A DNA stretch of 64,000 nt from Candidatus Omnitrophota bacterium (GTDB taxonomy: Bacteria > Omnitrophota > Gorgyraeia > 2-01-FULL-45-10): contig JAQUSB010000002.1 of NCBI GenBank assembly GCA_028715345.1, forward strand, positions 675 to 64,674. Direction: 5' to 3'. The position numbers were made by a program, and so were the translations under genes. How positions within the stretch are numbered: position 1 is the stretch's first letter; the number at the start of each line of letters is the position of its first letter. Shown here one piece after another: positions 1 to 64,000 of the stretch. Below the pieces are notes generated by a model that worked only from the letters and a program-made list of their open reading frames with translations, was not told the origin of the DNA and made no database searches.

Positions 1-24
1 CTCATTTTCCTGCCGGATAACCGG

Positions 25-1221
25 ATGCCGCCCATGAAACGCTTTGTTACCCTGACTTCCGTGAAGAACGAGTACCTGAAAATAAAACACAGGAAGATAA
101 AGACCGAGAACCTGCTGCTTAAAATAAAGGGGTTACCTCCGGGCAATATCTGGGTAGCTAAATCCGATAAAAGCCTGATGATGATCGATATACCTTCGAC
201 AGGATTAAGGATCACCCGGTCATTCGAATACAAAGAGACCGAGCCCAGGGAGCGCGCCGTTACTTCCGAAAAATACGTATCCAAAGAAATAACTTTCAGC
301 GGTAAGAACCGTCAGCTGTCGGGCACTTTTACATGTCCGGCTCCGGGCGATACGCCTCAGGGCGGACAGGCATACCCGGCAGTGCTGCTCATATGGGGAG
401 CGGGCCCCCAGGACCGCGATTATCAGGGCCTTTTCCGGTCGATCTCGGATCATCTGTCGAATAACGGGTATTGCGTCCTGCGGTTCGACAAAAGAGGCAT
501 AGGCGCAAGTTCCGGCAAGGCGGCGCCGATAACTCCGGAAGACGAATACGCCGATATCGCCGCCGCTCTCGGCTTCCTGAAAACACAGAAGAACGTCAAT
601 CCGGCCAGGATCGCGGTGATAGCCCATTCCGAAGGCGCGGGAGCGGCCATAAAGCTGGCGGCGGATAACGCGGACATACGGAGCGTGATACTCATGGCGC
701 CTCTTGTAAAAACAAGCCCGCGGGATGACGAAGCGCTTCTCCGCGACAGGGCCGCGAAAGAAAAGTGGGGCGATGAATACCTGCGGTCGGTTATAAACGC
801 AATGCGGGAGGCGAGAGATATCGCCGATAAAACAAAGCGCGACTGGGCATACATTATGGGGAAGCGCTGCTACCTGAAGTCGCTGAGAACGGAATTTACG
901 GACTTGAATGACAAGATAAAACTTATTTCGGCGCCCATCCTTATCCTCCACGGAAAAAATGACACGGAAGTGCCGGTCGAGTACGCGGCGCGGTTGGACA
1001 AGGCTTTATCCGAACACGGCAAGATGAAACATTCCGTTACTTACTACAGCTACCTGGGCCACTTTTTCGGCAAATTAATGAACGACGGCGTTCACAAGAA
1101 GTACTACGATGCCGATAAGGATGTTTTGGCCAATATCCGCGACTGGTTGGATATCAATAACGTCGAACCGGTTAAAATAGAGACGGTTAAACAGGTAGAA
1201 CCTGCCTCTGAAACACCTTGA
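25..1221 (+). CDS. alpha/beta-fold hydrolase (dienelactone hydrolase / peptidase S9-like)
   Basis: 398-aa ORF; nucleophile elbow AHSEGAG (GxSxG); typical a/b-hydrolase layout with later acidic/His residues; no in-frame stop upstream of first ATG so N-terminus may lie outside window. Confidence 0.55.
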   Translation: MPPMKRFVTLTSVKNEYLKIKHRKIKTENLLLKIKGLPPGNIWVAKSDKSLMMIDIPSTGLRITRSFEYKETEPRERAVTSEKYVSKEITFSGKNRQLSGTFTCPAPGDTPQGGQAYPAVLLIWGAGPQDRDYQGLFRSISDHLSNNGYCVLRFDKRGIGASSGKAAPITPEDEYADIAAALGFLKTQKNVNPARIAVIAHSEGAGAAIKLAADNADIRSVILMAPLVKTSPRDDEALLRDRAAKEKWGDEYLRSVINAMREARDIADKTKRDWAYIMGKRCYLKSLRTEFTDLNDKIKLISAPILILHGKNDTEVPVEYAARLDKALSEHGKMKHSVTYYSYLGHFFGKLMNDGVHKKYYDADKDVLANIRDWLDINNVEPVKIETVKQVEPASETP

Positions 1222-1279
1222 TTAGAGTTGACCCGTTGGTTATTGTGTGTTATATTTTGATGACCGGGAGGGGTGTAAA

Positions 1280-1684
1280 ATGACAAAACCCAGAGACAAG
1301 ATAGCCGAGAGGCGAGGTTTTATCCGCCTTCGTAAGCCTATAAACATAACGTATACGATAGCGGGACAGGACAAGATACATAACGTCACTGCCAAGGACA
1401 TATCCGCTGACGGAATAAGGTTCCAGACTACCGATAAGAATATATCGGAAGGCAATACGATAGAGACAAAGCTCGATATCCCGGAAGTCGTGAACCCTGT
1501 ACACGCAAAAGGCCGGATAATGTGGAAGAAGAAACTATCCCTGGAAGACAATGCGCCGTTCGACATAGGCGTCGAATTCACGGAAATAGAAGAGGACAAT
1601 AAGAACACTTTTCTGAAATTTTTATGCGACCTTATCTATAACTTACCGGAGGAAATGAAAAATGCAAAACATAAAAAGAATTAG
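1280..1684 (+). CDS. PilZ domain protein (c-di-GMP receptor family)
   Basis: ATG at 1280 within ORF 1247..1684; RRGFIRLRK (RxxxR) and DISADGIRF (DxSxxG) PilZ signature pair. Confidence 0.6.
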   Translation: MTKPRDKIAERRGFIRLRKPINITYTIAGQDKIHNVTAKDISADGIRFQTTDKNISEGNTIETKLDIPEVVNPVHAKGRIMWKKKLSLEDNAPFDIGVEFTEIEEDNKNTFLKFLCDLIYNLPEEMKNAKHKKN

Positions 1685-2003
1685 CTTCCTTGCAATAATG
1701 ATGATATCGGCCGCCCTGTTCTCCGGCTGCTCGGCCATAATAATCCCTAACCCCGGGGAAGTCGTAAAGCATCCGCTGGGAACGGAATCTATAAAAATAG
1801 GCATGTCAAAAGCGCAGGTCGAATCCATCTGGGGCAAACCGAGCCAGATAAAGATGGTCGAAGACAAAGAAAAGTGGAAAGGTTCCAGGGAGGTATGGAT
1901 ATACCATGCGCAATACAGTTCCATACCGGTGGATGCCGGTTATTTATCAAGCACGAAGAGACTATACTTTGACGGAAACAACCTCACGGAGATCGGAGAA
2001 TAA
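1662..2003 (+). CDS. lipoprotein, BamE/SmpA-OmlA-like
   Basis: 113 aa; signal peptide with lipobox LFSGC; IGMSKAQVESIWGKPSQ resembles BamE core. Confidence 0.45.
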   Translation: MQNIKRISFLAIMMISAALFSGCSAIIIPNPGEVVKHPLGTESIKIGMSKAQVESIWGKPSQIKMVEDKEKWKGSREVWIYHAQYSSIPVDAGYLSSTKRLYFDGNNLTEIGE

Positions 2004-2012
2004 CGAAAATTT

Positions 2013-2363
2013 ATGCTGCGAATAATGTGCAAATCCAAAATACACAGAGTTAAAATAACTAAAGTAGACCTCCATTACCCGGGAAGCATAGGTATCGATA
2101 AGGACCTGCTTAAAAGATCCGACATATACCCCGGGGAAATTGTCCAGGTGGTAAATATCAATAACGGGTCGCGCTTCGAAACATATGCGATAGAGGAGCC
2201 CGCCGGTTCCGGCGATATAGGGCTTTACGGCGCCGCGGCGCACATGGGCAAGGCGGGCGATCTTGTCATCATACTGTCAAACTGCCTTCTGGAAGACAGC
2301 AAGGCGCGCAAAATGAAGATGAAAGTCGTGCGGGTGAATTCGAATAACAAGCCGCTCAAATAA
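2013..2363 (+). CDS. panD: aspartate 1-decarboxylase proenzyme
   Basis: 116 aa; MLRIMCKSKIHRVKITKVDLHYPGSIGID with Gly-Ser self-cleavage site and GAAAHMGKAGDLVII tail, textbook PanD. Confidence 0.85.
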   Translation: MLRIMCKSKIHRVKITKVDLHYPGSIGIDKDLLKRSDIYPGEIVQVVNINNGSRFETYAIEEPAGSGDIGLYGAAAHMGKAGDLVIILSNCLLEDSKARKMKMKVVRVNSNNKPLK

Positions 2364-2368
2364 TCGAT

Positions 2369-2851
2369 ATGCAAGAACTGACCATAAAGAAATTCCCCGA
2401 CCCTGTACTCCGGAAGAAAGCCTCGAAGGTATTCAGAATAACGCCCCAGATAAAAGAGGCCCTCGCCGAGATGGCGAAACTTATGTACTTATCCCAAGGG
2501 GTAGGGCTGGCAGCCCCCCAGGTCGGGATCGATAAGCAGCTCGCCGTCATAGATATAGGCAGCGGCCTCATCAATCTGATAAACCCGGTAATATCGAAAA
2601 GAGACGGGACGGAGATCCTGGAAGAAGGGTGCTTAAGCGTGCCGGAACTTGCCGTTAAGGTAAAAAGGTCGAAGTCCGTCACCGTTCAATTCCTGGACAC
2701 AGACGGTGAAGCGCGGCAAATTAAGGCGGACGGACTCCTGGCAAGGGCAATACAGCATGAATTGGATCATTTACGCGGAATATTGATAATAGATTACGTA
2801 AATCCCGTAAAAAAGATACTTTTAACGAGAAGCTTGACAAAACGAAAATGA
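2369..2851 (+). CDS. def: peptide deformylase
   Basis: 160 aa; three canonical PDF motifs GVGLAAPQVG, EGCLSVP, QHELDHL. Confidence 0.9.
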   Translation: MQELTIKKFPDPVLRKKASKVFRITPQIKEALAEMAKLMYLSQGVGLAAPQVGIDKQLAVIDIGSGLINLINPVISKRDGTEILEEGCLSVPELAVKVKRSKSVTVQFLDTDGEARQIKADGLLARAIQHELDHLRGILIIDYVNPVKKILLTRSLTKRK

Positions 2852-2993
2852 TGTGCTATATTTGTAACATTAATAAAATGAATCATTTAGTAAAAAACAC
2901 GTCTTTGAACATATAGCCATTCGCAAGCAGTTATCAAGCTTCGGGTGGCTCTTTTTAGTGTGTAAATGCTTGGCGAGGAGGTGACACTCTAAA

Positions 2994-3197
2994 ATGGCGC
3001 AGGGAACAGTAAAATGGTTCAATGACAAAAAAGGGTTCGGCTTTATTATAGCGGATACCGGAAAAGACGTATTCGTTCACCATTCAGCTATCGAGGGGGA
3101 AGGCTACAAATCCCTCAAAGAAGGCGACAAGGTGCAGTTTGAGATAGTGCAGGGACCTAAGGGTGATCAGGCGACGAAAGTCGTCAAGCAATCTTAA
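2994..3197 (+). CDS. cold-shock protein (CspA family)
   Basis: 67 aa; [21 protein letters not shown]-1 motif and [11 protein letters not shown]-2 motif. Confidence 0.9.
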
Positions 3198-3263
3198 GGC
3201 GCGCTCCAGACCAACCTGATTCAAAATATCATTTACGCAATGGTAGAGGGGGAAGTGTTTTCT

Positions 3264-3710
3264 ATGAATTTATACGAAAAGCTGGATACAGATGTCAAGA
3301 ATGCTTTAAAGGCAGGAGATGCCCTTAAAGTATCCGTATTAAGGATGGCCCTGGCGACCATCAAAACCTTGATGATAGAGAAAAACCTGAAGTCGCTCGA
3401 CGATAACGGGGTCATAGAAATACTCCAGCGCCATGTTAAACAGCACCGCGAATCGATAGATCAATTCACCAGGGGCGGAAGAGCCGACCTTGCGGATAAA
3501 GAAAAGGCCGAGCTCAAGATCCTCGAGGGATATTTGCCGGAGCAGCTGGGTGAAGAAGAGCTGGCGAAGATCGTCAAAGCAACGATAGCTGAAGTCGGAG
3601 CCTCTACTAAAAAAGATACGGGTAAAGTAATGAAGGCTGTAATGGATAAAATAAAGGGCAAGGCCGATGGCAAAGCGGTCAGCTCGATAGTCCAGCAGGT
3701 GCTCAAGTAA
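3264..3710 (+). CDS. GatB/YqeY domain protein
   Basis: ATG 3264 after GAGGGGGAAG RBS; YEKLDTDVKNALKAGD...EKNLKSLDD pattern of YqeY family. Confidence 0.65.
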   Translation: MNLYEKLDTDVKNALKAGDALKVSVLRMALATIKTLMIEKNLKSLDDNGVIEILQRHVKQHRESIDQFTRGGRADLADKEKAELKILEGYLPEQLGEEELAKIVKATIAEVGASTKKDTGKVMKAVMDKIKGKADGKAVSSIVQQVLK

Positions 3711-3774
3711 GATTTTACTTGCTTACGGCCGGATGTTGTGATAAACTAGCTCAAATTACGAAAGGGGGAAGTAA

Positions 3775-4134
3775 ATGACAAAGAAATTAGTCATTGTAGC
3801 ATTGGCATTATGTTTCATACTTAGCGGCATCTCTTATGCGGCGGATGCCGAGACCGGCACCCAGAAGGCAAAGAGCTGGTGGCAGAAACTTTTTAACTAC
3901 CCTGCAAACGTGACGAACGAGACGGCGGGCGTGGTTACAGAGGCTGCGAAGGGCGCAACGAGCGTAGTTACTAATGAAGTTAAGACTGTCGGACAGGTTA
4001 CATCAGGCAGCCTTGGAAAGACGCAGAATCTCGTGACAGACCCTGTAATGGGAACGGCCGAAACGGTAAAGAAAGCGGCGGAAGGAACAGCTGCAATACC
4101 GTCGAACGCGAATAAACCCGAAGAAGCGAAATAA
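3775..4134 (+). CDS. secreted low-complexity protein, unknown function
   Basis: 119 aa; cleavable signal peptide (ISYAADA), Thr/Val/Ala-rich repeats; followed by terminator. Confidence 0.4.
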   Translation: MTKKLVIVALALCFILSGISYAADAETGTQKAKSWWQKLFNYPANVTNETAGVVTEAAKGATSVVTNEVKTVGQVTSGSLGKTQNLVTDPVMGTAETVKKAAEGTAAIPSNANKPEEAK

Positions 4135-4165
4135 ATATACGAAAAGTATATTTTATTTATAAGGG

Positions 4166-4198
4166 AAAGCCATATTTTCACAAGAGATATGGCTTTTT
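4166..4198 (+). terminator. intrinsic terminator
   Basis: AAAGCCATAT / ATATGGCTTT 10-bp stem with 11-nt loop followed by TTTTT. Confidence 0.5.
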
Positions 4199-4220
4199 CC
4201 TTGCGCAAGAAAGGCTTATC

Positions 4221-4358
4221 ATGAAAAATTTTGTATTGGCCATGGCAGTTCTCATAACGGCTATGATGCTGGCCGGGTGCGGAGAGACGGTTTCAGGGGT
4301 CGGTAAAGATATCAATCGCATGGGGCGGGGCGTAAACACTTTCTTCTTTCGCCAATGA
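4221..4358 (+). CDS. entericidin EcnA/B-family small lipoprotein (45 aa; absent from ORF track because shorter than 60 aa)
   Basis: MKNFVLAMAVLITAMMLAGCGETVSGVGKDINRMGRGVNTFFFRQ: lipobox LAGC then TxxGxGKDIxxxG entericidin signature; placed between terminator and next gene. Confidence 0.5.
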   Translation: MKNFVLAMAVLITAMMLAGCGETVSGVGKDINRMGRGVNTFFFRQ

Positions 4359-4370
4359 TCGGGGGCCTTA

Positions 4371-5084
4371 ATGGCTATACGGATAAGGGAACAGAATAAC
4401 ATACATATACTTGATATAGACGGCCGCATCGATATAAATTCTTCCGAGCTTATCGAGATGGTTGGATGGCTTGTAAATTCCGGCAAGGTAAACCTCATAT
4501 TCAATTTCGAAAATGTCGACATGATCGATTATAACGGGCTTTCGATACTTGCCATAGCATATAAAAACATAGTGAACCATAAAGGCAAGCTGAAACTGCT
4601 TAATGTGCCGATCTCGGTAATAGAGATGATCAAAGTGGTAAAGCTCGACTCTATTTTCGAGCTATACACGGACGAAGAGACCGCGGTCAACAGCTTTGCC
4701 GAAAGCGAAGTCCAGAAACTGCACTTAAGGCGCAAATTCCCCAGACTTGATATCCACCTGAACGTAGAATACAAGCTTATCAGCGACAACAAGAGCCCTA
4801 AGACATTCAGCGGCAACGTCCTTAATATAAGCGCCGCAGGCCTCTATATTTACACTAAAAATACACTCCCGATAGGCACATTGCTGGACCTGCACTTCAC
4901 CATACCCGACTCAAGCGCAGCGCTTGAAGCTACCGGCCGCGTATCGTGGATCGCCGACAAAGACCTGCAGCCTCACGCCTACCCGGGCATGGGCGTATCC
5001 TTTTCTCATCTCACTCCCGAAAAAGAACTCGCGATAGTCGATTTTATCGATAAAAATGTAAGCCACAGGGCCGACCAATCGTAA
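4371..5084 (+). CDS. STAS (anti-sigma-factor antagonist-like) domain fused to C-terminal PilZ domain
   Basis: N-terminal 110 aa SpoIIAA/STAS-like (NNIHILDIDGRIDINSSELIEMV...LNVPISVIEMIKVVKLDSIF); C-terminal RRKFPRLD (RxxxR) and NISAAG (DxSxxG-like) PilZ motifs. Confidence 0.55.
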   Translation: MAIRIREQNNIHILDIDGRIDINSSELIEMVGWLVNSGKVNLIFNFENVDMIDYNGLSILAIAYKNIVNHKGKLKLLNVPISVIEMIKVVKLDSIFELYTDEETAVNSFAESEVQKLHLRRKFPRLDIHLNVEYKLISDNKSPKTFSGNVLNISAAGLYIYTKNTLPIGTLLDLHFTIPDSSAALEATGRVSWIADKDLQPHAYPGMGVSFSHLTPEKELAIVDFIDKNVSHRADQS

Positions 5085-6025
5085 TGAGTAAGCTCGAGGC
5101 CTTACGCAGGGCAAGCGAAGCATTCAAAGAATCTCTGAAAGACTGTACCATATGCCCGCGCGAATGCGGCGTCGATAGAACGAGCGGTCAAACAGGATAT
5201 TGCCGCGCCCCTTATAACCCGGTAGTATACAGCTATCTTGCGCACAGGGGCGAAGAGCCGCCGATCTCCGGGCGGCGCGGATCGGGCACAATATTCTTCT
5301 CCGGCTGCAATATGAAATGCGTCTACTGCCAGAACTATACATTCAGCCAGCTTGACAGAGGCAGCGGGATGTCCATAGAGAAGCTCTCCGAGACGATGCT
5401 CTACCTGCAGAAGATGGGCTGCCATAACATAAACCTCGTGACCCCCGCTCATTTCGTCCCACAGATAGTGTTCGCTCTCGAAAAAGCGGCAGAGGCCGGG
5501 CTCGATATACCTATCGCGTATAATACAAGCGGATACGACAGCGTCGAAACCCTGAAACTGCTGTCGGGGATAATCGATATCTATATGCCGGATATGCGTT
5601 ATTCTAATAATGAGATGGCCGCGCGGTATTCCGACGCGCCCGGCTACGTGGAAATAAACAGGGCTGCCGTAAAAGAGATGTACAGGCAGGTCGGGAACCT
5701 GGTAATAGATAAAGACGGCATTGCCGTGCGGGGCCTTATAATAAGGCTACTCGCTTTGCCCGATAATATATCGGGGACGATCGAGACGCTTAAATTCATA
5801 AAGGAAAGCATATCTCCCGGCGCATATTTGAGCATCATGAGCCAATACTACCCGACCCACAAGGCATTCGATCACAAAGAGCTGTCGCGGGGCATAACGG
5901 GCGATGAGTACAAAAATGTAGTTGACGCTGTAAAACTTTTGGGGTTAAATAATGGCTGGATACAGGAAATGCCTTCAGGGCCGGACGACAAATTTTTAGG
6001 AACGAACATAAAACCCAGGACATAA
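5084..6025 (+). CDS. radical SAM enzyme, PflA/AmmeMemoRadiSam-type activase family
   Basis: 313 aa; CNMKCVYC (Cx3Cx2C) radical SAM motif preceded by extra N-terminal Cys cluster CTICPRECGVDRTSGQTGYC; start overlaps upstream stop by 1 nt. Confidence 0.65.
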   Translation: MSKLEALRRASEAFKESLKDCTICPRECGVDRTSGQTGYCRAPYNPVVYSYLAHRGEEPPISGRRGSGTIFFSGCNMKCVYCQNYTFSQLDRGSGMSIEKLSETMLYLQKMGCHNINLVTPAHFVPQIVFALEKAAEAGLDIPIAYNTSGYDSVETLKLLSGIIDIYMPDMRYSNNEMAARYSDAPGYVEINRAAVKEMYRQVGNLVIDKDGIAVRGLIIRLLALPDNISGTIETLKFIKESISPGAYLSIMSQYYPTHKAFDHKELSRGITGDEYKNVVDAVKLLGLNNGWIQEMPSGPDDKFLGTNIKPRT

Positions 6026-6026
6026 A

Positions 6027-6740
6027 ATGGCGGCAAGCCGAAAGAAGACGATCTCTCACGCAGACCAATTCGAAGCCCTCTCGAAGGTCAGTAAGACCAT
6101 AACGTCAAATCTATATCTCGAGGACATCCTTAAGCTTATAGTGACCGTCACGGCGGAGATAATGGATTCGAAGATATGTTCCATAATGCTTCTCGACGAT
6201 AAGACCAAAGAATTGGTCTTAAAAGCAACGCAGTCGATGAGCGAAGTGTACAATAAGAAGCCGCCGCTTAAGCTGGGTGAGGGCATAGCAGGTAAGGTCG
6301 CCATTGAAAATAAGCCTAGGGCTATATTCGACCTTTCGAAAGAACCGGAATACAAATACAAAGACATCGCCGTCAAAGAAGGTTTGAAGTCGCTTTTGTC
6401 CGTGCCTCTGGCCGTGAGGGGAAAAGTGATCGGCGTATTGAATAACTACACTTCGCACCCCCACAAATTCACCAAAGACGAGATAAACATCCTTAATACC
6501 GTCGCCAGCCAGGCCGCCATCGTCATCGACAACGCGGAGCTTATGGTAAAAACGAAGGTGGTCCAGGAGGAGCTCGAGACGCGCAAGCTCGTCGAGCGAG
6601 CTAAAGGCATCCTCATGCGCGAGCAGGGGCTGGGCGAAGATGAGGCTTTCCGAAAGATACAGAGACAAAGCATGGATATGCGAAAATCGATGCGCGAGAT
6701 AGCGGAAGCGATAATACTCATAGAGAACATGAAAAAATAA
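6027..6740 (+). CDS. GAF domain + ANTAR domain RNA-binding antitermination regulator (paralog 1)
   Basis: 237 aa; N-terminal GAF-like fold; C-terminal ELETRKLVERAKGILMREQGLGEDEAFRKIQRQSMDMRKSMREIAEAII is a canonical ANTAR helix pair; ~60% identical to ORF 60379..61074. Confidence 0.75.
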   Translation: MAASRKKTISHADQFEALSKVSKTITSNLYLEDILKLIVTVTAEIMDSKICSIMLLDDKTKELVLKATQSMSEVYNKKPPLKLGEGIAGKVAIENKPRAIFDLSKEPEYKYKDIAVKEGLKSLLSVPLAVRGKVIGVLNNYTSHPHKFTKDEINILNTVASQAAIVIDNAELMVKTKVVQEELETRKLVERAKGILMREQGLGEDEAFRKIQRQSMDMRKSMREIAEAIILIENMKK

Positions 6741-6742
6741 TT

Positions 6743-6769
6743 TGACAAAATACGCGGAAGTGATATACT
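6743..6769 (+). promoter_or_regulatory. sigma70-like promoter upstream of nadE
   Basis: TTGACA, 15-16 nt spacer, TATACT. Confidence 0.4.
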
Positions 6770-6856
6770 TACTATGTTAATGATGACATTTGAGGACTCC
6801 GGCGTCCGAATCCTAAGAAAGGATGAGGGCGCTTTTCTGTTTTCAGGATAAATTTT

Positions 6857-8533
6857 ATGAAGAAAAATATGAAGATAGCCATAGCTCAGGTAAATTGCAC
6901 GGTCGGCGATCTCGACGGCAACTCCGCGAAGATAATCGAATATATACAGAAGGCCAAAGCCTTAGGAGCAGATATGGTCTCGTTCCCCGAGCTTGCCGTA
7001 ACCGGCTATCCTCCGGAAGACCTTCTTTTAAAAGACGCATTTATCGCGGATAACCTGGAAGCGTTGAAACGCATAGCGAAGTCCGTGAATGACATAGTGG
7101 CGATAGTGGGATTCGTAGATAAAAAAGAGGGTAGCCTTTATAACGCCGCGGCTATTATATATAAAGCAGAGGTAAAGGGCATCTGCTATAAAGAGCTCCT
7201 GCCGAATTACGGTGTGTTCGATGAGCACCGCTATTTTAAACCCGGCAAAGATTCTCTTGTGTTCAGGCTCGGCGATCTCGTATTCGGCGTGAACGTCTGC
7301 GAAGATATCTGGCATACCGAGGGGCCGCTCTGTTCACAGGCCGCGCTCGGCGCCAAGCTCATCATAAACATAAATTCTTCGCCGTACCACGCGGGAAAAG
7401 TAAAAGAGCGCGAGGATATAGTGAGGCGCCAGGCAAAAGAGAATAACGTAGTGGTGAGCTACGCGAACCTCGTCGGAGGACAGGACGAACTCGTCTTCGA
7501 CGGGCAGAGCATGGTCGTGGACAATACCGGTAAAGTCCTGGTGAGGGCGGAGGCGTTCAAAGAAGACCTCGTCGCGATCGACATAGACATACCGGACGAT
7601 AAAGGCGCTCCTTCTAAAAACGTCATAGTGGTAGCTGACGCATATACACCGAAGAACAAGGCCGCCGCGCCTAAAAAAGACGCAAAGACGCTGGACCCGG
7701 CAGCTGAAATATACGAGGCGCTCCTTCTCGGTTTGAGGGATTACGCCTTCAAGAACGGCTTCAAAAAAGCGGCCATAGGGATGTCGGGCGGCATAGATTC
7801 GGCGCTTGTCGCGGCGCTTGCCAAAGATGCCTTGGGGGGAGAGAACGTTATCGGTATCTATATGCCGACCAGGTATTCGTCGGCGCAATCGGGTATAGAC
7901 GCTAAATCGGTTTCAGACAACCTCGGAATAAAATTTACTACGATCTCTATAGACCATATATATAAACTTTACCTGATGTCTCTGGAACCGCAGTTTGCCG
8001 GAGCCCCTAAAGATATAACGGAAGAGAATATACAGGCCAGGATACGCGGCAACGTCCTGATGGCATTATCGAATAAATTCGGCTACCTGGTATTAACTAC
8101 CGGGAATAAGTCCGAAATGAGCACAGGTTACGCTACATTATACGGCGATATGGCCGGCGGGTTCGCCGTGATAAAGGACGTGCCAAAGACGCTCGTCTAT
8201 AAACTTGCCTCATACCGGAATTCAGTGAGCAGGGTCATCCCGGGATCGGTTATCGCTAAAGCGCCTACGGCGGAATTGCGGCCTAACCAGCTCGATCAGG
8301 ACAACTTGCCCCCATACGACGTCCTCGACAAGATACTGAAAGAATACATAGAGGAAGACAGAGGCTACGATGAAATAGTGGCAATGGGATTCGACAAAGA
8401 CGTTGTGACCAAAGTGATGAATATGGTCGATAGAAGCGAGTACAAGAGGAGACAGTCGCCTCCGGGCATTAAGATAACGCCCAAGGCTTTCGGCAGAGAC
8501 AGGAGGATGCCGATAACGAACAAATACAAATAA
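6857..8533 (+). CDS. nadE: glutamine-dependent NAD+ synthetase
   Basis: 558 aa; N-terminal nitrilase/CN-hydrolase domain + C-terminal NAD synthetase with GMSGGIDSA PP-loop. Confidence 0.9.
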   Translation: MKKNMKIAIAQVNCTVGDLDGNSAKIIEYIQKAKALGADMVSFPELAVTGYPPEDLLLKDAFIADNLEALKRIAKSVNDIVAIVGFVDKKEGSLYNAAAIIYKAEVKGICYKELLPNYGVFDEHRYFKPGKDSLVFRLGDLVFGVNVCEDIWHTEGPLCSQAALGAKLIININSSPYHAGKVKEREDIVRRQAKENNVVVSYANLVGGQDELVFDGQSMVVDNTGKVLVRAEAFKEDLVAIDIDIPDDKGAPSKNVIVVADAYTPKNKAAAPKKDAKTLDPAAEIYEALLLGLRDYAFKNGFKKAAIGMSGGIDSALVAALAKDALGGENVIGIYMPTRYSSAQSGIDAKSVSDNLGIKFTTISIDHIYKLYLMSLEPQFAGAPKDITEENIQARIRGNVLMALSNKFGYLVLTTGNKSEMSTGYATLYGDMAGGFAVIKDVPKTLVYKLASYRNSVSRVIPGSVIAKAPTAELRPNQLDQDNLPPYDVLDKILKEYIEEDRGYDEIVAMGFDKDVVTKVMNMVDRSEYKRRQSPPGIKITPKAFGRDRRMPITNKYK

Positions 8534-8577
8534 GATAGTTGTTTCGGCGATGAGATAACGATAAGCAGGACGAGGAC

Positions 8578-8616
8578 GCCCTTTTTGCGCCATGACGCGC
8601 GAGAAGGGCTTTTTTT
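8578..8616 (+). terminator. intrinsic terminator after nadE
   Basis: 13-bp GC-rich stem (GCCCTTTTTGCGC / GCGCGAGAAGGGC, with G-U pairs) + hexaloop, followed by TTTTTTT. Confidence 0.6.
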
Positions 8617-8648
8617 ATTCAACTGGAACAGAAAAAGGAGAAAACGTT

Positions 8649-9890
8649 ATGAAACAGCTGCGAAAAATTTATTTGATATTGACCGCGTTATCAATTATGG
8701 GTTTACAGGCGCCGTGCCTGCATGCGGAAGACAAACCGGAAGGGCTTGCCATGAGCGCGCTGGGTAAAGCAGGGCTTTCAGAATTTCTCGACAAGGCGGG
8801 TATAAAAATATACGGCTATGCCGAGGGCGGTTATATGTACGACGCTACCGCTCCGCAGCCTTACGCCGGACCGGCCTTTCTGGCATTCAATAATTTAAGG
8901 AATACTCCCATCGTCGATAAAATAAGCCTTAACGCCGAACGGACGGTCGATCCCGCAAAGAAACAATTCGACCTCGGCTTCCGGCTGGAAGGTATATGGG
9001 GATACGACGCGAGATTCATACATTCCAACGGGCTCGGCGATACGCAGACAGGAAGGTACCAGCTTGACCCTCTGCAGGCGTACGTCGATATGGCGCTCCC
9101 TTATGTACCGGTAAAGATCCGGGCGGGCAAATGGATAGAACTGGCGGGTTTCGAACATTTCAGCGCGAATCTTTACGGGGCGTTCGGAGACCCTATGAGA
9201 GCCCTATATTCCTACAGCTACCAGTTCTTTTACGCCGAGCCGGGAACTCAGACGGGCGTCCTCGGCACATACGTGCTTAATCCGCAATGGACGTTCGATT
9301 TCGGATTTACCGAGGGCTGGAACCAGTCCACACGCAATACCGACGGGTACTTGGACCTTTTAGGACGCGTCATTTACACGCCGACGGACAGGACCGCCGT
9401 TACGCTCGTCCTGAACGTAGGCCCGGAATATCCCATAGGCGTTGGGCGGGGGCTGCCTGCTGGGGACACCAAAAACTGGTGGACGGCGATCGACCTGGTC
9501 ATTACGCATAAGCTCACCGACAAATTGAGCCTCGGTACAGGGATCGATATCGTTAACGCGCCGCATATACCCGGCCTGGAGCGGGGATCCAAACAATGGG
9601 GAGGTATAGCCGGATACGCGAGTTATGCCGTCGCTCCGCATTCAACGGTCAATACACGGCTCGAGTGGTTCAACGACTCTTCGGACGGTTTCGCTACCGG
9701 GGCGGGGACGGGAGCCAATTATTACGAAGCGACCCTGGGGGTAGCGGTGAAACTTTTCCCGAAAGATAAGATATTATCCAACTTCCTGTTCAGGCCCGAG
9801 GTGCGCTACGACTGGTCCGACCATGCGGTTTTTGCCGGAGGCGACAGGAGCCAGGTAACGCTGAGCGGAGATGTACTGTTCACTTTTTAG
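8649..9890 (+). CDS. outer-membrane beta-barrel porin (nitrogen cluster-associated)
   Basis: ATG 8649 within ORF 8592..9890; signal peptide ending LHA; alternating aromatic beta-strand pattern; C-terminal ...VLFTF with terminal Phe typical of OMPs. Confidence 0.55.
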   Translation: MKQLRKIYLILTALSIMGLQAPCLHAEDKPEGLAMSALGKAGLSEFLDKAGIKIYGYAEGGYMYDATAPQPYAGPAFLAFNNLRNTPIVDKISLNAERTVDPAKKQFDLGFRLEGIWGYDARFIHSNGLGDTQTGRYQLDPLQAYVDMALPYVPVKIRAGKWIELAGFEHFSANLYGAFGDPMRALYSYSYQFFYAEPGTQTGVLGTYVLNPQWTFDFGFTEGWNQSTRNTDGYLDLLGRVIYTPTDRTAVTLVLNVGPEYPIGVGRGLPAGDTKNWWTAIDLVITHKLTDKLSLGTGIDIVNAPHIPGLERGSKQWGGIAGYASYAVAPHSTVNTRLEWFNDSSDGFATGAGTGANYYEATLGVAVKLFPKDKILSNFLFRPEVRYDWSDHAVFAGGDRSQVTLSGDVLFTF

Positions 9891-9945
9891 GTAAGTAAAG
9901 GTGCAAGGCGGTTAAAGACCGGCAACAAAAAGAAAGGAGAAGGTT

Positions 9946-11181
9946 ATGATAAACTCAGGTGACACAGCTTGGATCCTGATGTCGACGGCGCTCGTTATGC
10001 TGATGACGGCGCCGGGGCTCGCCTTTTTTTACGGCGGCCTGGTGCGGCGCAAAAATGTCCTCGCCACGATGATGCAGTCGTTCTTCGTTTTATGCTTGAT
10101 CAGCATTCAGTGGATATTGTGGGGGTACAGCCTGTCGTTCGGCCCAGACCAGGGCCATTTCATAGGCAGTCTGGCGTGGTTTGGATTAAAAGGGGTCGGG
10201 ATGGCGCCAAACCCGGATTATTCCTCGACGATACCGCATCTTCTGTTCATGGCATACCAGATGATGTTTGCCGTCATTACGCCGGGGCTCATAACAGGCG
10301 CTTTCGCCGAAAGGATGAAATTTTCGGCATATGTGCTCTTTACCTTATTATGGGCGACACTGGTCTATGATCCCGTCTGTCACTGGGTCTGGGGAGCGGG
10401 CGGGTGGTTGCGGAACATGGGCGCCCTGGATTTTGCCGGCGGGACTGTCGTTCACGTCTCTTCGGGTATATCGGCGCTCGTCTGCGCTTTAGTGCTTGGA
10501 CGCAGGAGAGGCTATGGACGCGACCCGATGCCGCCGCACAACCTGCCGCTGACCATCCTCGGCGCTTCCTTATTGTGGTTCGGGTGGTTCGGTTTCAACG
10601 CAGGTTCGGCGCTCGGCTCTACAGAGCTGGCGGTCTGGGCATTCATTGCCACGAATACGGCCGCGGCGGCCGCGGGCCTTACGTGGATGTTCATAGAGTG
10701 GAAGGCTACCGGCAAACCTACGATACTCGGAGGCGCTACCGGAGCAGTGGCAGGGCTCGTCGCGATAACTCCCGGGGCAGGGTTTGTATCACCGATGTCA
10801 GCGATACTCATAGGAGCGATCGTGGCGTTCGTTTGCTATGCGGCAGTCGCTGTGATAAAACTTAAGCTGGCCTATGACGATTCTCTCGATGCGTTCGGGG
10901 TGCACGGGGTAGGCGGAACGCTCGGGGCACTGCTTGTAGGGCTATTTGCCCAGAAACTCATCAACCCCGCGGGAAATAACGGCTTGTTATTCGGCAATGC
11001 TGCCCAACTCGGAGTACAGGCGATAGGCGTAGCCGCTACCATAGTATATTCCGTGGTCGTTACTTTCATACTGCTGAAAGCGGTTGATGCCATAGTAGGA
11101 TTGAGGGTGCCTGACGAAGAGGAAGTGGTCGGGCTCGATATTACCCAGCACGAAGAGAGCGCGTACACGCTGCTGGATTAA
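9946..11181 (+). CDS. amtB: ammonium transporter
   Basis: 411 aa; DTAWILMSTALVMLMTAPGLAFFYGGLVRRKNVL Amt signature, 11 TM pattern. Confidence 0.9.
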   Translation: MINSGDTAWILMSTALVMLMTAPGLAFFYGGLVRRKNVLATMMQSFFVLCLISIQWILWGYSLSFGPDQGHFIGSLAWFGLKGVGMAPNPDYSSTIPHLLFMAYQMMFAVITPGLITGAFAERMKFSAYVLFTLLWATLVYDPVCHWVWGAGGWLRNMGALDFAGGTVVHVSSGISALVCALVLGRRRGYGRDPMPPHNLPLTILGASLLWFGWFGFNAGSALGSTELAVWAFIATNTAAAAAGLTWMFIEWKATGKPTILGGATGAVAGLVAITPGAGFVSPMSAILIGAIVAFVCYAAVAVIKLKLAYDDSLDAFGVHGVGGTLGALLVGLFAQKLINPAGNNGLLFGNAAQLGVQAIGVAATIVYSVVVTFILLKAVDAIVGLRVPDEEEVVGLDITQHEESAYTLLD

Positions 11182-11191
11182 GGAGGAAAAG

Positions 11192-11533
11192 ATGAAACTG
11201 ATAATCGCTATAATCCAGCCTCATAAGCTTGAGGATGTGCTCCACAGGCTCGACAGCGTCGAGATACACCTGCGGACCGTAAGCAACGTCCTCGGCTGCG
11301 GGAGGCAAAAAGGCAGGACCGAAATATACCGCGGGAGAAAAGAGGCGGGCAGCCTTCTGAAGAAGGTCAGGCTCGAGATCGCGGTGAACGAGCCGTTCGT
11401 GAGGCCTGCCCTGGACGCCATAACGCTCGGCGCGCGTTCAGGCACCATCGGGGACGGGAAGATATTCATACTTCCTATGGAAGGATGCGTCAGGATAAGG
11501 ACTGGAGAGGAGGGCGAGGTCGCTATAGGTTAA
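11192..11533 (+). CDS. glnK: nitrogen regulatory protein P-II (Tyr51 replaced by Glu)
   Basis: 113 aa; GCGRQKG T-loop base and SGTIGDGKIF B-loop; immediately downstream of amtB; T-loop reads YRGRKEAG so no uridylylatable Tyr51. Confidence 0.85.
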   Translation: MKLIIAIIQPHKLEDVLHRLDSVEIHLRTVSNVLGCGRQKGRTEIYRGRKEAGSLLKKVRLEIAVNEPFVRPALDAITLGARSGTIGDGKIFILPMEGCVRIRTGEEGEVAIG

Positions 11534-11546
11534 ACGTCATTTTTAC

Positions 11547-11575
11547 TTGCATTCGCGAAGGGAAGGTGGTATACT
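11547..11575 (+). promoter_or_regulatory. sigma70-like promoter for glnN leader
   Basis: TTGCAT-17 nt-TATACT; predicted start ~11582 coincides with first leader hairpin. Confidence 0.4.
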
Positions 11576-11581
11576 TAAATT

Positions 11582-11661
11582 GCACGTGGAAGTGCTTTTA
11601 TTTAAAGTAAAAATGAACAGAGACGTTCGTATTACAAAAATATGAATGTTTCTGTTTTTTT
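11582..11661 (+). promoter_or_regulatory. glnN 5' leader: dual small hairpins with hexaloops overlapping an intrinsic terminator (ANTAR-target-like antitermination element)
   Basis: hairpin GCAC-GUGGAA-GUGC (11582..11595); hairpin GAAC-AGAGAC-GUUC (11615..11628, loop A1/G4); 13-bp terminator stem 11616..11628 / 11644..11656 + U-run to 11661 uses the same nucleotides as hairpin 2. Confidence 0.5.
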
Positions 11662-11722
11662 ATTGGCTTTCGTGGTAATATATATCGGAACAATATAGCT
11701 TTTAAAATCAGGAGGAAATTCG

Positions 11723-13693
11723 ATGAACGTTCGGCAAAAAGCCCTATTCAGCATTAAAAGCATAGAGCCCCAAAAAGACAGGCTTGCGAAAAAGGTTTCG
11801 TCATATTTCGGTGAAAACACATTCAGCCTGTCGGCTATGCAGAAACATATTTCCAAAGGCACATTCGAAGCCTTCAAACGCTGGATGAGCGAGGGCGCCA
11901 TCATAACGCTCGATCAGGCAAATGAGATAGCGGCCGCTATGAAAGAGTGGGCGATATCCAAGGGCGCCACGTATTATACTCACTGGTTTCAGCCAATGAC
12001 GGGCCTGACCGCCGAAAAGCATGACAGCTTCATCTCCGTGACCGGGCAGGGCAAGGTCATCGAAAAATTCTCGGGCAATAAGCTGATCCAGGGCGAGCCC
12101 GACGCGTCGAGTTTCCCGTCGGGAGGCATAAGAGCGACTTTCGAGGCGAGAGGCTATACCGCATGGGACCCATCGAGCCCGGCTTTCATCATAGAGTCGA
12201 GGCTCGGCAAGACGCTTTGTATACCGACGATATTCATTTCCTATCACGGCGCGGCGCTTGATAAAAAACTGCCGCTTTTGCGCTCCGACGAAGTTCTGAA
12301 CAAATCGGCCGTAGCGTTATTGAAGCTTTTCGGCCATAAAGATGTTAAGAAGGTCGTGTCCACCTGCGGGCCGGAACAGGAATATTTCCTGATCGATAAA
12401 AATTATTATAACCTGCGCCAGGACCTTTTAATGACCGGCAGGACGCTGGTGGGAGCGGCTTCTCCTAAAGGGCAGCAGTTGGAAGACCAGTATTTCGGGA
12501 CGATAAAGGAACGCGTCCTTAATTATATGTTCGAGGTCGCGGAAGAGGCTTATAAGCTCGGCATACCCATAATGACGAGGCATAACGAAGTCGCGCCGCA
12601 CCAGTATGAATTTGCTCCTATGTTCGAAGAATCGAATATAGCCGCAGACCACAATCAGCTCCTCATGGAATTGATGAAAAAAGTGGCGCTCAGGCATAGC
12701 CTTGTCTGCCTTTTACACGAGAAACCTTTTGCCGGGATAAACGGGAGCGGCAAGCATGTGAATTGGTCGCTAGCGGATGACAAAGGGAACAACCTGTTGA
12801 ACCCCGGCGATACGCCTGAGGATAACCTGCAGTTCCTGGCAGTCCTGGCAGCTGTATTGAGGGCGGTATATCTGCATTCCGACCTCTTGAGAGCTAGCGT
12901 TGCCATGGCCGGCAATGAGCATAGACTGGGCGCGAATGAGGCGCCGCCCGCCATAATAAGCGTATTCCTGGGAAACCAGCTGACAAAAATACTGGACATG
13001 CTCGAAAAAGGAGTTAAGAAATCTGTATCTAAAAAAGACATAATGGATTTCGGTATAGCGCGCCTGCCCAGGTTCAATAAAGACTCCACCGACAGGAACA
13101 GGACATCGCCTTTCGCGTTCACGGGAACTAAATTCGAATTCAGGGCCGTCGGCTCGTCGCAGAATATATCGACCCCCATAACGGTCATAAATACTATCGT
13201 TGCCGAGTCGCTCGATCATGTAGCCGATAAGATAAAAAAGGCTTCGGACGGTAAGGATTTTAACACCGCCGTCCTGAAAGTGGTGGCGGAGATAGTAAAA
13301 GAGACGAAGGATATCCGCTTCGAGGGCAATAATTACTCTCCGGAATGGGTAAAAGAAGCGAAGAAGAGGGGGCTACCCAACGTCGCGTCGACGGCAGAAG
13401 CGTTAAAGGCCCTTACAAAAGAGAAGAACGTAAGCCTTTTCGCGAAATACAAAGTCTTTTCCAAAGAAGAGATGGTCGCCAGGTACCACATCTGGGTGCA
13501 TACTTATAACACGATACTCGAGATCGAAGGGAACACGCTCAATGAGATGGTCAATGCGAGCATCATTCCTGCCGGGTTCGAATACGAAAAATTACTGGCG
13601 GACAATTTAAGCGACCTGGCGAGCCTCAAGAAGTCTTCCGCTCTAAAGGTAGATAAATCGGCGTTTGAAGACCTGAAAGCGCACCTGGCGTAA
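11723..13693 (+). CDS. glnN: glutamine synthetase type III (GlnN), first 656 codons, ends at an in-frame TAA
   Basis: N-terminal MNVRQKALFSIKSIEPQ...FGENTFSLSAMQKHISKGTFEAFKRW typical of GS-III; size and domain order match ~729-aa GS-III when joined to next segment. Confidence 0.85.
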   Translation: MNVRQKALFSIKSIEPQKDRLAKKVSSYFGENTFSLSAMQKHISKGTFEAFKRWMSEGAIITLDQANEIAAAMKEWAISKGATYYTHWFQPMTGLTAEKHDSFISVTGQGKVIEKFSGNKLIQGEPDASSFPSGGIRATFEARGYTAWDPSSPAFIIESRLGKTLCIPTIFISYHGAALDKKLPLLRSDEVLNKSAVALLKLFGHKDVKKVVSTCGPEQEYFLIDKNYYNLRQDLLMTGRTLVGAASPKGQQLEDQYFGTIKERVLNYMFEVAEEAYKLGIPIMTRHNEVAPHQYEFAPMFEESNIAADHNQLLMELMKKVALRHSLVCLLHEKPFAGINGSGKHVNWSLADDKGNNLLNPGDTPEDNLQFLAVLAAVLRAVYLHSDLLRASVAMAGNEHRLGANEAPPAIISVFLGNQLTKILDMLEKGVKKSVSKKDIMDFGIARLPRFNKDSTDRNRTSPFAFTGTKFEFRAVGSSQNISTPITVINTIVAESLDHVADKIKKASDGKDFNTAVLKVVAEIVKETKDIRFEGNNYSPEWVKEAKKRGLPNVASTAEALKALTKEKNVSLFAKYKVFSKEEMVARYHIWVHTYNTILEIEGNTLNEMVNASIIPAGFEYEKLLADNLSDLASLKKSSALKVDKSAFEDLKAHLA

Positions 13694-13915
13694 GTGGTCG
13701 CAAAAATATATTACGTGCGCCGCAACGCCAAAGAGATGATGGATCTTCTCGAGAAGGCGCAGAAGAAACACCACGAGGAACGCGCCGCCATATATTTCAG
13801 CCGGCTGAAGCCGCTTATGGAACACATCCGTAAGCACGCCGACCAGTTGGAATGCGTGGTTTCGGATGAACATTGGGACCTTCCCAAATACAGGGAGATG
13901 TTGTTCGTTAAATAA
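13694..13915 (+). CDS. glnN: GlnN C-terminal 73 codons, same frame as 11723..13693, directly after internal TAA
   Basis: Starts at the codon after the TAA (13691..13693) in the identical frame; open for 73 codons; ends ...WDLPKYREMLFVK resembling GS-III C-terminus; 656+73 = 729 aa. Confidence 0.6.
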   Translation: MVAKIYYVRRNAKEMMDLLEKAQKKHHEERAAIYFSRLKPLMEHIRKHADQLECVVSDEHWDLPKYREMLFVK

Positions 13916-13935
13916 CAGCGGTAAGTATTTTAGCG

Positions 13936-13955
13936 CCTGCACTACGTAGTGCAGG
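13936..13955. promoter_or_regulatory. 20-bp perfect palindrome CCTGCACTACGTAGTGCAGG (TGCAC/GTGCA half sites)
   Basis: exact reverse-complement symmetry; between glnN and gltB. Confidence 0.4.
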
Positions 13956-13975
13956 ATAACCGGAAGACTGGACAT

Positions 13976-14024
13976 AGGCGTTCAGATTGGTCATAAGACG
14001 ACCGATTTGAATGCCTATTTTTTT
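13976..14024 (+). terminator. intrinsic terminator with apical GGUC-AUAAGAC-GACC mini-hairpin, 20 nt upstream of gltB start
   Basis: 13-bp stem AGGCGUUCAGAUU / GAUUUGAAUGCCU (three G-U) + U7 run; apex hairpin loop ends GAC like the hexaloops in other leaders. Confidence 0.55.
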
Positions 14025-14044
14025 ATTCAGACAGGTGACTTTTT

Positions 14045-17000
14045 ATGAGACATACAGCGATACCGAAAGCACAGGGTTTATACGATCCGCAATTCGAACA
14101 CGATTCATGCGGCGTCGGGTTCGTCTGTAATATTGACGGGAACCCGTCCAATGAGATCGTGCTGCAGGGGCTCCGGGTCCTTGACAGGCTCTCTCACCGC
14201 GGCGCTACGGGCGCAGACCCAAAGACGGGCGACGGCGCGGGCGTTCTTATACAGATCCCTCACGATTTTTTCAAGAAAGTGTGCGCGGCTAAAGGTATAG
14301 AGTTGCCCGGCAAAGGCGAGTACGGGACAGGGCTATTCTTTCTTCCGGTCGACGTGAAAGAAAGAGAATTCTGCAAAAATACGGTAAAGAAGATCGTAGA
14401 GAGCGAGGGGCAAACGTTATTGGGATGGCGTAGTGTTCCCGTCGACAATTCCGATATAGGAGTGACCGCCCGCCAGACAGAGCCGGTGATCGAGCAGCCC
14501 TTTATCAAGAGAGCCCCCGGAATGAAAGGCGAGCTTGAATTTGAACGGAAATTATTCCTGATACGCAAGCGCATAGAAAATACGGTCCGCTCATCCCGTT
14601 TAAAACAGGGGTCGTCTTTTTACATAACCAATCTGTCGGGCCGCACATTCTCCTACAAGGGGCTTCTCATGCCGCACCAGGTCGGCAGTTTTTTCCCCGA
14701 CCTGAAGGATAAGGATATGAAGAGCGCGTTGTGCCTGGTGCATTCCCGGTATAGCACGAATACTTTCCCTACGTGGGACAGGGCTCAGCCTTTCAGGTTT
14801 CTCGCCCACAACGGCGAGATAAACACCCTGCGCGGCAATATAAACTGGCTCAAAGCGCGCGAAAGCTTATTGGCGAGCAAATTGTTCGGTAAGGACATCA
14901 GGAAATTATACCCTGTCATAGTGCCGGGCGGGAGCGATTCGGCTTCGTTGGACAACCTATTCGAACTGCTCGTCCTGTCGGGGCGATCCATGCCGCACGC
15001 TATGATGATGCTGATACCCGCTGCATGGGAACAGGACCATTCCATGAGCGACAAGCTCAAAAATTTTTACAAATATCATTCATGCCTGACAGAACCGTGG
15101 GACGGCCCCGCCGCCATAGCTTTTACGGACGGCGCCAGGATCGGCGCATGCTTAGACAGGAACGGCCTGAGGCCCGCGCGCTACATAGTCACAAAAAGCG
15201 GGTTCGTCGTAATGTCGTCGGAGGTGGGCGTGCTCGACATACCGCCGGCAGAGATACTGAAGTCCGGCAGGGTTGAGCCGGGCAAGATATTCTTCATAGA
15301 CACGGTGCAGGGCAAAATAATAGATGACCGCGAACTTAAGGATAAGATGGCATCGCGTTCACCTTACGGCGCATGGACAAAAAATAACATAGTCGAACTG
15401 GATTCGCTGCCGAGATCCAAAAAGACGGTAAAGAAAGCCAAGGGCACGGATACTTTACTTAAAGCGTTCGGATATACGAGAGAGGACCTTAAAGTCATAA
15501 TAAAACCGATGGCTGAAAAAGGCGCCGAGCCCGTCGGCTCTATGGGTAACGACACGCCGCACGCAGTGCTTTCCCTGAAGCCTCAGCTCCTTTACTCGTA
15601 TTTCAAACAGCTATTTGCGCAGGTCACGAATCCCGCGATAGACCCGATAAGGGAAGAGCTTGTAATGAGCCTGGAAAGTTATATAGGCCCGGAGAAGAAC
15701 CTTCTCGACGAGACGGCGGACCATTGCCATAGGCTTCACGTAAAAAGACCCGTCCTCACCAACGAAGAGCTTTCGAAGATACGCGATATCAAATTCAACG
15801 GCTTCAGGACAAAGACCATATCGACCTTATTTAACGCGGAAGACGAAAAAGATTTTATCGACACGATCGACCATATTTGCGCCGAAGCTTCCGGGGCTAT
15901 CAAAAAAGGTTACAAGTTCATCATATTGAGCGATAAAGGTCTCAATAAGAAGAAAGCCGCCCTGCCGGCTCTTTTGGCTGTGGGAGCCGTCCACCAGCAT
16001 CTCGTCAAAAGATCCTTGCGCACGCAGATAGGCATAGTGGTGGAAAGCGCGGAGCCCAGGGAGGTGCACCATTTCGCGCTCCTGTTCGGTTACGGAGCCG
16101 ATTGCGTCAATCCATACCTTGCTTACGAAGCGGCAGGTAAACTTATAGAGGACGGCGACCTTGACATGGATCCCGGGAAAGCGAGGCACAATTATATAAA
16201 GGCCGTCAATAAAGGGATACTTAAAATATTGTCGAAAATGGGCATATCGACGCTGCAGAGCTACAGGGGCGCCCAGATATTCGAAGCGCTCGGGCTCAAT
16301 GACAAAGTGGTGGAAAAATGTTTTACCGGCACTGCCTCAAGGATCGGAGGTATAGGCTTCGACCATATATATAAAGAATGCCTTTTACGCCACCGCGATG
16401 CATATTACGGGCTCGGAGAGCCGTATCTTGCCACGGGCGGGCTGTATCAGTGGAAGAAAGACGGGGAATTTCATTTATGGAACCCGGAGACAATAGCTGC
16501 TCTCCAGGACGCCACGCGCCTTAACGACCCCAAAAAGTACAGGGAGTTCGCCGATCTCATAAACGATCAATCTAAAAATCCGTGCACTTTGCGCAGCATG
16601 CTGAAATTCAAGACCGTGACTCCTGTGCCTTTAAGCGAGGTCGAGCCCGCCGGATCCATTTTCAAGCGCCTCGTCACAGGAGCTATGAGCTTCGGTTCGA
16701 TAAGCAGGTCGACGCACGAAACGCTCGCCCTGGCGATGAACAAGCTGGGCGGCAGGTCAAATACCGGAGAAGGCGGGGAAGACCCGGCAAGGTTTGCGCC
16801 GTTGCCTAACGGAGATTCGGCCAGAAGCGCCATAAAACAGGTTGCGTCGGGGAGGTTCGGAGTGACGACCAACTATTTAGTGAACGCCGATGAATTACAG
16901 ATAAAGATCGCACAGGGCGCTAAGCCGGGCGAGGGAGGGCAATTGCCGGGGCACAAAGTCAGCCCCATAATCGCCAGGACGCGATACACGACGCCCGGCG

Positions 17001-18568
17001 TGACGTTGATATCTCCGCCGCCGCATCACGATATATATTCGATCGAGGACCTGGCGCAGCTTATTTTTGACTTAAAGAACGTGAACCCTAAAGCGCGCAT
17101 CAGCGTCAAGCTCGTATCGGAGATCGGCGTCGGCACTATAGCGGCCGGCGTAGCGAAGGGACATGCGGATATGATCCTGATATCCGGAGGTGACGGCGGG
17201 ACGGGCGCGTCGCCTATGAGTTCGATCAAGCACGCGGGCCTGCCGTGGGAGCTGGGGCTGTCCGAGGCCCACCAAACGCTCGTCTTAAACGACCTGCGCA
17301 GCCGTGTGCGTCTGCAGACGGACGGGCAGATGCGCACAGGCAGGGACGTCGCGATAGCGGCGCTTTTAGGGGCTGAGGAATTCGGTTTCTGCACGGCGGC
17401 GCTTGTAGTGTCGGGATGCGTGATGCTCCGCCACTGCAACCTCAATAATTGTTCGGTCGGCATCGCCACTCAGAACGAGATACTCGAAAAGAGGTTCCGG
17501 GGGAGACCGGAATACCTTATAAATTATTTCAATTTCGTCGCCGAGGAGCTGCGCGGGATAATGGCTTCTTTAGGCTTAAGGTCTATCGATGAGATGGTCG
17601 GGAGGACCGATCTTTTGGAACCGAACGCATTTATCTCGTCGGGGAAAGCGGACAAATTAGACCTTTCGCGAATATTATACAAACCGGTGATGCCGGAGGG
17701 CGTCGGTACTCATTGCACCAAAAAACAGGACCACGGCATAGACAAAATACTCGACATCAAGCTTATCGATCTTGCCGATAACGCGATAAAGAACAGCGAG
17801 CAGATAAATATAGAGCTCGGCATAAAGAACACCGATAGGACCGCGGGGGCTATGTTGAGCGGCGCCATATGCCGCCTTCACGGCGAAGAGGGGCTGCCTC
17901 AGGACACGGTAAATTTCAAGTTTAAGGGAATGGCCGGCCAGTCCTTCGGCGCGTTCCTGGTGAAAGGCGTGAAGTTCGAACTCGAGGGAATGGCAAACGA
18001 TTATGTCGGCAAAGGCATATCGGGCGGAACGATAATAATATATCCCGACAAGTCCAGCCTGTATGCGCCCGAGGAGAATGTGATCATAGGAAATACCGCG
18101 TTCTACGGGGCGATAAGCGGCCAGGCGTATATAAGAGGCGTGGCCGGAGAGAGATTCTGCATACGCAATTCCGGATTGTTGGCGGTGGTGGAAGGTACAG
18201 GCGATCATGGCTGTGAATATATGACCGGGGGCAGAGTGGTGGTGCTCGGTAAAACCGGCAGGAACTTCGCTGCCGGCATGTCAGGGGGGATAGCATATAT
18301 ATACGACCCTGAAAAAGAATTTGACGGAAGGTACAATAAAGAAATGGTCCGGGCGGAGAAAGTCACGGCTGAGGATGAGGCGACGATCAACGACCTTCTC
18401 CTGAACCACTCGAGATATACGCAAAGCCCTATCGCGAAAAAGATACTTGCCAATTTCAGGAGCAGTATGAAAAAATTCGTGAAGGTCATGCCGATAGAAT
18501 ATAAACGCATACTCGAGAACGCCGCGATAACGGCAAAAAAAGATTCGACAGAGGTGTCAGATGGGTGA
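14045..18568 (+). CDS. gltB: glutamate synthase large subunit
   Basis: 1507 aa; N-terminal Cys1-type amidotransferase (CGVGFV), FMN/Fe-S central domain and C-terminal GXGXG beta-helix domain. Confidence 0.9.
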   Translation: MRHTAIPKAQGLYDPQFEHDSCGVGFVCNIDGNPSNEIVLQGLRVLDRLSHRGATGADPKTGDGAGVLIQIPHDFFKKVCAAKGIELPGKGEYGTGLFFLPVDVKEREFCKNTVKKIVESEGQTLLGWRSVPVDNSDIGVTARQTEPVIEQPFIKRAPGMKGELEFERKLFLIRKRIENTVRSSRLKQGSSFYITNLSGRTFSYKGLLMPHQVGSFFPDLKDKDMKSALCLVHSRYSTNTFPTWDRAQPFRFLAHNGEINTLRGNINWLKARESLLASKLFGKDIRKLYPVIVPGGSDSASLDNLFELLVLSGRSMPHAMMMLIPAAWEQDHSMSDKLKNFYKYHSCLTEPWDGPAAIAFTDGARIGACLDRNGLRPARYIVTKSGFVVMSSEVGVLDIPPAEILKSGRVEPGKIFFIDTVQGKIIDDRELKDKMASRSPYGAWTKNNIVELDSLPRSKKTVKKAKGTDTLLKAFGYTREDLKVIIKPMAEKGAEPVGSMGNDTPHAVLSLKPQLLYSYFKQLFAQVTNPAIDPIREELVMSLESYIGPEKNLLDETADHCHRLHVKRPVLTNEELSKIRDIKFNGFRTKTISTLFNAEDEKDFIDTIDHICAEASGAIKKGYKFIILSDKGLNKKKAALPALLAVGAVHQHLVKRSLRTQIGIVVESAEPREVHHFALLFGYGADCVNPYLAYEAAGKLIEDGDLDMDPGKARHNYIKAVNKGILKILSKMGISTLQSYRGAQIFEALGLNDKVVEKCFTGTASRIGGIGFDHIYKECLLRHRDAYYGLGEPYLATGGLYQWKKDGEFHLWNPETIAALQDATRLNDPKKYREFADLINDQSKNPCTLRSMLKFKTVTPVPLSEVEPAGSIFKRLVTGAMSFGSISRSTHETLALAMNKLGGRSNTGEGGEDPARFAPLPNGDSARSAIKQVASGRFGVTTNYLVNADELQIKIAQGAKPGEGGQLPGHKVSPIIARTRYTTPGVTLISPPPHHDIYSIEDLAQLIFDLKNVNPKARISVKLVSEIGVGTIAAGVAKGHADMILISGGDGGTGASPMSSIKHAGLPWELGLSEAHQTLVLNDLRSRVRLQTDGQMRTGRDVAIAALLGAEEFGFCTAALVVSGCVMLRHCNLNNCSVGIATQNEILEKRFRGRPEYLINYFNFVAEELRGIMASLGLRSIDEMVGRTDLLEPNAFISSGKADKLDLSRILYKPVMPEGVGTHCTKKQDHGIDKILDIKLIDLADNAIKNSEQINIELGIKNTDRTAGAMLSGAICRLHGEEGLPQDTVNFKFKGMAGQSFGAFLVKGVKFELEGMANDYVGKGISGGTIIIYPDKSSLYAPEENVIIGNTAFYGAISGQAYIRGVAGERFCIRNSGLLAVVEGTGDHGCEYMTGGRVVVLGKTGRNFAAGMSGGIAYIYDPEKEFDGRYNKEMVRAEKVTAEDEATINDLLLNHSRYTQSPIAKKILANFRSSMKKFVKVMPIEYKRILENAAITAKKDSTEVSDG

Positions 18569-20006
18569 TACGCACGGTTTTCTTAAAATACGGCGAAAAA
18601 CGTCGTCCTACAGGCCGGTTTGCGAAAGGGTCAAGGACTACGATGAGGTCGTGCAGTTGCGTTCCGATGAAAGTTCCGAGGAGCAGGGCGCGCGATGCAT
18701 GGATTGCGGCACACCTTTTTGTCATTGGGGATGCCCTATCGGCAATTACATCCCGGAATGGAACGACCTGATATTCCGCGGGCAGTGGAAACAGGCCATG
18801 GATATCCTGGGCGGGACAAATAACCTTCCCGAGATAACAGGACGCATATGCCCGGCGCTATGCGAATACGCCTGCGTCCTCGGTATAAACGACGATCCTG
18901 TCACCGTCCGTGAGAATGAGCTGGCGATAGTCGAGCATGCCTTTAAGAACGGGTTCATAAAGGCCAGGCCTCCGAGGAAACGGACAGGAAAGAAGGTGGC
19001 TGTGATCGGATCAGGGCCGTCGGGCCTGGCAACAGCGGATCAGTTGAACAAAGCAGGGCATGCGGCAACGGTATTCGAGCGCGATGACAAGATAGGCGGA
19101 ATATTAAGGTATGGCATACCGGATTTTAAACTGGATAAAGGTATTTTGGACAGGCGTATAAAGATATGGAAAAAAGAAGGCATAAAATTCGTTACAAAAG
19201 TAAGTGTCGGCGCAGACCTTAAAGCTTCCAGCCTGAAGAAAGAATTTGACGCTATATGTCTGGCAGGCGGGAGCAGGACGCCGCGCGATATAAAGATAGA
19301 GGGGAGAGAACTTTCAGGCATCCATTTCGCGATGGATTATCTCACCCAGTCGAATAAACGCGCCTCCGGAGAAAAGATACCCGAAGACAGGCTCATCGAC
19401 GCAAAAGGCAAGAAAGTCGTCATCATAGGCGGCGGAGACACCGGGGCCGATTGCGTGGGAACGGCGAACAGACAGGGCGCAAGCTGCGTAGCCCAGATAG
19501 AGGTTATGCCGAAGCCGGCCGAATGCAGGCCGGATAACCAGCCCTGGCCTAAATACCCGCTTATCCTAAAGACCTCGACCAGCCATGAAGAAGGAAGCCA
19601 GCGCCATTGGTCGATCCTTACAAAGAAATTCGCAGGACAGGGTGGACGCATCGCCAAAATATCGTGTGCGCGCGTGGATTTCTCCCAAAAAGACGATAAA
19701 GGATGCCCGGTAATGAAAGAGATCCCGGGAAGCGCATTCGAGATAGAAGCCGACCTCGTGATACTCGCCGTAGGCTTCCTGCATCCCGAACACTCAAGTC
19801 TACTTAAGGATTTAGACGTAGAGCTGGACGTGAGGGGCAACATAAAGACAGGCGCCGATCATGCCACGTCCGTAAAGAACGTGTTCGCCGCAGGAGATAT
19901 GAGAAGAGGCCAATCTCTCGTAGTCTGGGCTATATCCGAAGGCCGGAGCGCCGCGCACTATATAGACAAACACCTGATGGGGGCTACCTCGCTGCCCAGG
20001 ATGTAG
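18561..20006 (+). CDS. gltD: glutamate synthase small (NADPH) subunit
   Basis: 481 aa; CMDCGTPFCHWGCPIGN Fe-S motif; two Rossmann GxGxxG (VAVIGSGPSG; VVIIGGGDTG); overlaps gltB by 8 nt. Confidence 0.9.
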   Translation: MGDTHGFLKIRRKTSSYRPVCERVKDYDEVVQLRSDESSEEQGARCMDCGTPFCHWGCPIGNYIPEWNDLIFRGQWKQAMDILGGTNNLPEITGRICPALCEYACVLGINDDPVTVRENELAIVEHAFKNGFIKARPPRKRTGKKVAVIGSGPSGLATADQLNKAGHAATVFERDDKIGGILRYGIPDFKLDKGILDRRIKIWKKEGIKFVTKVSVGADLKASSLKKEFDAICLAGGSRTPRDIKIEGRELSGIHFAMDYLTQSNKRASGEKIPEDRLIDAKGKKVVIIGGGDTGADCVGTANRQGASCVAQIEVMPKPAECRPDNQPWPKYPLILKTSTSHEEGSQRHWSILTKKFAGQGGRIAKISCARVDFSQKDDKGCPVMKEIPGSAFEIEADLVILAVGFLHPEHSSLLKDLDVELDVRGNIKTGADHATSVKNVFAAGDMRRGQSLVVWAISEGRSAAHYIDKHLMGATSLPRM

Positions 20007-20010
20007 TTGA

Positions 20011-20077
20011 CTGAATTAACTTGGCCGCTCGTAGAACTCGCGGCACTTAGCTAACCCATAGGCTGAATTAACTTGCT
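20011..20077 (+). repeat. REP/MITE-like intergenic repeat, copy A
   Basis: CTGAATTAACTTGGCCGCTCGTAGAACTCGCGGCACTTAGCTAACCCATAGGCTGAATTAACTTG; related to copies at 50801..50856 and 57268..57337 (reverse); internal 13-bp direct repeat CTGAATTAACTTG at both ends. Confidence 0.6.
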
Positions 20078-20110
20078 ATCTCGCCTTACCTATAATAGAA
20101 TAATTACCTT

Positions 20111-22099
20111 ATGACGGATAAGCTTAACATATTCGGAAAAGCCAAGGAATTTGTCATAGGGAAAGCCCGAAACCTGCATGATCCCCGCCTTTTTCACAAT
20201 ATCTCGCTGGTAGCTTTCTTTGCCTGGGTGGGCTTGGGTTCGGACGGCCTTTCATCGTGCTGTTACGGACCCGAAGAAGCCTTTCTTGCACTCCAGTCAC
20301 ATATGTTCCTGGGCATCTTCGTCGCCATAGCGACCGCCATAACCATCTTCGTTATAAGCTCCAGCTATTCACAGATAATCGAGCTGTTCCCGTCAGGCGG
20401 GGGAGGATACCTTGTAGCGAGCAAACTGCTTTCGCCGGCCGTGGGAATGGTCTCAGGCTGCGCTTTGCTCGTAGATTATGTCTTGACTATAGCGATATCC
20501 ATAGCCAGCGGAGCCGACGCGCTCTTCAGTTTTCTGCCTCCGTATCTTTTACAATTCAAGCTGCCTGTCGCTATAACCGGGGTATTTATCCTTACACTGC
20601 TGAATCTGCGCGGCGTAAAAGAATCTATCCTGCCGCTCGTGCCCATATTCCTGACATTCCTGATAACACATTTATTTACGATAGTTTACGCCGTGGCTAC
20701 CAATACATCCCGGTTTGGCGCCATCATAAACACTACGGCCAGCGATGTAACCCTTGCCCGGGCGGAGTTGGGTATATTCGGCATGCTGGTGCTGATAATG
20801 AAAGCATACAGCATGGGTGCAGGAACATATACAGGTATCGAGGCCGTATCAAACGGTATGTCTATATTACGGGAGCCTAAAGTCGAAACGGCAAAGAAGA
20901 CGATGCGCTACATGTCCATTTCGCTTGCCGCTGTCGCCGGCGGCCTTATGCTAGGCTACCTGTTTTACAACGTTAAATTCCAGCCGGGAAAAACGCTCAA
21001 CGCCGTGCTTCTAGAGAACTTAACCTTAAGCTGGAACCCTCAGGTTGGATATATATTCATATTGGTCACCCTTCTGGCAGAAGCCATAATACTTTTTGTC
21101 GCGGCCCAGACAGGGTTTTTGGGCGGCCCGCGCGTTTTGGCCAATATGGCGCAGGACAGGTGGTTCCCGCTGCAATTTTCGCTGCTCAGCGAACGTTTTG
21201 TAACGCAGAACGGTATATTGCTGATGGGCGGAGCGGCACTCGTCCTGATAACCTTGAGCCGCGGATCGGTAAAATTTCTCGTCGTTCTGTACGCCATCAA
21301 CGTTTTTATAACTTTCTGCCTGTCACAGCTGGGGATGGTGCGCCACTGGTGGAACGTCAGAGGCAAGGCATCACGATGGCTTAAGAAACTGGCCATTAAC
21401 GGCCTCGGACTCGTCCTCACAACGTTTATCCTGTTTTCCGTAATAATAATAAAATTCGACGAGGGCGGCTGGATAACGATATTCATTACCGGCTCACTGA
21501 TAGCCCTGGCAGTCGCCATCAAGCGATACTACAGGAGGACGACAAAACTGCTCGTAAGGCTCGACAGCCTCGTCCACGCGGCGGAGATAGCAAGATCGGT
21601 CGAGTCGACGGAAGAGAAGGGGCCTGAGCCGCAGTATGACCCGGAATCGAAAACAGCGGTAATACTGGTGGGCGGTTTCAACGGTATGGGGCTTCACACT
21701 CTATTCAATGTGCGGCGCTTATTCGGCGATATCAAAAATTTTGTTTTCATAAAGGCGGGGATAATCGATTCCGGTAATTTTAAAGGCGTCGATTCCATAA
21801 ACGACCTTAAAAAGCACGTCCAGGACGAGCTTAACCACTATGTAGTTTTTATGAAAAACCAGGGATTTTACGCCGAGGCCTTTTCTACCATAGGAACTGA
21901 AATCGCCGACGATATTTCAGGGATGGCTTACGAGATATTCGAACGCTACCCGAACAGCGTATTCTTCGGGGGGCAGATCGTATTCCCGCAGGACACCATA
22001 TTTACCAAGATGCTGTATAATTACACGACCTTTGCGGTCCAGCGCAGGCTCCATCAGAATGGTATACCGTTCATAGTCATGCCTATCAGGGTAAGTTGA
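20111..22099 (+). CDS. KimA-family (APC superfamily) K+ uptake transporter with C-terminal cytoplasmic domain
   Basis: 662 aa; FPSGGGGYLVASKLLSPAVG and LLVDYVLTIAISIASGADALFSFLP closely mirror the B. subtilis KimA core motifs; ~200-aa soluble C-terminal domain. Confidence 0.55.
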   Translation: MTDKLNIFGKAKEFVIGKARNLHDPRLFHNISLVAFFAWVGLGSDGLSSCCYGPEEAFLALQSHMFLGIFVAIATAITIFVISSSYSQIIELFPSGGGGYLVASKLLSPAVGMVSGCALLVDYVLTIAISIASGADALFSFLPPYLLQFKLPVAITGVFILTLLNLRGVKESILPLVPIFLTFLITHLFTIVYAVATNTSRFGAIINTTASDVTLARAELGIFGMLVLIMKAYSMGAGTYTGIEAVSNGMSILREPKVETAKKTMRYMSISLAAVAGGLMLGYLFYNVKFQPGKTLNAVLLENLTLSWNPQVGYIFILVTLLAEAIILFVAAQTGFLGGPRVLANMAQDRWFPLQFSLLSERFVTQNGILLMGGAALVLITLSRGSVKFLVVLYAINVFITFCLSQLGMVRHWWNVRGKASRWLKKLAINGLGLVLTTFILFSVIIIKFDEGGWITIFITGSLIALAVAIKRYYRRTTKLLVRLDSLVHAAEIARSVESTEEKGPEPQYDPESKTAVILVGGFNGMGLHTLFNVRRLFGDIKNFVFIKAGIIDSGNFKGVDSINDLKKHVQDELNHYVVFMKNQGFYAEAFSTIGTEIADDISGMAYEIFERYPNSVFFGGQIVFPQDTIFTKMLYNYTTFAVQRRLHQNGIPFIVMPIRVS

Positions 22100-22111
22100 T
22101 CTTAAAAAGTC

Positions 22112-22139
22112 TTGACATTTTTGGCTTAAGGGTTATAAT
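22112..22139 (+). promoter_or_regulatory. consensus sigma70 promoter for hppA super-operon
   Basis: TTGACA-16 nt-TATAAT. Confidence 0.55.
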
Positions 22140-22145
22140 ACTGCT

Positions 22146-22217
22146 ATAATCTGACAGACAACGACGTCTTCCAAAAGACCTCCCTTGTTAGGATGGTGCA
22201 GGAGGTCTTCTTTTTTA
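22146..22217 (+). promoter_or_regulatory. hppA 5' leader: AGAC-AACGAC-GUCU hexaloop hairpin + intrinsic terminator
   Basis: hairpin 22156..22169 (loop A1/G4); alternative GUCUU/AAGAC pairing; terminator AAGACCUCC...GGAGGUCUU (22175..22209) + U6; 35 nt before hppA ATG. Confidence 0.5.
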
Positions 22218-22251
22218 ATACTTAATACTTATACATGGAGGGAAAGAGAAA

Positions 22252-24576
22252 ATGGTTTATGGATTGACTTTTTTCGAACAGATCGCCATATGGAGCGTTC
22301 TGGGAGTATCTATACTGGGTTTACTGTATGCGCTCTTCCTGCGAAAACAGATATTGCTCGAGGATAAAGGCGACAACAAAATGATAGAGGTATGGAACGC
22401 CATCCGCGAGGGCGCGAACGCTTACCTTAAGAAACAGCTATTTTCCATCCTTCCTTTAATAGGCATACTTACATTCGCGCTATTCTTTTCCGTGTATATA
22501 GTCCCGCCGTCCGAAGAGGCGTTACAGCGCTTCGCCGGCCAGCCGGAGAATACGGTCAGGTTCATCATAGGTATAGGCAGGGCGCTCGCGTTCGTTATGG
22601 GCGCGATATTCTCGCTGCTCGTAGGACAGCTCGGTATGCGCATGGCGGTCCAAGGCAACGTCAGAGTAGCCCAGGCCGCGAAGAGATCGTTCGGGGACGC
22701 CCTCAGGATCGCGTATCGATCGGGCACCATCACAGGTATGCTCACAGACGGCCTCGGGCTTTTCGGAGGCACGATAATCTTCATCATATTCGGGGTCGCA
22801 GCGCCGGACGCGCTGTTAGGGTTCGGTTTCGGCGGAACATTGCTCGCGCTCTTTATGAGGGTGGGCGGCGGCATCTACACCAAGGCAGCGGACGTAGGGG
22901 CGGACCTCGTCGGTAAAGTCGAAGCGGGAATACCCGAGGACGATCCGCGCAACCCCGCAGTGGTCGCGGACTTAGTCGGTGACAATGTCGGCGATTGCGC
23001 CGGGATGGCAGCCGATATTTTCGAATCTTACGAAGTCACAATAGTCTCGGGCCTTATACTCGGGCTCGCGCTCTATCATATAACTCACAGGCTGGAATGG
23101 ATAGTCTATCCGCTTTTAGTCCGCGGCATAGGCGTGCTCTGCTCGATCATCGGCACTTACGCCGTCAAGGGCAGCCCGTCGAAGAGCGGCAACGCGATGA
23201 AAGCGATATTCCACGGCTTTCTCACGTCGGCGGCGATATCGATCGCTTTATTCGGCATTCTCGCATATGTTTACATGAACAAACTGCCGGGCGGCTGGTG
23301 GAGGCCTTTTCTGGCAACGGCTGTCGGAGTAGGTCTTGCGATAGCGATCGACCGCCTTACCGAATATTTCACCGGTACAGAAGGTAAACCGGTGCGCGAG
23401 ATCAGGAAGTCCACAGGCACGGGTTCGGCTACCACTATATTGTCCGGCATCGCGGTAGGATACGAATCGGCCGTCTGGTCGATCATCGTTATCGCTACGA
23501 CGATATTCTCATCCATCGTCATATTCGGCACAATACCCGGTATCGAGGGCGCGGCAAGGGTCACTTATATACTCTACGGCGTCGCGATGACAGGCATAGG
23601 CATGCTGACCCTTACGGGCAACAACGTGGCCATGGATTCGTTCGGCCCGATCGCGGATAACGCGAACGGGATAGGAGAGATGGCCTGGCACGGGAAACAG
23701 GATAAAGACACCAAGGACGCCCGCAAGATCATGGCCGATCTCGACGGCGTAGGCAATACCACAAAAGCGATCACCAAAGGAGTTGCAATAGGCTCGGCGG
23801 TTATCGCGGCTGTGGCGCTGTTCGGTTCATACATGGTCGACGTAAGTAAAGTCCAGGCGGCTTTAGGGATATTGCCGGCCGACCAGTTAAATTCGATAGG
23901 TATACGCGTATCGGTCCCGCAGGTCTTCGTCGGCATGCTGATCGGAGGAGCGATACCGTGGCTATTCTCGGCGTTCAGCATACAGGCTGTGGCGAGAGCC
24001 GCATCCCTTATTGTCCATGAAGTCAGGCGCCAATTCAAGCTCGGCGTCCTCGAAGGCAAAATGAAGCCCGATTATCAGCAGGCAGTATCGATCTCAACGA
24101 CCGCGGCGCAGAAAGAATTGGTAGGGCTTGCGGTCATAAGCATAGTGTCTCCTATAGTAGTAGGTTTAGTCCTCCAGGTCGAAGCACTCGGCGGATTCTT
24201 GGCCGGTATAATCCTGTCAGGCCAACTGCTCGCAGTATTTATGTCGAATGCCGGCGGGGCGTGGGATAACGCTAAAAAGACCATAGAAGACGAAGCCCGC
24301 AGCATAGAAAATAATACCGGTAAAGGATCCGAGCGCCACAAGGCGGCGGTAGTAGGGGATACGGTCGGCGATCCGTTAAAAGATACAGCGGGCCCGGCGC
24401 TCAATCCGATGATAAAAGTAGTCAACCTTGTTTCGGTAATAATCGCACCTATAATAGTGCAATACAATAAACTCGGCATAGGCGGCTGGGTAGTCGTTTC
24501 ATTACTCTGCGCATCTTTGGTCTGGGCAATACTCAAGAGTAAACGCCCGGCACCGGAATTGGCGCCGACAAAGTAA
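22252..24576 (+). CDS. hppA: membrane-bound proton-translocating pyrophosphatase, K+-independent type
   Basis: 774 aa; GGIYTKAADVGADLVGKVE, DNVGDCAGMAADIFESY and GNTTKA (Lys = K+-independent) signatures. Confidence 0.9.
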   Translation: MVYGLTFFEQIAIWSVLGVSILGLLYALFLRKQILLEDKGDNKMIEVWNAIREGANAYLKKQLFSILPLIGILTFALFFSVYIVPPSEEALQRFAGQPENTVRFIIGIGRALAFVMGAIFSLLVGQLGMRMAVQGNVRVAQAAKRSFGDALRIAYRSGTITGMLTDGLGLFGGTIIFIIFGVAAPDALLGFGFGGTLLALFMRVGGGIYTKAADVGADLVGKVEAGIPEDDPRNPAVVADLVGDNVGDCAGMAADIFESYEVTIVSGLILGLALYHITHRLEWIVYPLLVRGIGVLCSIIGTYAVKGSPSKSGNAMKAIFHGFLTSAAISIALFGILAYVYMNKLPGGWWRPFLATAVGVGLAIAIDRLTEYFTGTEGKPVREIRKSTGTGSATTILSGIAVGYESAVWSIIVIATTIFSSIVIFGTIPGIEGAARVTYILYGVAMTGIGMLTLTGNNVAMDSFGPIADNANGIGEMAWHGKQDKDTKDARKIMADLDGVGNTTKAITKGVAIGSAVIAAVALFGSYMVDVSKVQAALGILPADQLNSIGIRVSVPQVFVGMLIGGAIPWLFSAFSIQAVARAASLIVHEVRRQFKLGVLEGKMKPDYQQAVSISTTAAQKELVGLAVISIVSPIVVGLVLQVEALGGFLAGIILSGQLLAVFMSNAGGAWDNAKKTIEDEARSIENNTGKGSERHKAAVVGDTVGDPLKDTAGPALNPMIKVVNLVSVIIAPIIVQYNKLGIGGWVVVSLLCASLVWAILKSKRPAPELAPTK

Positions 24577-24586
24577 CTGTGATATA

Positions 24587-26032
24587 ATGATCCCGATGGA
24601 AAACAACTGTCTATTAGCCTGTGTTTTCGTCCCTGTCATAGGAGCCTTCGCACTTCCTTTGATAGGGAGGGTATCCGAGCTTGCCAGGAACCTGACGGCT
24701 CTTGCGCTCGTTACGGTATCGCTTGTAACATCACTCTTTCTTGCGCCGGCAGCCATTGCCGGGCATGTGATAAGCGTAAGTTATAGCCTTCCTCTCGGGT
24801 TCAATTTCATCCTTACCGCGGACGCACTCGCCGTATTCATGGCCGCAGCTTCTTCGCTCGTCGGCGCCATAATAGTCCTGTACTCTTTCGGATACATCAG
24901 CCACTACAATAACCGCAATGAATATTACCTGATGGTAACGCTTTTCCTCGGTTCTATGATGGGGCTCGTCTATTCCGGCAACCTCATTTTCATGTATTTA
25001 TTCTGGGAGATCACCGCCATAGCAAGCTGGCGCCTGATAGGATTTTTCCGGGAAAAGGAATACGTCCTGAAAGCGGACAAGGCATTTCTCGTAACGGTCT
25101 TCGGAGCTCTTGTAATGCTTTTGGGCTTCATCTATATCTATCAGGTCACGGGTTCTTTCGATCTTTCGGCGATAAAGGCCGCCTTTAAGAACAACGCAAT
25201 ACCCGATATAGCGGTAGCGTTGATACTCATAGGCATACTATCGAAATCGGCCACTCTGCCGTTCCACACATGGCTGCCGGACGCCGGCGTCGCGCCGTCA
25301 CCGGTCACAGCGCTTCTGCATGCCGCAGTCCTCGTCAAAATAGGCGTATACGTCTTCGCAAGGCTCTTCATAGCTACGTTCACTTTGAGCCAGATATGGC
25401 ATACGGTAGTGCCTGTCATAGCGGGCGTCAGCGCGCTCGTAGCGGCAGGGGCGGCGCTGGTCGAGACGGATATGAAGCGTATCATCGCGTATTCGACCGT
25501 AAGCCAGATAGGATTTATCCTTTTAGGTTTTGCCGTAAGTAACGAAGTGGGGGTAGTAGGGGCGCTTCTTTACATATTGATGCACGGGCTCGCTAAAGGC
25601 GGGCTATTTTTATGCGCAGGCATTGTCGAGCAGAATACAAAGACCAAAGATATAACAAAGATGGGCGGGCTCATCGCTACGATGCCGGTCACGGCCTTTT
25701 CATTCCTTGCGTGCGCGTTATCGGTAATGGGCGTACCGCCGTTCGGCGGTTTCTTCAGCAAATACCTCGTATTCTCGGGCGCGGCGACGAGCGGCAGTAT
25801 TATGATAACGAGTATATTTTTATTCGGTGCCTTCCTGACGCTGATATATCTATTCAGGATATTCAATATGATATTCCTGGGCGATCCGCAAAAACCGCCC
25901 GCAAAAGAGGGTTCAGGCGTAATGGTGCTTTCTGTGGCGATGCTCGCGGTCCTTTCGATAGCAGGCGGGATATTGATCAAATATCCGTCGGATTTTGTCC
26001 AGACGGCGGTAAAACAGATGATGGGAATTTAA
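24587..26032 (+). CDS. group 4 hydrogenase antiporter-like membrane subunit (NuoN/MrpD family) 1
   Basis: 481 aa; ~14 TM, NuoL/M/N-MrpA/D conserved helices (WLPDAGVAPSPVTALLHAA...). Confidence 0.7.
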   Translation: MIPMENNCLLACVFVPVIGAFALPLIGRVSELARNLTALALVTVSLVTSLFLAPAAIAGHVISVSYSLPLGFNFILTADALAVFMAAASSLVGAIIVLYSFGYISHYNNRNEYYLMVTLFLGSMMGLVYSGNLIFMYLFWEITAIASWRLIGFFREKEYVLKADKAFLVTVFGALVMLLGFIYIYQVTGSFDLSAIKAAFKNNAIPDIAVALILIGILSKSATLPFHTWLPDAGVAPSPVTALLHAAVLVKIGVYVFARLFIATFTLSQIWHTVVPVIAGVSALVAAGAALVETDMKRIIAYSTVSQIGFILLGFAVSNEVGVVGALLYILMHGLAKGGLFLCAGIVEQNTKTKDITKMGGLIATMPVTAFSFLACALSVMGVPPFGGFFSKYLVFSGAATSGSIMITSIFLFGAFLTLIYLFRIFNMIFLGDPQKPPAKEGSGVMVLSVAMLAVLSIAGGILIKYPSDFVQTAVKQMMGI

Positions 26033-26033
26033 C

Positions 26034-27866
26034 ATGACGGCTAACGTAATATTTTATCCGATAATAGTCCCGCTCGTAACGGCGCTTGCGCTCTTGGTCA
26101 CGCCTAAAAAGATGAAGTGGGGCAAGGAGATCGTCGCGATAGCCGGGACGGCCTTAAATCTGTTATTGGCCATAGCGCTATTTAAATCGAATATTTATTT
26201 CTCGGCCCCATGGTCGGGCTTCGGTATCGATTTTTCGCTCAAACTGTATCAATTCAGCTCATTCATCATCCTCGCCGCGGCAGGGTTCGCATTCTTAATA
26301 ACTCTGTATTCTACGGCTTCATTATTCAATAAAGATTACGCGAAACCGTTTTATGTTTACCTTGCGCTGTCGCTTTTAATGGTGAACGGCGCCGTCCTGG
26401 CCGACAATCTCGTCCTGATGCTATTCTTCTGGGAAGGCTTACTCGTAACACTATTCGGCATGATCACGATAGGGAATAAGCATGCGTTCAAAACTGCCAC
26501 AAAAGCGTTCATCATAGTAGGCATAAGCGATCTATTTATGATGGTCGGGATAGCGCTCGTGGCGTATCTTGGCGGGACGATAACGATATCGCAAATAAAT
26601 CTGACGACCGCGGGACTGGGAGGGTTGGCATTCATCTTCCTTATAATAGGAGCCATATCGAAGGCCGGATCGATGCCTTTCCATAGCTGGATACCGGACG
26701 CGGCAATAGACGCTCCGCTTCCTTTCATGGCGATACTTCCTGCGTCATTGGAAAAATTGCTCGGCATATACTTTCTGGCGCGCATCTCGCTCGATATGTT
26801 CGAACTGAACGTCCATTCGTGGGCGAGCACAACCTTGATGGTAGTGGGCGCTATAACGATACTTCTTGCCGTAATGATGGCGCTCGTCCAGAAAGATTAC
26901 AAGAGGCTATTGTCATATCACGCGATAAGCCAGGTAGGATATATGATATTGGGCATCGGCACGCTTGTGCCCGTCGGGATCGTGGGCGGTCTATTCCACA
27001 TGATCAACCACGCGATGTATAAGAGCTGCCTATTCCTGACAGGCGGTTCGGTCGAGAAGCAGGCAGGCACAACCGACCTGGCAAAGCTGGGCGGGATCGC
27101 GAAGAGCATGCCCGTCACGTTCATCTGTTTTATAATAGCGGCCGCGTCCATATCGGGCGTGCCGCCTTTCAACGGTTTCTTCTCCAAAGAGCTCGTCTAT
27201 GACGGGGCGCTGGAGCGCGGGATGATATTCTATGTCGCCGCTATATTGGGGTCGTTCCTTACAGCAGCGTCTTTCTTGAAACTCGGCCACGCCGCGTTTT
27301 TAGGCAAAAAGCAGGGTAATGCCGAGGTAAAAGAAGCTCCGATGAGGATGCTGATACCTATGATAACTATCGCGTCGTTGTGCGTACTGTTCGGGCTATG
27401 GAACGCGCTTCCTCTGAACAATCTTATTCAGCCTATACTTGGTAAAAGATTGGAAGGGCATAACTTCTCGGGCCTTCCGACAAATGCGCTATTGGTAATA
27501 GCTACGGTGGTGGTCCTGGCGCTGGCATTATTGAACCATATTTACGGAGTGAAGAAGACAGGTAAGGCGCTGAAAGCGACAGACCATATACGTTACGCGC
27601 CCTTACTCGGGCATCTTTACGACATGGCGGAGAAGAGATTCTTCGACCCTTACAACATAGGCCTGGACATAGTGAATTTTTTCGCGAAGATCGCGGCCTG
27701 GTTCGACAGGGCTATCGACTGGGTCTATAATATATTAGTCGTCAATGCCGCAAACTTGGTCACGGGCCTGATAAAGCGACTGCATACCGGGAATTATGGG
27801 TCATACATAATCTGGTCGCTGGCAAGCGCGGCCGTTATATTAATATTTTTGATAAGAGCCATCTAA
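26034..27866 (+). CDS. group 4 hydrogenase antiporter-like membrane subunit (NuoL/MrpA-like, long form) 2
   Basis: 610 aa; WIPDAAIDAPLPFMAILPAS motif plus C-terminal extension. Confidence 0.7.
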   Translation: MTANVIFYPIIVPLVTALALLVTPKKMKWGKEIVAIAGTALNLLLAIALFKSNIYFSAPWSGFGIDFSLKLYQFSSFIILAAAGFAFLITLYSTASLFNKDYAKPFYVYLALSLLMVNGAVLADNLVLMLFFWEGLLVTLFGMITIGNKHAFKTATKAFIIVGISDLFMMVGIALVAYLGGTITISQINLTTAGLGGLAFIFLIIGAISKAGSMPFHSWIPDAAIDAPLPFMAILPASLEKLLGIYFLARISLDMFELNVHSWASTTLMVVGAITILLAVMMALVQKDYKRLLSYHAISQVGYMILGIGTLVPVGIVGGLFHMINHAMYKSCLFLTGGSVEKQAGTTDLAKLGGIAKSMPVTFICFIIAAASISGVPPFNGFFSKELVYDGALERGMIFYVAAILGSFLTAASFLKLGHAAFLGKKQGNAEVKEAPMRMLIPMITIASLCVLFGLWNALPLNNLIQPILGKRLEGHNFSGLPTNALLVIATVVVLALALLNHIYGVKKTGKALKATDHIRYAPLLGHLYDMAEKRFFDPYNIGLDIVNFFAKIAAWFDRAIDWVYNILVVNAANLVTGLIKRLHTGNYGSYIIWSLASAAVILIFLIRAI

Positions 27867-27884
27867 TATCGAAAGGAAATTTAA

Positions 27885-29324
27885 GTGCCGTCTTTAATGA
27901 TCTTGATACCGCTATTCGGGGTGATAATATTAAACCTCGTATTCGCCGTGAACAGCCGGATGAAAAAGGCCGCGTTCTGGCTTGCGCTGGCAATATTCTC
28001 TCTGCAGGTCGTTGTCGCCGTATTCCACCACCCGGCGCTATGGAACGATTCGCTGGGCCGCATCGATTCGTTCTTAAATGTAAGCTTTTTCGTCGATCAC
28101 CTGAGCTTTATAATGTTCATCTGCATAGGCATGGTATCGATAGCCAGCCTTTTTGTAGCGCGTTACGGAATGAAAGATGAGGACGATATCTTTAAATTCA
28201 TAAACCTGCTCATTATGGCGTCGATAGGGATGAGCGGCATCGTAATGGTAAAAGACATATTCTCGCTTTACGTATTCATGGAAATAACGGCGGTATCGTC
28301 ATTTCTTTTAATAGCGTTCCCCAGGTCCCTGGAATCCCTTGAAGGTTCGTTCAAGTACCTTATCCTTTCGTCTATAGCGACCGTACTGATGCTCACATCC
28401 ATAGGTATATTGTTCCTTGCGGCGGGCGGCACAGACTTTGACGCTATCGCCGCTGCGATAGGGGCATCCTACGAGAACGCGCTTGTGCTTGCGGCGATAG
28501 GGCTGTTTATTTGCGGCCTATTCATAAAAGGCGGGCTCGTCCCGTTCCATGGATGGCTGCCGGACGCGTATACCGCGGCGCCGGCGCCGGTATCGGTGCT
28601 TTTAGCCGGCGTCGTTACGAAATCCGCCGGTATCTACACGATGATACGCATCACAACCTCGCTCCTGCCGCACTACCAGAGCGTAAATAATATTCTCATG
28701 CTGGTCGGGACGATATCCATATTCGCGGGAGCGCTGGCGGCGATAGGCCAGGATAACTTTAAACGCATGCTCGCGTACTCAAGCATAAGCCAGATGGGCT
28801 ATATCATCCTCGGCCTCGGGACAGGCACGATCCTCGGGATCGCCGGCGCGGTATTCCATCTTTTGAATCACTCGATATTTAAATCGCTTCTCTTTGTGAA
28901 TTCAGCCGCTGTGGAAAAAGAGATCGGCACCAGCGACATGAATAGGATGGGCGGGATATCGCAGAAGATGCCTGTGACCGGCACGACTTCGGTCATCGCA
29001 TTCCTTTCAACGTGCGGCATACCGCCGCTGTCCGGTTTCTGGTCAAAGGTAATAATAGTAATAGCGTTGTGGCAGGCAGGCCAATACGCTTACGCCTCGC
29101 TTGCGATAATAGCTAGCATCATAACTCTGGCCTATTTTCTTTCTATGCAGCGCCGGGTATTTTTCGGCAAATTGCGAGCAGGCCTTGAAAATCTTAAGGA
29201 TGCGGAGGGCGGGGTGCTGACGGTGTCGGTGGTTTTAGCGGCGCTTACTATAGGCATAGGCATATTCTTCCCGTTCGTTTTTAACACATTGATACTGCCC
29301 GTAAAGGAAATACTGGTAAGGTAA
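27885..29324 (+). CDS. group 4 hydrogenase antiporter-like membrane subunit (NuoM/MrpD family) 3
   Basis: 479 aa; GTG start after GAAAGGAAAT RBS; WLPDAYTAAPAPVSVLLAGV motif. Confidence 0.7.
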   Translation: MPSLMILIPLFGVIILNLVFAVNSRMKKAAFWLALAIFSLQVVVAVFHHPALWNDSLGRIDSFLNVSFFVDHLSFIMFICIGMVSIASLFVARYGMKDEDDIFKFINLLIMASIGMSGIVMVKDIFSLYVFMEITAVSSFLLIAFPRSLESLEGSFKYLILSSIATVLMLTSIGILFLAAGGTDFDAIAAAIGASYENALVLAAIGLFICGLFIKGGLVPFHGWLPDAYTAAPAPVSVLLAGVVTKSAGIYTMIRITTSLLPHYQSVNNILMLVGTISIFAGALAAIGQDNFKRMLAYSSISQMGYIILGLGTGTILGIAGAVFHLLNHSIFKSLLFVNSAAVEKEIGTSDMNRMGGISQKMPVTGTTSVIAFLSTCGIPPLSGFWSKVIIVIALWQAGQYAYASLAIIASIITLAYFLSMQRRVFFGKLRAGLENLKDAEGGVLTVSVVLAALTIGIGIFFPFVFNTLILPVKEILVR

Positions 29325-29326
29325 AT

Positions 29327-29830
29327 ATGACGATTATTAATATAGACAATGCGCTTTTGATAGTTACGGCCATAGCGGCCATCTGGACCGTAATGGGCAG
29401 GAGCCTCCTGAAAGCGACGATAGGCCTCGCCGTGACAAGCGCGGCGATATCGGTAATTATATTCAGGCTCGAGAGCCCGCTCGCGGCCGTATTCGAGCTT
29501 TCGGTCTGCGCAGGCCTTATAACGGCGGTGTTTGTCAGCGCCATAAGCCTCACAAAACCATTGACGCACAAAGAGATACTGTACGCCTCAAAGGACAGGA
29601 TGAAGCGGTATATTTATCTTCCAGTGATCCTTTTGGTATTAGGCGCGGCTTTGGCATTTGTCAAAATATGGCCGGGGCTGGTCATTGCGGCGCCGGCAGC
29701 GGCCTCACAGCCGGAAGCCCGATCATTACTGTGGGACTTCAGGCGTTTGGATATACTGGGGCAAGTTATAATTTTATTGGCAGGAGCTTTCGGCATAGTG
29801 TTATTATTCGGGGAGAAGAAGAACAAATGA
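29327..29830 (+). CDS. MrpB/MnhB-like membrane subunit (DUF4040 + MnhB-type)
   Basis: 167 aa, 4-5 TM; pattern LAVTSAAISVIIFRLESPLAAVFELSVCAGL typical of MnhB-N/DUF4040. Confidence 0.5.
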   Translation: MTIINIDNALLIVTAIAAIWTVMGRSLLKATIGLAVTSAAISVIIFRLESPLAAVFELSVCAGLITAVFVSAISLTKPLTHKEILYASKDRMKRYIYLPVILLVLGAALAFVKIWPGLVIAAPAAASQPEARSLLWDFRRLDILGQVIILLAGAFGIVLLFGEKKNK

Positions 29831-30117
29831 TCGCCTTCCTTATTCTTTTACTGTTAATATGCGGGGCTTATTGCATAGTCGTCACGCGAAGCATGATACG
29901 CGCCATAATCGGGATAGAACTTTTGATAAAGGCCGTTACGCTTCTTATAATAGCGGCGGGCAATATGACCGGCAGGACCGCGACCGCGCAAAGCCTGGCG
30001 ATCACAATAATCATCATCGAAGTAGTAGTGGCGGCTACGGCTGCCGGCATCGCGTTATGGGTATTCAAACGGACCGGCACGCTGGATGTACGGAATTTAA
30101 GGAATCTCAAAGGTTAA
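29827..30117 (+). CDS. NuoK/MrpC-like membrane subunit
   Basis: 96 aa, 3 TM; ATGA overlap with upstream gene; IIGIELLIKAVTLLIIAAG... NuoK-like. Confidence 0.6.
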   Translation: MIAFLILLLLICGAYCIVVTRSMIRAIIGIELLIKAVTLLIIAAGNMTGRTATAQSLAITIIIIEVVVAATAAGIALWVFKRTGTLDVRNLRNLKG

Positions 30118-30126
30118 GGACGATAA

Positions 30127-30459
30127 ATGGATAATATTTTACTGTCTCCTCCGCTGGCTTTTCTGGTAGTCCTGGCAGCCATGCTGGTATTTTCGAGGCT
30201 TTTATCTGCTCTTGCATGTAAACCGAAAACTCACGGCGAAGGGGAAGGCAAATCGTACGCATGCGGGGAAGAGGCCCCTACGGGTTTGGTCCAGCCCGAT
30301 TACAGCCAGTTCTTTCCGTTCGCGTTCTTCTTCACGCTTTTACACGTATTTACGCTGACTATCGCGACGGTTCCCGCGCTCACAGGCGGATCGTTCATCG
30401 TAGCGGTAATTTATATATTGACCGCGATAACCGGCATGGTAATTCTTTTCAGGAGATAG
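30127..30459 (+). CDS. NuoA/MbhI-like small membrane subunit
   Basis: 110 aa; TM1 then KSYACGEE loop reminiscent of NuoA YECG motif, then 2 TM. Confidence 0.4.
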   Translation: MDNILLSPPLAFLVVLAAMLVFSRLLSALACKPKTHGEGEGKSYACGEEAPTGLVQPDYSQFFPFAFFFTLLHVFTLTIATVPALTGGSFIVAVIYILTAITGMVILFRR

Positions 30460-30462
30460 GAT

Positions 30463-30912
30463 ATGGGTTTGGTCCATAAGATAGTTACATGGTCGAGAAT
30501 AAAATCCCCGTGGATAATACACTTTAACACGGGCGCATGCAATGCCTGCGATATAGAAATAGTCGCGGCGCTCACCCCGCGTTACGATATCGAGCGCTTC
30601 GGTATACAGCTCAAAGGTACACCGCGCCACGCCGATGTGCTCGTCTGCTCTGGCCCGGTGACGAAGCAGATAAAATGCAGGCTGAAGAGGATCTACGACC
30701 AGATGCCGGAGCCGAAATTCGTCGTAGCGGTGGGGACGTGCGCGTGTTCGGGCGGCGTTTTCGACGGCTGTTACAACGTGGAGTCTGGCATTGATAAAGT
30801 GATACCCGTTTCCGCGTATATACCCGGATGCCCCGCGAGCCCCAAGGCGATAATAGACGGCGTAGTGAAATTACTGACCGGCCTCGAAGCGAAGGAAGCG
30901 AAAGCGAAATGA
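30463..30912 (+). CDS. [NiFe] hydrogenase small subunit (NuoB/MbhJ family)
   Basis: 149 aa; CNACDIE ... GTCACSGG proximal Fe-S cluster Cys pattern. Confidence 0.8.
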   Translation: MGLVHKIVTWSRIKSPWIIHFNTGACNACDIEIVAALTPRYDIERFGIQLKGTPRHADVLVCSGPVTKQIKCRLKRIYDQMPEPKFVVAVGTCACSGGVFDGCYNVESGIDKVIPVSAYIPGCPASPKAIIDGVVKLLTGLEAKEAKAK

Positions 30913-31385
30913 CGAAAACAAAAGAAGAGAGCCTGCAGGGCGAGTTGATAAAAAATTTCCGGTTTCTCGACGGTAAAATAACCGTGAGCCGGCCGCGGCG
31001 CATGTCCGCGGAAGTGCCCCCGGCGAATTTCCGGGAAGTTTTAGAGTATGCTGTCGATAAATTGTCGTTTACCATGCTATGCGCCATAACCGGCCTGGAC
31101 GAAACGGCAAACCTGGCATTTATATATCACATAGCCAGGGAAGATGGTATCATATTGAATATAAAAGTGGCGGTCGACAGAAATAACCCTGCCATCGAAA
31201 CCATAACCGGTCTTTTCCCCGGCGCGGATGTTTATGAACGCGAGCTGGTCGATCTTCTCGGCGCGAAAGTCGAGGGATTGGCTAAAGGGTCGAGATACCC
31301 CCTCACGGACGATTGGCCGGCCGGCGAATATCCTCTTCGGAAAGACTGGAAGAAGAACGACACAAAAGAGGTGACTAATGCATAA
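30909..31385 (+). CDS. NuoC/MbhK-like subunit
   Basis: 158 aa; ATGA overlap; NuoC-type 30-kDa fold signature (ERELVDLLG...). Confidence 0.7.
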   Translation: MTKTKEESLQGELIKNFRFLDGKITVSRPRRMSAEVPPANFREVLEYAVDKLSFTMLCAITGLDETANLAFIYHIAREDGIILNIKVAVDRNNPAIETITGLFPGADVYERELVDLLGAKVEGLAKGSRYPLTDDWPAGEYPLRKDWKKNDTKEVTNA

Positions 31386-32601
31386 AGTGGTTATCCCTAT
31401 AGGACCGCAGCATCCGGCGCTGAAAGAGCCCGAAAGCTTCAGCGTTACTTTAAGCGGCGAAAAGATAATGAAGTTCTCGGCAAGGCTCGGCTACAACCAC
31501 CGGGGTATAGAAAAGGCCTGTGAAGAGAGGACCTACGTGCAGGACGTCTATCTGACCGAGCGTATCTGCGGCATCTGCTCGCATTCACATTCCACATGTT
31601 TCACCCAGGCGGTGGAAGAGATCGCCAAAGTGGACGTGCCGAAACGCGCCCTCTATATACGCACGCTCGTCGGAGAACTCGAAAGGATACACAGCCATCT
31701 ATTATGGCTCGGCGTCGCCGGCCACGAAGTAGGCTTCGATACTCTTCTTATGTATACCTGGCGCGACCGCGAAGTGGTCATGGATATACTTGCCATGCTC
31801 ACGGGAAACCGCGTCAACTACGGCATAAATATGATAGGCGGGGTCAGGCGCGACGTGAGCGCAGAACAAGCCAAAGCGATACTGAAGGCAATGGATACCC
31901 TCGAGGAACGCACAAAATATTACATCCAGGTCGCCACGCAGGAGACTACGCTTATCCAGAGGCTGTCCGGGGTGGGGATACTGTCGCATAAGGACGCGCT
32001 TAAGCTGGGCGCTGTCGGGCCCACTGCACGCGCCTCCGGCGTAAACAGGGACGTCAGACGGGACGATCCGTATGCCGCTTATTCGGAAGTGAAGTTCAAG
32101 GTCATTACAGACGATCACAACGACGTTTACGGACGGACGCTTGTGCGCATGGGCGAACTTTTGGAATCCTACAGCATAATACGCCAGATAGTAAAAAAGA
32201 TGCCCGAGGGCCCCATAATCACAAAAGTCCCGCGGAAGATCCCCGCCGGAGAAGCGACTTCGAGATACGAAGCGCCGCGCGGCGAAGATATGCATTACGT
32301 GAAGGCGAACGGCACCGAAAAGCCCGAAAGAGTAAAGGTGCGCGCCCCGACCCTGGCAAATATACAGACCGTCGCGAAGATGCTCGAAGACAGACAGCTT
32401 GCGGACCTGCCGATAGTCATAGCCGCCATAGATCCTTGCTTCTCCTGCACGGACCGGCTGACAGGCATACGGCAAACCGGAAAACGTAAAAAGAACGTGC
32501 TGAAGTGGGAAGAGCTGCATACTTACAGTATCACTTTCTACAAAGAACACGGGATAGATTTTACCGACCTGAACAAAAAAATGGCAAAGGCGCTGAAATG
32601 A
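31378..32601 (+). CDS. group 4 [NiFe] hydrogenase large (catalytic) subunit with C-terminal extension
   Basis: 407 aa; both Ni-Fe ligand motifs present: RICGICSHSH (L1) and DPCFSCTDR (L2); ~45 aa follow L2, consistent with HycI-type processing. Confidence 0.85.
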   Translation: MHKVVIPIGPQHPALKEPESFSVTLSGEKIMKFSARLGYNHRGIEKACEERTYVQDVYLTERICGICSHSHSTCFTQAVEEIAKVDVPKRALYIRTLVGELERIHSHLLWLGVAGHEVGFDTLLMYTWRDREVVMDILAMLTGNRVNYGINMIGGVRRDVSAEQAKAILKAMDTLEERTKYYIQVATQETTLIQRLSGVGILSHKDALKLGAVGPTARASGVNRDVRRDDPYAAYSEVKFKVITDDHNDVYGRTLVRMGELLESYSIIRQIVKKMPEGPIITKVPRKIPAGEATSRYEAPRGEDMHYVKANGTEKPERVKVRAPTLANIQTVAKMLEDRQLADLPIVIAAIDPCFSCTDRLTGIRQTGKRKKNVLKWEELHTYSITFYKEHGIDFTDLNKKMAKALK

Positions 32602-33536
32602 TGGGATTGTTTTACATGCTGGTCTTCCCGGGATTCATATTCTTGAGCGTATTCGGCATGGCAGCCGAATATTGCGACAGGAAGCTTTACGCGAGACTGC
32701 AGAACAGGGTAGGCCCTCCGTGGTTTCAGCCTTTGGCGGACTTCATAAAACTGGTGTCCAAGGAAGAGATAATACCCGAGGAAGCGAACCCTTCGATGTT
32801 CAAGATCATGCCCGTACTCGCCCTGACCGCGACGATCACAGCATTTTTCTACATACCGGCCTGGGGTTATAAAGCGTTATATTCTTTCAACGGCGACCTT
32901 ATAGTCGTTCTGTATCTTCTGACAATACCTACGCTGACATTCTTCCTCGGAGGGTGGTATTCGACTTCACTGTATTCGAAGATCGGCGCGGTAAGAGCGC
33001 TCACCCAGTTATTCGCTTACGAAGTCCCGCTCCTCATGAGTATCCTGGCCCCGGCGCTTCTGGCAAATTCCTGGTCGCTGAGCGAGATCGCAAAATTTTA
33101 CGCCCAGCACCCGGTATATTGGTTCTTCAACCTGCTTGGCTTCGCCATATCGATGATATCGCTGCTCGGCAAACTCGAAAAAGTCCCGTTCGACATACCC
33201 GAAGCGGAGACGGAGATAGTGGGCGGCACTTTTACCGAATACGGCGGGAAACTGTTGGGGCTATTCAGGCTCGGCATAGACATAGAGGCGATCGTGGGCT
33301 CCGCGCTTTTAGCGGCCGTATTCCTGCCGTTCGGCCTGGGATTACCGCCGGTAGCGGGATTCCTACTGTTCGTCCTTAAGGTTATGGGCGTCATCTGCAC
33401 GTTATCGATACTGCGAACGATCTTCGCGCGCTTACGCATAGACCAGATGATGGCTTTCTGCTGGAAGGTCCTGGCGCCCCTGGCTTTTGTGCAGTTATTT
33501 ATCGATCTCATATTAAAATGGATACCGCTCAAATGA
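32598..33536 (+). CDS. NuoH/MbhM/HyfC-like membrane anchor subunit
   Basis: ATG 32598 (ATGA overlap with large subunit); 8 TM; RVGPP-type N-terminus (LQNRVGPPW). Confidence 0.75.
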   Translation: MMGLFYMLVFPGFIFLSVFGMAAEYCDRKLYARLQNRVGPPWFQPLADFIKLVSKEEIIPEEANPSMFKIMPVLALTATITAFFYIPAWGYKALYSFNGDLIVVLYLLTIPTLTFFLGGWYSTSLYSKIGAVRALTQLFAYEVPLLMSILAPALLANSWSLSEIAKFYAQHPVYWFFNLLGFAISMISLLGKLEKVPFDIPEAETEIVGGTFTEYGGKLLGLFRLGIDIEAIVGSALLAAVFLPFGLGLPPVAGFLLFVLKVMGVICTLSILRTIFARLRIDQMMAFCWKVLAPLAFVQLFIDLILKWIPLK

Positions 33537-33910
33537 TCCGCCCCGGGAAAATGTTAAAACAGGTGCTCGATTCGATCTTTAGGAAACCCGCTACAACGAA
33601 TTATCCCTTCACAAAGGCCGTAATGCCGGATAAATTCAGGGGAAAGATAATATTTCACCCGGAAAAGTGCATAGGCTGTAAGATGTGCATGCGCGATTGC
33701 CCGGCGGGCGCCATCCAGATCCGGAAGATAGGAGATAAAAAATTCGAATGCGAGATCGATCTGGGCAAATGTATTTATTGCGCCCAGTGCGTAGACTCCT
33801 GCTTGAAGAAAGCGCTCGAAACGACAAAAGAATTCGAGCTCGCGGCCCTGGAAAGGAATAAGCTTAAGGTAACTTACCATGCCGACACTGGAGAAGTATC
33901 TAAAGAATAG
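33518..33910 (+). CDS. 2x[4Fe-4S] ferredoxin subunit (NuoI/MbhN-like)
   Basis: CIGCKMCMRDCP and CIYCAQCVDSC motifs. Confidence 0.75.
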   Translation: MDTAQMIRPGKMLKQVLDSIFRKPATTNYPFTKAVMPDKFRGKIIFHPEKCIGCKMCMRDCPAGAIQIRKIGDKKFECEIDLGKCIYCAQCVDSCLKKALETTKEFELAALERNKLKVTYHADTGEVSKE

Positions 33911-34388
33911 GTTCGCGAATGCTAAAAAGATCGCTCTTCTTGCTATCGGCTCGGAGCTCAGGGGAGATGACGCGGCCGGCCTCCTTGTCGCTGATAACGT
34001 AAAGAAACTGCTCAAAACCTCAAACCGTAGATTCAAGATATTCAACGGCGCGACGGCGCCGGAAAACCTCACGGGCGACATCAAACGGTTCAACCCATCC
34101 CATATACTTTTACTCGACAGCGTAGACTTTAAAGATAAACCCGGTTCGATCATAGTCTTAAACCCCCGCGACATAGGCGACGGGGTGTCATTCTCTACCC
34201 ATAAGATGCCGGCCAAAATCCTGATGCGCTATTTTTATGAGTCTATCGATTGCGATCCCATATTGATAGGCATCCAGCCGCTTTCAATAAATTTCGGAGC
34301 AAAACCGTCCGGGGCTGTGGTCAGCTCGGCCAAAGAGGCGGCGGCCGCGATCGTAAAGTCATTGAAGGCTTTGCCGAAGCAAGGATGA
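33879..34388 (+). CDS. hycI: hydrogenase maturation endopeptidase (HycI/HyaD family)
   Basis: 169 aa; ALLAIGSELRGDDAAGLLVA metal-binding motif. Confidence 0.7.
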   Translation: MPTLEKYLKNRFANAKKIALLAIGSELRGDDAAGLLVADNVKKLLKTSNRRFKIFNGATAPENLTGDIKRFNPSHILLLDSVDFKDKPGSIIVLNPRDIGDGVSFSTHKMPAKILMRYFYESIDCDPILIGIQPLSINFGAKPSGAVVSSAKEAAAAIVKSLKALPKQG

Positions 34389-34391
34389 AAA

Positions 34392-34634
34392 TTGACAAAA
34401 GCTTATAAGTGGATTAAAATAGGTGGATTATTATCATTTATCCCGATAGCCATGGCCGTGGGCCCTCTGGCGGGGTATTTTGCCGCAGATTACCTTGAAA
34501 AGAAGTTCAATTTTCCCGGTTTCACTTCGGCTATATTCATAATAATAGGTTTTACCGCGAGCACCATAGAGACCGTGAAGATAATACGCCTGGCGCTCAA
34601 GACAGAGAAAGAGATGGATGGAAAACACGTTTAG
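34392..34634 (+). CDS. AtpZ-like small membrane protein preceding ATP synthase genes
   Basis: 80 aa, two TM helices, Gly-rich, basic C-terminus. Confidence 0.4.
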   Translation: MTKAYKWIKIGGLLSFIPIAMAVGPLAGYFAADYLEKKFNFPGFTSAIFIIIGFTASTIETVKIIRLALKTEKEMDGKHV

Positions 34635-34893
34635 GTGGGTCTTAGGGTTCGGTATAGGCGCGGCGTGGTCGTGCGCAAATTTATATTTTACGACAAATAT
34701 ATTAAAGATAAGCGTACTCAAAAAAGAGCGGGCAAAATTAACGGCGCTTCTGCTTCTTAAATTCCCGGTCCTTTACCTGGCAGGCCTTCTTATATTACTC
34801 TCGAAAGTCTTCCCGGTCGCGAGCCTTTTGACCGGACTTACGATCGTTATAATAATAGCGGGGATACGAAGATTATGGCCGAAACAGGCGTAG
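34618..34893 (+). CDS. ATP synthase protein I-like (AtpI/AtpR family)
   Basis: 91 aa, 3 TM, position directly before atpB. Confidence 0.4.
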   Translation: MENTFRWVLGFGIGAAWSCANLYFTTNILKISVLKKERAKLTALLLLKFPVLYLAGLLILLSKVFPVASLLTGLTIVIIIAGIRRLWPKQA

Positions 34894-35642
34894 CAAAAAC
34901 TCCGGAACTCCCGAATCTGGTAACGATCCTGGCGGAGAAATTCCACGGCAGCCCGTTCGCGTCATTTTTGATCGCGTGGGAAAACGTGATATTCTCTTTG
35001 ATAATAATCGCCGCTATAGCGATCACGGCATACGCGGCATCCCGCAAAACAGCGCTCATACCCGGCCGCCTGCAGAGCCTGTTCGAAATGTTCGTCGGCG
35101 GCGTGGACGATTTCGTTTGCGGCATCATAGGGCACGACGGCAGAAAATACGTTCCTTTCATAGGCACGCTATTCATATATATTTTATGCATGAACTTGTC
35201 TGGGCTCGTCCCGTTCATAAAAGCGCCTTCGGCGAGCTGGTCGACGACGCTGGCGCTCGCGATATGCGTATCGGTTTATACGCTATACGCGGGTTTTTCG
35301 TCGATGGGATTCGTGGGTTTTGTCGACCACCTGGCGGGCAGGCCGCGCGGAATAGTCGCTTTCCTGGTCTTTATACCGGTAATGATGTTTTTCCTGGAAA
35401 TGGTTTCTCTTTTATTCGTACGGCCCTTAAGCCTGTCACTTCGTCTTCGAAGCAATATATGGGGGGACGATATGCTTCTTGCCGTATTCGCGAGTTTTGG
35501 GCTGAAAGGGCTGGCGCTCCTTATATTCAATTCGATAATGGCGATAGTGGTTTCTATAGTGCAGACGCTCGTATTTTGTCTTTTGACGACGATATATTTT
35601 ACGCTGATATTGAGTCACGAAGAAGAAAGTACGGCTAAATAA
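34875..35642 (+). CDS. atpB: F-type ATP synthase subunit a
   Basis: 255 aa; LSLRLRSNIWGDDML matches conserved a-subunit Arg helix. Confidence 0.85.
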   Translation: MAETGVAKTPELPNLVTILAEKFHGSPFASFLIAWENVIFSLIIIAAIAITAYAASRKTALIPGRLQSLFEMFVGGVDDFVCGIIGHDGRKYVPFIGTLFIYILCMNLSGLVPFIKAPSASWSTTLALAICVSVYTLYAGFSSMGFVGFVDHLAGRPRGIVAFLVFIPVMMFFLEMVSLLFVRPLSLSLRLRSNIWGDDMLLAVFASFGLKGLALLIFNSIMAIVVSIVQTLVFCLLTTIYFTLILSHEEESTAK

Positions 35643-35654
35643 AAAGGGGGTATT

Positions 35655-35885
35655 ATGGATTTCAGATCGATGCTTGCAATAGGATTGCCGCTCGGGCTCG
35701 GTATCGCGGCTTTCGGATCGGCAATGGGGCTGGGAAAAGCGGTAGCGGCGGCAATGGACGCCACGGGACGCCAGCCTGAAGCTGCGACGAAGATATTGAT
35801 CAATATGGCCACCGGATGCGCGTTCATAGAAGCGCTGACCATATACGCGCTCGTATTCGTTTTCGGCCTTGCCGGAAAGATCTAA
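35655..35885 (+). CDS. atpE: F-type ATP synthase subunit c (H+-type site)
   Basis: 76 aa; GRQPE loop; ion-site helix AFIEALTIYALV (E-A-L-T, no Ser/Thr pair, helix-1 Gln absent). Confidence 0.9.
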   Translation: MDFRSMLAIGLPLGLGIAAFGSAMGLGKAVAAAMDATGRQPEAATKILINMATGCAFIEALTIYALVFVFGLAGKI

Positions 35886-35906
35886 AACTCCGCTGACAGG
35901 TAAAAA

Positions 35907-36401
35907 ATGGAACTACTGAAACTCTTAAGCGCAAATGAAATAGTCGCGCAGGTAATAACATTCCTGCTCTTGCTGTTTTTGATGAAACGGTTCGCGTGGA
36001 AACCGTTCCTCAAGACGCTCGATACCAGAAAAGAGCGCATCGCTTCGGAGCTCAAAAGGATAGAGGCCGCTAAAGCCGAGGTGAATGGCCTTAAAACCGA
36101 TTACGAATCTAGGCTCGCTTCCATCGAGGCCGAAGCAAAAAACAGGATCCGCGCCGCTGTCGAAGAGGGCAGGAAGTCTGCCGAAGATATCCGCCGGCTC
36201 GCCAGGGAAGACGGCGAGAGGATATTCGCAAAAGCCCAGGAGAGCATAAAGGCGGAGGTAGCGAAGGCCGAGGAAGCGCTTAAGGATAAGATAGTCAACC
36301 TGACGATAGACGTGGCATCCAAGGTAGTGCAGGAACGGCTGACCGAAGAAGACGACAGGGCAATAGTGGAAACGTTCATTAAAGAGATGGAAAAGAAATA
36401 A
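35907..36401 (+). CDS. atpF: F-type ATP synthase subunit b
   Basis: 164 aa; one TM then long charged helix. Confidence 0.8.
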   Translation: MELLKLLSANEIVAQVITFLLLLFLMKRFAWKPFLKTLDTRKERIASELKRIEAAKAEVNGLKTDYESRLASIEAEAKNRIRAAVEEGRKSAEDIRRLAREDGERIFAKAQESIKAEVAKAEEALKDKIVNLTIDVASKVVQERLTEEDDRAIVETFIKEMEKK

Positions 36402-36955
36402 TGGATCGCGACATACTGGCCAAACGATACGGCGACGCGTACATGGCCTTCGTAAAAGAAGGGTGCGGGCTGGAGAAAGGCGTTACCGACCTGCATAACG
36501 TGAAACGCATACTGCTCGACAACCCGGAGCTCAACGGATTTTTGCTGACGCCCGGCATAGATAAGCAGGAGAAGTTCCAGGTGCTCGAGAATGTCGTCCG
36601 GAACGGGTTCTCGGAAGAAGTCATATATTTCCTGCGGCTTCTCATAGATAAAGGGCGGTTCGATAAATTCAGCGATATGGCCAATTACGTCAGGATCATT
36701 TATTCCCACGGCATCGAAGCCGACGCGCTCCTTAAGGTAAGTTATCCTCTCGGAACGGATACGATCAGGCGGATCAAAAGCGGAATAGAAAATAAGTTAA
36801 ATAAAAAATTACACTTGTATATAGAGCTGGATTCGGACCTTCTCGGCGGTGTTTACCTGAAGATCGAAAATATACTTATCGACGGATCGGTAAGAAAACG
36901 CCTTGAAGATATGAGATCGAAACTTTTGGCAATGAAGGTGGTATATGGCAATTAG
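36401..36955 (+). CDS. atpH: F-type ATP synthase subunit delta (OSCP)
   Basis: 184 aa; position b-delta-alpha; its presence argues standard F-type, not N-type. Confidence 0.75.
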
Positions 36956-38465
36956 ACCCGAGGAAGTAACCTCTATAATAAAGAAGGAGCTGGAGAAATA
37001 CAGGACGCGCCTGCGCGTCGAATCCATAGGAACGGTCCTGCAGGTAGGCGACGGCATCGCGCTTGTATATGGCTTAGATGACGTAATGGTAGGCGAACTG
37101 GTCCAGTTCCCGGGCAATATAATGGGCATAGTCCTGAACTTGGAAGAGGACAAGGTCGGCATAGTCATCCTCGGCTCGGAGAAGAACATCCGGGAAGGCG
37201 ATATAGTCAAAAGGACGGGGAAGATAGCTCAAGTCCCCGTAGGCAAAGCGCTCCTCGGCAGGGTCATAAACGCACTGGGTATGCCGATAGACGGCAAAGG
37301 GCCCATAGCGACCAATAAATACCGGCCCATCGAATCGCCCGCGCCGACCATCGTACAGCGCCAGCCCGTCAAAGAACCGCTGCAGACGGGCATCAAAGCG
37401 ATCGACTCTATGATACCGATAGGGCGCGGACAAAGAGAGCTGATAATAGCAGACAGACAGACCGGCAAGACCGCCATTGCCATAGATACGATAATAAACC
37501 AAAAAGGCAAAGGCGTCTATTGCATATATGTAGCGATAGGCCAGAAGATGTCCAGCGTCGTTGCCATAAGCGAAGTGCTGGAAAAAGCGGGGGCAATGGA
37601 ATACACGATAATAGTAAGCGCGTCTTCCAGGGCGACTGCATCCATGCAATATATAGCTCCATACGCCGGATGCGCGATAGCCGAAGAGTTCATGTATGCC
37701 GGCAAACACGTCTATGTAGTCTACGACGACCTGTCGAAACACGCCCAGGCTTACAGGCAGTTGTCGCTTCTTTTACGCAGGCCGCCGGGCAGGGAAGCAT
37801 ACCCGGGAGATATCTTCTACCTGCATTCAAGGCTCCTGGAACGGTCGGCTAAGCTAACCGATGAGCTGGGCGGCGGATCGCTCACTGCTATACCTGTCAT
37901 CGAGACACAGGCAGGAGACCTTACGAGTTACATACCCACGAACCTTATATCGATAACCGACGGCCAGATATACCTCGAGACGGACCTCTTCTATTCCGGC
38001 GTGAGGCCGGCCATCAACGTCGGCCTTTCGGTGTCGCGAGTGGGCGGCAGCGCCCAGACGAAAGCAATGAAACAGGTCGCCGGCAGGCTGCGCATAGACC
38101 TCGCCCAGTACAGGGAGCTCGTGGCATTCACCCGGTTCGGCACAGAACTCGATAAAGCGACGCAGGCGCAGCTGACGCGCGGGGCGCATATGGTAGAGAT
38201 ACTCAAACAGCCTCAATACTCACCGCTCCCTATGGCAAAACAGGTAATGATAATCTATGCGGGAACGAACGGGTACCTTGACGACCTGCCTATCCCGGCC
38301 GTCTTAAGATTCGAATCGGAATTCTTCGTTTTTATCGATGCCAAATATTCCGACCTTGAAAAAGAGATCGAGGAAAAGGGCGCGCTCGACGACGCTCTAA
38401 AAGCAAAGCTCGACAACGCGATCTCAACATTCAAAAGAAAATTTAAGGAAACCCATAAAGTATGA
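36945..38465 (+). CDS. atpA: F-type ATP synthase subunit alpha
   Basis: 506 aa; GDRQTGKT Walker A, classical alpha N-terminus. Confidence 0.95.
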
Positions 38466-39316
38466 TACAAAGTTTCAGGCAGTTAAAAGACAGGATAAAG
38501 TCGATCGAAAGCACGCGCAAGATAACGCGCGCCATGGAAATGGTCTCTGCCGCGAAACTTAATAAGGTAAAAAGCGCGTTTTTTTCTTCGAAGAATTATT
38601 TCGCGCGTACGGAACGTATATTATTCGATCTGTTATCCGACCTCGAACCCGCGGACCATCCGCTGCTTGAAAAAAGGAAGGCCAAGAACGCGATAGCTCT
38701 GGCGGTCATCGCGTCCGACACCGGTTTATGCAGCACGTATAACAACAACGTCATAAAGCTCGCCAAAGATTTTGCCGACCGGTTCGATAGAGAGCGCGTA
38801 AAAATAATAGCCGTCGGGAAAGAGGCTTTTTCGTATTTCAAAAAAGAAAATTACGGGATAAATAATTTTTACTTGGGCATGCGGGGTAAGTTTTCCGAAG
38901 AGATCGCCGCAGACATGACCGGCACGCTTGTAAAATTGTTCACAGGCGGCGAGGCTGATGAAATTTATATTGCCTATACTCATTTCAGCCCCAACCTGCG
39001 CCACAAGCCTGTCGTAGAAAAATTCCTGGATATCGAATACGCTCATAAGGAAAAACGGCACTACATCCTGGAACCGGATAAAGAAGCCATATTAAATGAA
39101 CTTATATCGAAATATCTGGCGGATAAGATACGGGTAATATTACTCGATTCGTTCACAACCGAGCATTCCGCGCGCATGCTCGCTATGAAGCTCGCTACGG
39201 ATAATGCCAACGAGCTCATAGATACATTAACGCTTTTGAAGAACAAGGCCAGGCAGGCGGCTATAACAAAGGAAGTCCTTGAAATAGCCAATTCCGCCGA
39301 GGCCCTTAGAGGTTAA
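38462..39316 (+). CDS. atpG: F-type ATP synthase subunit gamma
   Basis: 284 aa; [34 protein letters not shown]-terminus. Confidence 0.9.
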
Positions 39317-40732
<1,416 letters not shown>

Positions 40733-40733
40733 C

Positions 40734-41003
40734 TTGGCCTCATCGTTCCGTCTGAACATAACCATACCGGACAAGGTCGTTTTCGACGGGGAAGCGTCGA
40801 GCTTAGTGGTGCCGGCCGAGAAAGGCTACCTCGGCGTCCTGGCACACCACGCCCCGATAATAGCAAGATTGAAGCCGGGGAAGATAACGCTGCAGAGCCC
40901 CGACGGCAAGACATCGGCCTTCGATCTCAAGACGAACGGCTTTCTCGAATTCTCCGAGAACAGGGCTACCCTGCTGCTCGATTCCCTCGATATCCAGTCA
41001 TAA
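40734..41003 (+). CDS. atpC: F-type ATP synthase subunit epsilon
   Basis: 89 aa, TTG start; N-terminal beta-sandwich pattern. Confidence 0.8.
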   Translation: MASSFRLNITIPDKVVFDGEASSLVVPAEKGYLGVLAHHAPIIARLKPGKITLQSPDGKTSAFDLKTNGFLEFSENRATLLLDSLDIQS

Positions 41004-41042
41004 TTTTTTTATTATAAACCACCTAAAACAAAAGGACACTAT

Positions 41043-41483
41043 ATGCAATATACTAGGGGAGAGATCGGCAGGGTATTTTTGCTTAAATTCAAGGACGACG
41101 ACATCCTCACGGATGAACTCGCAGGATTTGCCAAAAAAGAGAAGCTGAAAGCCGCTACACTCGTTTTTCTGGGAGCGCTGAAAAAAGGCGACCTGGTGAC
41201 GGGGCCGAAAAAACCGGTAATACCTCCGGAGCCGAACTGGGTAAGTTTCAAAGACGCCTGGGAGGTGATGGGTATCGGCAGTATATTCACGAATAAGAAA
41301 GGCCCGCAGATACACATCCATACCGCGATGGGTAAAAAGATGAATACCCTGATCGGCTGCGTCAGAAAAAAGTCCAAAGTCTTCCTGGTCATAGAGGCGG
41401 TCGTATTCGAATTGAAAGGCGTGAAAGCAACCAAAGATATAGACCCTGCGACGGGACTTAACCTTTTAAAAATATTAAAATGA
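41043..41483 (+). CDS. PPC (DUF296) domain protein
   Basis: 146 aa; overall pattern (…HIHTAMG…CVRKKSKVFLVIEAVVFELKGV…) of PPC/DUF296 fold. Confidence 0.45.
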   Translation: MQYTRGEIGRVFLLKFKDDDILTDELAGFAKKEKLKAATLVFLGALKKGDLVTGPKKPVIPPEPNWVSFKDAWEVMGIGSIFTNKKGPQIHIHTAMGKKMNTLIGCVRKKSKVFLVIEAVVFELKGVKATKDIDPATGLNLLKILK

Positions 41484-42142
41484 AACCTCCGAAATACAAA
41501 CTCATCATATTCGATATCGACGGGACGATAACACGGCACATAAGCTCCTGGAGGTATATCCACGAAAAGCTCGGCCTATGGCAAAAACGCGCGTTCGCCT
41601 ACCAGGAACGGTTTTTCGCCGGCCGCATAAGTTACCGCAAGTTTTGCGAACTTGACGCCGCCCACTGGAAGGGGATGCCCGAAAAAAAGATACGCGCGAT
41701 ATTTAAAGACGTGCGCTATTCAAGAAATGCCGTGCCCGTCATAAAGAAACTTAAAAAAATGGGTTTCAAGCTTGCGGCCGTTTCTACAGGGCTTCAATTC
41801 ATGCCCGACAGGATACTGAAAGAGCTTAAATTCGATTACGCGCTCTCCAACAGGCTTGCCTCCAGGGCCGGCCGGCTGACAGGCGGAGTAATAATAAAGA
41901 TAGCCCACGGCGCAAAGCACAAGACCTTAAGCGCCATATTTAAACGTTTCAACGTTAAGCCGCATGAAGTGATCTGCGTCGGGGACAGTGAAGGGGACAT
42001 ACCTTTGGCAAAAGAATGCGGCTATTCGATCGCATTCAACTCTTCCTCGAAAGAGTTGTCGAAAATTTCCGACTATAACTGCAGGGCCCTGGATTTTAAC
42101 GAAGTCTTCAAAAAGATCGCGGCGATAACCGATGACCGATAA
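41480..42142 (+). CDS. HAD-superfamily phosphatase (SerB-like, HAD-IB)
   Basis: IFDIDGTIT motif I and VGDSEGD motif IV. Confidence 0.65.
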   Translation: MKPPKYKLIIFDIDGTITRHISSWRYIHEKLGLWQKRAFAYQERFFAGRISYRKFCELDAAHWKGMPEKKIRAIFKDVRYSRNAVPVIKKLKKMGFKLAAVSTGLQFMPDRILKELKFDYALSNRLASRAGRLTGGVIIKIAHGAKHKTLSAIFKRFNVKPHEVICVGDSEGDIPLAKECGYSIAFNSSSKELSKISDYNCRALDFNEVFKKIAAITDDR

Positions 42143-43928
42143 ATTCCTGCCGATGACACGTGAAGATATGCGCTCGCGCGGCTGGAGCGAGCCGGACGTC
42201 ATCATAGTAACGGGCGACGCCTATGTCGACCACCCGTCATACGGAGCGGCCATAATGGGGCGCGTCCTCGAGGCTGACGGATTCAAGGTCGGCATTATTC
42301 CTCAACCCGCCTGGACAAGCGCCAAAGATTTTACCGCATTAGGCCGGCCGAAATTGTTTTTCGGGGTGACTGCCGGCAACCTCGATTCTATGCTCGCCAA
42401 TTACACCTCAAACAGGAACCGCAGGCGCGAAGACGAATATTCGCCGGGCGGGAAAACCGGCGCGAGGCCGGACAGGGCTACGATAATATACACGAACAGG
42501 ATCAAAGAAGCGTTCCCCGGCGTAGGCGTCGTAATAGGCGGCCTCGAAGCAAGCCTCAGGCGGCTTGCGCATTACGATTACTGGTCCGACAAGGTCCGCA
42601 AATCCATACTTCTGGATTCAAAAGCCGATATCCTCATATACGGTATGGGCGAGCGGCAGATAGTCGAAATTGCCAGACGTTTAAGATCGGGTGAAGACAT
42701 AAAAAAAATAGATAATGTCAAAGGAACTGTGATAGCCCGCTCAAATGCCGATAACACCGGCGAGCATATTATCATCCCGTCCTTCGAAGATGTTTCAAAA
42801 GATAAAGATAAATTTAACACGGCCTTTAAGGCGGTCTACGAAGAGGCCGATCCCCGGCGCGGCAGGACGATAATCCAGCCCCACGATAACAGGTTCGTGA
42901 TACAGCTTCCTCCGGCGCTGCCGCTCACTGCGAATGAACTCGATAAAATTTACAGCCTCGATTACGCGAGGAACTGGCATCCTAAATATGATAAAGAAGG
43001 CGGCGTCCCCGGTTTCGAAATGATACGCTTTTCTATAACATCCCATCGCGGCTGTTTAGGCGCATGCAATTTCTGCTCGCTCTACCTGCACCAGGGCAGG
43101 ATCGTCCAATCACGCAGTCCCGCATCCATAGTAGCCGAGGCCGAAAAATTGAGCCGGCGGCCCGATTTTAAAGGCACGATCACCGATATAGGCGGCCCGA
43201 CGGCAAATATGTTCCTCGCCGTATGTAAGGAATGGGAAACGAAAGGCGCCTGCAAAACAAAACAGTGCCTTATACCTTCGAAATGCAAGAACCTTCTGGT
43301 AGATCACAAAGACACTATAAAAATGTGGGAACGCGTAAGAAAACTTCCTAAAGTCAAACACCTGTTCATAGGAAGCGGCTTAAGATACGATCTTTTAGCC
43401 GATAAAGGCGCGGAAGAATATTTAAAGGAATTGTGCAGATGTCACATAAGCGGGCGTTTAAAAGTCGCCCCGGAACATACCGAAGAAGCGGTGCTTAAAC
43501 TGATGAATAAACCGCCGTTCGATATATATGAGGAATTCACCAAGAAATTCGAAGCGGCGAACCGCGCGATAGGCAAACGTCAATTCCTGGTAAATTACAT
43601 CGTAAGCGGCCACCCCGGCTGCACGCTCGAAGATTCCCTGAGCATGTCGCTAAAATTTGCAAAGAAACATATACACCCGGAACAGATACAGGATTACATA
43701 CCCTTGCCCATGACGATGTCCGGCAGCATGTATTACACAGAAAAAGACCCCCTGACGGGTAAAAAGATATACGTCGCTAAAGGCCTGCGCGAGCGAAAAC
43801 TTCACAGGGCGCTCATCCAGTATGACAACCCGGACAATAAACGCTACGTGATCGAAGCGCTGAAAAAGCTCGGCCGGATGGACCTTGCAAAAACATTTTT
43901 TAACAGGAAAAGAACTTATGGGAAATAA
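42132..43928 (+). CDS. YgiQ-family (UPF0313) radical SAM protein
   Basis: 598 aa; N-terminal B12-binding-like region MTREDMRSRGWSEPDVIIVTGDAYVDHPS, CLGACNFCS radical SAM motif. Confidence 0.8.
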   Translation: MTDKFLPMTREDMRSRGWSEPDVIIVTGDAYVDHPSYGAAIMGRVLEADGFKVGIIPQPAWTSAKDFTALGRPKLFFGVTAGNLDSMLANYTSNRNRRREDEYSPGGKTGARPDRATIIYTNRIKEAFPGVGVVIGGLEASLRRLAHYDYWSDKVRKSILLDSKADILIYGMGERQIVEIARRLRSGEDIKKIDNVKGTVIARSNADNTGEHIIIPSFEDVSKDKDKFNTAFKAVYEEADPRRGRTIIQPHDNRFVIQLPPALPLTANELDKIYSLDYARNWHPKYDKEGGVPGFEMIRFSITSHRGCLGACNFCSLYLHQGRIVQSRSPASIVAEAEKLSRRPDFKGTITDIGGPTANMFLAVCKEWETKGACKTKQCLIPSKCKNLLVDHKDTIKMWERVRKLPKVKHLFIGSGLRYDLLADKGAEEYLKELCRCHISGRLKVAPEHTEEAVLKLMNKPPFDIYEEFTKKFEAANRAIGKRQFLVNYIVSGHPGCTLEDSLSMSLKFAKKHIHPEQIQDYIPLPMTMSGSMYYTEKDPLTGKKIYVAKGLRERKLHRALIQYDNPDNKRYVIEALKKLGRMDLAKTFFNRKRTYGK

Positions 43929-45180
43929 AACTTTACGGCTCCTCCTCGCTGATCGAAAAGGGCGGATCTTCGAGCATGCGAGCCTTGAGCCTGCCGGAAT
44001 GAAAGCCGGGAAATTTTTCAGGCTTGGCGAAGAAGACCTGATAAAGGTGCCGGCGGGAAGCCAGCTATTCAGGCTGCCCGACAGAAAGCCTGTAGGCTAC
44101 GATCCCTGGACGGGCTGCTTCATCACCATCGACAATGCCTTTGCCGTAGCCGCATTTGCCTCGCCCGGCCACACGCTCACTCACAACACTGCCTATACCG
44201 AAGACGGCCCGGCAGGACCGTTACCGTTATTTTCATACGGCGCATGCGCAAGTTATAACGGCAATACTTATGTCACGGCTATACAGGTCGATAAAGACAA
44301 GCGGCACGATACGACATTGACCGATCCCGCCCGGGTCAGAAAGAATATTTCAAAATTCAAAAAACTTTTCCGCAAAAACAGGCTCATAGGACATCTGGCG
44401 ATTTGCGCTACCGAATACGGCTGCCCGAACGCGCAAAATTTCTTTTTGTCCAGATACGAGGCGCCGCTGCCGACGTCGCCTTCATGCAACGCGGGATGCG
44501 CGGGGTGTATTTCCTATCAGGGCGGTAAAATAAAATGCAGCCAGCCCAGGATAAAATTCGTCCCGTCCAAAGAAGAGATCACGGAGATAGCGTTATACCA
44601 CATCGCGAATGTCAAGGATGCGATAGTGAGTTTCGGACAAGGCTGCGAAGGAGAGCCGCTCTTACAGGCAGAATTGATAGAAGATTCTATAAAGATGATA
44701 CGCAGGCAGACAAACCGTGGGACCATAAACCTGAATACGAACGGCAGTAAACCCGAAGCCGTATCGAAACTTTTCGACTCCGGGCTCGACACAATAAGGA
44801 TAAGCCTGAACAGCGCAAGAGAGAATTATTACTCGCTTTATTATCGCCCACGCGGGTATTCGTTCAGGGATGTGCTCACGTCTATAACCGTATCGAAAAA
44901 GAAGGGCCTTTTCGTTTCGCTGAATTACCTGACTATGCCGGGCTTTACCGATTCTAAGGCCGAAATGGATGCCCTGATGGAACTTCTGGCGAAAACAGGC
45001 GTCGATATGATCCAGTGGAGAAACCTCAACTACGATCCTATGCGATATTTTAAATTACTGGATGTCGCGGCAGGGGAAATGGCAGGCATAGCGCAGGAGA
45101 TCGACCTGTTAAAGGAACGCTTCCCGCGCCTTCGCATGGGATATTTTAACCCTCGCGCAGCTGCTTCTCGGCGTCGATGA
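43918..45180 (+). CDS. radical SAM protein with ~180-aa N-terminal domain of unknown function
   Basis: CNAGCAGC (Cx3Cx2C) followed by TIM-barrel-like pattern (GEPLL...NTNGS); ATG 43918 within ORF 43885..45180. Confidence 0.55.
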   Translation: MGNKTLRLLLADRKGRIFEHASLEPAGMKAGKFFRLGEEDLIKVPAGSQLFRLPDRKPVGYDPWTGCFITIDNAFAVAAFASPGHTLTHNTAYTEDGPAGPLPLFSYGACASYNGNTYVTAIQVDKDKRHDTTLTDPARVRKNISKFKKLFRKNRLIGHLAICATEYGCPNAQNFFLSRYEAPLPTSPSCNAGCAGCISYQGGKIKCSQPRIKFVPSKEEITEIALYHIANVKDAIVSFGQGCEGEPLLQAELIEDSIKMIRRQTNRGTINLNTNGSKPEAVSKLFDSGLDTIRISLNSARENYYSLYYRPRGYSFRDVLTSITVSKKKGLFVSLNYLTMPGFTDSKAEMDALMELLAKTGVDMIQWRNLNYDPMRYFKLLDVAAGEMAGIAQEIDLLKERFPRLRMGYFNPRAAASRRR

Positions 45181-47020
45181 TATCGCGGTTTATCATGCGG
45201 ATCGTATTTTTTATCCGCCCGGCGAGAACGGGGGAAATAGGCGCATCGCTTATCTCGCGTAATATCTGTATCGCCATCCTGAAATAACGTATCACTTCGC
45301 CTTCATCCGTATCCGTAAGATCCAGTATCTTCTCGAACTTCATCCCGTGCATCCAGCCCTCTATGGCTTTGGCCAGGTTAAAATGCGGAGCCTTGCAGTA
45401 AGGGTGTATCCCGAGCCTCGACTCTTTACGCACGATACTGTCGTGCAGGCTGGTAGAGACGGACTTCATATATTGGACGTTCTTCGAAAGGCCGACCACG
45501 ACCTGTCCTTTTCGCGGCTCGAATACCGTCGCGACCGCGAGTATGCCCAGGCCGATCTCGTCGAGATTTTCGAAAACGCCGTCGTCATACAGTTCCGCCA
45601 GGAGAAGCTCATACCCGTAAACGGCTTTTGCGAATTCACCCTTGGGGGTCAGTTTGCCGCCCGATATATGCCCGAGTTCTTTTAAAAGCGTCAGCTTCGA
45701 CTCCATGACCTTAAGGGCTTCGCGCTGCTGCCTGGCTTTCGTCTGAAAATAATGGAAAGACATCGGGTATATATTGAAGAGCTCGTCCTTATAGCGCGAG
45801 TAAAGGTTCAGCATTGTCGCGTATGAAGCGTTGAACTGGCTGTTCACATCCTCCGGCTTGCCGTAAATGATACGCCTTATCTCCTCGATCCGTATCCTGC
45901 GCAGATTTATCCTGCTGTAAACGAAACCTTCGCTGTCTATGCCGCGCCTGCCCGCGCGTCCGGCCATCTGATAAAAATCGCGCGTCTTGAGGGGGCGGGT
46001 ATAACTGCCGTAAAATTTTGACAGCTCGTCGAAAACTACGGAACGGCTCGGCATATTTATCCCGAGAGCAAATGTTTCGGTGGTAAATATGACTTTCAGA
46101 AGCCTGCTCGTAAATAACCTTTCGATGGCCTCCTTCAGCGTAGGAAGCATCCCGGCGTGGTGGAAAGCAACGCCTCTTTCTATAAGAGGCAGCATATCCT
46201 GCGCGCTCTTTTCGTGCGTGAGGTCGAATTTAATGCAAAGTTCTTCGTACATTGAGAGTATCTTCGCCGATCCGGCCTTGTCCAGGAAATGGCAGTCGTA
46301 AAGCTCCGAGGCAAGGTATTCGGCGCGTTTGCGGCCAAAGACAAAATATATCAGAGGCAGACCGTCCTTCTCCTCCACGTAGCGTATAAGAGAATGCGCG
46401 CGATTCTGCTTGTAGCTGCGCAAGCCTTTGATCTTATTAAGGTCATCGGCAACCTTATCGTAACACTGGAAGAAAAAATGCAAGGGAACGGGCCTTTTAT
46501 CCTCGATAACGACCCTGACGTGTTTTTTGTGTATCGATTCGACCCACTCGGCGAATTGCTTGATATTAGGTATGGTGGCGGACAGACATAGTATATTCAT
46601 ATGGGTAGGGAGGAATATCAGGGATTCCTCCCAGACGGTACCGCGTTCGGGGTTATCAATGTAATGGACTTCGTCGAAAATTATCCAGGAGTATTTTTTG
46701 AGGCTGTCCGGAGCGTCGAGGACTTTATTACGGAATATCTCGGTCGTCATGATCAGGACGGGCGCGTCTGCGTTAAGCGAGACATCGCCGGTAAGTATAC
46801 CGATGCTGTCGCCGTACTGGGCCTGGAAGTCGCGGAATTTCTGGTTGGAGAGGGCCTTTATCGGCGCGGTGTATATAACGCCTTGCTTGGTCTGGATACA
46901 GCTTTCGATCACGTGCTCTGCGATCGCGGTCTTGCCGGCGCCCGTGGGAGCCGAAACGATGACCGAATGGCCCGCGTTTATGTGCTCGATCGCCTCATTC
47001 TGGAACCTGTCGTAGATCAT
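45146..47020 (-). CDS. Ski2/HelY-like DEAD/DEAH-box (DEVH) helicase
   Basis: 624 aa; SAPTGAGKT Walker A, DEVH box, SAT, QMAGRAGRRG motif VI. Confidence 0.75.
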   Translation of the reverse strand: MIYDRFQNEAIEHINAGHSVIVSAPTGAGKTAIAEHVIESCIQTKQGVIYTAPIKALSNQKFRDFQAQYGDSIGILTGDVSLNADAPVLIMTTEIFRNKVLDAPDSLKKYSWIIFDEVHYIDNPERGTVWEESLIFLPTHMNILCLSATIPNIKQFAEWVESIHKKHVRVVIEDKRPVPLHFFFQCYDKVADDLNKIKGLRSYKQNRAHSLIRYVEEKDGLPLIYFVFGRKRAEYLASELYDCHFLDKAGSAKILSMYEELCIKFDLTHEKSAQDMLPLIERGVAFHHAGMLPTLKEAIERLFTSRLLKVIFTTETFALGINMPSRSVVFDELSKFYGSYTRPLKTRDFYQMAGRAGRRGIDSEGFVYSRINLRRIRIEEIRRIIYGKPEDVNSQFNASYATMLNLYSRYKDELFNIYPMSFHYFQTKARQQREALKVMESKLTLLKELGHISGGKLTPKGEFAKAVYGYELLLAELYDDGVFENLDEIGLGILAVATVFEPRKGQVVVGLSKNVQYMKSVSTSLHDSIVRKESRLGIHPYCKAPHFNLAKAIEGWMHGMKFEKILDLTDTDEGEVIRYFRMAIQILREISDAPISPVLAGRIKNTIRMINRDIIDAEKQLREG

Positions 47021-47057
47021 AACGGATATTATAGTCTAAATACCCGGCGAATAACAT

Positions 47058-47268
47058 AAAATTTTTCGCTCGTAGCTGGGATTTGCTGTGTCGAGTGGTT
47101 CGCAAGGACGTGCGATTTTTAACCATGTAAAATCGCACTCCGTAAAATTGCTCGGACCCTGCCGAGCAATTTTAAGGCCTTGCTCACCACATCGCCACAG
47201 CATATCCCCGAGCAGCGAAAAATTTTACGCCCCGCTCGGCACGAATCCCTACGGGAATTCTTCCCGTA
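47058..47268. repeat. hairpin-rich divergent intergenic region: array of AAAATTTT-centred half-sites in alternating orientation
   Basis: 13-bp inverted repeat AAAATTTTTCGCT (47058) / AGCGAAAAATTTT (47214); hairpins GTGCGATTTT/AAAATCGCAC (47110..47138), TAAAATTGCTCGG/CCGAGCAATTTTA (47143..47174), TACGGGAATTCTTCCCGTA (47250..47268). Confidence 0.5.
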
Positions 47269-47321
47269 TATACATAAAAATTTTCCCACTTTTCTGAAAA
47301 AGATATAGTATACTATACGTT

Positions 47322-47885
47322 ATGAGCTACCAGCAGGCGATAGAAAAAGCGTGGGGCGCGATCTCCGCGACGGCCGATGACGGAAATAAGCAGGTTAAGG
47401 TCAAGCTGCTCGGCGATACATACACGGTCGACCTGAAGGCTAAGACCATACTTTCCGATTCCTGCAATGTACCCGCAAAAGAGTACGTCTCGATAATACT
47501 GCTCCACTACCTGGCCAAGAAAGCAAATTTAAAGGAACTCCCGCGGCCGACAGGCGAATGGATAGATTTCAAAGAACTCGCGGGCGGGGAAGGTTACTAT
47601 CCCGCCTTCAAGAAACGTACCATAGACCGCATCGTAAAGAAATACGGCGCGGATCCCGACGCGCTCAAGACCGTTCTCAGGCGCATGCCGGGTAAACCCG
47701 GGGATAAAGACGATGTCAGTGTGGTCATACGCCCGTTCGAAGAGACCGCCATACTTATAACGATGTCGAAAGCCGATGAAGAGTTCGGCCCAGACGCGGC
47801 AATTTTGTTCGATAAGAACATTTCGGCCATTTTCTGCACAGAGGACATAGTCGTCCTGACCGAAATGGTAGTGCATTTACTCTAA
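47322..47885 (+). CDS. hypothetical protein (possibly DUF3786-like)
   Basis: 187-aa ORF with coding-like composition; 14-bp palindrome TATAGTATACTATA 5-18 nt upstream of ATG. Confidence 0.35.
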   Translation: MSYQQAIEKAWGAISATADDGNKQVKVKLLGDTYTVDLKAKTILSDSCNVPAKEYVSIILLHYLAKKANLKELPRPTGEWIDFKELAGGEGYYPAFKKRTIDRIVKKYGADPDALKTVLRRMPGKPGDKDDVSVVIRPFEETAILITMSKADEEFGPDAAILFDKNISAIFCTEDIVVLTEMVVHLL

Positions 47886-47904
47886 AATACAAAGGATGTC
47901 AAAA

Positions 47905-49008
47905 ATGAAGAGGAGAATGAGGGTAGGCATACTGACGGGCGGCGGCGACTGCCCCGGCATCAACGCGGTCATCCGCGCCGTGGCGCGAAAAGTTATGCTT
48001 GAAAATGACGCCGAAATAATCGGCATAGTGGACGGCTACGAAGGCCTTGTAAACAATAAATACCGCAAGCTGGAACTGGCCGACCTGTCCGGCATATTGA
48101 CAGTAGGCGGGACCATTCTGGGAACGTCCAAAAAAGCCAACCCATACAGGTATGCCATAAAGCAGGACGGTAAGCTCATCTTCAGAGATATGTCCAAAAA
48201 AGTCATGGACAATATCGATAAAATGGAACTAGATTGCATGGTGGTAATAGGCGGTGACGGAACGCTCGGTATTGCTTACAAACTTTTTAAAGACGGCGTC
48301 CCTGTAATCGGGGTGCCCAAGACCATAGATAACGACATAATGGGTACGGACATAACGTTTGGGTTCGACTCGGCCGTATGGATAGCCACCGAGGGCATAG
48401 ACAGGCTTCACACGACCGCTCAATCGCATCATCGCGTCATGATAGTGGAAGTCATGGGGCATAACGCCGGATGGATAGCGCTCCATTCGGGGATAGCGGG
48501 CGGCGGCGACATAATCCTGATCCCCGAGATACCCTACAGCATCGACGCGATCGCCCAGAAAGTCCGGGAACGGCACAAGCACGGCAAGAGATTCAGTATC
48601 ATAGTAGTGGCGGAAGGAGCCAAATCGAAGGGCGGGGAAGTCGTAGTCCAGCGCATAGTCAAAGAGAGTTCAGACCCGATCCGTCTGGGCGGCATAGGAT
48701 TTGTCCTGGGCAAACAGATCGAAGACGCCACGGGCATCGAAACCCGTACCGTAGTGATGGGCCATCTCCAGCGCGGCGGTTCGCCCACGCCTTTCGACAG
48801 GGTGCTTGCCACGCAGCTCGGTACCAAAGCCGCCGAAATGATCCAGAAGCGCCAATTCGGCAACATGGCCGGGATACAAAAATACGAACTTGTGAAAGTT
48901 TCGCTGGAAGAGGTCTCGAAGGGCATAAAGAAGGTGCCGCTGGGCCATCCCTTGATAGCATCCGCCAGATCTTTAGACACCTCTTTCGGGGATAAAAAGA
49001 TACGGTAA
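47905..49008 (+). CDS. pfk: 6-phosphofructokinase (PfkA family; mixed ATP/PPi-type specificity residues)
   Basis: GGDCPGINAVIRAV, GGDGT (Gly104 equivalent retained) but PKTIDND (Lys at Gly124 equivalent), MGR motif. Confidence 0.8.
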   Translation: MKRRMRVGILTGGGDCPGINAVIRAVARKVMLENDAEIIGIVDGYEGLVNNKYRKLELADLSGILTVGGTILGTSKKANPYRYAIKQDGKLIFRDMSKKVMDNIDKMELDCMVVIGGDGTLGIAYKLFKDGVPVIGVPKTIDNDIMGTDITFGFDSAVWIATEGIDRLHTTAQSHHRVMIVEVMGHNAGWIALHSGIAGGGDIILIPEIPYSIDAIAQKVRERHKHGKRFSIIVVAEGAKSKGGEVVVQRIVKESSDPIRLGGIGFVLGKQIEDATGIETRTVVMGHLQRGGSPTPFDRVLATQLGTKAAEMIQKRQFGNMAGIQKYELVKVSLEEVSKGIKKVPLGHPLIASARSLDTSFGDKKIR

Positions 49009-49020
49009 AGGAGCCTGATC

Positions 49021-49497
49021 ATGCCGAACGTCTTTAACGCAGCCGAAGTCATAGACATGGGCATAGAGAAAGAGCGCAAGAGGCGCGATTTTTACGGTTA
49101 CGCGGCCGAAAATTTTAAAGAGAAAGACCTGAAAACGCTCTTCGCGCAGCTGAGAGACTGGGAAGATACTCATATAAAGAAATTCTCGGAAATACGTTCA
49201 AGCCTCAAAGAGTCGGAAGCGACCGAAACTTATAAAGGCGAACTTGCCTCTTATATGAATGCCACGGTCGACGATCTGATATACAAGAAAGTATCGGCCG
49301 AATGGTTCTTGAAAAATGTGCGCCGGCCGGCCATCGCCATACAGTACGGGATAGGTTTCGAAAAAGACGCCATACTGTTTTTCAATGAGCTTCTCAAATA
49401 TATGAACCCATACCACAAGGAGAAGGTCCAGGAATTGATCGATGAAGAAAAAAAACACCTGGTATATTTGAGCGAATTGAGTAAAAAATACACGTAA
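49021..49497 (+). CDS. ferritin-like diiron protein (rubrerythrin-family domain without rubredoxin)
   Basis: two E...ExxH pairs (EKERKRRDFY...WEDTHIKKF; ...EEKKHLVYL). Confidence 0.5.
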   Translation: MPNVFNAAEVIDMGIEKERKRRDFYGYAAENFKEKDLKTLFAQLRDWEDTHIKKFSEIRSSLKESEATETYKGELASYMNATVDDLIYKKVSAEWFLKNVRRPAIAIQYGIGFEKDAILFFNELLKYMNPYHKEKVQELIDEEKKHLVYLSELSKKYT

Positions 49498-49581
49498 GGG
49501 TATCCAAAAAATACACAATTACCTGCTTTACATTACTACGGCAATATAGTATGTTATTTACGTAAATCTGATTGTCGGGAG

Positions 49582-49782
49582 GTGATGAAGATGGCAAGGA
49601 TCGGCACAGGGAGATCGTCGTCCACCGGGACATTCGGTTCAAAGACGACCGGCAGTGATCGCCTGACTGAAATGATCAGGAAAAAAGCTTACGAGCTTTA
49701 CGAGAAGCGAGGGCGCAAGTCGGGGCACGCAATGGACGACTGGTTCGAAGCAGAGCGCATCGTCAGGCAAAAAAGATCTTAA
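49582..49782 (+). CDS. DUF2934-like small protein
   Basis: AYELYEKRGRKSGHAMDDWFEAER matches DUF2934 core. Confidence 0.5.
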   Translation: MMKMARIGTGRSSSTGTFGSKTTGSDRLTEMIRKKAYELYEKRGRKSGHAMDDWFEAERIVRQKRS

Positions 49783-49866
49783 ATAAGTACGGTTTATAAA
49801 CACTATGACAAAACCCCCGCTGTGCTCGCGCATCGCGGGGGTTAATGAATAAAGTTAAGGACCTGC

Positions 49867-50799
49867 ATGGATAATCGCGATCATACCGGCAGTGAAAAGC
49901 GCCATACCGCTATGGGCTTGTTTTTAACTCTCCTCGCAATAGTTTTCCTGACAGACATACTTACAAATATCATTACCGCTATATTCCATATTCCCATAAT
50001 ATTAGAATCCGTACTGGGCGGGTTTTTGGTAATTTCGATCGCATACCCGGCCCTCTATCTGCTTATTTTCAAACCCCTATCCGTAGAAATAGCCAGGCGA
50101 AAACGCGTCGAAAAGATGAAGGACGAATTCATCGGCACGGTTTCGCACGAATTAAGAACACCCTTGTCTATCACCAAAGAAGGCCTAAGCCTTGTCCTCG
50201 ACAAGATACCCGGGCCGTTGAACGAACAGCAGGCAAGAATTCTTACAGTATCAAAAAACAATATAAACCGGCTCTCCCGCATAATAAACGACCTGCTCGA
50301 TATTTCGAAGATAGATGCAGGAAAGAAGGTCGTCCGCCATGAAGCCTTCGACATAATACCTGTTATATGGCAGACGATGGCTCTTTTCCAGGCAAGGATC
50401 AGGGATAAAGGCCTGGCATTCAGGAGCGTTCTGCCAAAAGGCGCTATAGTAGTTCGCGGAGACGTTGATGCCATTATTCAGGTATTGACGAATCTTATAG
50501 GGAATGCTCTCAAATTTACCGAGCGCGGGTCCATAGATATATCGCTCAAGGATACCCCGGAAGAGATAGAATTATCGGTCCACGACACGGGGGTAGGCAT
50601 ATCAAAGGAAGACATGCCTAAGTTATTCGAGAAATTCCAGCAGTTCGGGCGCGTCAACGGGCCCGGGGAAAAAGGGACCGGCCTGGGGCTGGCTATAGCC
50701 AAAGGCATAATAACCGCCCACAACGGCAGGATATGGGCGGAAAGCGAATTCGGCAAAGGCACAAAAATTACTTTCGTCCTGCCTAAGAACAAAGAATAG
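49867..50799 (+). CDS. sensor histidine kinase (membrane, HisKA + HATPase_c)
   Basis: two N-terminal TM; H-box FIGTVSHELRTPL; N, G1 (DTGVGI), G2 (GTGLGLAI) boxes. Confidence 0.8.
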   Translation: MDNRDHTGSEKRHTAMGLFLTLLAIVFLTDILTNIITAIFHIPIILESVLGGFLVISIAYPALYLLIFKPLSVEIARRKRVEKMKDEFIGTVSHELRTPLSITKEGLSLVLDKIPGPLNEQQARILTVSKNNINRLSRIINDLLDISKIDAGKKVVRHEAFDIIPVIWQTMALFQARIRDKGLAFRSVLPKGAIVVRGDVDAIIQVLTNLIGNALKFTERGSIDISLKDTPEEIELSVHDTGVGISKEDMPKLFEKFQQFGRVNGPGEKGTGLGLAIAKGIITAHNGRIWAESEFGKGTKITFVLPKNKE

Positions 50800-50800
50800 C

Positions 50801-50856
50801 AAGGCCTCGGTCGGAGACCTCGGCACTTAGCCAACACTATGGCTGAATAAACTTGG
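50801..50856 (+). repeat. REP/MITE-like intergenic repeat, copy B (between kinase and response regulator)
   Basis: AAGGCCTCGGTCGGAGACCTCGGCACTTAGCCAACACTATGGCTGAATAAACTTGG; shares the CGGCACTTAGCnAACnCnATGGCTGAAT(T/A)AACTTG core with 20011..20077. Confidence 0.6.
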
Positions 50857-50866
50857 GAGAATATAC

Positions 50867-51253
50867 ATGGCAAAGCACAAATTGCTTATAGTAGATGATG
50901 AGATAGATTTCCTGGAAATGCTCAAGCTGAGGCTTGAGGCCAATAATTATTCCGTCGTGACAGCGATGGACGGCAATGAGGCCCTGGAAAAATTCAAGAC
51001 CGAAAAACCCGCGGCAGTGCTTTTGGATATACTTATGCCCGGGATGGACGGCATCGATGTGCTAAAAAAGATACGCAAAGAGAACAGTAAAGTTCCGGTC
51101 TTTATAATAACGGCTTTTTCGAATGAGGAACGGTTCAAGATGGCCAATAAACTCAACGCTTCAGGGTTTATAGTAAAGACGAATGACCTGCAGAAGGAGA
51201 TACAGAACATAACTTCAGCCATAGCTATCTCGGAAGGCTTTAAAGGACGTTAA
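50867..51253 (+). CDS. single-domain response regulator (CheY-like receiver)
   Basis: LLIVDDE, phospho-acceptor D in LLDILMPGMDG, T/K residues. Confidence 0.85.
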   Translation: MAKHKLLIVDDEIDFLEMLKLRLEANNYSVVTAMDGNEALEKFKTEKPAAVLLDILMPGMDGIDVLKKIRKENSKVPVFIITAFSNEERFKMANKLNASGFIVKTNDLQKEIQNITSAIAISEGFKGR

Positions 51254-51260
51254 CATACAA

Positions 51261-52109
51261 ATGAAGGTAAAAACCGTAAAAATAGTAGCATTGGCAGGGT
51301 TCCTCTCGCTGGCCTTGACACCGCAGAAAACTTTCGCCGCCGACCAGGGCGAAACGGAAAGGATGCTCAGGCGAATAACCCCTCCTATCGCGGTAATAAA
51401 AGAAGAGATAAAGCCGAAAGACCAATGGTACGTGGATTATTATTACGAACCCAGTGTAATAATACAGGGGAACAGGACGGGGAGATGGAGCGAAAATACC
51501 ACCACTTTCGGATATACGCATCAAAATGTCCAGGGATATTTTTATGTCACAGAACTGGACAGGATTGGTAACAACGATTATAACGCCAACTGGGGATCGT
51601 ACATTACGCTCAAAGACGCTTATGTCCATATGGAGACCGGGTTCGGATGGAATGTAAATTACACATATAATTTCCAGGCTATAGCGGAATACGGCCATAA
51701 ACTGGTAAATAATGTTTTCTGGCAGATCGGATACAATTATCGCGCTTACACCGTCGGAGATACCCATAATATATACCCGGGGCTTATCTACTACTTCGGC
51801 AACAGCTATATCAGCGCTAATTGCGGGACTTCATGCATAGAGTCGAGGGACGCCGCCAATTTCGGCACCGTAAGGGGAAGCTTTGCCATAACGGATTTCC
51901 TGACCCTATACGGGGGCGTGGCCTTCGGCGAACGCCTTTATGATATTTACGCGCTCAACGCCGCGAAAGAAAAAGGCTATATATTATTTATCGGCACAAG
52001 CATAAAGCTTTACAAGGGCATCAACTGCCGCGCCGGATATACTTACGGCGCGGAGGAGCCCAAATTCCAAAAACACGGCGTCCATTATAACGTTTCGGTA
52101 AAATTCTAA
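51261..52109 (+). CDS. outer-membrane beta-barrel protein
   Basis: signal peptide ...KTFAAD; alternating hydrophobic/aromatic strands; C-terminal ...VKF. Confidence 0.45.
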   Translation: MKVKTVKIVALAGFLSLALTPQKTFAADQGETERMLRRITPPIAVIKEEIKPKDQWYVDYYYEPSVIIQGNRTGRWSENTTTFGYTHQNVQGYFYVTELDRIGNNDYNANWGSYITLKDAYVHMETGFGWNVNYTYNFQAIAEYGHKLVNNVFWQIGYNYRAYTVGDTHNIYPGLIYYFGNSYISANCGTSCIESRDAANFGTVRGSFAITDFLTLYGGVAFGERLYDIYALNAAKEKGYILFIGTSIKLYKGINCRAGYTYGAEEPKFQKHGVHYNVSVKF

Positions 52110-53285
52110 ATGTTCACGCATTACACAAGCATTGTAGCTAAGATCAACCTGTTATTGCTAACGGCTTATCTCGTATTTTCCGTAACGCTCGTTTTATACA
52201 TCATAGTCAGGGATTGGCGGGCAAAACGGCACATCAAAAGACTGCTCAAAATAAAACACGACCTCTTCAAATTGCTCCTGGCCCCCGGATCTTCCGACGT
52301 ATGCGTCCCGTCCATAGAGAACGCGACCGCTTCGGATTTTATCGATGTAGTGACCAATAGACAGAGATATTCCGTCTTCTTCAATGAATCGGAGCAGCAG
52401 TTATTCAAAGAATGCTTCATAAACGCCGGCAAGATAAAGATGCTCGAATCACTGGCAAAAAAAAGAGCTAAGAAATGGCGCAGGATAGACGCGATAATGG
52501 CATTGGGCTACATACAGGATGAATCGGCCCTCGACGCGCTGGAAAAGTCGCTGCACAGTAAAGACGAGGACGTCTCTTATTTCTCGGCCCAGGCTATAGG
52601 GCAGGTCAGTACAATGCGGTCTGTGCACATACTGATGGATTTCCTGAAAACTACCCCGTCGATGAGGCGCAAGACGGCGTCGATACTGGAAAGCTTAAGT
52701 CCGAACATAACCGATGAGGTCGTAAAGTTCGCCGATGATAAAGATCCCGAGGTGCGTGTATGGGCGGCGAAATTGCTTTCCAAGTCGGTGTCGAAAAAAT
52801 ATGTAAAGAAAGTGGAGGCGATGGCCGGCGACCCTTCGCCTGACGTGAGGGCTGCCGCTTGTGAGTCGCTGGCAAGGCTTGAGGATAAAGATTCGAAAGG
52901 GCTGCTCAAAAAACTCTTGAAAGACGACAGCTGGTTCGTGCGGATGCATGCGGTGCGGGCGATATCCCGCATATTCGGCAAAGACGCTATGCCGGAATTG
53001 ATCGAGCAACTGAACGACGGGTCGCTCCTGGTCATCGAAAGCGTCAAACAAGCGATGGTAAATCACATAGAATCCGCATTGCCGTACATAATAAAATTAC
53101 TGAAAGGGACCGACGAGTTAGCCAAAAAGATCTGCGCGGAAGCGCTCGATCAATCAGGCAGGGCGGTAAGTTCTATATTGAATAAAATGGACAAACCCGC
53201 AAAAGACAATATTGTGGAAACCATAAGGTCTTACAACAACAATCTTGCCGAACGCATAACATCTGCGGGATCGGACGAAATATGA
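52110..53285 (+). CDS. membrane-anchored HEAT/PBS-lyase repeat protein
   Basis: N-terminal TM; repeated ...D.D..VR..A..AL..I pattern (HEAT-like) across ~300 aa. Confidence 0.55.
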   Translation: MFTHYTSIVAKINLLLLTAYLVFSVTLVLYIIVRDWRAKRHIKRLLKIKHDLFKLLLAPGSSDVCVPSIENATASDFIDVVTNRQRYSVFFNESEQQLFKECFINAGKIKMLESLAKKRAKKWRRIDAIMALGYIQDESALDALEKSLHSKDEDVSYFSAQAIGQVSTMRSVHILMDFLKTTPSMRRKTASILESLSPNITDEVVKFADDKDPEVRVWAAKLLSKSVSKKYVKKVEAMAGDPSPDVRAAACESLARLEDKDSKGLLKKLLKDDSWFVRMHAVRAISRIFGKDAMPELIEQLNDGSLLVIESVKQAMVNHIESALPYIIKLLKGTDELAKKICAEALDQSGRAVSSILNKMDKPAKDNIVETIRSYNNNLAERITSAGSDEI

Positions 53286-54703
53286 TACGTGAAATATTTA
53301 CCAGTATATCGAATACGGTATTCTACATGATGTTCGGATATTTCCTGTTAATGTTAACCTATTATGCGTTCCTGACCATGATAGGCCTTGCCGAAGCGAG
53401 AAGGCGGTGGCGGCAGAATATCATGGACGATTACCCGCTGCTTTATTTTTCTTCTTTCACCTTGTCGGTCAGCATAATAATACCGGCCCGCAACGAAGAG
53501 GACTGGATACACGATTCCGTCCTGTCAGCGGTGAACCTGAATTACCCGGAATTCGAAGTTATCGTCATCGATGACGGCTCCACCGACAAGACAGTGGAGG
53601 TTCTTACCAAAGCCCTGGACCTGCGGGTGGTCGAAGCGCATTACGTGAAACATTTCAAAGACGGCAAGGTGCAGAACATCTTAAAAAGCAACAAATACCC
53701 TAACGTCACCGTCGTGTCCAAATCCCCGGGATTCAAAAAGGCCGGAGCCGTAAATGCCGGCCTGAACGTTGCCAAATACAAATATATTTGCGTGATAGAC
53801 GCCGATACCATACTCGAACCGGACACCCTTTTGAAGGTAATGGCCCAGGTGGAAAAAGACCCCGAAAAAGTTATAGGCATAGGCAGTTATTTTGGGCTGG
53901 TGAACGGTTTCAAGATAAAGGACGGCAGGATCCTCGACCACAGCTTCTCGTACAATCCGATCCTCGTTTACCAGAACCTTGAATACATACGATCGTTCTT
54001 CGGCAATCGTATCGCCAGCAGTAAATTCGGCGCCACGCCGAATATAGCGGGAGGGTTCGGTTTGTGGCGCAAAGATGTCCTGTATGAGCTTGGAGGATAT
54101 TCGGCCGCTTTTACGTGCGAAGATCTGGAGATGACTTTCAGGGTCCATGATTACATCGCGAAAAATAAAGAAAAAAAATACAAGATGCTGACGCTGCCGT
54201 ATTACGCGGTCTGGACGGAGGGGCCGAGCAACATCAGGTCCCTGGTGTCTCAACGCGACAGGTGGCAGAGGGTCACGAATGAGACCGTGTGGAGCTACAG
54301 GCATATGTTATTTAATCCGAAATATAAAGGAATGGGGATGCTGACGCTGCCGTACTTTTTGATATATGAGGTATTCGGGATATTTGTCGAGGTTTCCAGC
54401 CTGTTGTTGATAGGCACCGGTTTTCTGTTCGGCGTATTCAGCGCGCACGTATTCTTAACGTATTTCTTCTTTATGCTGCTATCGCAGGCCCTTGTATCCG
54501 CGATGTCCTTATTTGCGTTCGCGCGCGACCAGAAAGCGTTCCGCTTAAAATATATCGTTTATATGCTCTTCCTGGGTATGATAGAGACGCTTTGCTACAG
54601 GTGGATAACCTCATTCGCAAGATTGGTAGGGACGATCAGGGCATTGCTTAATCAAAGGACTTTCGAGCAGTACATAAGAGAAAAAAGGGCCAAGACACAA
54701 TAA
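53282..54703 (+). CDS. processive family-2 glycosyltransferase (PgaC/IcaA/cellulose-synthase-like)
   Basis: VIVIDDGSTD, DAD(T), and QRDRWQRV (QxxRW) motifs; N- and C-terminal TM helices. Confidence 0.75.
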   Translation: MIREIFTSISNTVFYMMFGYFLLMLTYYAFLTMIGLAEARRRWRQNIMDDYPLLYFSSFTLSVSIIIPARNEEDWIHDSVLSAVNLNYPEFEVIVIDDGSTDKTVEVLTKALDLRVVEAHYVKHFKDGKVQNILKSNKYPNVTVVSKSPGFKKAGAVNAGLNVAKYKYICVIDADTILEPDTLLKVMAQVEKDPEKVIGIGSYFGLVNGFKIKDGRILDHSFSYNPILVYQNLEYIRSFFGNRIASSKFGATPNIAGGFGLWRKDVLYELGGYSAAFTCEDLEMTFRVHDYIAKNKEKKYKMLTLPYYAVWTEGPSNIRSLVSQRDRWQRVTNETVWSYRHMLFNPKYKGMGMLTLPYFLIYEVFGIFVEVSSLLLIGTGFLFGVFSAHVFLTYFFFMLLSQALVSAMSLFAFARDQKAFRLKYIVYMLFLGMIETLCYRWITSFARLVGTIRALLNQRTFEQYIREKRAKTQ

Positions 54704-54716
54704 AAGGGGAGAAGCG

Positions 54717-56108
54717 ATGGAAAAGAAGAAATTTTTATTGAATGAAGAGGATATGCCAAAACAGTGGTACAACATAGCCGCTGACCTGCCGACACCGATG
54801 CAGCCGCCCATGGGGCCGGACGGCAATCCGATAAAGCCTGAAATGCTTGCGCCGGTATTCCCGGACAACATTATAGAGCAGGAGATGAGCCGTGAGCGAT
54901 GGATAGACATACCGGCTGAAGTTCTCGACCTTTTACGCATCTGGCGCCCGACGCCGCTTATCAGGGCGACACGGTTGGAGGCATACCTGAAAACACCCGC
55001 GAAGATATACTACAAAGACGAGAGCGTAAGCCCGGCCGGAAGCCACAAACCGAATTCAGCCGTTCCTCAGGCCTGGTACAATAAACAATTCGGGATAAAG
55101 AAGCTCACGACCGAGACCGGAGCGGGGCAGTGGGGATCCGCCCTTGCCTTCGCTACAAGCCTTTTGGGCCTGGAATGTAAAGTTTATATGGTCAGGATAA
55201 GCTTCGACCAGAAGCCTTTCAGGAAAACGCTTATGCAGGTATGGGGCGCCAATTGCATAGCCAGCCCCAGCAAAGAGACTAAGTCCGGGCGGGAGATACT
55301 CAAGAAGATGCCCGATACTCCTGGAAGTTTAGGCATAGCCATAAGCGAAGCTATCGAGGAGGCGGTATCTGACAAGACAGGGAAGACCCGCTACACATTA
55401 GGCAGTGTATTAAACCACGTCCTGCTCCACCAGACCATCATAGGCCTGGAGGCAAAAAAACAGCTTGCCGCCGCAGGGGTAAAAAAGCCCGACATAGTCA
55501 TAGGCTGTGCCGGCGGCGGTAGTAATTTCGCGGGGCTCTCCTTTCCTTTCATATGCGACAAGATACACGGGGCGAAGATCGAGGTCTATCCCGTAGAGTC
55601 TACGACATGCCCGAAGATGACGCGCGGGCCGTTCGCTTACGATTTCGGAGATACGGCGCGCATGACGCCGCTATTGCCTATGTACACGCTCGGCCATACC
55701 TTCGTCCCGCCGCCGATACACGCGGGCGGGCTGCGTTATCACGGTATGGCGCCGCTTGTGAGCCAGTGCATAGTAGAAGGCCTGGCCACGCCGCGCTCTT
55801 ACGACCAGGTGAAATGCTACGACGCGGCCCTTACATGGGCGAGGACCGAAGGCACGATATGCGCTCCCGAGACGAGCCACGCGATCGCCTGCGCCATAGA
55901 CGAGGCTAAAAGAGCGAAACAGGAAGGAAAAGAGAAGACCATCCTTTTCAGTTACAGCGGGCACGGGTTATTGGACCTGACAGGTTACGATAAATACATG
56001 TCCGGCCACCTGAAAGAACTCCATCTTTCCGACAGCGAATTGTGCGAATCCCTTGAGATAATCAAGGATTTCCCGAAAGTCAAAAAAGCAAAGACCGGCA
56101 AGTGGTAA
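54717..56108 (+). CDS. TrpB-like PLP-dependent enzyme (TrpB2 family)
   Basis: 463 aa; PLP-Lys motif GSHKPN; Gly-rich GCAGGGSNFAG loop. Confidence 0.7.
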   Translation: MEKKKFLLNEEDMPKQWYNIAADLPTPMQPPMGPDGNPIKPEMLAPVFPDNIIEQEMSRERWIDIPAEVLDLLRIWRPTPLIRATRLEAYLKTPAKIYYKDESVSPAGSHKPNSAVPQAWYNKQFGIKKLTTETGAGQWGSALAFATSLLGLECKVYMVRISFDQKPFRKTLMQVWGANCIASPSKETKSGREILKKMPDTPGSLGIAISEAIEEAVSDKTGKTRYTLGSVLNHVLLHQTIIGLEAKKQLAAAGVKKPDIVIGCAGGGSNFAGLSFPFICDKIHGAKIEVYPVESTTCPKMTRGPFAYDFGDTARMTPLLPMYTLGHTFVPPPIHAGGLRYHGMAPLVSQCIVEGLATPRSYDQVKCYDAALTWARTEGTICAPETSHAIACAIDEAKRAKQEGKEKTILFSYSGHGLLDLTGYDKYMSGHLKELHLSDSELCESLEIIKDFPKVKKAKTGKW

Positions 56109-56329
56109 AAATATCCGTAAAAGTCAAAGCCGGATCAAAGCAATATCTGGTCGAGCCCGCCGGAGAGAACCAATACGTCCTGCGCGTAAAGGAAAAAGCG
56201 CTCGAAGGCAGGGCAAACAAGGCAGTGATAGAATTATTGAGCGAATATTTCGACATACCCAAAAGCGCAATATCGATAATCGCCGGGTTTAAAAGTAAAA
56301 ACAAATTGATAGCGATAAAAAAAGATTGA
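56102..56329 (+). CDS. DUF167 (YggU-like) protein
   Basis: 75 aa; VKAGSKQ...EGRANKAVIELL pattern of UPF0235. Confidence 0.55.
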   Translation: MVKISVKVKAGSKQYLVEPAGENQYVLRVKEKALEGRANKAVIELLSEYFDIPKSAISIIAGFKSKNKLIAIKKD

Positions 56330-56353
56330 CATTTTCCCGGAGTATGTTATAAT
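56326..56353 (+). promoter_or_regulatory. consensus sigma70 promoter for nfnAB-gdhA
   Basis: TTGACA-16 nt-TATAAT; first 10 nt TTGACATTTT identical to hppA promoter. Confidence 0.55.
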
Positions 56354-56359
56354 CGCTTT

Positions 56360-56425
56360 TGACAGTACAATTTAAATTAATAGCGAAGACAAAGACGTCT
56401 GCCACTATAGTGGCGGCGTTTTTTT
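56360..56425 (+). promoter_or_regulatory. nfnA 5' leader: AGAC-AAAGAC-GUCU hexaloop hairpin abutting intrinsic terminator
   Basis: hairpin 56387..56400; terminator CUGCCAC-UAUA-GUGGCGG (56399..56418) + U7; terminator stem uses CU of the hairpin 3' arm. Confidence 0.5.
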
Positions 56426-56458
56426 ATTTTTACGGGGCTAATAAAGGCAATCTGATTT

Positions 56459-57286
56459 ATGAAGATACTGAATAAAAAAGTTTTGGGTGAGGTCCAGGGC
56501 ATAAAGATAACGATGCTGGAGGTTGCGGCACCGGACATTGCCCGCAAAGCTAAAGCCGGGCAATTCGTAGCGCTCATGGTAAAAGAAACGGGCGAGAGGA
56601 TACCTCTCACCATTGTAGATAGGAGCGACAAGAACGGCTCTATAACACTCATATTCCAGGAGGCCGGGCTTACCACGCGCCTCCTGGGAAGCCTCAACAT
56701 CGGCGACTCCCTCTACGCGATCGTCGGCCCGCTCGGCCACGCCACGGAGATAAAAAAATACGGCAGGATAATACTGGTAGGCGGCGGCGTAGGCATAGCC
56801 GAGATATACCCGGTCGCTAAAGCTTTTAAAAAAGCGGGCAACAACGTTACCACAATACTGGGGACGCGGACCAAAGACCTGCTCATACTCGAAAAAGAAT
56901 TAAAAGAAACCTCCGACATCTTACACGTCGTCACCGACGACGGCTCGTACGGTAAAAAAGGTTTCACCACCGACGTATTGACGGATCTCCTGAAAAAAGA
57001 CAGATACGACCTCGTTTACGCGGTCGGCCCGATACCTATGATGAGACGGGTCTCCGACATCACCAAAGGGTTCGGCGTGAAGACCGTAGTGTCGCTGAAC
57101 GCTCTCATGGTCGACGCTACCGGCATGTGCGGGTGCTGCAGGGTCACGGTCGGAGGCGCGGTCAAATTCAGCTGCGTAGACGGCCCCGAATTCGACGCAG
57201 GCGACGTCGACTGGGACGAGCTCGTGAAGAGGAACAGGATATACGAAGACAAAGAAAAACATATATGTAAGTTAATTCAGCCATAG
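56459..57286 (+). CDS. nfnA: NfnA/SudB-type FAD/[2Fe-2S] oxidoreductase small subunit (PyrK-like)
   Basis: 275 aa; ferredoxin-NADP reductase-like fold and C-terminal CGCCRV...C cluster. Confidence 0.65.
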   Translation: MKILNKKVLGEVQGIKITMLEVAAPDIARKAKAGQFVALMVKETGERIPLTIVDRSDKNGSITLIFQEAGLTTRLLGSLNIGDSLYAIVGPLGHATEIKKYGRIILVGGGVGIAEIYPVAKAFKKAGNNVTTILGTRTKDLLILEKELKETSDILHVVTDDGSYGKKGFTTDVLTDLLKKDRYDLVYAVGPIPMMRRVSDITKGFGVKTVVSLNALMVDATGMCGCCRVTVGGAVKFSCVDGPEFDAGDVDWDELVKRNRIYEDKEKHICKLIQP

Positions 57287-57337
57287 TGTTGGCTAAATGC
57301 CGAGATCTCCGATCGAGGCCAAGTTGTTAATTAAACC
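57268..57337 (-). repeat. REP/MITE-like intergenic repeat, copy C (inverted), overlapping last 6 codons of nfnA
   Basis: reverse complement TTTAATTAACAACTTGGCCTCGATCGGAGATCTCGGCATTTAGCCAACACTATGGCTGAATTAACTTAC aligns with copies A/B. Confidence 0.6.
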
Positions 57338-57340
57338 ATC

Positions 57341-60143
<2,803 letters not shown>

Positions 60144-60230
60144 TACCATTGACAGACTGATGGGACCATGCTAAAATAAGTAAAATTTGGATATAAAAGC
60201 ACAATGTATGTGCTTTTGCGAAGAAGGGAC

Positions 60231-60268
60231 GAAGGCGTTCTCGAAAAGGGAACGCCTTCTTCTTTTTT
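60231..60268 (+). terminator. intrinsic terminator after gdhA
   Basis: GAAGGCGTTC / GAACGCCTTC 10-bp stem, 10-nt loop, TTCTTTTTT. Confidence 0.6.
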
Positions 60269-60378
60269 ACCTTCTTTATTAAGATAAGTTAAATTATCCG
60301 AAACAAAGGTGTTTCATATGCCGATGACAGGCACTATGGGGCATCTTTTCTATTTTTTAATCAGATATCGAGGTAAAT

Positions 60379-61074
60379 ATGGATAGGCCGCTTGATAAAC
60401 AGATAACAGCATTGTCAAAAATAAGCAAGGTCATCGTGTCGGACATGTATCTGGAAGACATCCTTAAGCTGATAGTGAACGTGACGGCGGAAATGATGGA
60501 TTCGAAGATATGCTCTCTTATGCTTATCGACTACAAAACAAAACAGCTCGTAATACGCGCGACCCAGAGCATGAGCGACGCGTACAATAAAAAATTGCCT
60601 TTGAAGATAGGGGAAGGCATAGCCGGAAAAGCGGCAAAAGAGAATAAGCCTATCATCGTAAAGGACATCGCAAAAGAAAAAGAATATAAGCACAAGGATA
60701 TAGCGGAAAAAGAGAATCTTTCGTCCCTTCTATGCGTGCCTTTGTCCGTGAAGAACAGGGTAATAGGCGTGATAAACTGCTACACTTCGAAGCCCCATGA
60801 TTTCACCGAAACGGAAGTCACTATACTGACTTCCATAGCAAATCAGGCCGCGGTCGCGATCGAAAATACGGAGCTGGCCATAAAGAGCAGGCTCGCCAAA
60901 GAAGAACTCGAGACGCGAAAAAAGATAGAACGCGCCAAGGGCATAATAATGAAAGACGAGGGCAAGACCGAAGAAGAGGCGTATCTGAAATTGCAGAAAT
61001 ACAGTATGGATAACCGCAAGAGCCTGCGCGAAGTAGCGGAGGCCGTCATACTTGCGGCGGATATAAAAAAGTAA
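60379..61074 (+). CDS. GAF + ANTAR domain regulator (paralog 2)
   Basis: 231 aa; collinear with 6027..6740; ELETRKKIERAKGIIMKDEGKTEEEAYLKLQKYSMDNRKSLREVAEAVI ANTAR. Confidence 0.75.
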   Translation: MDRPLDKQITALSKISKVIVSDMYLEDILKLIVNVTAEMMDSKICSLMLIDYKTKQLVIRATQSMSDAYNKKLPLKIGEGIAGKAAKENKPIIVKDIAKEKEYKHKDIAEKENLSSLLCVPLSVKNRVIGVINCYTSKPHDFTETEVTILTSIANQAAVAIENTELAIKSRLAKEELETRKKIERAKGIIMKDEGKTEEEAYLKLQKYSMDNRKSLREVAEAVILAADIKK

Positions 61075-61148
61075 ATGGACGCGTACAGGAAAGAGGCGGA
61101 AAAGATACTGGACGGTAAAAAGTAGTCCAAAAGAAATAGGGAGGGGTT

Positions 61149-62943
<1,795 letters not shown>

Positions 62944-62954
62944 CTTTTTTAAAT

Positions 62955-62982
62955 TTGACATTCCGACTTAATAGTATATAAT
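62955..62982 (+). promoter_or_regulatory. consensus sigma70 promoter for carA
   Basis: TTGACA-16 nt-TATAAT. Confidence 0.5.
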
Positions 62983-63002
62983 TAAGCTCAAAAAGATACA
63001 TT

Positions 63003-64000
63003 ATGGTTGCGATACTCGCATTAGAAGACGGACAGATATATAAAGGGCTATCTTTCGGGGCGGAAGGCGAAAGATACGGCGAGATCGTCTTCAACACAAG
63101 CATGACCGGCTATCAGGAGATCCTCACCGACCCATCCTATAAAGGCCAGATAGTCGCGATGACCTGTCCGCTCATCGGCAATTACGGAGTCAACGACGAA
63201 GACGCCGAATCCCGCAAGCCTTTCGCGGAAGGTTTCGTAGTAAAAGAGTATTCGAAAATATTCAGCAACTGGCGCTCCAAAAGATCCCTCGGCGATTACC
63301 TTAAAGAGAACGGTATAATAGGCATAGAAGGCATCGATACCCGATCGCTTACGCTCCACATCAGGGAGGCGGGGGCTTTAAAAGCCGTCCTCTCCACCGT
63401 AGATACAGACGAGAAAAGCCTCGTCGAGAAAGCGAAAAACTCTCCGGGGCTCATAGGCGTGGACCTTGTAAAAGAGGTCGCCTGTCCGAAAAAATACGAA
63501 TGGAATAACTCCGGTAAATACAAAGTGGTCGTCCTCGATTGCGGCGTAAAGCTCAATACTCTCCGCGCCCTGGCAAAGAGAAACTGCAAGGTTATAGTAG
63601 TGCCTGCGCGCGCCTCGGCCAAAGATATACTCGACCTGAAACCAAACGGAGTGCTTTTATCGAACGGCCCCGGCGATCCTGCCGCCTTAGGATATGTGGT
63701 AAAAACGACTATAGGCCTTTTGGGCAAAGTCCCGATATTCGGCATATGCCTGGGCCACCAGATGCTGGGTCAGGCCTTGGGCGGGAAAACGTATAAGCTC
63801 AAATTCGGCCATCACGGCGGCAATCAGCCCGTAAAAGACGTAAAGACGGGCAAAGTAGCGATAAGCGTCCAGAACCACGGCTTTTGCGTAGACATCGATA
63901 CGCTGAACAAAAAAGATGTCGAGCTGACCCACGTAAACCTGAACGACGACACACTGGAAGGGATGCGGCATAAGAAATTACCCGCCTTCTCCGTCCAGTT
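63003..64000 (+). CDS. carA: carbamoyl-phosphate synthase small subunit (partial, runs off window end)
   Basis: [51 protein letters not shown]; GATase domain GICLGHQ; no stop before window end so absent from ORF track. Confidence 0.9.

Follow-up and report, generated by a model that had tools for sequence, protein, structure and literature searches.

The membrane pyrophosphatase gene hppA of an Omnitrophota bacterium is preceded by a consensus promoter and, still upstream of the start codon, by an intrinsic terminator. Why should a promoter be followed by a signal that ends transcription before the gene is reached? This question was addressed within a 64,000-nt stretch of the genome, referred to here as the window. 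The initial annotation had described the leader as a conditional attenuator through which downstream transcription must read, built from a perfect TTGACA-16-TATAAT promoter, a hexaloop hairpin and a 9-bp terminator with a U6 tract, with the hppA ATG 35 nt further on. All of these elements are found where they had been placed (Table 1), and attenuation is supported by the recurrence of the order promoter, hairpins, terminator and hppA in at least eight related Omnitrophota leaders. Comparison of sequences leads us to read the leader as a protein-dependent transcription attenuator of the ANTAR type, with a probability of about 0.7.

Table 1. Features of the hppA leader, its sister leaders and the candidate regulators, in window coordinates.
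Feature	Position	Strand	Details
GAF-ANTAR regulator 1, candidate trans-acting antiterminator	6027..6740	+	Pfam ANTAR 3e-22, GAF_2 9e-21
Sister attenuator, nadE	6774..6843	+	P1 AUGUU[AAUGAU]GACAU; P2 GGAC[UCCGGC]GUCC; overlapping terminator
Probable sister attenuator, porin-amtB-glnB	8538..8616	+	P1 GUUGUUUC[GGCGAU]GAGAUAAC; near-P2 GGAC[GAGGAC]GCCC overlaps terminator
Sister attenuator, type III glutamine synthetase gene	11582..11661	+	P1 GCAC[GUGGAA]GUGC; P2 GAAC[AGAGAC]GUUC within terminator
Sister attenuator, gltB-gltD-permease	13937..14024	+	P1 CUGCAC[UACGUA]GUGCAG; P2 GGAC[AUAGGC]GUUC within terminator
Promoter, sigma-70-type	22112..22139	+	-35 TTGACA 22112-22117, 16-nt spacer, -10 TATAAT 22134-22139; 12/12 in promoter scan; pattern enriched in window
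Second -10-like hexamer (TGcTATAAT)	22145..22150	+	5 nt past -10; 10/12 with TG extension
P1 hairpin, 4 bp, hexaloop with A1 and G4	22156..22169	+	AGAC 22156-59, loop AACGAC 22160-65, GTCT 22166-69; -2.9 kcal/mol
Linker P1-P2	22170..22178	+	11 nt up to core P2 at 22181
P2 hairpin, predicted antiterminator	22179..22196	+	CCUCC[CUUGUUA]GGA-u-GG; core UCC/GGA 22181-22193; within terminator, uses its 5′ arm
Intrinsic terminator	22175..22216	+	AAGACCUCC / GGAGGUCUU, then C + U6; 9-bp stem AAGACCTCC (22175-83) with GGAGGTCTT (22201-09), C, T6 (22211-16); -14.7 kcal/mol; conserved pairs
hppA, membrane pyrophosphatase, first gene under control	22252..24576	+	Pfam H_PPase, E 5e-237; ATG at 22252
Sister attenuator, nfnA-nfnB-gdh	56359..56425	+	P2 AGAC[AAAGAC]GUCU (56387-56400) overlaps terminator GACGUCUGCCAC..GUGGCGGCGU + U7
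Two tandem attenuators, regulator 2 gene	60195..60359	+	First: P1 GCAC[AAUGUAU]GUGC, P2 GGGAC[GAAGGC]GUUCU, terminator; second: GAAAC[AAAGGU]GUUUC + terminator
GAF-ANTAR regulator 2, candidate trans-acting antiterminator	60379..61074	+	Pfam ANTAR 1e-19

Four promoters in the window have a 16-nt spacer and no more than one mismatch, against 0.28 expected, and TTGACA-N16/17-TATAAT also precedes the leaders of the related loci L167, L171, L166, L169, L165, L003, L083 and L170. Transcription would start at about 22146. The second -10-like hexamer, matched by YATAAT at the identical 5-nt offset in L171, L165 and L166, may be a tandem promoter or a sigma-dependent pause site. Chance is an unlikely explanation for the promoter and for the P1 hairpin that follows it; taken whole, the leader does not exceed shuffled sequence in stability (z = 0.14). 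The nearest relatives of the encoded HppA are annotated as Omnitrophota sodium-translocating pyrophosphatases.

Four other Omnitrophota hppA leaders, whose HppA proteins are 89-93% identical, retain the order promoter, P1, linker, P2 and terminator. L167/L168 combines P1 AGAC[AAUGAU]GUCU with a 12-nt linker and P2 UCC[UUCGUA]GGA, L171 P1 AGAC[AAAGAA]GUCU with a 10-nt linker and P2 UCC[UGCGUA]GGA, and L166 P1 AUGGA[GAAGCU]UCUAU with a 5-nt linker and P2 UCC[UUCGUG]GGA; in L169, P2 is UCU[UUCGUU]AGA, after an 11-nt linker. More distant hppA leaders carry GAGAC[UAAGGC]GUCUU (L003) and GAAGAU[AAUGAU]GUCUUC (L083), which directly overlap a different terminator. Degeneration is seen in L165 (HppA 93% identical), where P2 has a C.A closing pair and no loop G and P1 is AU-only. 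Leader terminators or hairpins occur in L081, L170, L001 and L005, but no recognizable hexaloop hairpin, and L082 and L002 have no leader before hppA.

P2 and the terminator are mutually exclusive, as P2 takes 22179-83, part of terminator arm 22175-83. Its stem consists of a 3-bp core and 2 bp past a 1-nt bulge, closing a 7-nt loop with G at position 4. The window, L167, L171, L166 and L169 retain all five pairs, L169 with a C-G to U-A change; the loop is 6 nt long and starts with U in these four relatives, versus 7 nt and C in the window. In L169 the C-to-U change lies in the shared arm, and the 3′ arms of P2 and of the terminator each carry the complementary G-to-A change, a double compensation implying selection on both alternative folds. 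For six orthologous leaders, RNAalifold predicts nine terminator pairs, two of them with compensatory changes. The element thus has the attributes of an intrinsic terminator, namely a G+C-rich 9-bp stem, a U tract and compensatory changes; a simple terminator scan missed it because its loop measures 17 nt. P2 was recognized via the relatives, in a search for the hexaloop-G4 feature itself. When a canonical second hexaloop hairpin (at least 3 bp, 6-nt loop, G4) was sought in the window's own hppA leader, only an all-wobble hairpin emerged, and an alternative 6-nt-loop register of P2 has only 2 bp, with G at position 3. MAFFT leader alignments shift the window's P2 5′ arm by one column because of the extra loop base, so the P2 pairs were tabulated by script rather than with a column-based counter. 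In three species, P1 of the leader before the regulator 2 gene has a heptaloop with G4 as well.

The same arrangement could result without any regulation, if the terminator ended the upstream gltBD-permease transcript, the promoter happened to precede it, the terminator were leaky or inefficient for a short transcript, and the hexaloop were incidental or vestigial. Gene spacing is compact (the upstream stop lies at 22099), L081, L170 and L001 retain promoter and terminator without a clear hexaloop hairpin, and the window's P2 is imperfect, all of which agree with such an origin. We consider it improbable, since the upstream gene of L166 is served by a separate hairpin ahead of the promoter, yet a leader terminator still follows the promoter. 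An exact match to the hairpin class defined below is expected by chance at about 0.002 per 100-nt leader, as estimated from the background rate; the window, L003, L167 and L171 each have one. The coordinated L169 change, moreover, shows that P2 is under selection in addition to the terminator.

The two folds differ widely in stability, P1 and P2 together amounting to -3.9 kcal/mol versus -18 for the terminator fold. This weakness of P1 and P2 alone makes termination the probable default and calls for a stabilizing factor, as in known ANTAR systems. A switch operated by RNA alone had been suggested in the initial annotation, where the AGAC/GUCU hairpin served as anti-antiterminator and a competing GUCUU/AAGAC pairing as antiterminator of the 9-bp terminator. 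Such a three-hairpin attenuator would be set by transcription kinetics or a small ligand, with no ANTAR protein. The complementarity is real (GTCTT 22166-70, AAGAC 22175-79), the three mutually exclusive pairings do exist in the sequence, and the GUCUU/AAGAC helix is briefly the minimum-energy structure in stepwise folding of 22146-22190 (-4.5 to -7.4 kcal/mol). A similar helix can be traced by eye in the L167 sequence (GUCUU/AAGGC) and, weakly, in that of L171. The pairing is nevertheless weak and not kept across relatives: it is impossible in L166, and none comparable is seen in L169. The antiterminator reaches -3.3 kcal/mol against -14.7 for the terminator, its fold is 9 kcal/mol worse, no Rfam family matches, and about 25 nt leave no room for a ligand pocket. 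Also left unexplained are the invariant loop G and the occurrence of the hairpin class before seven other terminators near ANTAR genes. With these points against it, an RNA-only switch is quite unlikely, and the conserved CCUCC[loop]GGA-N-GG inside the terminator is the better candidate for the antiterminator.

Known classes of leader control were also compared. Rfam 15 returned no match over the entire window at gathering score, and the hppA leader searched at E values up to 10 gave chance-level matches only (E ≥ 0.18), far under the cut-offs. Guanidine-II, preQ1 and fluoride riboswitches, considered for their small ACGA-containing loops, were set aside, as the nfnA copy reads AAAGAC, there is a single such hairpin and no Rfam match. 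Leader-peptide attenuation was rejected on the grounds that the sole leader AUG (22194) has no usable ribosome-binding-site spacing and is missing in L167 and L169. GGA motifs in the terminator loop and Shine-Dalgarno region recall CsrA-type control; GGAUGG is better read as the 3′ arm of P2, covarying with CCUCC. A free-standing small RNA of about 65-70 nt, acting in trans with hppA control secondary, is very unlikely: any leader terminator yields such a short transcript, and the promoter is very strong, but sequence outside the hairpin features is poorly conserved among orthologous leaders, Rfam is again silent, and the element always lies directly upstream of hppA on the same strand.

The ANTAR reading also draws on the hairpin class to which P1 belongs. 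A loose definition (stem of at least 4 bp, hexaloop, G4) gives 322 matches on the + strand, common by chance and too frequent to inform, so a tighter class was used. NNAC[NNNGRC]GTNN with paired outer bases occurs ten times on the + strand, compared with 0.9 expected (200 simulations, maximum 5), a roughly 10-fold excess on the sense strand, and once on the - strand; six of the ten + strand matches adjoin leader terminators. Control loci, mostly from other phyla, hold 16 class matches with a T run in 3.16 Mb. Across the regulon the hairpin arms covary (GGAC/GUCC, GAAC/GUUC, AAAC/GUUU, GCAC/GUGC) and the sense-strand loop G is invariant, the covariation being partly built in by how the sequences were chosen. 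A model made from hairpins of other genomes only has as its top three matches in the window the regulator 2, nfnA and hppA hairpins (E about 0.005-0.006), with nfnA second (E 0.006) and hppA P1 third (E 0.006). Class matches inside genes, at 1080, 1561, 8392 and 52562, as well as model matches at 47841 and 58752, lack a terminator and were set aside as chance. That AGAC-N6-GTCT is instead a DNA operator, at which a dimeric transcription factor blocks elongation or initiation at about +10 to +24, is scarcely credible: the window, L003, L167 and L171 have the same arms around a variable spacer, and the repeat recurs in the nfnA leader, but arms covary across the regulon while the loop G does not, a symmetric DNA site would not show the 10-to-1 strand bias, and the hairpins track terminators, not promoters (the gltB copy at 13970 has no obvious promoter upstream).

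Besides hppA, at least seven hexaloop-plus-terminator leaders are present in the window, before nadE, porin/amtB/glnB, the type III glutamine synthetase gene (GSIII), gltBD, nfnAB-gdh and the second ANTAR gene. The porin-amtB-glnB attenuator is less certain because its P2 has an A.C mismatch, and a possible nfnA P1, UUG[ACAGUA]CAA (56359-70), is open to doubt, being located where transcription is predicted to start. The nfnA leader had been taken for a near-duplicate of the hppA leader and thus for evidence of a paralogous regulatory cassette. The 14-mer AGACAANGACGTCT does occur exactly twice in the window, at 22156 and 56387 (four matches at up to two mismatches, against 0.89 expected), and a strong promoter and the 14-nt hairpin, with 13 of 14 bases identical, are common to both leaders. 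The TGACAG that the two leaders share, however, is absent from orthologous hppA leaders, and the same hairpin class precedes at least six other terminators in the window and is found in other genomes. The likeness is therefore better ascribed to a common regulator-binding motif and consensus promoters than to duplication.

Candidates for the protein that reads these hairpins are encoded nearby. The window contains two GAF-ANTAR genes, overlooked in the initial annotation and 63% identical in their products, and their presence would explain the hexaloop. The ANTAR domain of regulator 2 matches those of Rv1626, EutV and NasR. In an alignment to EutV (6wsh), the equivalents of Tyr164 and Met172 are Y and M in regulator 2 and F and M in regulator 1. 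Homologs of regulator 2 at E ≤ 1e-20 exceed 5500, and Omnitrophota account for nearly all named sequences in the top 120. In L161 and L162, its orthologs lie among nitrogen-assimilation genes with the same hairpin-terminator leaders. In relatives, hppA is itself linked to nitrogen genes and ANTAR genes, in the orders GSIII-permease-hppA, gltBD-hppA and, in L082, ANTAR-nadE-hppA, the last with an ortholog of regulator 1 immediately upstream of nadE and hppA and gaps that are overlapping or very short. GAF-ANTAR proteins are abundant, yet no characterized example is described in the ANTAR literature consulted.

By definition, an ANTAR target combines a pair of stem-loops with at least 3 bp each, six-nucleotide loops carrying A1 and G4, a linker of 5-12 nt, and a P2 that overlaps the terminator (PMC3369931). 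In the eut leaders of Enterococcus faecalis, the linker spans 5-12 nt, and 3 or 14 nt impair function (PMC3369931); G4 of the loop stacks on EutV Tyr164, and A1 is not contacted (PMC8934654). Measured against this definition, P1 of the hppA leader fits fully, the linker is 11 nt long, and P2 overlaps the terminator and has G4, with a 7-nt loop and C1 instead of A1. The eutP, eutG, eutS and eutA leaders controlled by EutV (PMC3369931, PMC8934654) likewise comprise two short hairpins of at least 3 bp with loop G4, A1 in P1, a 5-12-nt linker and an intrinsic terminator whose 5′ arm is partly used by P2; their hairpins are weak and termination is the default, and the ANTAR domain found here keeps the equivalents of Tyr164 and Met172. 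The systems differ in that EutV has a phosphorylated receiver domain and serves ethanolamine use, whereas the regulators here, known from sequence, have a GAF domain and, as predicted targets, nitrogen-assimilation and energy genes; the 7-nt loop, the lack of A1 and the 1-nt stem bulge of P2 also set the hppA leader apart. NasR on nasF (Klebsiella oxytoca) and AmiR on amiE (Pseudomonas aeruginosa) offer a second parallel: a hairpin with an A1 and G4 hexaloop precedes a leader terminator, the ANTAR protein that reads it (a candidate here) senses a ligand through its N-terminal domain, and the theme is nitrogen metabolism. Those proteins use NIT or AmiC-controlled sensors and act on one operon each, in contrast to the GAF sensors and multi-operon regulon proposed here.

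The ANTAR mechanism outlined next builds on the observed sequences, their conservation and covariation, the presence of the regulator genes and the energetics; its transcription start, protein binding, signal and direction of regulation are predicted. RNA polymerase would start near 22146 and make P1, followed by the linker. The next region could fold in two ways, as P2 or as the far more stable terminator with its U6 tract. Without regulator, the terminator would form and transcripts would stop about 35 nt short of hppA. Once active, probably in response to nitrogen or carbon status sensed by the GAF domain, one or both GAF-ANTAR proteins would bind P1 and P2 at the loops that contain G4. A protein-held P2 would keep CCUCC off the 3′ arm of the terminator, so that polymerase could continue past the terminator to hppA, on to the Mbh/Mrp-type hydrogenase genes and probably as far as the ATP synthase genes. 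As at least seven other leaders in the window appear to follow the same logic, the energy operon would belong to a nitrogen-assimilation ANTAR regulon.

ANTAR nitrogen regulons as such were already predicted in 2012, for instance in Desulfotomaculum acetoxidans, where six transcription units carry at least 13 attenuators between them (Ramesh et al. 2012, PMC3369931). As in the window, many ANTAR attenuators per genome lie before genes for P-II, the ammonium transporter, glutamine synthetase and glutamate synthase, and several follow one another within one gene array. The phylum is different here, Omnitrophota, and there are two paralogous GAF-ANTAR regulators; the targets add the membrane pyrophosphatase, Mbh-Mrp hydrogenase and ATP synthase array, NfnAB-like genes, NAD synthetase and, in L161, CTP synthase, which are absent from the examples in the text of Ramesh et al. 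2012 (PMC3369931). What is new is an energy operon as a predicted ANTAR target, composed of hppA and Mbh/Mrp-type hydrogenase genes and followed downstream by ATP synthase genes. Together with the NfnAB-like genes, it widens the range of predicted ANTAR targets and suggests that the supply of ATP and reductant is co-regulated with the GS-GOGAT pathway. Through at least eight leader terminators, one family of RNA-binding regulators appears to control most of the nitrogen assimilation of Omnitrophota, which provides a testable map for an uncultured phylum. The more than 5500 close GAF-ANTAR homologs, each likely with its own leaders, constitute a data set for the RNA code and its signal. Annotators of these genomes should take a terminator that follows a promoter for a switch, not for an error.

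It is conceivable, though rather unlikely, that the two GAF-ANTAR paralogs read different subsets of hairpins and so integrate two signals, for instance 2-oxoglutarate/glutamine status and energy or redox state. P1-only binding could then favor termination in the hppA leader, where the beginning of the terminator arm offers the 3′ arm of P1 a second partner and P2 is weakened; the energy operon would thereby have a logic opposite to, or graded against, that of the assimilation genes. If true, this would amount to a combinatorial two-regulator antitermination code coupling nitrogen assimilation to ion-motive energy conservation in an uncultured phylum. The tandem attenuators that precede the regulator 2 gene are conserved in L161, and L162 has three in tandem.

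Two GAF-ANTAR proteins, 63% identical to each other, are encoded in the window, and their ANTAR domains match Rv1626, EutV and NasR. The equivalents of EutV Tyr164 and Met172 are kept in regulator 2, while regulator 1 has Phe at the Tyr164-equivalent position. Their neighbours are nitrogen-assimilation genes (glutamine-dependent NAD synthetase, porin, AmtB, P-II, type III glutamine synthetase, GltB, GltD and amino-acid permease), with NfnAB-like, glutamate dehydrogenase and CTP synthase genes farther along. The GAF domains are closest to those of PtsP (EI-Ntr) and Nlh/NifA-type regulators, which are linked to glutamine or 2-oxoglutarate sensing; because of this likeness, a similar signal is plausible here. 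ANTAR proteins bind small six-base-loop hairpins that must carry G4 and usually carry A1, and binding blocks formation of an overlapping terminator (PMC3369931; PMC8934654). Both AACGAC of the hppA leader and AAAGAC of the nfnA leader satisfy this loop rule. ANTAR-mediated antitermination is the probable mechanism of the hppA leader (probability about 0.7), and both mechanism and motif would be those described for EutV, NasR and AmiR.

The initial annotation described the hppA leader accurately, its promoter, hairpin, pairing, terminator and ATG all being present, but missed the two GAF-ANTAR genes. The window has more near-perfect promoters of 16-nt spacing than chance predicts (4 observed vs 0.28 expected), and the 14-mer AGACAANGACGTCT has exact copies at 22156 and 56387. 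Rfam searches of the whole window and the leader gave zero real matches, and the stability of the whole leader is not unusual against shuffled sequences (z = 0.14). In each of four orthologous hppA leaders (the window, L171, L165 and L166), a further -10-like hexamer, YATAAT, follows the -10 at a distance of exactly 5 nt; possible roles are a tandem promoter and a sigma-70-dependent pause site buying the regulator time for binding P1, the first hairpin.

Features of the window and of hppA leaders from Omnitrophota relatives (L numbers, loci from other genomes; percentages, HppA identity; P2, putative antiterminator hairpin)
Feature	Position	Strand	Detail	Basis
Regulator 1 gene	6027-6740	+	GAF-ANTAR	Pfam ANTAR 3e-22
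Leader before nadE	6774-6843		hairpin-terminator	
Leader before porin-amtB-glnB	8538-8616		less clean	
Leader before type III glutamine synthetase gene	11582-11661			
Leader before gltB	13937-14024			
Amino-acid permease gene, upstream of hppA leader	end at 22099			
hppA promoter	TTGACA 22112-17, TATAAT 22134-39	+	16-nt spacer	promoter scan 12/12
Second -10-like TATAAT	22145-50	+	TG-extended	promoter scan
P1	22156-69	+	AGAC[AACGAC]GUCU	sequence
Possible pairing	22166-70 with 22175-79	+	GUCUU with AAGAC	sequence
Terminator stem, 9 bp	22175-83 / 22201-09	+	AAGACCUCC / GGAGGUCUU, then C + U6	sequence
Window P2	22179-96		CCUCC[CUUGUUA]GGAuGG, 11 nt past P1	
hppA start ATG	22252	+		Pfam H_PPase E 5e-237
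Leader before nfnA	56387-56425			
First leader unit before regulator 2 gene	60195-60268			
Second leader unit before regulator 2 gene	60300-60359			
Regulator 2 gene	60379-61074	+	GAF-ANTAR	Pfam ANTAR 1e-19
L167/L168 leader (93%)			P1 AGAC[AAUGAU]GUCU, linker 12 nt, P2 UCC[UUCGUA]GGA	
L171 leader (89%)			P1 AGAC[AAAGAA]GUCU, linker 10 nt, P2 UCC[UGCGUA]GGA	
L166 leader (89%)			P1 AUGGA[GAAGCU]UCUAU, linker 5 nt, P2 UCC[UUCGUG]GGA	
L169 leader (90%)			candidate P1 AAAU[CAUGAGA]AUUU, linker 11 nt, P2 UCU[UUCGUU]AGA	

The hairpin noted initially does not overlap the terminator and at first seemed unlike an ANTAR site; comparison with leaders of close HppA relatives resolved its assignment. In every tabulated relative, P2 comprises the final bases of the terminator 5′ arm and the initial bases of the terminator loop, and it has five pairs when those beyond a one-base bulge are counted (CCUCC...GGA-N-GG). 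The window carries this element downstream of AGAC[AACGAC]GUCU, which is therefore P1. The window P2 loop has seven bases and lacks A1, its six-base register having just two pairs, and P2 is degenerate in L165 (93% identity). All nine terminator pairs are kept across six leaders (RNAalifold), two with compensatory changes. In L169, the shared-arm base changes from C to U and both alternative partners from G to A, a double compensation that is the strongest sign of selection on both folds. The terminator fold reaches -17 to -25 kcal/mol, whereas P1 and P2 together contribute only about -4 kcal/mol. Without a protein to stabilise P1 and P2, as characterised ANTAR systems have, transcription should therefore terminate. 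In the more distant hppA leaders of L003 and L083 (85% identity), GAGAC[UAAGGC]GUCUU or GAAGAU[AAUGAU]GUCUUC directly overlaps a terminator of another sequence, GUCUUCUGG.../...AGAAGAC. Leader hairpins or terminators, with no recognisable G4 hexaloop hairpin, are found in L081, L170, L001 and L005, and hppA has no leader in L082 and L002.

The original proposal of a conditional attenuator before hppA is supported. The GUCUU/AAGAC pairing that was to act as its switch fares poorly. This pairing is worth -3.3 kcal/mol and P1 -2.9 kcal/mol. P1 with the terminator outdoes the fold that contains the antiterminator by 9 kcal/mol; among the orthologous leaders, such pairing is impossible in L166 and was not seen in L169. 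We do not think that it is the switch. It may be a by-product of the resemblance between the P1 and terminator 3′ arms, and may have a modulating role.

The nfnA leader had been taken for a paralogous copy of the hppA cassette. The likeness does go beyond promoter hexamers, since the two regions share the promoter AAAAA...TTGACATTTT...GTTATAAT, a 14-nt hairpin (13/14 bases identical) and TGACAG. A duplicated cassette is nevertheless disfavoured: the same hairpin is a P2 overlapping the terminator in the nfnA leader but P1 in the hppA leader, and orthologous hppA leaders lack TGACAG. The nfnA ortholog in L162 has no such leader. A common binding motif with consensus promoters is the best reading. 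The TGA stop (56327-56329) of a DUF167 gene (56102-56329) lies inside the nfnA -35 hexamer TTGACA.

The nfnA and hppA hairpins would be members of a regulon, not a pair. When all window intergenic regions were read, one layout recurred: a promoter leads into one or two G4 hairpins, the last of which shares bases with a terminator. The class NNAC[NNNGRC]GUNN, outer bases paired, occurs 10 times on the + strand and once on the - strand, against about 0.9 expected and a maximum of 5 in 200 simulations (+ strand). Six of the 10 adjoin leader terminators; intragenic matches at 1080, 1561, 8392 and 52562 lack a terminator and were treated as chance. Control loci, mostly from other phyla, gave 123 matches in 3.16 Mb for a slightly wider hairpin class, only 16 with a downstream T run. 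The tandem attenuators before the regulator 2 gene, two in the window and three in the L162 ortholog (9677-10000), imply what may be steep autoregulation.

In the nadE-porin spacer, the loop GGCGAU caps an 8-bp hairpin, and GGAC[GAGGAC]GCCC, near-consensus with one A.C mismatch, overlaps the terminator; the terminator loop, CAUGAC, likewise has G4. The motif TTTTTACTTG(C/T)AT is common to the promoter regions of the glutamine synthetase leader (11540-11560) and the L162 amtB and glutamine synthetase leaders (13400-13420, 15210-15230); its candidate roles are a conserved -35/UP element and an extra regulator site.

The window comes from an Omnitrophota MAG: NCBI lists the exact regulator 2 protein under 'Candidatus Omnitrophica bacterium'. 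The closest HppA relatives are Omnitrophota, and regulator 2 orthologs share the nitrogen-gene context. L162 has five class hairpins, every one overlapping a terminator: two precede the ANTAR gene, and the others precede the genes for glutamate dehydrogenase, a GerE-family protein and glutamine synthetase. The leader of that ANTAR gene also holds a third attenuator, with a variant P2, and a degenerate copy precedes amtB. In L161, class hairpins precede the ANTAR and CTP synthase genes. A covariance model seeded solely with hairpins of other genomes returned the regulator 2, nfnA and hppA hairpins as its top three window matches (20.3-20.7 bits; rough E-values of about 0.005-0.006), of which only nfnA is fully independent because hppA and regulator 2 orthologs are in the seed. 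The stems covary G-C/A-U at two positions and the loop G is invariant; the covariation is supportive, not independent, since pairing there was a selection criterion.

In L082, hppA sits immediately downstream of a regulator 1 ortholog and nadE, the genes overlapping or lying very close together, so gene order itself links hppA to ANTAR. The order at 4026-10426 is PilZ-STAS, radical SAM, GAF-ANTAR, nadE, hppA and ATP synthase genes, all without intervening leaders; in the window, the nitrogen-gene block separates nadE from hppA, and hppA is followed by hydrogenase genes.

As early as 2012, ANTAR regulons with sites before genes for P-II, ammonium transporter, glutamine synthetase and glutamate synthase had been predicted across bacteria (PMC3369931). 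New here are a predicted ANTAR regulon in the phylum Omnitrophota, the GAF-sensor class, with no characterised example in the ANTAR literature covered, the density of sites, and the predicted targets hppA/Mbh-Mrp hydrogenase/ATP synthase array and NfnAB-like genes. A full-text search for work on ANTAR in Omnitrophota came back empty, a weak result in that the term also matched "Antarctic".

Three intergenic spacers (20041-20075, +; 50821-50855, +; 57268-57302, -) share a dispersed repeat of about 35 nt, CGGCACTTAGCnAACnCnATGGCTGAATnAACTTG. Its 3 copies, in both orientations, compare with 0 expected; it has no Rfam match and resembles REP or MITE elements. The type III glutamine synthetase has 656 aa against 729-730 aa in orthologs, and its frame apparently continues past the stop at 13693 (13694-13930), which together suggest a frameshift, a sequencing error or a split gene.

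Follow-up and report, generated by a model that had tools for sequence, protein, structure and literature searches.

Gene content of the locus

The window analyzed here, a stretch of 64,000 nt from an uncultured Candidatus Omnitrophota bacterium (GCA_028715345.1, contig JAQUSB010000002.1, positions 675 to 64,674 of the forward strand), is the frame for all positions given below. Based on open reading frames and Pfam/NCBIfam matches, 23 consecutive genes lie at 22252-41003, all on the + strand, in the order hppA, an 11-subunit [NiFe] hydrogenase, a HycI protease, two small AtpZ/AtpI-like genes and atpBEFHAGDC (Table 1). The first-pass annotation had counted 24 genes. A mechanically called frame at 29859-30134 was rejected as a junk frame, the correct one being that of the NuoK-like subunit. 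With the NuoK, NuoC and NuoH starts refined before measurement, the gaps from hppA through HycI are, in order, 10, 1, 18, 2, -4, 9, 3, -4, -8, -4, -19 and -32 nt, and those from HycI through atpC are 3, -17, -19, 12, 21, -1, -11, -4, 3 and 1 nt. Both the spacing range originally reported, -32 to +21 nt, and the gene identities assigned at that time are borne out by these gaps and by the reading frames, family matches and motifs, confirming the observation of a tightly spaced hppA-hydrogenase-atp string.

Table 1 Features of the window, with the basis for each assignment
Feature	Position	Strand	Basis
GAF-ANTAR gene	6027-6740		Pfam 3e-22
Sigma-70-type promoter, TTGACA-16-TATAAT	22112..22139	+	Consensus match, 12/12
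Leader RNA: mini-hairpin, intrinsic-terminator hairpin, T-run	22146..22217	+	Folding; covariance model R1
hppA, membrane pyrophosphatase, K+-independent H+-pumping type, 774 aa	22252..24576	+	Pfam H_PPase 5e-237
Antiporter-like subunit 1 (ant1), NuoL/HyfD/MrpA-N-like, 481 aa	24587..26032	+	Pfam Proton_antipo_M 2e-74; NCBIfam
Antiporter-like subunit 2, NuoL-like, full length with C-terminal extension, 610 aa	26034..27866	+	Proton_antipo_M; NuoL model
Antiporter-like subunit 3, MrpD/NuoM/NuoN-like, 479 aa	27885..29324	+	Proton_antipo_M; NCBIfam
NuoJ-like small membrane subunit, MbhD/MbsD-like N-terminal half, 167 aa	29327..29830	+	Weak Pfam Oxidored_q3, MbhD
NuoK/MrpC-like subunit, 96 aa	29827..30117	+	NCBIfam NuoK 1.4e-8; Pfam Oxidored_q2 on orthologues
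NuoA/ND3-like subunit, 110 aa	30127..30459	+	Profile A2 vs PDB
Hydrogenase small subunit, NuoB-like, 149 aa	30463..30912	+	Pfam Oxidored_q6 6e-32
NuoC-like subunit, 158 aa from internal ATG	30909..31385	+	Pfam Complex1_30kDa 7e-23
[NiFe] hydrogenase large subunit, 407 aa	31378..32601	+	Pfam; L1, L2 motifs
NuoH-like membrane anchor	32598..33536	+	Pfam NADHdh 6e-79
NuoI-like 2x[4Fe-4S] ferredoxin subunit	33518..33910	+	Pfam Fer4 family; two CxxCxxCxxxCP motifs
HycI-type maturation endopeptidase	33879..34388	+	Pfam HycI 9e-13
AtpZ-like small membrane protein	34392-34634	+	Pfam ATPase_gene1 6e-5, below curated cut-off
AtpI-like candidate small membrane protein	34618-34893	+	Kept in relatives; no Pfam match
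atpB, E, F, H, A, G, D, C, complete F1Fo ATP synthase	34875..41003	+	Pfam; atpA/G/D from translations and tblastn orthology to Pfam-annotated orthologues
PCC domain, HAD hydrolase, two radical SAM (four tightly spaced genes)	41043..45180	+	ORFs, domains
Second GAF-ANTAR gene	60379-61074		63% identical paralogue of the first

The hydrogenase large subunit, read from the outset as Ni-binding, carries intact Ni-binding motifs (L1 RICGICSHSH, L2 DPCFSCTDR) and ends in the C-terminal extension on which proteolytic maturation acts. Among solved chains, P. furiosus MbhL (6CFW_L, E 6e-101) is nearest to it, and a Ca. Omnitrophica MAG protein at NCBI shares 100% identity with it. With the L1/L2 cysteine motifs, the C-terminal extension and HycI all present, the hydrogenase is predicted to be catalytically competent. 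Among the other subunits, residues 4-607 of antiporter-like subunit 2 align to 3-610 of the 615-position NuoL model (E 1.4e-76), and the internal ATG start of the NuoC-like gene agrees with orthologue gene calls. Searched against PDB, profile A3 of the NuoJ-like subunit matched MbsD (2e-9), MbhD (2e-7) and NuoJ (0.12). The NuoA-like protein has no Pfam match; its profile A2 matched only ND3/NdhC chains in PDB, at full length (E 0.014-0.37), and its gene is kept in 80 of the 80 loci whose contig extends to its position.

Genes of the MrpE/F/G (MbhA-C) type, which would form an Na+ module, were not found in the hydrogenase cluster by Pfam/NCBIfam matching or by profile searches including PDB, and the membrane arm is composed like that of complex I, with three antiporter-like subunits and NuoJ/K/A/H-like subunits. 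The earlier designation as an Mrp-type group 4 [NiFe] hydrogenase was therefore sound as to the [NiFe] hydrogenase and imprecise as to the Mrp type; the class, assigned by an indirect route, is probably HydDB group 4g. As no extra electron-input module is encoded in the cluster, ferredoxin is the likely electron donor, by analogy with MBH.

The K+-independent type claimed for hppA is upheld by its motif GNTTKAITKG, which gives K12.46/T12.49, the K+-independent signature under the published rule for membrane pyrophosphatases (PMC10897367). The F1Fo ATP synthase proved complete, as had been stated, with both small genes before atpB conserved in relatives. The site of its c subunit (FIEALTIY) is of the H+ type, the residues E-A-L-T-I-Y offering no Ser/Thr Na+ ligands by comparison with the Ilyobacter c ring. 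Protons would be the coupling ion common to the pyrophosphatase, the ATP synthase and the hydrogenase, proton coupling of the latter being a prediction.

Promoter, leader RNA and internal signals

A promoter-attenuator had been proposed ahead of hppA at 22112..22217, and sequences for a promoter and a terminator hairpin are both present there. About 0.007 promoter matches of 12/12 would be expected by chance per 20 kb on both strands (arithmetic estimate); a TG-extended variant (10/12) at 22121-22150 overlaps this promoter, and equivalent consensus promoters occupy the same position in L002, L003 and L081 (L-numbers denote hydrogenase loci in related genomes). The leader contains the mini-hairpin AGAC-AACGAC-GTCT at 22156-22169, with A1 and G4 in its hexaloop, and a 9-bp intrinsic-terminator hairpin, AAGACCTCC...GGAGGTCTT, at 22175-22209 with a T-run to 22217. 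Its minimum free energy of -18.3 kcal/mol is unremarkable relative to shuffles (z -1.46), and covariance model R1, whose training set includes this same sequence, scores it at 43.5 bits (E 1e-4). When 56 regions preceding the first cluster gene were scanned, 31 had a hairpin plus T-run on the sense strand, compared to 4 of the 56 reverse complements.

Inside the 23-gene region, terminator-like matches were at chance level (17 found vs 21.0 expected), and every + strand match was intragenic, so that the claim of no internal terminator holds to the extent that no convincing one was found. Promoter-like sites were likewise near chance (27 vs a shuffle expectation of 21.7); among them, three sites match at 11/12 (27703, 29923, 34392) and one at 10/12 (24559). 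The 34392 site sits exactly on the hycI/atpZ junction, where its bases are supplied by the atpZ start and by the codons for a conserved motif, YKWIKIGG; it is kept in L001 and L002 and missing in L007, L008 and L012. No hairpin terminator was found after atpC, so the end assigned to the unit at 41003 is not a defined 3' end, and the four unrelated genes up to 45180 may be co-transcribed with the atp genes. These PCC/HAD/radical SAM genes follow atpC in L007, L008 and L081, and directly follow hycI in L004, L005 and L083.

The leader is apparently part of an ANTAR-like antitermination regulon that also takes in nitrogen-assimilation genes. The cluster lies in a nitrogen-assimilation neighborhood (amt, P-II, GS-III, gltB/gltD). 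Leaders of a similar type are found in the window ahead of GS, gltB, nfnA-gdh and the second ANTAR gene, and in relatives ahead of amt/P-II and gdh. In L031 and L075 a GAF-ANTAR homologue immediately precedes the leader and the hydrogenase operon; in L073 the distance is 2 kb. The mini-hairpin hexaloops share with ANTAR substrates an A or G as first base and a G as fourth. In the window leader, 4 nt separate the mini-hairpin from the terminator, so that the two do not overlap, and a second hexaloop hairpin is not evident; for these reasons the classical ANTAR mechanism fits this leader imperfectly. ANTAR control of the leader is a prediction, and L081 retains the promoter and terminator without the mini-hairpin.

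Linkage in related genomes

In the 44 species-level loci whose flanks could be read on both sides, the hydrogenase is adjoined by hppA in 18, by atp in 10 and by both in 7, in three gene orders, and six or more independent assemblies of Omnitrophota repeat the order of the window. On a rough HydL tree these linkage states have a scattered distribution, and they occur in Omnitrophota, Phycisphaerae/Sedimentisphaerales, Elusimicrobia, Margulisiibacteriota and Spirochaetota. The synteny search proposed with the original annotation therefore shows linkage that recurs across species and phyla and is not fortuitous. A literature search found no prior description of the hppA-hydrogenase-atp arrangement.

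The gap between hppA and ant1 is 10-19 nt in L001, L002, L003, L008 and L023 and 53 nt in L081, and hycI and atpZ overlap or lie within 18 nt in the window, L001, L002, L007, L008 and L012. Among close relatives, two genes are inserted between hycI and atpZ in L082 and a permease in L003, and no atp genes follow hycI in L083, L004 and L005; as judged from these loci, the hycI/atp linkage is optional and its junction without strict constraint. Several relatives carry a separate consensus promoter and AGAC-hexaloop-GTCTT...terminator leader directly before ant1 (L024, L025, L031, L044, L066, L073, L075), and others have a leader of this kind, again with a promoter of its own, before atpZ, the gap behind hycI being 170-4851 nt there (L033, L038, L049, L057, L060). 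In the window, L002 and L003, the sole such leader precedes hppA, and the internal junctions are too short for another. Separate leaders in relatives and a single one here argue for a fused transcription unit.

Alternative readings and proposed function

The explanation that we consider probable as a whole is a lineage-specific operon fusion, in which one promoter with a regulated leader terminator serves three proton converters; co-transcription is inferred from the spacing and the comparative evidence. A minor but real possibility is that three independent tandem units, each transcribed from a promoter buried at the 3' end of the gene before it, were brought together by compaction, strand bias and loose selection for co-location. 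Nearly every gene of the window is on the + strand, making shared orientation alone uninformative, and overlap or near contact is usual in this genome even between unrelated genes such as PCC/HAD/radical SAM, making tight spacing weak evidence for a functional operon. Such units would also fit the promoter-like matches of 10-11/12 at both junctions (24559-24588 and 34392-34420), the separate promoters and leaders of many relatives, and the insertions and atp absence tolerated at the hycI/atp junction. However, the 24559 site has its -10 element over the ant1 start codon, and transcription from the 34392 site would begin inside atpZ, downstream of its conserved N-terminus. Promoter-like matches overall are at chance frequency, the lineages with tight junctions have lost the promoter-plus-leader that relatives have before ant1 and atpZ, and six assemblies repeat the window order with junctions of 10-53 nt. 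It is quite improbable that the hairpin at 22175-22217 instead terminates the upstream permease gene or ends a small RNA started at the 22112 promoter, with the downstream genes expressed by leaky read-through or from another start. Its A-rich upstream and T-rich downstream flanks could let it act bidirectionally, no alternative fold is obvious because the mini-hairpin and terminator can coexist, and the mini-hairpin is absent from L081; but the hairpin is separated from the permease stop codon (22099) by the consensus promoter, the order promoter-hairpin-first gene recurs in >15 loci whatever lies upstream, ANTAR genes adjoin such leaders, and the 35 nt from the T-run to the hppA start cannot fit another promoter.

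The source is a metagenome-assembled genome, and a chimera or meaningless one-off juxtaposition had to be considered; this is already refuted by independent assemblies, leaving it a negligible chance. No chimera was detected at either junction: recurrence in independent assemblies (L001, L002, L003, L008, L023, L081) shows that both are real, GC content is even over them, and they reappear with their flanks (permease upstream, PCC/HAD/radical SAM downstream) in L001, L002, L008, L023 and L081 from different studies. Concerning direction, we think it unlikely that ATP or PPi hydrolysis builds the proton gradient with which the hydrogenase drives H2-dependent ferredoxin reduction, thereby providing low-potential electrons to glutamate synthase, the Wood-Ljungdahl pathway or other reductive steps. 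Such a reverse mode would explain co-regulation with nitrogen assimilation; in its favor are the neighborhood of the cluster and the ANTAR-like leader type that the cluster has in common with those genes. Group 4 hydrogenases are reversible in principle, and the epsilon C-terminal domain inhibits ATP hydrolysis in other bacteria; here epsilon has only 89 aa, a beta-sandwich without that domain, and it measures 82-96 aa in 10 complete atpC ORFs of Omnitrophota and Margulisiibacteriota relatives. Related Omnitrophota are also predicted acetogens (PMC10066038). The sequence itself, however, sets no direction, the closest characterized relatives, MBH and Ech, evolve H2 in vivo, and no feature specific to H2 uptake was identified.

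Under the operon-fusion reading, transcription would most likely start at the 22112-22139 promoter and pass into a short leader with an intrinsic terminator, whose read-through would be the regulated step, with the GAF-ANTAR RNA-binding antiterminators of the window as likely regulators. With electron donor, catalytic direction and proton coupling taken as predicted, the hydrogenase would oxidize reduced ferredoxin from fermentation or acetogenesis, producing H2 and exporting protons, and PPi hydrolysis would feed the same proton gradient, which the ATP synthase would turn into ATP; when ATP is plentiful, the enzyme would run in reverse.

Gene string and proposed transcription unit

The region 22252-41003 holds 23 consecutive + strand genes, one fewer than the first-pass annotation had counted. 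Pfam and NCBIfam agree with the identities assigned there: hppA is followed by three Proton_antipo_M genes (ant1 to ant3), genes for a 167-aa MbhD/NuoJ-like, a 96-aa NuoK-like and a 110-aa protein (the last without a Pfam match), NuoB-, NuoC-, NuoD-, NuoH- and NuoI-like genes, hycI, an AtpZ-like gene, a second small membrane protein gene and atpBEFHAGDC. A mechanical open reading frame call at 29859-30134 is a nonsense frame and was discarded for the true NuoK-like gene. Intergenic gaps run from -32 to +21 nt, exactly as claimed, and GC content is even along the region. The + strand holds nearly every gene of the 64-kb window, so the shared direction is uninformative.

The promoter and attenuator proposed ahead of hppA were both recovered, as a perfect TTGACA-16-TATAAT promoter followed by a 9-bp hairpin and a T-run. 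The claim that no terminator lies inside the operon also held, as terminator-like matches there are about as frequent as chance predicts (17 vs 21.0 expected) and every + strand match is intragenic. Tight spacing continues past atpC through genes for a PCC-domain protein, a HAD hydrolase and two radical SAM proteins, with overlaps of -4, -11 and -44 nt and a convergent helicase gene next, and no hairpin terminator was found in the 39-nt T-rich spacer 3' of atpC. If the string is one transcription unit, it probably comprises 27 genes, the last four without an obvious bioenergetic role.

Promoter-like matches fall at both junctions. The -10 element of the hppA/ant1 match overlaps the ant1 start codon, and this match is probably incidental. 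The hycI/atpZ match lies exactly at the junction, where the TTG start of atpZ and the codons for the conserved YKWIKIGG motif make up the site; it is conserved in two related loci (L001, L002) and absent in three (L007, L008, L012). An internal atp promoter was judged unlikely here, and the match is probably incidental to the atpZ coding sequence.

Features of the super-operon and of the surrounding window
Feature	Position	Strand	Remark
GAF-ANTAR regulator	6027-6740		Pfam ANTAR 3e-22 and GAF
nadE leader	about 6790-6850		less typical
GS type III leader	11614-11652		mini-hairpin and terminator
gltB leader	13969-14015		mini-hairpin and terminator
Promoter of hppA	22112-22139		TTGACA-16-TATAAT
Mini-hairpin of hppA leader	22156-22169		AGAC-AACGAC-GTCT
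Hairpin and T-run of hppA leader	22175-22217		9-bp hairpin
hppA	22252-24576	+	
Promoter-like match, hppA/ant1	24559		10/12
NuoK-like gene	29827-30117	+	96 aa
Hydrogenase large subunit	31378-32601	+	
Promoter-like match, hycI/atpZ	34392-34420		11/12; TTGACA-17-TAAAAT
atpC	40734-41003	+	epsilon, 89 aa
PCC, HAD and two radical SAM genes	41043-45180		3' of atpC
Phosphofructokinase	47896-49008		GGDGT, PKTIDND
nfnA (nfnA-nfnB-gdh) leader	56387-56423		mini-hairpin and terminator
NfnAB/sulfide-dehydrogenase-like pair	56459-58762		directly upstream of gdh
Two leaders before second ANTAR gene	60227-60259, 60300-60348		mini-hairpin and terminator
Second GAF-ANTAR paralogue	60379-61074		63% identical

The hydrogenase and its predicted partners

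The large subunit contains both Ni-Fe ligand motifs (N-terminal RICGICSHSH and C-terminal DPCFSCTDR), is matched by both Pfam Complex1_49kDa and NiFeSe_Hases, and carries a cleavable C-terminal extension, with HycI encoded in the cluster. Because the two motifs, the extension and HycI are all present, the enzyme is, as judged from its sequence, a real hydrogenase, and an Ehr/Mbx-type derivative was ruled out on the same features. The group 4 set is complete by Pfam, comprising a NuoB-like small subunit, a NuoH-like anchor, a NuoI-like 2x[4Fe-4S] protein, antiporter-like subunits and the maturation endopeptidase. Compared with solved structures, the large subunit is closest to P. furiosus MbhL (6CFW_L, E 6e-101); E. 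coli HycE comes second (E 2e-78), and complex I NuoD ranks lower. Homology search also returned an NCBI protein labelled "MAG: Candidatus Omnitrophica bacterium", encoded on a contig of 94 kb, with 100% identity to the large subunit, whereas looking up its exact sequence in the contig index gave no match.

In the membrane arm, a 610-aa antiporter-like subunit aligns to NuoL over its full length and is accompanied by two further Proton_antipo_M subunits. The N-terminal half of the 167-aa protein matches MbsD (E 2e-9) and MbhD (E 2e-7), and the protein overall matches NuoJ (E 0.12); the sole matches of the 110-aa protein are ND3/NuoA chains, at full length (E 0.014-0.37). No MrpE/F/G (MbhA-C)-like gene was found among the open reading frames of 24587-34388, each of which is assigned to another subunit. 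The inventory is that of the 11-subunit complex I (three L/M/N-like subunits, J, K, A, H, B, C, D and I) plus a Ni-Fe site, and the label "Mrp-type" in the first-pass annotation is thus imprecise, as the MrpE/F/G module is missing and the membrane arm has the complex I inventory.

The NuoB/C/D/H/I-like core and the MbhD-like segment are shared with P. furiosus MBH (PDB 6CFW, group 4d), and as in MBH the cluster encodes no extra electron-input module, so ferredoxin is the likely donor. Antiporter-like subunits number one in MBH, two in MBS and three in complex I, and MBH also has the Na+ module MbhA-C, equivalent to MrpEFG (PMC8165549, a review). Unlike MBH, the window enzyme has three antiporter-like subunits, one of them full-length NuoL-like, together with NuoJ/K/A-like subunits, and has no MrpEFG; with the Na+ module absent and the 12-gene set invariant in relatives, the Mrp-linked MBH type (group 4d) was rejected. 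The subunits match respiratory complex I in its 11-subunit form (NuoA-D, H-N) one for one, but the NuoD homologue here retains both Ni-Fe Cys motifs and a cleavable C-terminus, HycI is encoded, the gene order is L-M-N-J-K-A-B-C-D-H-I rather than A-B-C-D-H-I-J-K-L-M-N, and no quinone-related evidence was seen. The enzyme resembles E. coli formate hydrogenlyase (PDB 7Z0S) and hydrogenase-4 (Hyf) in being a group 4 [NiFe] enzyme; it differs in having no formate dehydrogenase partner, in having NuoC and NuoD as two proteins, and in including NuoA-like and NuoJ-like subunits. The HyfB/HyfD models of NCBIfam match ant1-3 below those models' cut-offs. Hyf has three antiporter-like subunits, as here.

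The same 12-gene cluster, with a 72% identical large subunit, occurs in Ca. Velamenicoccus archaeovorus (L047), and 4g membrane-bound hydrogenases have been reported for this organism, Ca. Saelkia and Ca. Gorgyraea (PMC10066038; PMC8542988). From this identity and the identical cluster structure, we infer that the window hydrogenase belongs to HydDB group 4g, which is biochemically uncharacterised (10.1101/536078). The 16-subunit group 4g "Hun" complex of Atribacteria (10.1101/536078) was set aside as a cluster of another kind, which includes AsrAB-like and MrpEFG-like subunits. In V. archaeovorus, the hydrogenase stands alone, unlinked to hppA or atp, and neither linkage is described in the 4g papers PMC10066038 and PMC8542988.

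The hppA product carries GNTTKAITKG and with it Lys12.46 and Thr12.49, coupled changes that mark K+-independent H+-pyrophosphatases in the part of PMC10897367 citing Belogurov and Lahti 2002. With this signature present, the K+-independent type assigned to hppA stands, and the product is by its sequence a K+-independent H+-translocating pyrophosphatase, with pumping predicted. Most hydrogenase-adjacent hppA copies in relatives share the signature. Adjacent copies are found on the strand of the hydrogenase genes, either before or after them, or else convergent and downstream of them. Downstream of hycI in seven Planctomycetota loci (L010, L022, L042, L056, L064, L069, L071) is a divergent membrane pyrophosphatase with GNTFKATAKP, 31-32% identical to that of the window and in convergent orientation to the hydrogenase at six of these loci, which may be a distinct, independently recruited subfamily. 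The window also encodes a phosphofructokinase with GGDGT and PKTIDND, whose phosphoryl donor bears on the origin of PPi for hppA; PPi-dependent phosphofructokinases have Asp where this enzyme has the Gly of GGDGT, and the Lys of PKTIDND is typical of them.

The ATP synthase set is full, with a, c, b, delta and epsilon identified by Pfam and alpha, gamma and beta by translation and orthologue Pfam. Its c subunit reads ...FIEALTIY... and is without Na+-ligand residues; in Na+-type c subunits, by the rule from the Ilyobacter tartaricus c-ring literature, Gln/Ser/Thr ligands accompany the carboxylate. The F1Fo is predicted to be H+-coupled, and the pyrophosphatase, hydrogenase and ATP synthase are all predicted to use protons. 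Epsilon consists of the beta-sandwich only, and all complete orthologues from relatives in the Omnitrophota and Margulisiibacteriota share a short form of 82-96 aa (atpC of L002, L007, L008, L012, L017, L023, L033, L038, L057 and L079); the Phycisphaerales copy in L010 has 171 aa. As the C-terminal helical domain is missing, the F1Fo can probably also work in reverse with ease.

In the proposed mechanism, reduced ferredoxin would be oxidised with H2 formed at the Ni-Fe site, the complex-I-type arm would export protons, the H+-pyrophosphatase would feed this gradient by using PPi that arises in biosynthesis or glycolysis, and the H+-F1Fo would turn the gradient into ATP. In this scheme, the direction of catalysis, the electron donor and the coupling ion are inferred. 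The reverse direction, in which H2 would reduce ferredoxin at the expense of the gradient, is a credible rival and would agree with the nitrogen-assimilation context of the locus.

Linkage and separate leaders in relatives

A large-subunit scan of one genome per GTDB species yielded 80 loci at 70-91% identity, spanning Omnitrophota, Phycisphaerae/Sedimentisphaerales and other Planctomycetota, Elusimicrobia, Margulisiibacteriota, Kiritimatiellae, Spirochaetota and others. The order of the 12 hydrogenase genes is identical in every locus, as far as the contig extends. The full hppA-hydrogenase-atp order, including both junctions, recurs in L001, L002, L003, L008, L023 and a further assembly, L081, in which the permease lies upstream and the PCC/HAD/radical SAM genes follow, as in the window. 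This recurrence in other assemblies excludes a chimera, and shows that the synteny first seen in the window is found in relatives.

In the 44 loci whose two flanks could be read, the hydrogenase stands alone in 23, hppA is adjacent in 18, atp in 10, and both in seven. Three orders occur among the seven: the window order in five, hydrogenase-hppA-atp in one (L034) and atp-hydrogenase-hppA in one (L010). A rough neighbour-joining tree built from the large subunit, which carries no support values and is only indicative, shows the linkage states scattered and the full order in two separate clades. The linkage of hppA, hydrogenase and atp is not obligatory. In L083 (3051-6722), L004 and L005, hycI is followed directly by the PCC/HAD/radical SAM genes with no atp between, so the atp block is present or absent as a unit here among close relatives. 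A permease lies between hycI and atpZ in L003. The 88%-identical relative L082 has a gene for an unknown 239-aa protein and an NYN-domain gene at this position (13093-14609), and a Y1 transposase 3' of atpC (21071-21224). In L049 and L057, the same interval holds an open reading frame with a HypC-like MCxxxP start and then a radical SAM CxxxCxxC region, which may encode a maturation-related fusion protein.

Where hppA is not upstream, relatives carry a consensus promoter and a terminator-ended leader directly 5' of the hydrogenase operon (before ant1 in L024, L025, L031, L044, L066, L073 and L075, and in others with different hairpins). Where atp lies farther downstream, a separate consensus promoter and a leader of this kind precede atpZ (L033, L038, L049, L057, L060). 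Of 56 regions that precede the first gene of the cluster, 31 have a hairpin and T-run on the sense strand, compared to 4 of 56 in the reverse complement. In the window, L002 and L003, the hppA-ant1 gap is 10-19 nt, hycI overlaps or almost touches atpZ, and the sole such leader is 5' of hppA. As the separate leaders of relatives are absent in these three, the simplest reading is that separately controlled units have been fused behind one leader.

Group 4g hydrogenases, HppA and ATP synthases are each listed in Omnitrophota genome papers (PMC8542988; PMC10066038). In the open-access literature, we found no description of the co-location of hppA, hydrogenase and ATP synthase, of the fused operon or of the shared leader, in keeping with the first-pass suggestion that the arrangement had not been described. 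The components are all of known kinds; what is new is their arrangement, its recurrence and its likely regulation.

The leader RNA and its nitrogen-gene setting

When twelve leaders are aligned, GTCTT is invariant on the 5' side of the terminator stem, at its base, with AGAC 5-6 nt upstream, and the stem interior covaries, with compensatory changes in 7 of 14 pairs. In the window, the covariance model built from these twelve has a single match, the hppA leader, itself a training sequence. New matches in relatives lie before atp operons, a P-type ATPase next to ant1, a sigma-factor-like gene, an amino-acid-permease-like gene, ammonium transporter/P-II genes and glutamate dehydrogenase. In L081, which keeps the promoter and terminator and is missing the mini-hairpin, the model has no match, and its match in L082 is marginal. 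The AGAC-type mini-hairpin is thus not found throughout, even within the clade of the window. Folding of the leader is unexceptional against shuffles (z -1.46), and Rfam returned no known RNA family, only chance-level matches, for the whole window at the gathering threshold or the leader at E up to 10. A loose terminator finder, used solely for strand comparison, gave 173 sites in the window, mostly false positives, with the mini-hairpin/terminator combination at five distinct intergenic + strand sites vs two intragenic - strand sites. Hydrogenase operons of Omnitrophota and Margulisiibacteriota show two other conserved leader terminators, CCAGAGAA...TTCTCTGG, often with an AGAGAA repeat ahead, and CCCACCTGG...AGGTGGG (L012, L038, L045, L049, L057, L060 and L065, upstream of ant1; L047, L067, L079). 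They may be variant forms of the same kind of control, or belong to distinct systems.

The mini-hairpin has the form AGAC-N6-GTCT, and the first base of its hexaloop is A or G and the fourth is G; the hppA leader has A1 and G4, and of 20 related leaders tabulated by eye, 19 have G4. A hexaloop with A1 and G4 is the reported signature of the substrates of ANTAR antiterminators, which mostly control nitrogen genes (PMC3369931). Two GAF-ANTAR genes are present in the window. The first is followed by nadE, a porin gene, amt, P-II, GS type III, gltB, a gltD-like gene, a permease gene and then the super-operon; further downstream are NfnAB-like genes, gdh and the second GAF-ANTAR gene, itself preceded by two mini-hairpin/terminator leaders. 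The GS, gltB and nfnA leaders, and the less typical nadE leader, each have a consensus promoter and then a hexaloop hairpin with a 4/5 stem and G at loop position 4, overlapping an intrinsic terminator, and an upstream hexaloop hairpin (P1, GCAC-GTGGAA-GTGC) is clear for the GS leader only. The NfnAB-like pair behind such a leader could tie ferredoxin/NADPH balance to the same regulon. L031 and L075 have an ANTAR homologue directly before the hydrogenase leader, and L073 has one 2 kb upstream of it. Genes for amt, P-II, GS-III, gltB, nadE and the porin adjoin the 4g cluster in several other Omnitrophota genomes (L025, L031, L045, L073, L019, L060, L020, L075), making the hydrogenase/nitrogen-gene neighbourhood a recurrent one.

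The likeness to the ANTAR regulons of EutV, NasR and AmiR (PMC3369931) consists of promoter-proximal terminators with a mini-hairpin ahead or overlapping, the A1/G4 hexaloop, ANTAR-domain genes nearby and targets that are chiefly nitrogen-metabolism genes. Unlike those regulons, the targets here include an energy-conservation operon, and the hppA leader shows one hexaloop hairpin, without terminator overlap. Its mini-hairpin ends 4-5 nt short of the terminator arm, so the two can form together; no second hexaloop hairpin (P2) was seen by eye at 22166-22210, and the leader does not show two tandem hairpins with terminator overlap. Hexaloop/terminator overlap is present in L003, L024, L031, L073 and L075, and in the GS, gltB and nfnA leaders of the window. 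ATP synthase, hydrogenase and pyrophosphatase targets are not mentioned in a 2025 antiterminator review.

Taken on sequence patterns, the ANTAR-like leaders are hypothesised to define a nitrogen-assimilation regulon around the super-operon, and ANTAR control of the super-operon itself is a well-motivated hypothesis. More tentatively, and as a proposal we consider less likely than not, Omnitrophota may have the complex-I-like [NiFe] hydrogenase, H+-pyrophosphatase and ATP synthase in one ANTAR-type antitermination regulon with ammonium uptake, GS/GOGAT and GDH, in which RNA-binding GAF-ANTAR proteins would switch the entire proton-motive machinery of the cell by nitrogen (or 2-oxoglutarate/redox) status, with the three systems fused behind one leader in the lineage of the window. 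If true, this would be the first ANTAR regulon over core bioenergetic complexes, and would offer a way into the physiology of the group 4g hydrogenases, which are uncharacterised.

Enzymes of group 4g are widely distributed among uncultured anaerobes of the Omnitrophota, Planctomycetota, Elusimicrobia and Margulisiibacteriota, and their recurrent coupling to an H+-pyrophosphatase and H+-ATP synthase points to a testable role in proton-coupled ferredoxin:H+ oxidoreduction that would feed, or be fed by, the same gradient. A Ni-Fe site joined to the full membrane-arm inventory of complex I also offers a comparison point for the origin of complex I from hydrogenases. The shared attenuator suggests RNA-level co-regulation of energy conservation and nitrogen assimilation in these small-genome bacteria, which is testable culture-free using purified ANTAR proteins and short RNAs.

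Follow-up and report, generated by a model that had tools for sequence, protein, structure and literature searches.

Gene content of the locus

The window, the whole stretch of 64,000 nucleotides (64 kb) of Omnitrophota DNA analysed here, carries a 12-gene hydrogenase cluster flanked by a membrane pyrophosphatase gene and an F-type ATP synthase operon. The first-pass annotation had placed the cluster at 24587-34388, and both limits proved exact: the first antiporter-like gene starts at 24587 and the hycI stop lies at 34388. All 12 genes are on the + strand, and adjacent genes overlap or are spaced by no more than 18 nt. We revised the starts of the NuoC and NuoH genes to 30909 and 32598, so that each overlaps the preceding stop codon (ATGA). 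A family assignment was obtained for every subunit from Pfam, NCBIfam and other comparisons.

22112..22139, + strand: promoter-like site, TTGACA-16-TATAAT (12/12), within the 152-bp gap that precedes the pyrophosphatase gene
22252..24576, + strand: membrane-bound ion-pumping pyrophosphatase, a neighbour outside the enzyme (Pfam H_PPase 5e-237; NCBIfam NF001952, 961 bits)
24587-34388, + strand: hydrogenase cluster, 11 structural genes plus one for a HycI-type protease
24587..26032, + strand: antiporter-like subunit 1, 481 aa, NuoL/MrpA/HyfD type (Pfam Proton_antipo_M 1.9e-74; weak Proton_antipo_N)
26034..27866, + strand: antiporter-like subunit 2, 610 aa, full-length NuoL/MbsH' type (Proton_antipo_M; NuoL models; MbsH')
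27885..29324, + strand: antiporter-like subunit 3, 479 aa, MrpD/NuoM/NuoN type (Pfam Proton_antipo_M 8.5e-71; top NCBIfam matches MrpD, NuoM, NuoN)
29327..29830, + strand: NuoJ-equivalent subunit, 167 aa (Pfam Oxidored_q3 1e-5 and MbhD 4e-5, both sub-threshold)
29827..30117, + strand: NuoK/MrpC/MbhG-like subunit, 96 aa (Pfam Oxidored_q2 1e-14; NCBIfam NuoK 1.4e-8)
30127..30459, + strand: NuoA/ND3-like subunit, 110 aa (matches to NdhC/ND3/NuoA chains in the PDB; three TM helices)
30463..30912, + strand: hydrogenase small subunit, NuoB/MbhJ/HycG-like, 149 aa (Pfam Oxidored_q6 5.7e-32; NCBIfam NuoB family, 161 bits, above cutoff)
30909..31385, + strand: NuoC/MbhK-like subunit, 158 aa (Pfam Complex1_30kDa 7.4e-23; weak NCBIfam FpoC and NuoC matches)
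31378..32601, + strand: [NiFe] hydrogenase large subunit, 407 aa (Complex1_49kDa and NiFeSe_Hases in Pfam/NCBIfam; Ni motifs)
32598..33536, + strand: NuoH/MbhM/HycD-like membrane anchor, 312 aa (Pfam NADHdh 6.4e-79; NCBIfam NuoH, 235 bits)
33518..33910, + strand: NuoI/MbhN/HycF-like 2x[4Fe-4S] subunit, 130 aa (Pfam Fer4 families; NCBIfam NuoI family and FHL iron-sulfur subunit)
33879..34388, + strand: HycI-type maturation endopeptidase, 169 aa (Pfam HycI 8.8e-13; TIGR00142 hycI 1.6e-30; TIGR00072 84.9 bits, above cutoff)
34392..41003, + strand: F-type ATP synthase operon, a neighbour: AtpZ/I-like, a, c, b, delta, alpha, gamma, beta, epsilon (from translations; Pfam ATP-synt_A and ATPase_gene1; NCBIfam subunit c)

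The order runs from the three antiporter-like genes through the NuoJ/MbhD-like, NuoK-like and NuoA-like genes to NuoB, NuoC, the large subunit, NuoH, NuoI and HycI. It is unlike that of the hyf operon, in agreement with the initial reading, and also differs from that of mbhA-N. Judged from sequence, the 12-gene operon is that of a membrane-bound energy-converting group 4 [NiFe] hydrogenase, whose 11 predicted subunits are of the types found in minimal complex I.

The large subunit and its maturation

Both cysteine pairs claimed for the large subunit are present, in L1 (RICGICSHSH; Cys64, Cys67) and L2 (DPCFSCTDR; Cys354, Cys357), and all four Ni-Fe cysteines are thus kept. L2 is followed by a C-terminal extension, first put at ~45 residues and counted here as 47. 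Its best PDB matches are MbhL (6cfw_L, 5.9e-101) and HycE (1.6e-78); the HycE alignment spans the extension, which is homologous to the cleaved tail of E. coli HycE. An identical protein occurs in an Omnitrophica MAG at NCBI under the name 'nickel-dependent hydrogenase large subunit'. The co-encoded protease conserves its metal-binding residues, with D31, D80 and H108 aligning to D16, D62 and H90 of E. coli HycI. The large subunit would accordingly be synthesized as a precursor, into which Hyp proteins encoded elsewhere would insert Ni-Fe before the HycI protease cuts off the 47-residue tail.

These features recur in 80 related species genomes from Omnitrophota, Planctomycetota, Elusimicrobiota, Margulisiibacteriota and others. 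Identity in the large subunit ranges from 71 to 91%, L1 and L2 are invariant in the 80 homologues, and the tail usually measures 43-49 aa. Every sufficiently long locus in this sample, across several phyla, has the identical 12-gene order, and hycI lies downstream of the I gene in every related locus extending that far. Synteny across 80 species genomes together with invariant motifs rules out a chance pattern.

We next consider whether the protein could be a NuoD-like relic. Among representatives of 50%-identity clusters, 103 of the 150 nearest have all four ligand cysteines (CCCC), as do almost all of the closest, and complex-I-type residues appear at the ligand positions only at identities of 38% or lower. 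A rough neighbour-joining tree sets the large subunit apart from the NuoCD outgroup and outside the HycE/HyfG clade. Clustering with Nuo/Fpo lineages, which would have spoken against a hydrogenase, was not seen, and on these comparisons the nearest relatives are predicted Cys-bearing hydrogenases rather than NuoD/FpoD. A complex-I-like or Ehr-like oxidoreductase that retains its cysteines and reduces quinone or another acceptor is nonetheless conceivable: the match to NuoD model NF004739 of NCBIfam, at 352 bits, is slightly below the 360-bit cutoff; the NuoH, NuoA and NuoL affinities are complex-I-like; and many homologues are annotated in IMG as NADH-quinone oxidoreductase subunits. We regard this as very improbable in view of the four Ni-Fe cysteines, with complete L1 and L2 invariant over 80 species, the HycE-like cleavable tail, the HycI protease in all loci reaching that far, the Cys-bearing neighbours in sequence space, and a hyp operon that adjoins the cluster in one relative (L046; hypA,B,F,C,D,E, 1.4-7.6 kb away). 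The original call of a true hydrogenase therefore stands.

The other cytoplasmic subunits and the anchor

The NuoB-like small subunit, 43% identical to HycG, has in translation four cysteines for one [4Fe-4S] cluster and lacks a Tat signal. The NuoI-like subunit carries two CxxCxxCxxxCP-type motifs in its translation and is likely the ferredoxin-facing entry or exit point for electrons. With NuoC and the Ni-Fe large subunit, these two proteins would form a cytoplasmic module carried by the NuoH anchor, which scores higher against E. coli NuoH (129 bits) than against HycD (95 bits).

The membrane arm

Three Proton_antipo_M proteins with intact charge chains bear out the earlier count of three NuoL/M/N-type subunits. 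In each of them the Glu of TM5, the Lys of TM7, the His/Lys of TM11 and the Lys of TM12 are retained. Subunit 1, without a C-terminal extension, has NuoL, MrpA and HyfD as its top NCBIfam matches, and its E141, K220, H333/K337 and K392 fall on the charge chain of NuoL in the alignment. The corresponding residues are E134, K210, H322/H326/K330 and K385 in subunit 2, which also has D166 (the equivalent of NuoL D178), and E133, K215, H325/H329/K333 and K388 in subunit 3. NuoL models cover residues 4-607 of subunit 2, and residues 11-604 align to 9-614 of MbsH' (6u8y_X). Its hydropathy profile (TM 477-507, non-TM 508-587, TM 588-610) indicates a predicted lateral helix and terminal TM helix.

The small membrane proteins had been described as MrpB-, MrpC- and NuoA-like. 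The NuoK/MrpC-like and NuoA-like assignments hold; for the 167-aa 'MrpB-like' protein, NuoJ- or MbhD+E-like is the more apt description. Its family profile matches MbsD (3e-9), MbhD (3e-7) and NuoJ (0.02), with its N-terminal half matching MbhD and MbsD. Most homologues carry precomputed PF00499 and/or PF13244 and are named subunit J in IMG. A low-confidence model has five TM helices, and the MrpA C-terminus, MbsD, MbhD and NuoJ/ND6 rank top in Foldseek, none significantly. The protein thus appears to resemble fused MbhD+MbhE or the MrpA C-terminal domain. The ATG of the NuoK-like gene overlaps the stop codon of the NuoJ-equivalent gene; in the NuoK-like protein, the TM2 glutamate E31 aligns with NuoK E36, and the TM3 glutamate E64 lies one helical turn from E72.

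The 110-aa NuoA-like sequence has no match in Pfam or NCBIfam. In the PDB, sequence and family profile match solely NdhC/ND3/NuoA chains, over their full length. A long TM1-2 loop bears an invariant Y-x-C-G-E motif, homologues are subunit A in IMG (PF00507 on two), and the model has three helices (pLDDT 69.5; no significant match by fold search). Scores for the NuoA and NuoJ assignments are weak (E 0.003-0.2; hhalign 72%, for the NuoA-like family against E. coli NuoA, and 27%). The membrane arm would comprise three antiporter-like pumps, one of full NuoL type with a lateral helix, together with the NuoA-, NuoJ- and NuoK-like proteins. As initially noted, this arm is richer than that of Ech and unlike canonical Mbh or Hyf, with three antiporter-like subunits plus NuoJ/K/A-like proteins and MrpE/F/G absent.

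Comparison with Mbh and formate hydrogenlyase

In a strict Mbh/Mrp-type hydrogenase, such as Pyrococcus furiosus MBH, proton reduction would power secondary export of Na+ by an Mrp sodium module. MbhL is the large subunit's best solved relative, the J protein shares its N-terminal half with MbhD and MbsD, published labels read 'Mrp-linked' and 'Mbh-Mrp type' (PMC8542988, 10.1101/765248), and NCBIfam names the adjacent pyrophosphatase 'sodium-translocating'. However, no MrpE/F/G (MbhA-C) or MbhF homologue was found in the cluster or the scanned window ORFs, and the cluster genes, abutting or overlapping, are packed too tightly to accommodate one. Without the MrpEFG/MbhABCF sodium module, the Omnitrophota hydrogenase is not an Mbh. 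It also has three antiporter-like subunits where Mbh has one, and a NuoA-like protein and the lateral-helix NuoL-like subunit in place of MbhI. The Ser/Thr of the Na+ site is missing from the adjacent ATP synthase c subunit, and the pyrophosphatase motif GNTTKAITKG is the signature of the K+-independent type. Mbh-type sodium export is in our judgement improbable.

The three antiporter-like subunits also recall Hyf; HyfD is the closest match of subunit 1 (194 bits), and the C-terminal tail is like those of HycE and HyfG. A formate- or CO-coupled H2-evolving complex (FHL/Hyf or Coo type) would need a dehydrogenase partner encoded elsewhere, as FdhF, HycB/HyfA, CooS and CooF are absent from the window and conserved neighbours. 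Moreover, NuoC is separate from the large subunit here but fused to it in HycE and HyfG, and the large subunit falls outside their clade in the rough tree. We give such a complex scarcely any credence.

Homologues, including that of Ca. Velamenicoccus archaeovorus, have been published as "group 4g", and HydDB group 4g is reported in Omnitrophota (PMC8542988, PMC10066038). The enzyme belongs to this widespread, already catalogued, biochemically unstudied class, and its homologues are presumed to be ferredoxin-dependent (PMC10066038, PMC8542988, PMC11257099). Hfo, described in 2021, is an analogue from archaea that likewise has 11 subunits (PMC7886697). As of Loh et al. 2021, no group 4g member had been biochemically characterised (PMC7886697), so here we infer activity, partner, ion and direction; a 2026 paper cites work on T. 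kivui Ech2, of a different 4g lineage (PMC13582414).

Genomic neighbourhood

Only 10 bp separate the pyrophosphatase gene from the first antiporter-like gene, and 3 bp separate the hycI stop from the ATP synthase operon. The pyrophosphatase adjoins the cluster in 21 related loci, and the ATP synthase operon lies directly 3' of it in about 16. The hydrogenase is probably co-transcribed with both as one ion-gradient gene block. HycI thus closes the set of hydrogenase genes, as proposed, but probably not the transcription unit. The promoter-like site at 22112..22139 is a candidate promoter for the entire block; it is merely suggestive, since such sites are no more numerous in the region than expected by chance. 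Consistent with the first-pass annotation, hyp genes were found neither by a Pfam scan of all window ORFs that lie outside the cluster and encode 100 aa or more nor by tblastn of the window with E. coli HypA-E (E<=1e-3).

Proposed function and direction

We consider it probable that the locus encodes an 11-subunit, HycI-matured group 4 hydrogenase that passes electrons from ferredoxin to H2, pumps protons and is co-transcribed with its neighbours. Reduced ferredoxin from fermentation would feed the Fe-S chain to the Ni-Fe site, where protons would be reduced to H2 and the free energy would move protons across the membrane. Formate dehydrogenase, CO dehydrogenase and NuoEFG were not found in the cluster, window or conserved neighbours, which makes ferredoxin, used by Mbh and Ech as well, the default partner. 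Coupling to H+ is not secure, given the 'sodium-translocating' name of the adjacent pyrophosphatase.

The same enzyme may instead run physiologically in reverse, with membrane potential, supplied by ATP hydrolysis or the pyrophosphatase, driving H2-dependent ferredoxin reduction for Wood-Ljungdahl or anabolic reactions; we hold this to be possible, if rather unlikely. Such a role is known for Eha/Ehb/Ech in methanogens. Electron transfer from ferredoxin to protons yields little energy, which makes four pump sites seem more than forward operation needs; with three pumps and a NuoH/A/J/K path, many ions would move per electron, a stoichiometry better matched to an uphill reaction than to the harvesting of a small energy drop. 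The cluster is wedged between a gradient-linked pyrophosphatase and an ATP synthase. Partial Wood-Ljungdahl pathways are reported from the related Omnitrophota families FEN-1320 and CAIMPC01 (cf. loci L003, L008) (PMC10066038), and a reverse role has been proposed for archaeal Hfo (PMC7886697). On the other hand, Wood-Ljungdahl genes were not found in the window, and published annotations presume that H2 is evolved to maintain redox balance (PMC8542988, PMC10066038). The hydrogenase proposed here is probably reversible, able to use membrane potential to reduce ferredoxin with H2, so the reverse role is a matter of physiology, not of identity.

Gene content and the Ni-Fe site

Twelve genes, all on the forward strand and spaced by at most 18 nt or slightly overlapping, occupy window positions 24587-34388. 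The boundaries given in the first-pass annotation, 24587 and 34388, are exact, and its account of the region as a group 4 [NiFe] hydrogenase with three antiporter-like subunits was sound overall, in observation as in interpretation. Profile searches with Pfam and NCBIfam gave the following assignments.

Genes of the hydrogenase cluster (window coordinates, strand, product)
24587-26032, +, antiporter-like subunit (Proton_antipo_M), 481 aa
26034-27866, +, antiporter-like subunit (Proton_antipo_M), 610 aa
27885-29324, +, antiporter-like subunit (Proton_antipo_M), 479 aa
29327-29830, +, NuoJ-like/MbhD-like protein, 167 aa, weak Oxidored_q3 and MbhD matches
29827-30117, +, NuoK/MrpC-like protein, 96 aa
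30127-30459, +, membrane protein, 110 aa, no profile-library match
30463-30912, +, NuoB-type small subunit, 149 aa
30909-31385, +, NuoC, 158 aa
31378-32601, +, large subunit, 407 aa
32598-33536, +, NuoH, 312 aa
33518-33910, +, NuoI-like 2x[4Fe-4S] protein, 130 aa
33879-34388, +, HycI-type endopeptidase, 169 aa

Named by their complex I counterparts, the genes run L-like, L, M/N-like, J, K, A, B, C, D, H, I, hycI. The NuoB-, NuoC-, NuoI- and NuoH-like subunits are named from family matches of their own in Pfam and NCBIfam, as are the antiporter-like subunits (hereafter pumps), two of the three being NuoL/MrpA-like. Among the eleven complex I types (A, B, C, D, H, I, J, K, L, M and N), nine are clear; NuoA and NuoJ were recognized through consistent but weak matches.

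The large subunit, the counterpart of NuoD, carries the N- and C-terminal Ni-Fe motifs L1 (RICGICSHSH) and L2 (DPCFSCTDR), followed by 47 residues. Three results bear out its first description as a true hydrogenase subunit and not a NuoD relic. Both Cys pairs are intact; the residues at these four positions in E. coli NuoCD are E, G, V and D. Searching the PDB returned P. furiosus MbhL (5.9e-101, 342 bits) and E. coli HycE (1.6e-78, 268 bits) as the closest solved relatives, ahead of Nqo4 (223 bits). Finally, we searched 1.84 billion cluster representatives exhaustively with HMMER and obtained 1003 matches at E<=1e-30; among the best 150 of these, 103 keep all four Cys (CCCC), and complex-I-type residues at the Ni-Fe Cys positions occur only at 38% identity or below. 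In a rough, star-like neighbour-joining tree of 126 sequences, built without support values, the window protein falls with its own cluster representative, apart from MbhL, HycE/HyfG and the NuoCD-like outgroup. The first-pass annotation had allowed for a large subunit that clusters with Nuo/Fpo lineages; because most of its nearest neighbours are CCCC and the tree sets it apart from the NuoCD-like outgroup, the protein appears, judged from sequence, to group with hydrogenases rather than with NuoD/FpoD. We rejected a non-hydrogenase reading of the Ehr or complex I kind on the grounds that all four Ni-Fe Cys ligands are retained. An identical large subunit is on record at NCBI from a Candidatus Omnitrophica MAG under the name 'nickel-dependent hydrogenase large subunit'.

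One HMMER match, P0137, shares 45% identity with the large subunit and, of the four Ni-Fe Cys, retains only one (CGHG), but it keeps a 47-residue C-terminal extension. It may be an Ehr-like relic with a retained tail.

Maturation

Alignment of the large subunit with HycE extends across HycE's C-terminal tail, which is cut off by HycI. Alongside this HycE-like tail, the cluster encodes a HycI homologue that keeps the residues aligning with D16, D62 and H90 of E. coli HycI. Tails of homologues in the best 80 of >541 related loci are mostly 43-49 aa long and share a conserved core, W..L..YSI.W....G.DF..LN.

As first annotated, no hyp maturation genes were found within the 64-kb window, either by Pfam on ORFs or by tblastn. 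In a related locus from an Omnitrophota MAG (L046; large subunit 74% identical), the stretch 1.4-7.6 kb downstream of hycI contains hypA, B, F, C, D and E, which links the family to standard Ni-Fe maturation. This hyp set is complete and is interrupted by a gene for a 23S rRNA intervening-sequence protein. A flavodoxin-like gene on the opposite strand lies directly after hycI in L046, ahead of the hyp set (region L046 11105-18626).

Composition of the membrane arm

All three pumps contain the conserved charge chain of a TM5 Glu, a TM7 Lys, TM11 His/Lys and a TM12 Lys. The 610-aa pump has the NuoL-specific Asp (D166) and can be aligned over its entire length with NuoL models and MbsH'. Its C-terminus consists of TM15, ~80 non-membrane residues and TM16, an arrangement predicted to be the NuoL lateral-helix layout. 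The NuoK-like protein has its TM2 Glu and a TM3 Glu.

The two small membrane proteins required closer comparison. PDB matches of the 110-aa A protein, obtained with the single sequence and a family profile, were NdhC, ND3 and NuoA chains only, full length and weak (E 0.003-0.2); hhalign against E. coli NuoA gave 72% probability. Homologues are called 'subunit A' in IMG, two of them with PF00507. These weak matches are to NuoA/ND3 and not to MbhI. For the 167-aa J protein, the N-terminal half matched MbsD (3e-9) and MbhD (3e-7), and the whole length matched NuoJ weakly (0.02); most homologues carry PF00499 and/or PF13244. We built AlphaFold models of both proteins from alignments of homologues collected in two protein searches. 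The A model, of low confidence (pLDDT 69.5), has three helices and a long TM1-2 loop with an invariant Y-x-C-G-E; the J model, also of low confidence (pLDDT 65.3), has five TM helices. Foldseek searches of the PDB with these low-confidence models gave no significant match, the top-ranked non-significant entries being NdhC for A and the MrpA C-terminus, MbsD, MbhD and NuoJ/ND6 for J.

Families of the MrpE/F/G, MbhF and MrpB-type Na+ module were absent by Pfam from the cluster and from the window's scanned ORFs, and the intergenic gaps leave no room for them. Because family matches extend across the arm and no MrpE/F/G or MbhF homologue was found, the enzyme is predicted to match a minimal complex I in its eleven subunit types and to lack the sodium module that defines Mbh.

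Comparison with known enzymes

One close counterpart is Hfo, an Fpo-like hydrogenase of Bathyarchaeia (HydDB 4g, lineage 4g-6; PMC7886697), which we compared by its published description. Both have eleven subunits homologous to NuoA-D and H-N, Ni-Fe L1 and L2 motifs on the D subunit, and neither an MbhABCF sodium module nor a NuoEFG or FpoF input module. Both are also biochemically uncharacterized, with a presumed ferredoxin link and presumed ion coupling. Hfo is archaeal and follows the Fpo/Nuo gene order (A-B-C-D-H-I-J-K-L-M-N), whereas the window cluster places three antiporter-like genes first, then J-K-A-B-C-D-H-I. Unlike Hfo, it includes a HycI protease gene, its J protein is nearer to MbhD/MbsD than to NuoJ, and two of its three pumps are NuoL/MrpA-like.

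The membrane-bound hydrogenase MBH of P. furiosus (group 4d; 6CFW), which supplies the closest solved large subunit, shares the hydrogenase module (J, K, L, M and N equivalents), MbhD-like and MbhG-like small membrane subunits and a presumed ferredoxin donor. However, MBH has one antiporter-like subunit (MbhH) instead of three, a Na+ module (MbhA-C and MbhF) that the window cluster lacks, MbhI where the cluster has a NuoA-like protein and a NuoL-type lateral helix, and a different gene order. We rejected strict Mbh identity on the Na+ module missing from the cluster and the scanned window ORFs, the three pumps in place of one and the NuoA/ND3 likeness of the 110-aa protein. The P. furiosus membrane-bound sulfane reductase MBS (6U8Y), like the window cluster, has more than one antiporter-like subunit; its MbsH' aligns over the full length of the 610-aa pump, and MbsD is the best likeness of the N-terminal half of the J protein. 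MbsL, in contrast, reduces polysulfide and lacks the Ni-Fe ligands that the window large subunit keeps, and MBS has an MrpEFG-like module and no NuoA-like subunit, the converse of the window cluster.

E. coli Hyf (hydrogenase 4/formate hydrogenlyase-2, group 4a) shares three antiporter-like subunits, a C-terminal tail of the HycE/HyfG type, predicted to be cleavable here, and probably HycI-type processing. HyfG (555 aa) is a fusion of NuoC and the large subunit, whereas C and D are separate genes here; Hyf also lacks NuoA-like and NuoJ-like subunits, has the order hyfA-J, contains HyfA and couples to formate dehydrogenase. Coupling of the FHL or Coo type was rejected because NuoC and the large subunit are separate and no HyfA/HycB, FdhF or CO dehydrogenase gene is present in the window. 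The 11-subunit complex I, NDH-1 and Fpo-like enzymes without an N-module (PMC3144371) share the eleven subunit types, the NuoL-type lateral helix, a NuoA with a conserved TM1-2 loop motif and charge chains in three pumps. Their substrate is quinone or methanophenazine and their C-terminal Cys pair is gone, whereas the window cluster keeps the Ni-Fe site, tail and protease.

Conservation across phyla

A scan with one genome per species found >541 related stretches, and we analysed the best 80 loci, whose large subunits are 71-91% identical to that of the window.

Taxonomic labels in the record titles of the best 80 of >541 related loci
Omnitrophota, 42 loci
Planctomycetota, 25 loci
Margulisiibacteriota, 3 loci
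Elusimicrobiota, 3 loci
Kiritimatiellae, 1 locus
Spirochaetota, 1 locus
Deltaproteobacteria, 1 locus
Myxococcales, 1 locus
'Patescibacteria group', 1 locus
Unclassified, 2 loci

L1 follows R[IV]CGICS[HY]xH in 80/80 of these best-scoring loci, and DPCFSCTDR is invariant among them. With the window's proteins as tblastn queries, the identical 12-gene order was recovered in every related locus of sufficient length. It is shared by L047, from Ca. Velamenicoccus archaeovorus (large subunit 72% identical), which we take to be the locus of the 4g enzyme reported from that organism.

Some labels sit oddly with the sequences. One locus with the cluster (L065) is titled 'Patescibacteria group bacterium', and many others, several 'Planctomycetia' binchicken MAG loci among them, are labelled Planctomycetes but encode proteins as near to the window's as the Omnitrophota ones. 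The Patescibacteria and Planctomycetes labels may reflect mis-binning, mislabelling or lateral transfer.

Adjoining energy-conserving genes and the coupling ion

The gene that ends 10 bp 5' of the cluster encodes a membrane pyrophosphatase (22252-24576), and a complete F-type ATP synthase operon (34392-41003) begins 3 bp past hycI. A perfect sigma-70 consensus, TTGACA-16-TATAAT, lies at 22112-22139 in the intergenic space 5' of the pyrophosphatase gene; total promoter-like and terminator counts in the scan were at chance level. Among related loci, the pyrophosphatase adjoins the cluster in 21 and the ATP synthase in ~16, and the whole pyrophosphatase-hydrogenase-ATP synthase arrangement is common to the closest relatives (L001, L002, L003, L008 and L023). 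Ahead of atpB, the ATP synthase operon has two small ORFs resembling AtpZ/AtpI (34392-34634 and 34618-34893).

The pyrophosphatase contains GNTTKAITKG, a K/T signature that we take to mark the K+-independent, H+-pumping type. The ATP synthase c subunit (35655-35885) reads RQPE...FIEALTIY, in our judgement without the Ser/Thr of Na+-binding c rings. Because NCBIfam names the pyrophosphatase 'sodium-translocating', a blanket name across all its models, the coupling ion is one that we infer.

Proposed mechanism and direction

With gene content, motifs and conservation observed directly, the best-supported reading of the cluster product is a ferredoxin-coupled, reversible, ion-translocating hydrogenase, for which we infer partner, ion, stoichiometry and direction. 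Following the predicted Hyp-dependent metal insertion and HycI cleavage of the large subunit, electrons would pass between ferredoxin and the Ni-Fe site via NuoI-type and NuoB-type clusters. The redox reaction at the NuoD/NuoB/NuoH interface would be coupled to ion movement along a NuoH/A/J/K path and through the three antiporter-like subunits, presumably joined by the NuoL-type lateral helix. Genes for formate dehydrogenase, CO dehydrogenase and NuoEFG were not found in the window or among conserved neighbours of related loci.

Operation in reverse, with H2-dependent ferredoxin reduction powered by the membrane potential, fits at least as well. The redox span between ferredoxin and H2 is small, and because of this the four pump sites suit the reverse direction at least equally. 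The same direction has been proposed for archaeal Hfo (PMC7886697).

Evolutionary and biological context

Hydrogenases like this one have been reported from Omnitrophota as 'group 4g, Mrp-linked' (PMC8542988), Elusimicrobia versions have been named 'Mbh-Mrp type' (10.1101/765248), and a 4g membrane-bound hydrogenase is described in Ca. Velamenicoccus archaeovorus (PMC10066038). Group 4g is loose and polyphyletic (PMC13582414), and its members were called uncharacterized in 2021 (PMC7886697) and 2024 (PMC11257099); PMC13582414, however, cites work on Ech2 of T. kivui, which represents a different 4g lineage. The window cluster probably belongs to this known but uncharacterized kind and does not overturn current ideas. 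Group 4g hydrogenases occur commonly in uncultivated anaerobes; the lineage in the window is biochemically unstudied. We add that in the Omnitrophota/Planctomycetota/Elusimicrobiota type twelve genes form a tightly conserved unit, with a full complex I set but without the Mrp sodium module, so that 'Mrp-linked' and 'Mbh-Mrp type' mislead as labels for this type. These features have been under-appreciated, as have the strictness of gene order across phyla and the embedding in a pyrophosphatase-hydrogenase-ATP synthase block. The value of the cluster lies in giving structural and biochemical studies a well-defined target.

Moparthi and Hagerhall proposed that complex I and membrane hydrogenases descend from an 11-subunit enzyme with a Ni-Fe site, of which they found no extant example (PMC3144371). 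Loh et al. described Hfo in Bathyarchaeia as the first extant 11-subunit Ni-Fe example (PMC7886697). The window cluster matches the architecture proposed for this ancestor and parallels Hfo. In a literature search largely limited to non-subscription journals, we found no paper that describes the bacterial enzymes as 11-subunit hydrogenases of the complex I type. We tentatively suggest, with rather more doubt than conviction, that the cluster is a bacterial and widely distributed counterpart of complex I's hypothetical ancestor: an extant 11-subunit complex I architecture (NuoA loop, NuoH/J/K path, three pumps and NuoL lateral helix) with a working Ni-Fe site, its genes in this lineage sharing a transcription unit with those of an H+-pyrophosphatase and an H+-ATP synthase. 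In that case one could ask directly, with this enzyme, how a four-site pump drives, or is driven by, the tiny ferredoxin/H2 span, and the enzyme would show whether the complex I layout came before loss of the Ni-Fe site. That the hydrogenase is built into a block with the pyrophosphatase and the ATP synthase points to a central role for H2 metabolism in membrane-potential management in the very small Omnitrophota cells.

Other neighbouring genes

Several further genes recur around the cluster or lie elsewhere in the window. Flanking genes judged by sequence alone include an ExbB/MotA-like and ExbD-like pair in 11 related loci (for example L034 13552-14649) and a P-type ATPase in 7. A 662-aa permease (window 20111-22099) has an AA_permease_2 N-terminal domain and a C-terminal ~200 aa without a family match; its homologues sit beside the cluster in several of the related loci (L003, L015, L048, L065 and L076). 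A nitrogen-assimilation block (6027-20006) encodes a GAF-ANTAR regulator, NAD synthase, a porin, AmtB, PII, type III glutamine synthetase, GltB and GltD, and a second GAF-ANTAR regulator with glutamate dehydrogenase lies at 58806-61074. An NfnAB/SudAB-like pair, consisting of an FAD/NAD-binding Fe-S subunit (56459-57286) and a GltD-like subunit (57341-58762), is possibly a ferredoxin:NADP-linked oxidoreductase that could use the ferredoxin pool jointly with the hydrogenase. A phosphofructokinase (47896-49008) falls in the 'PFK_mixed' subfamily (TIGR02483), which includes PPi-dependent enzymes, and may be relevant to a pyrophosphate-based energy economy beside the membrane pyrophosphatase.
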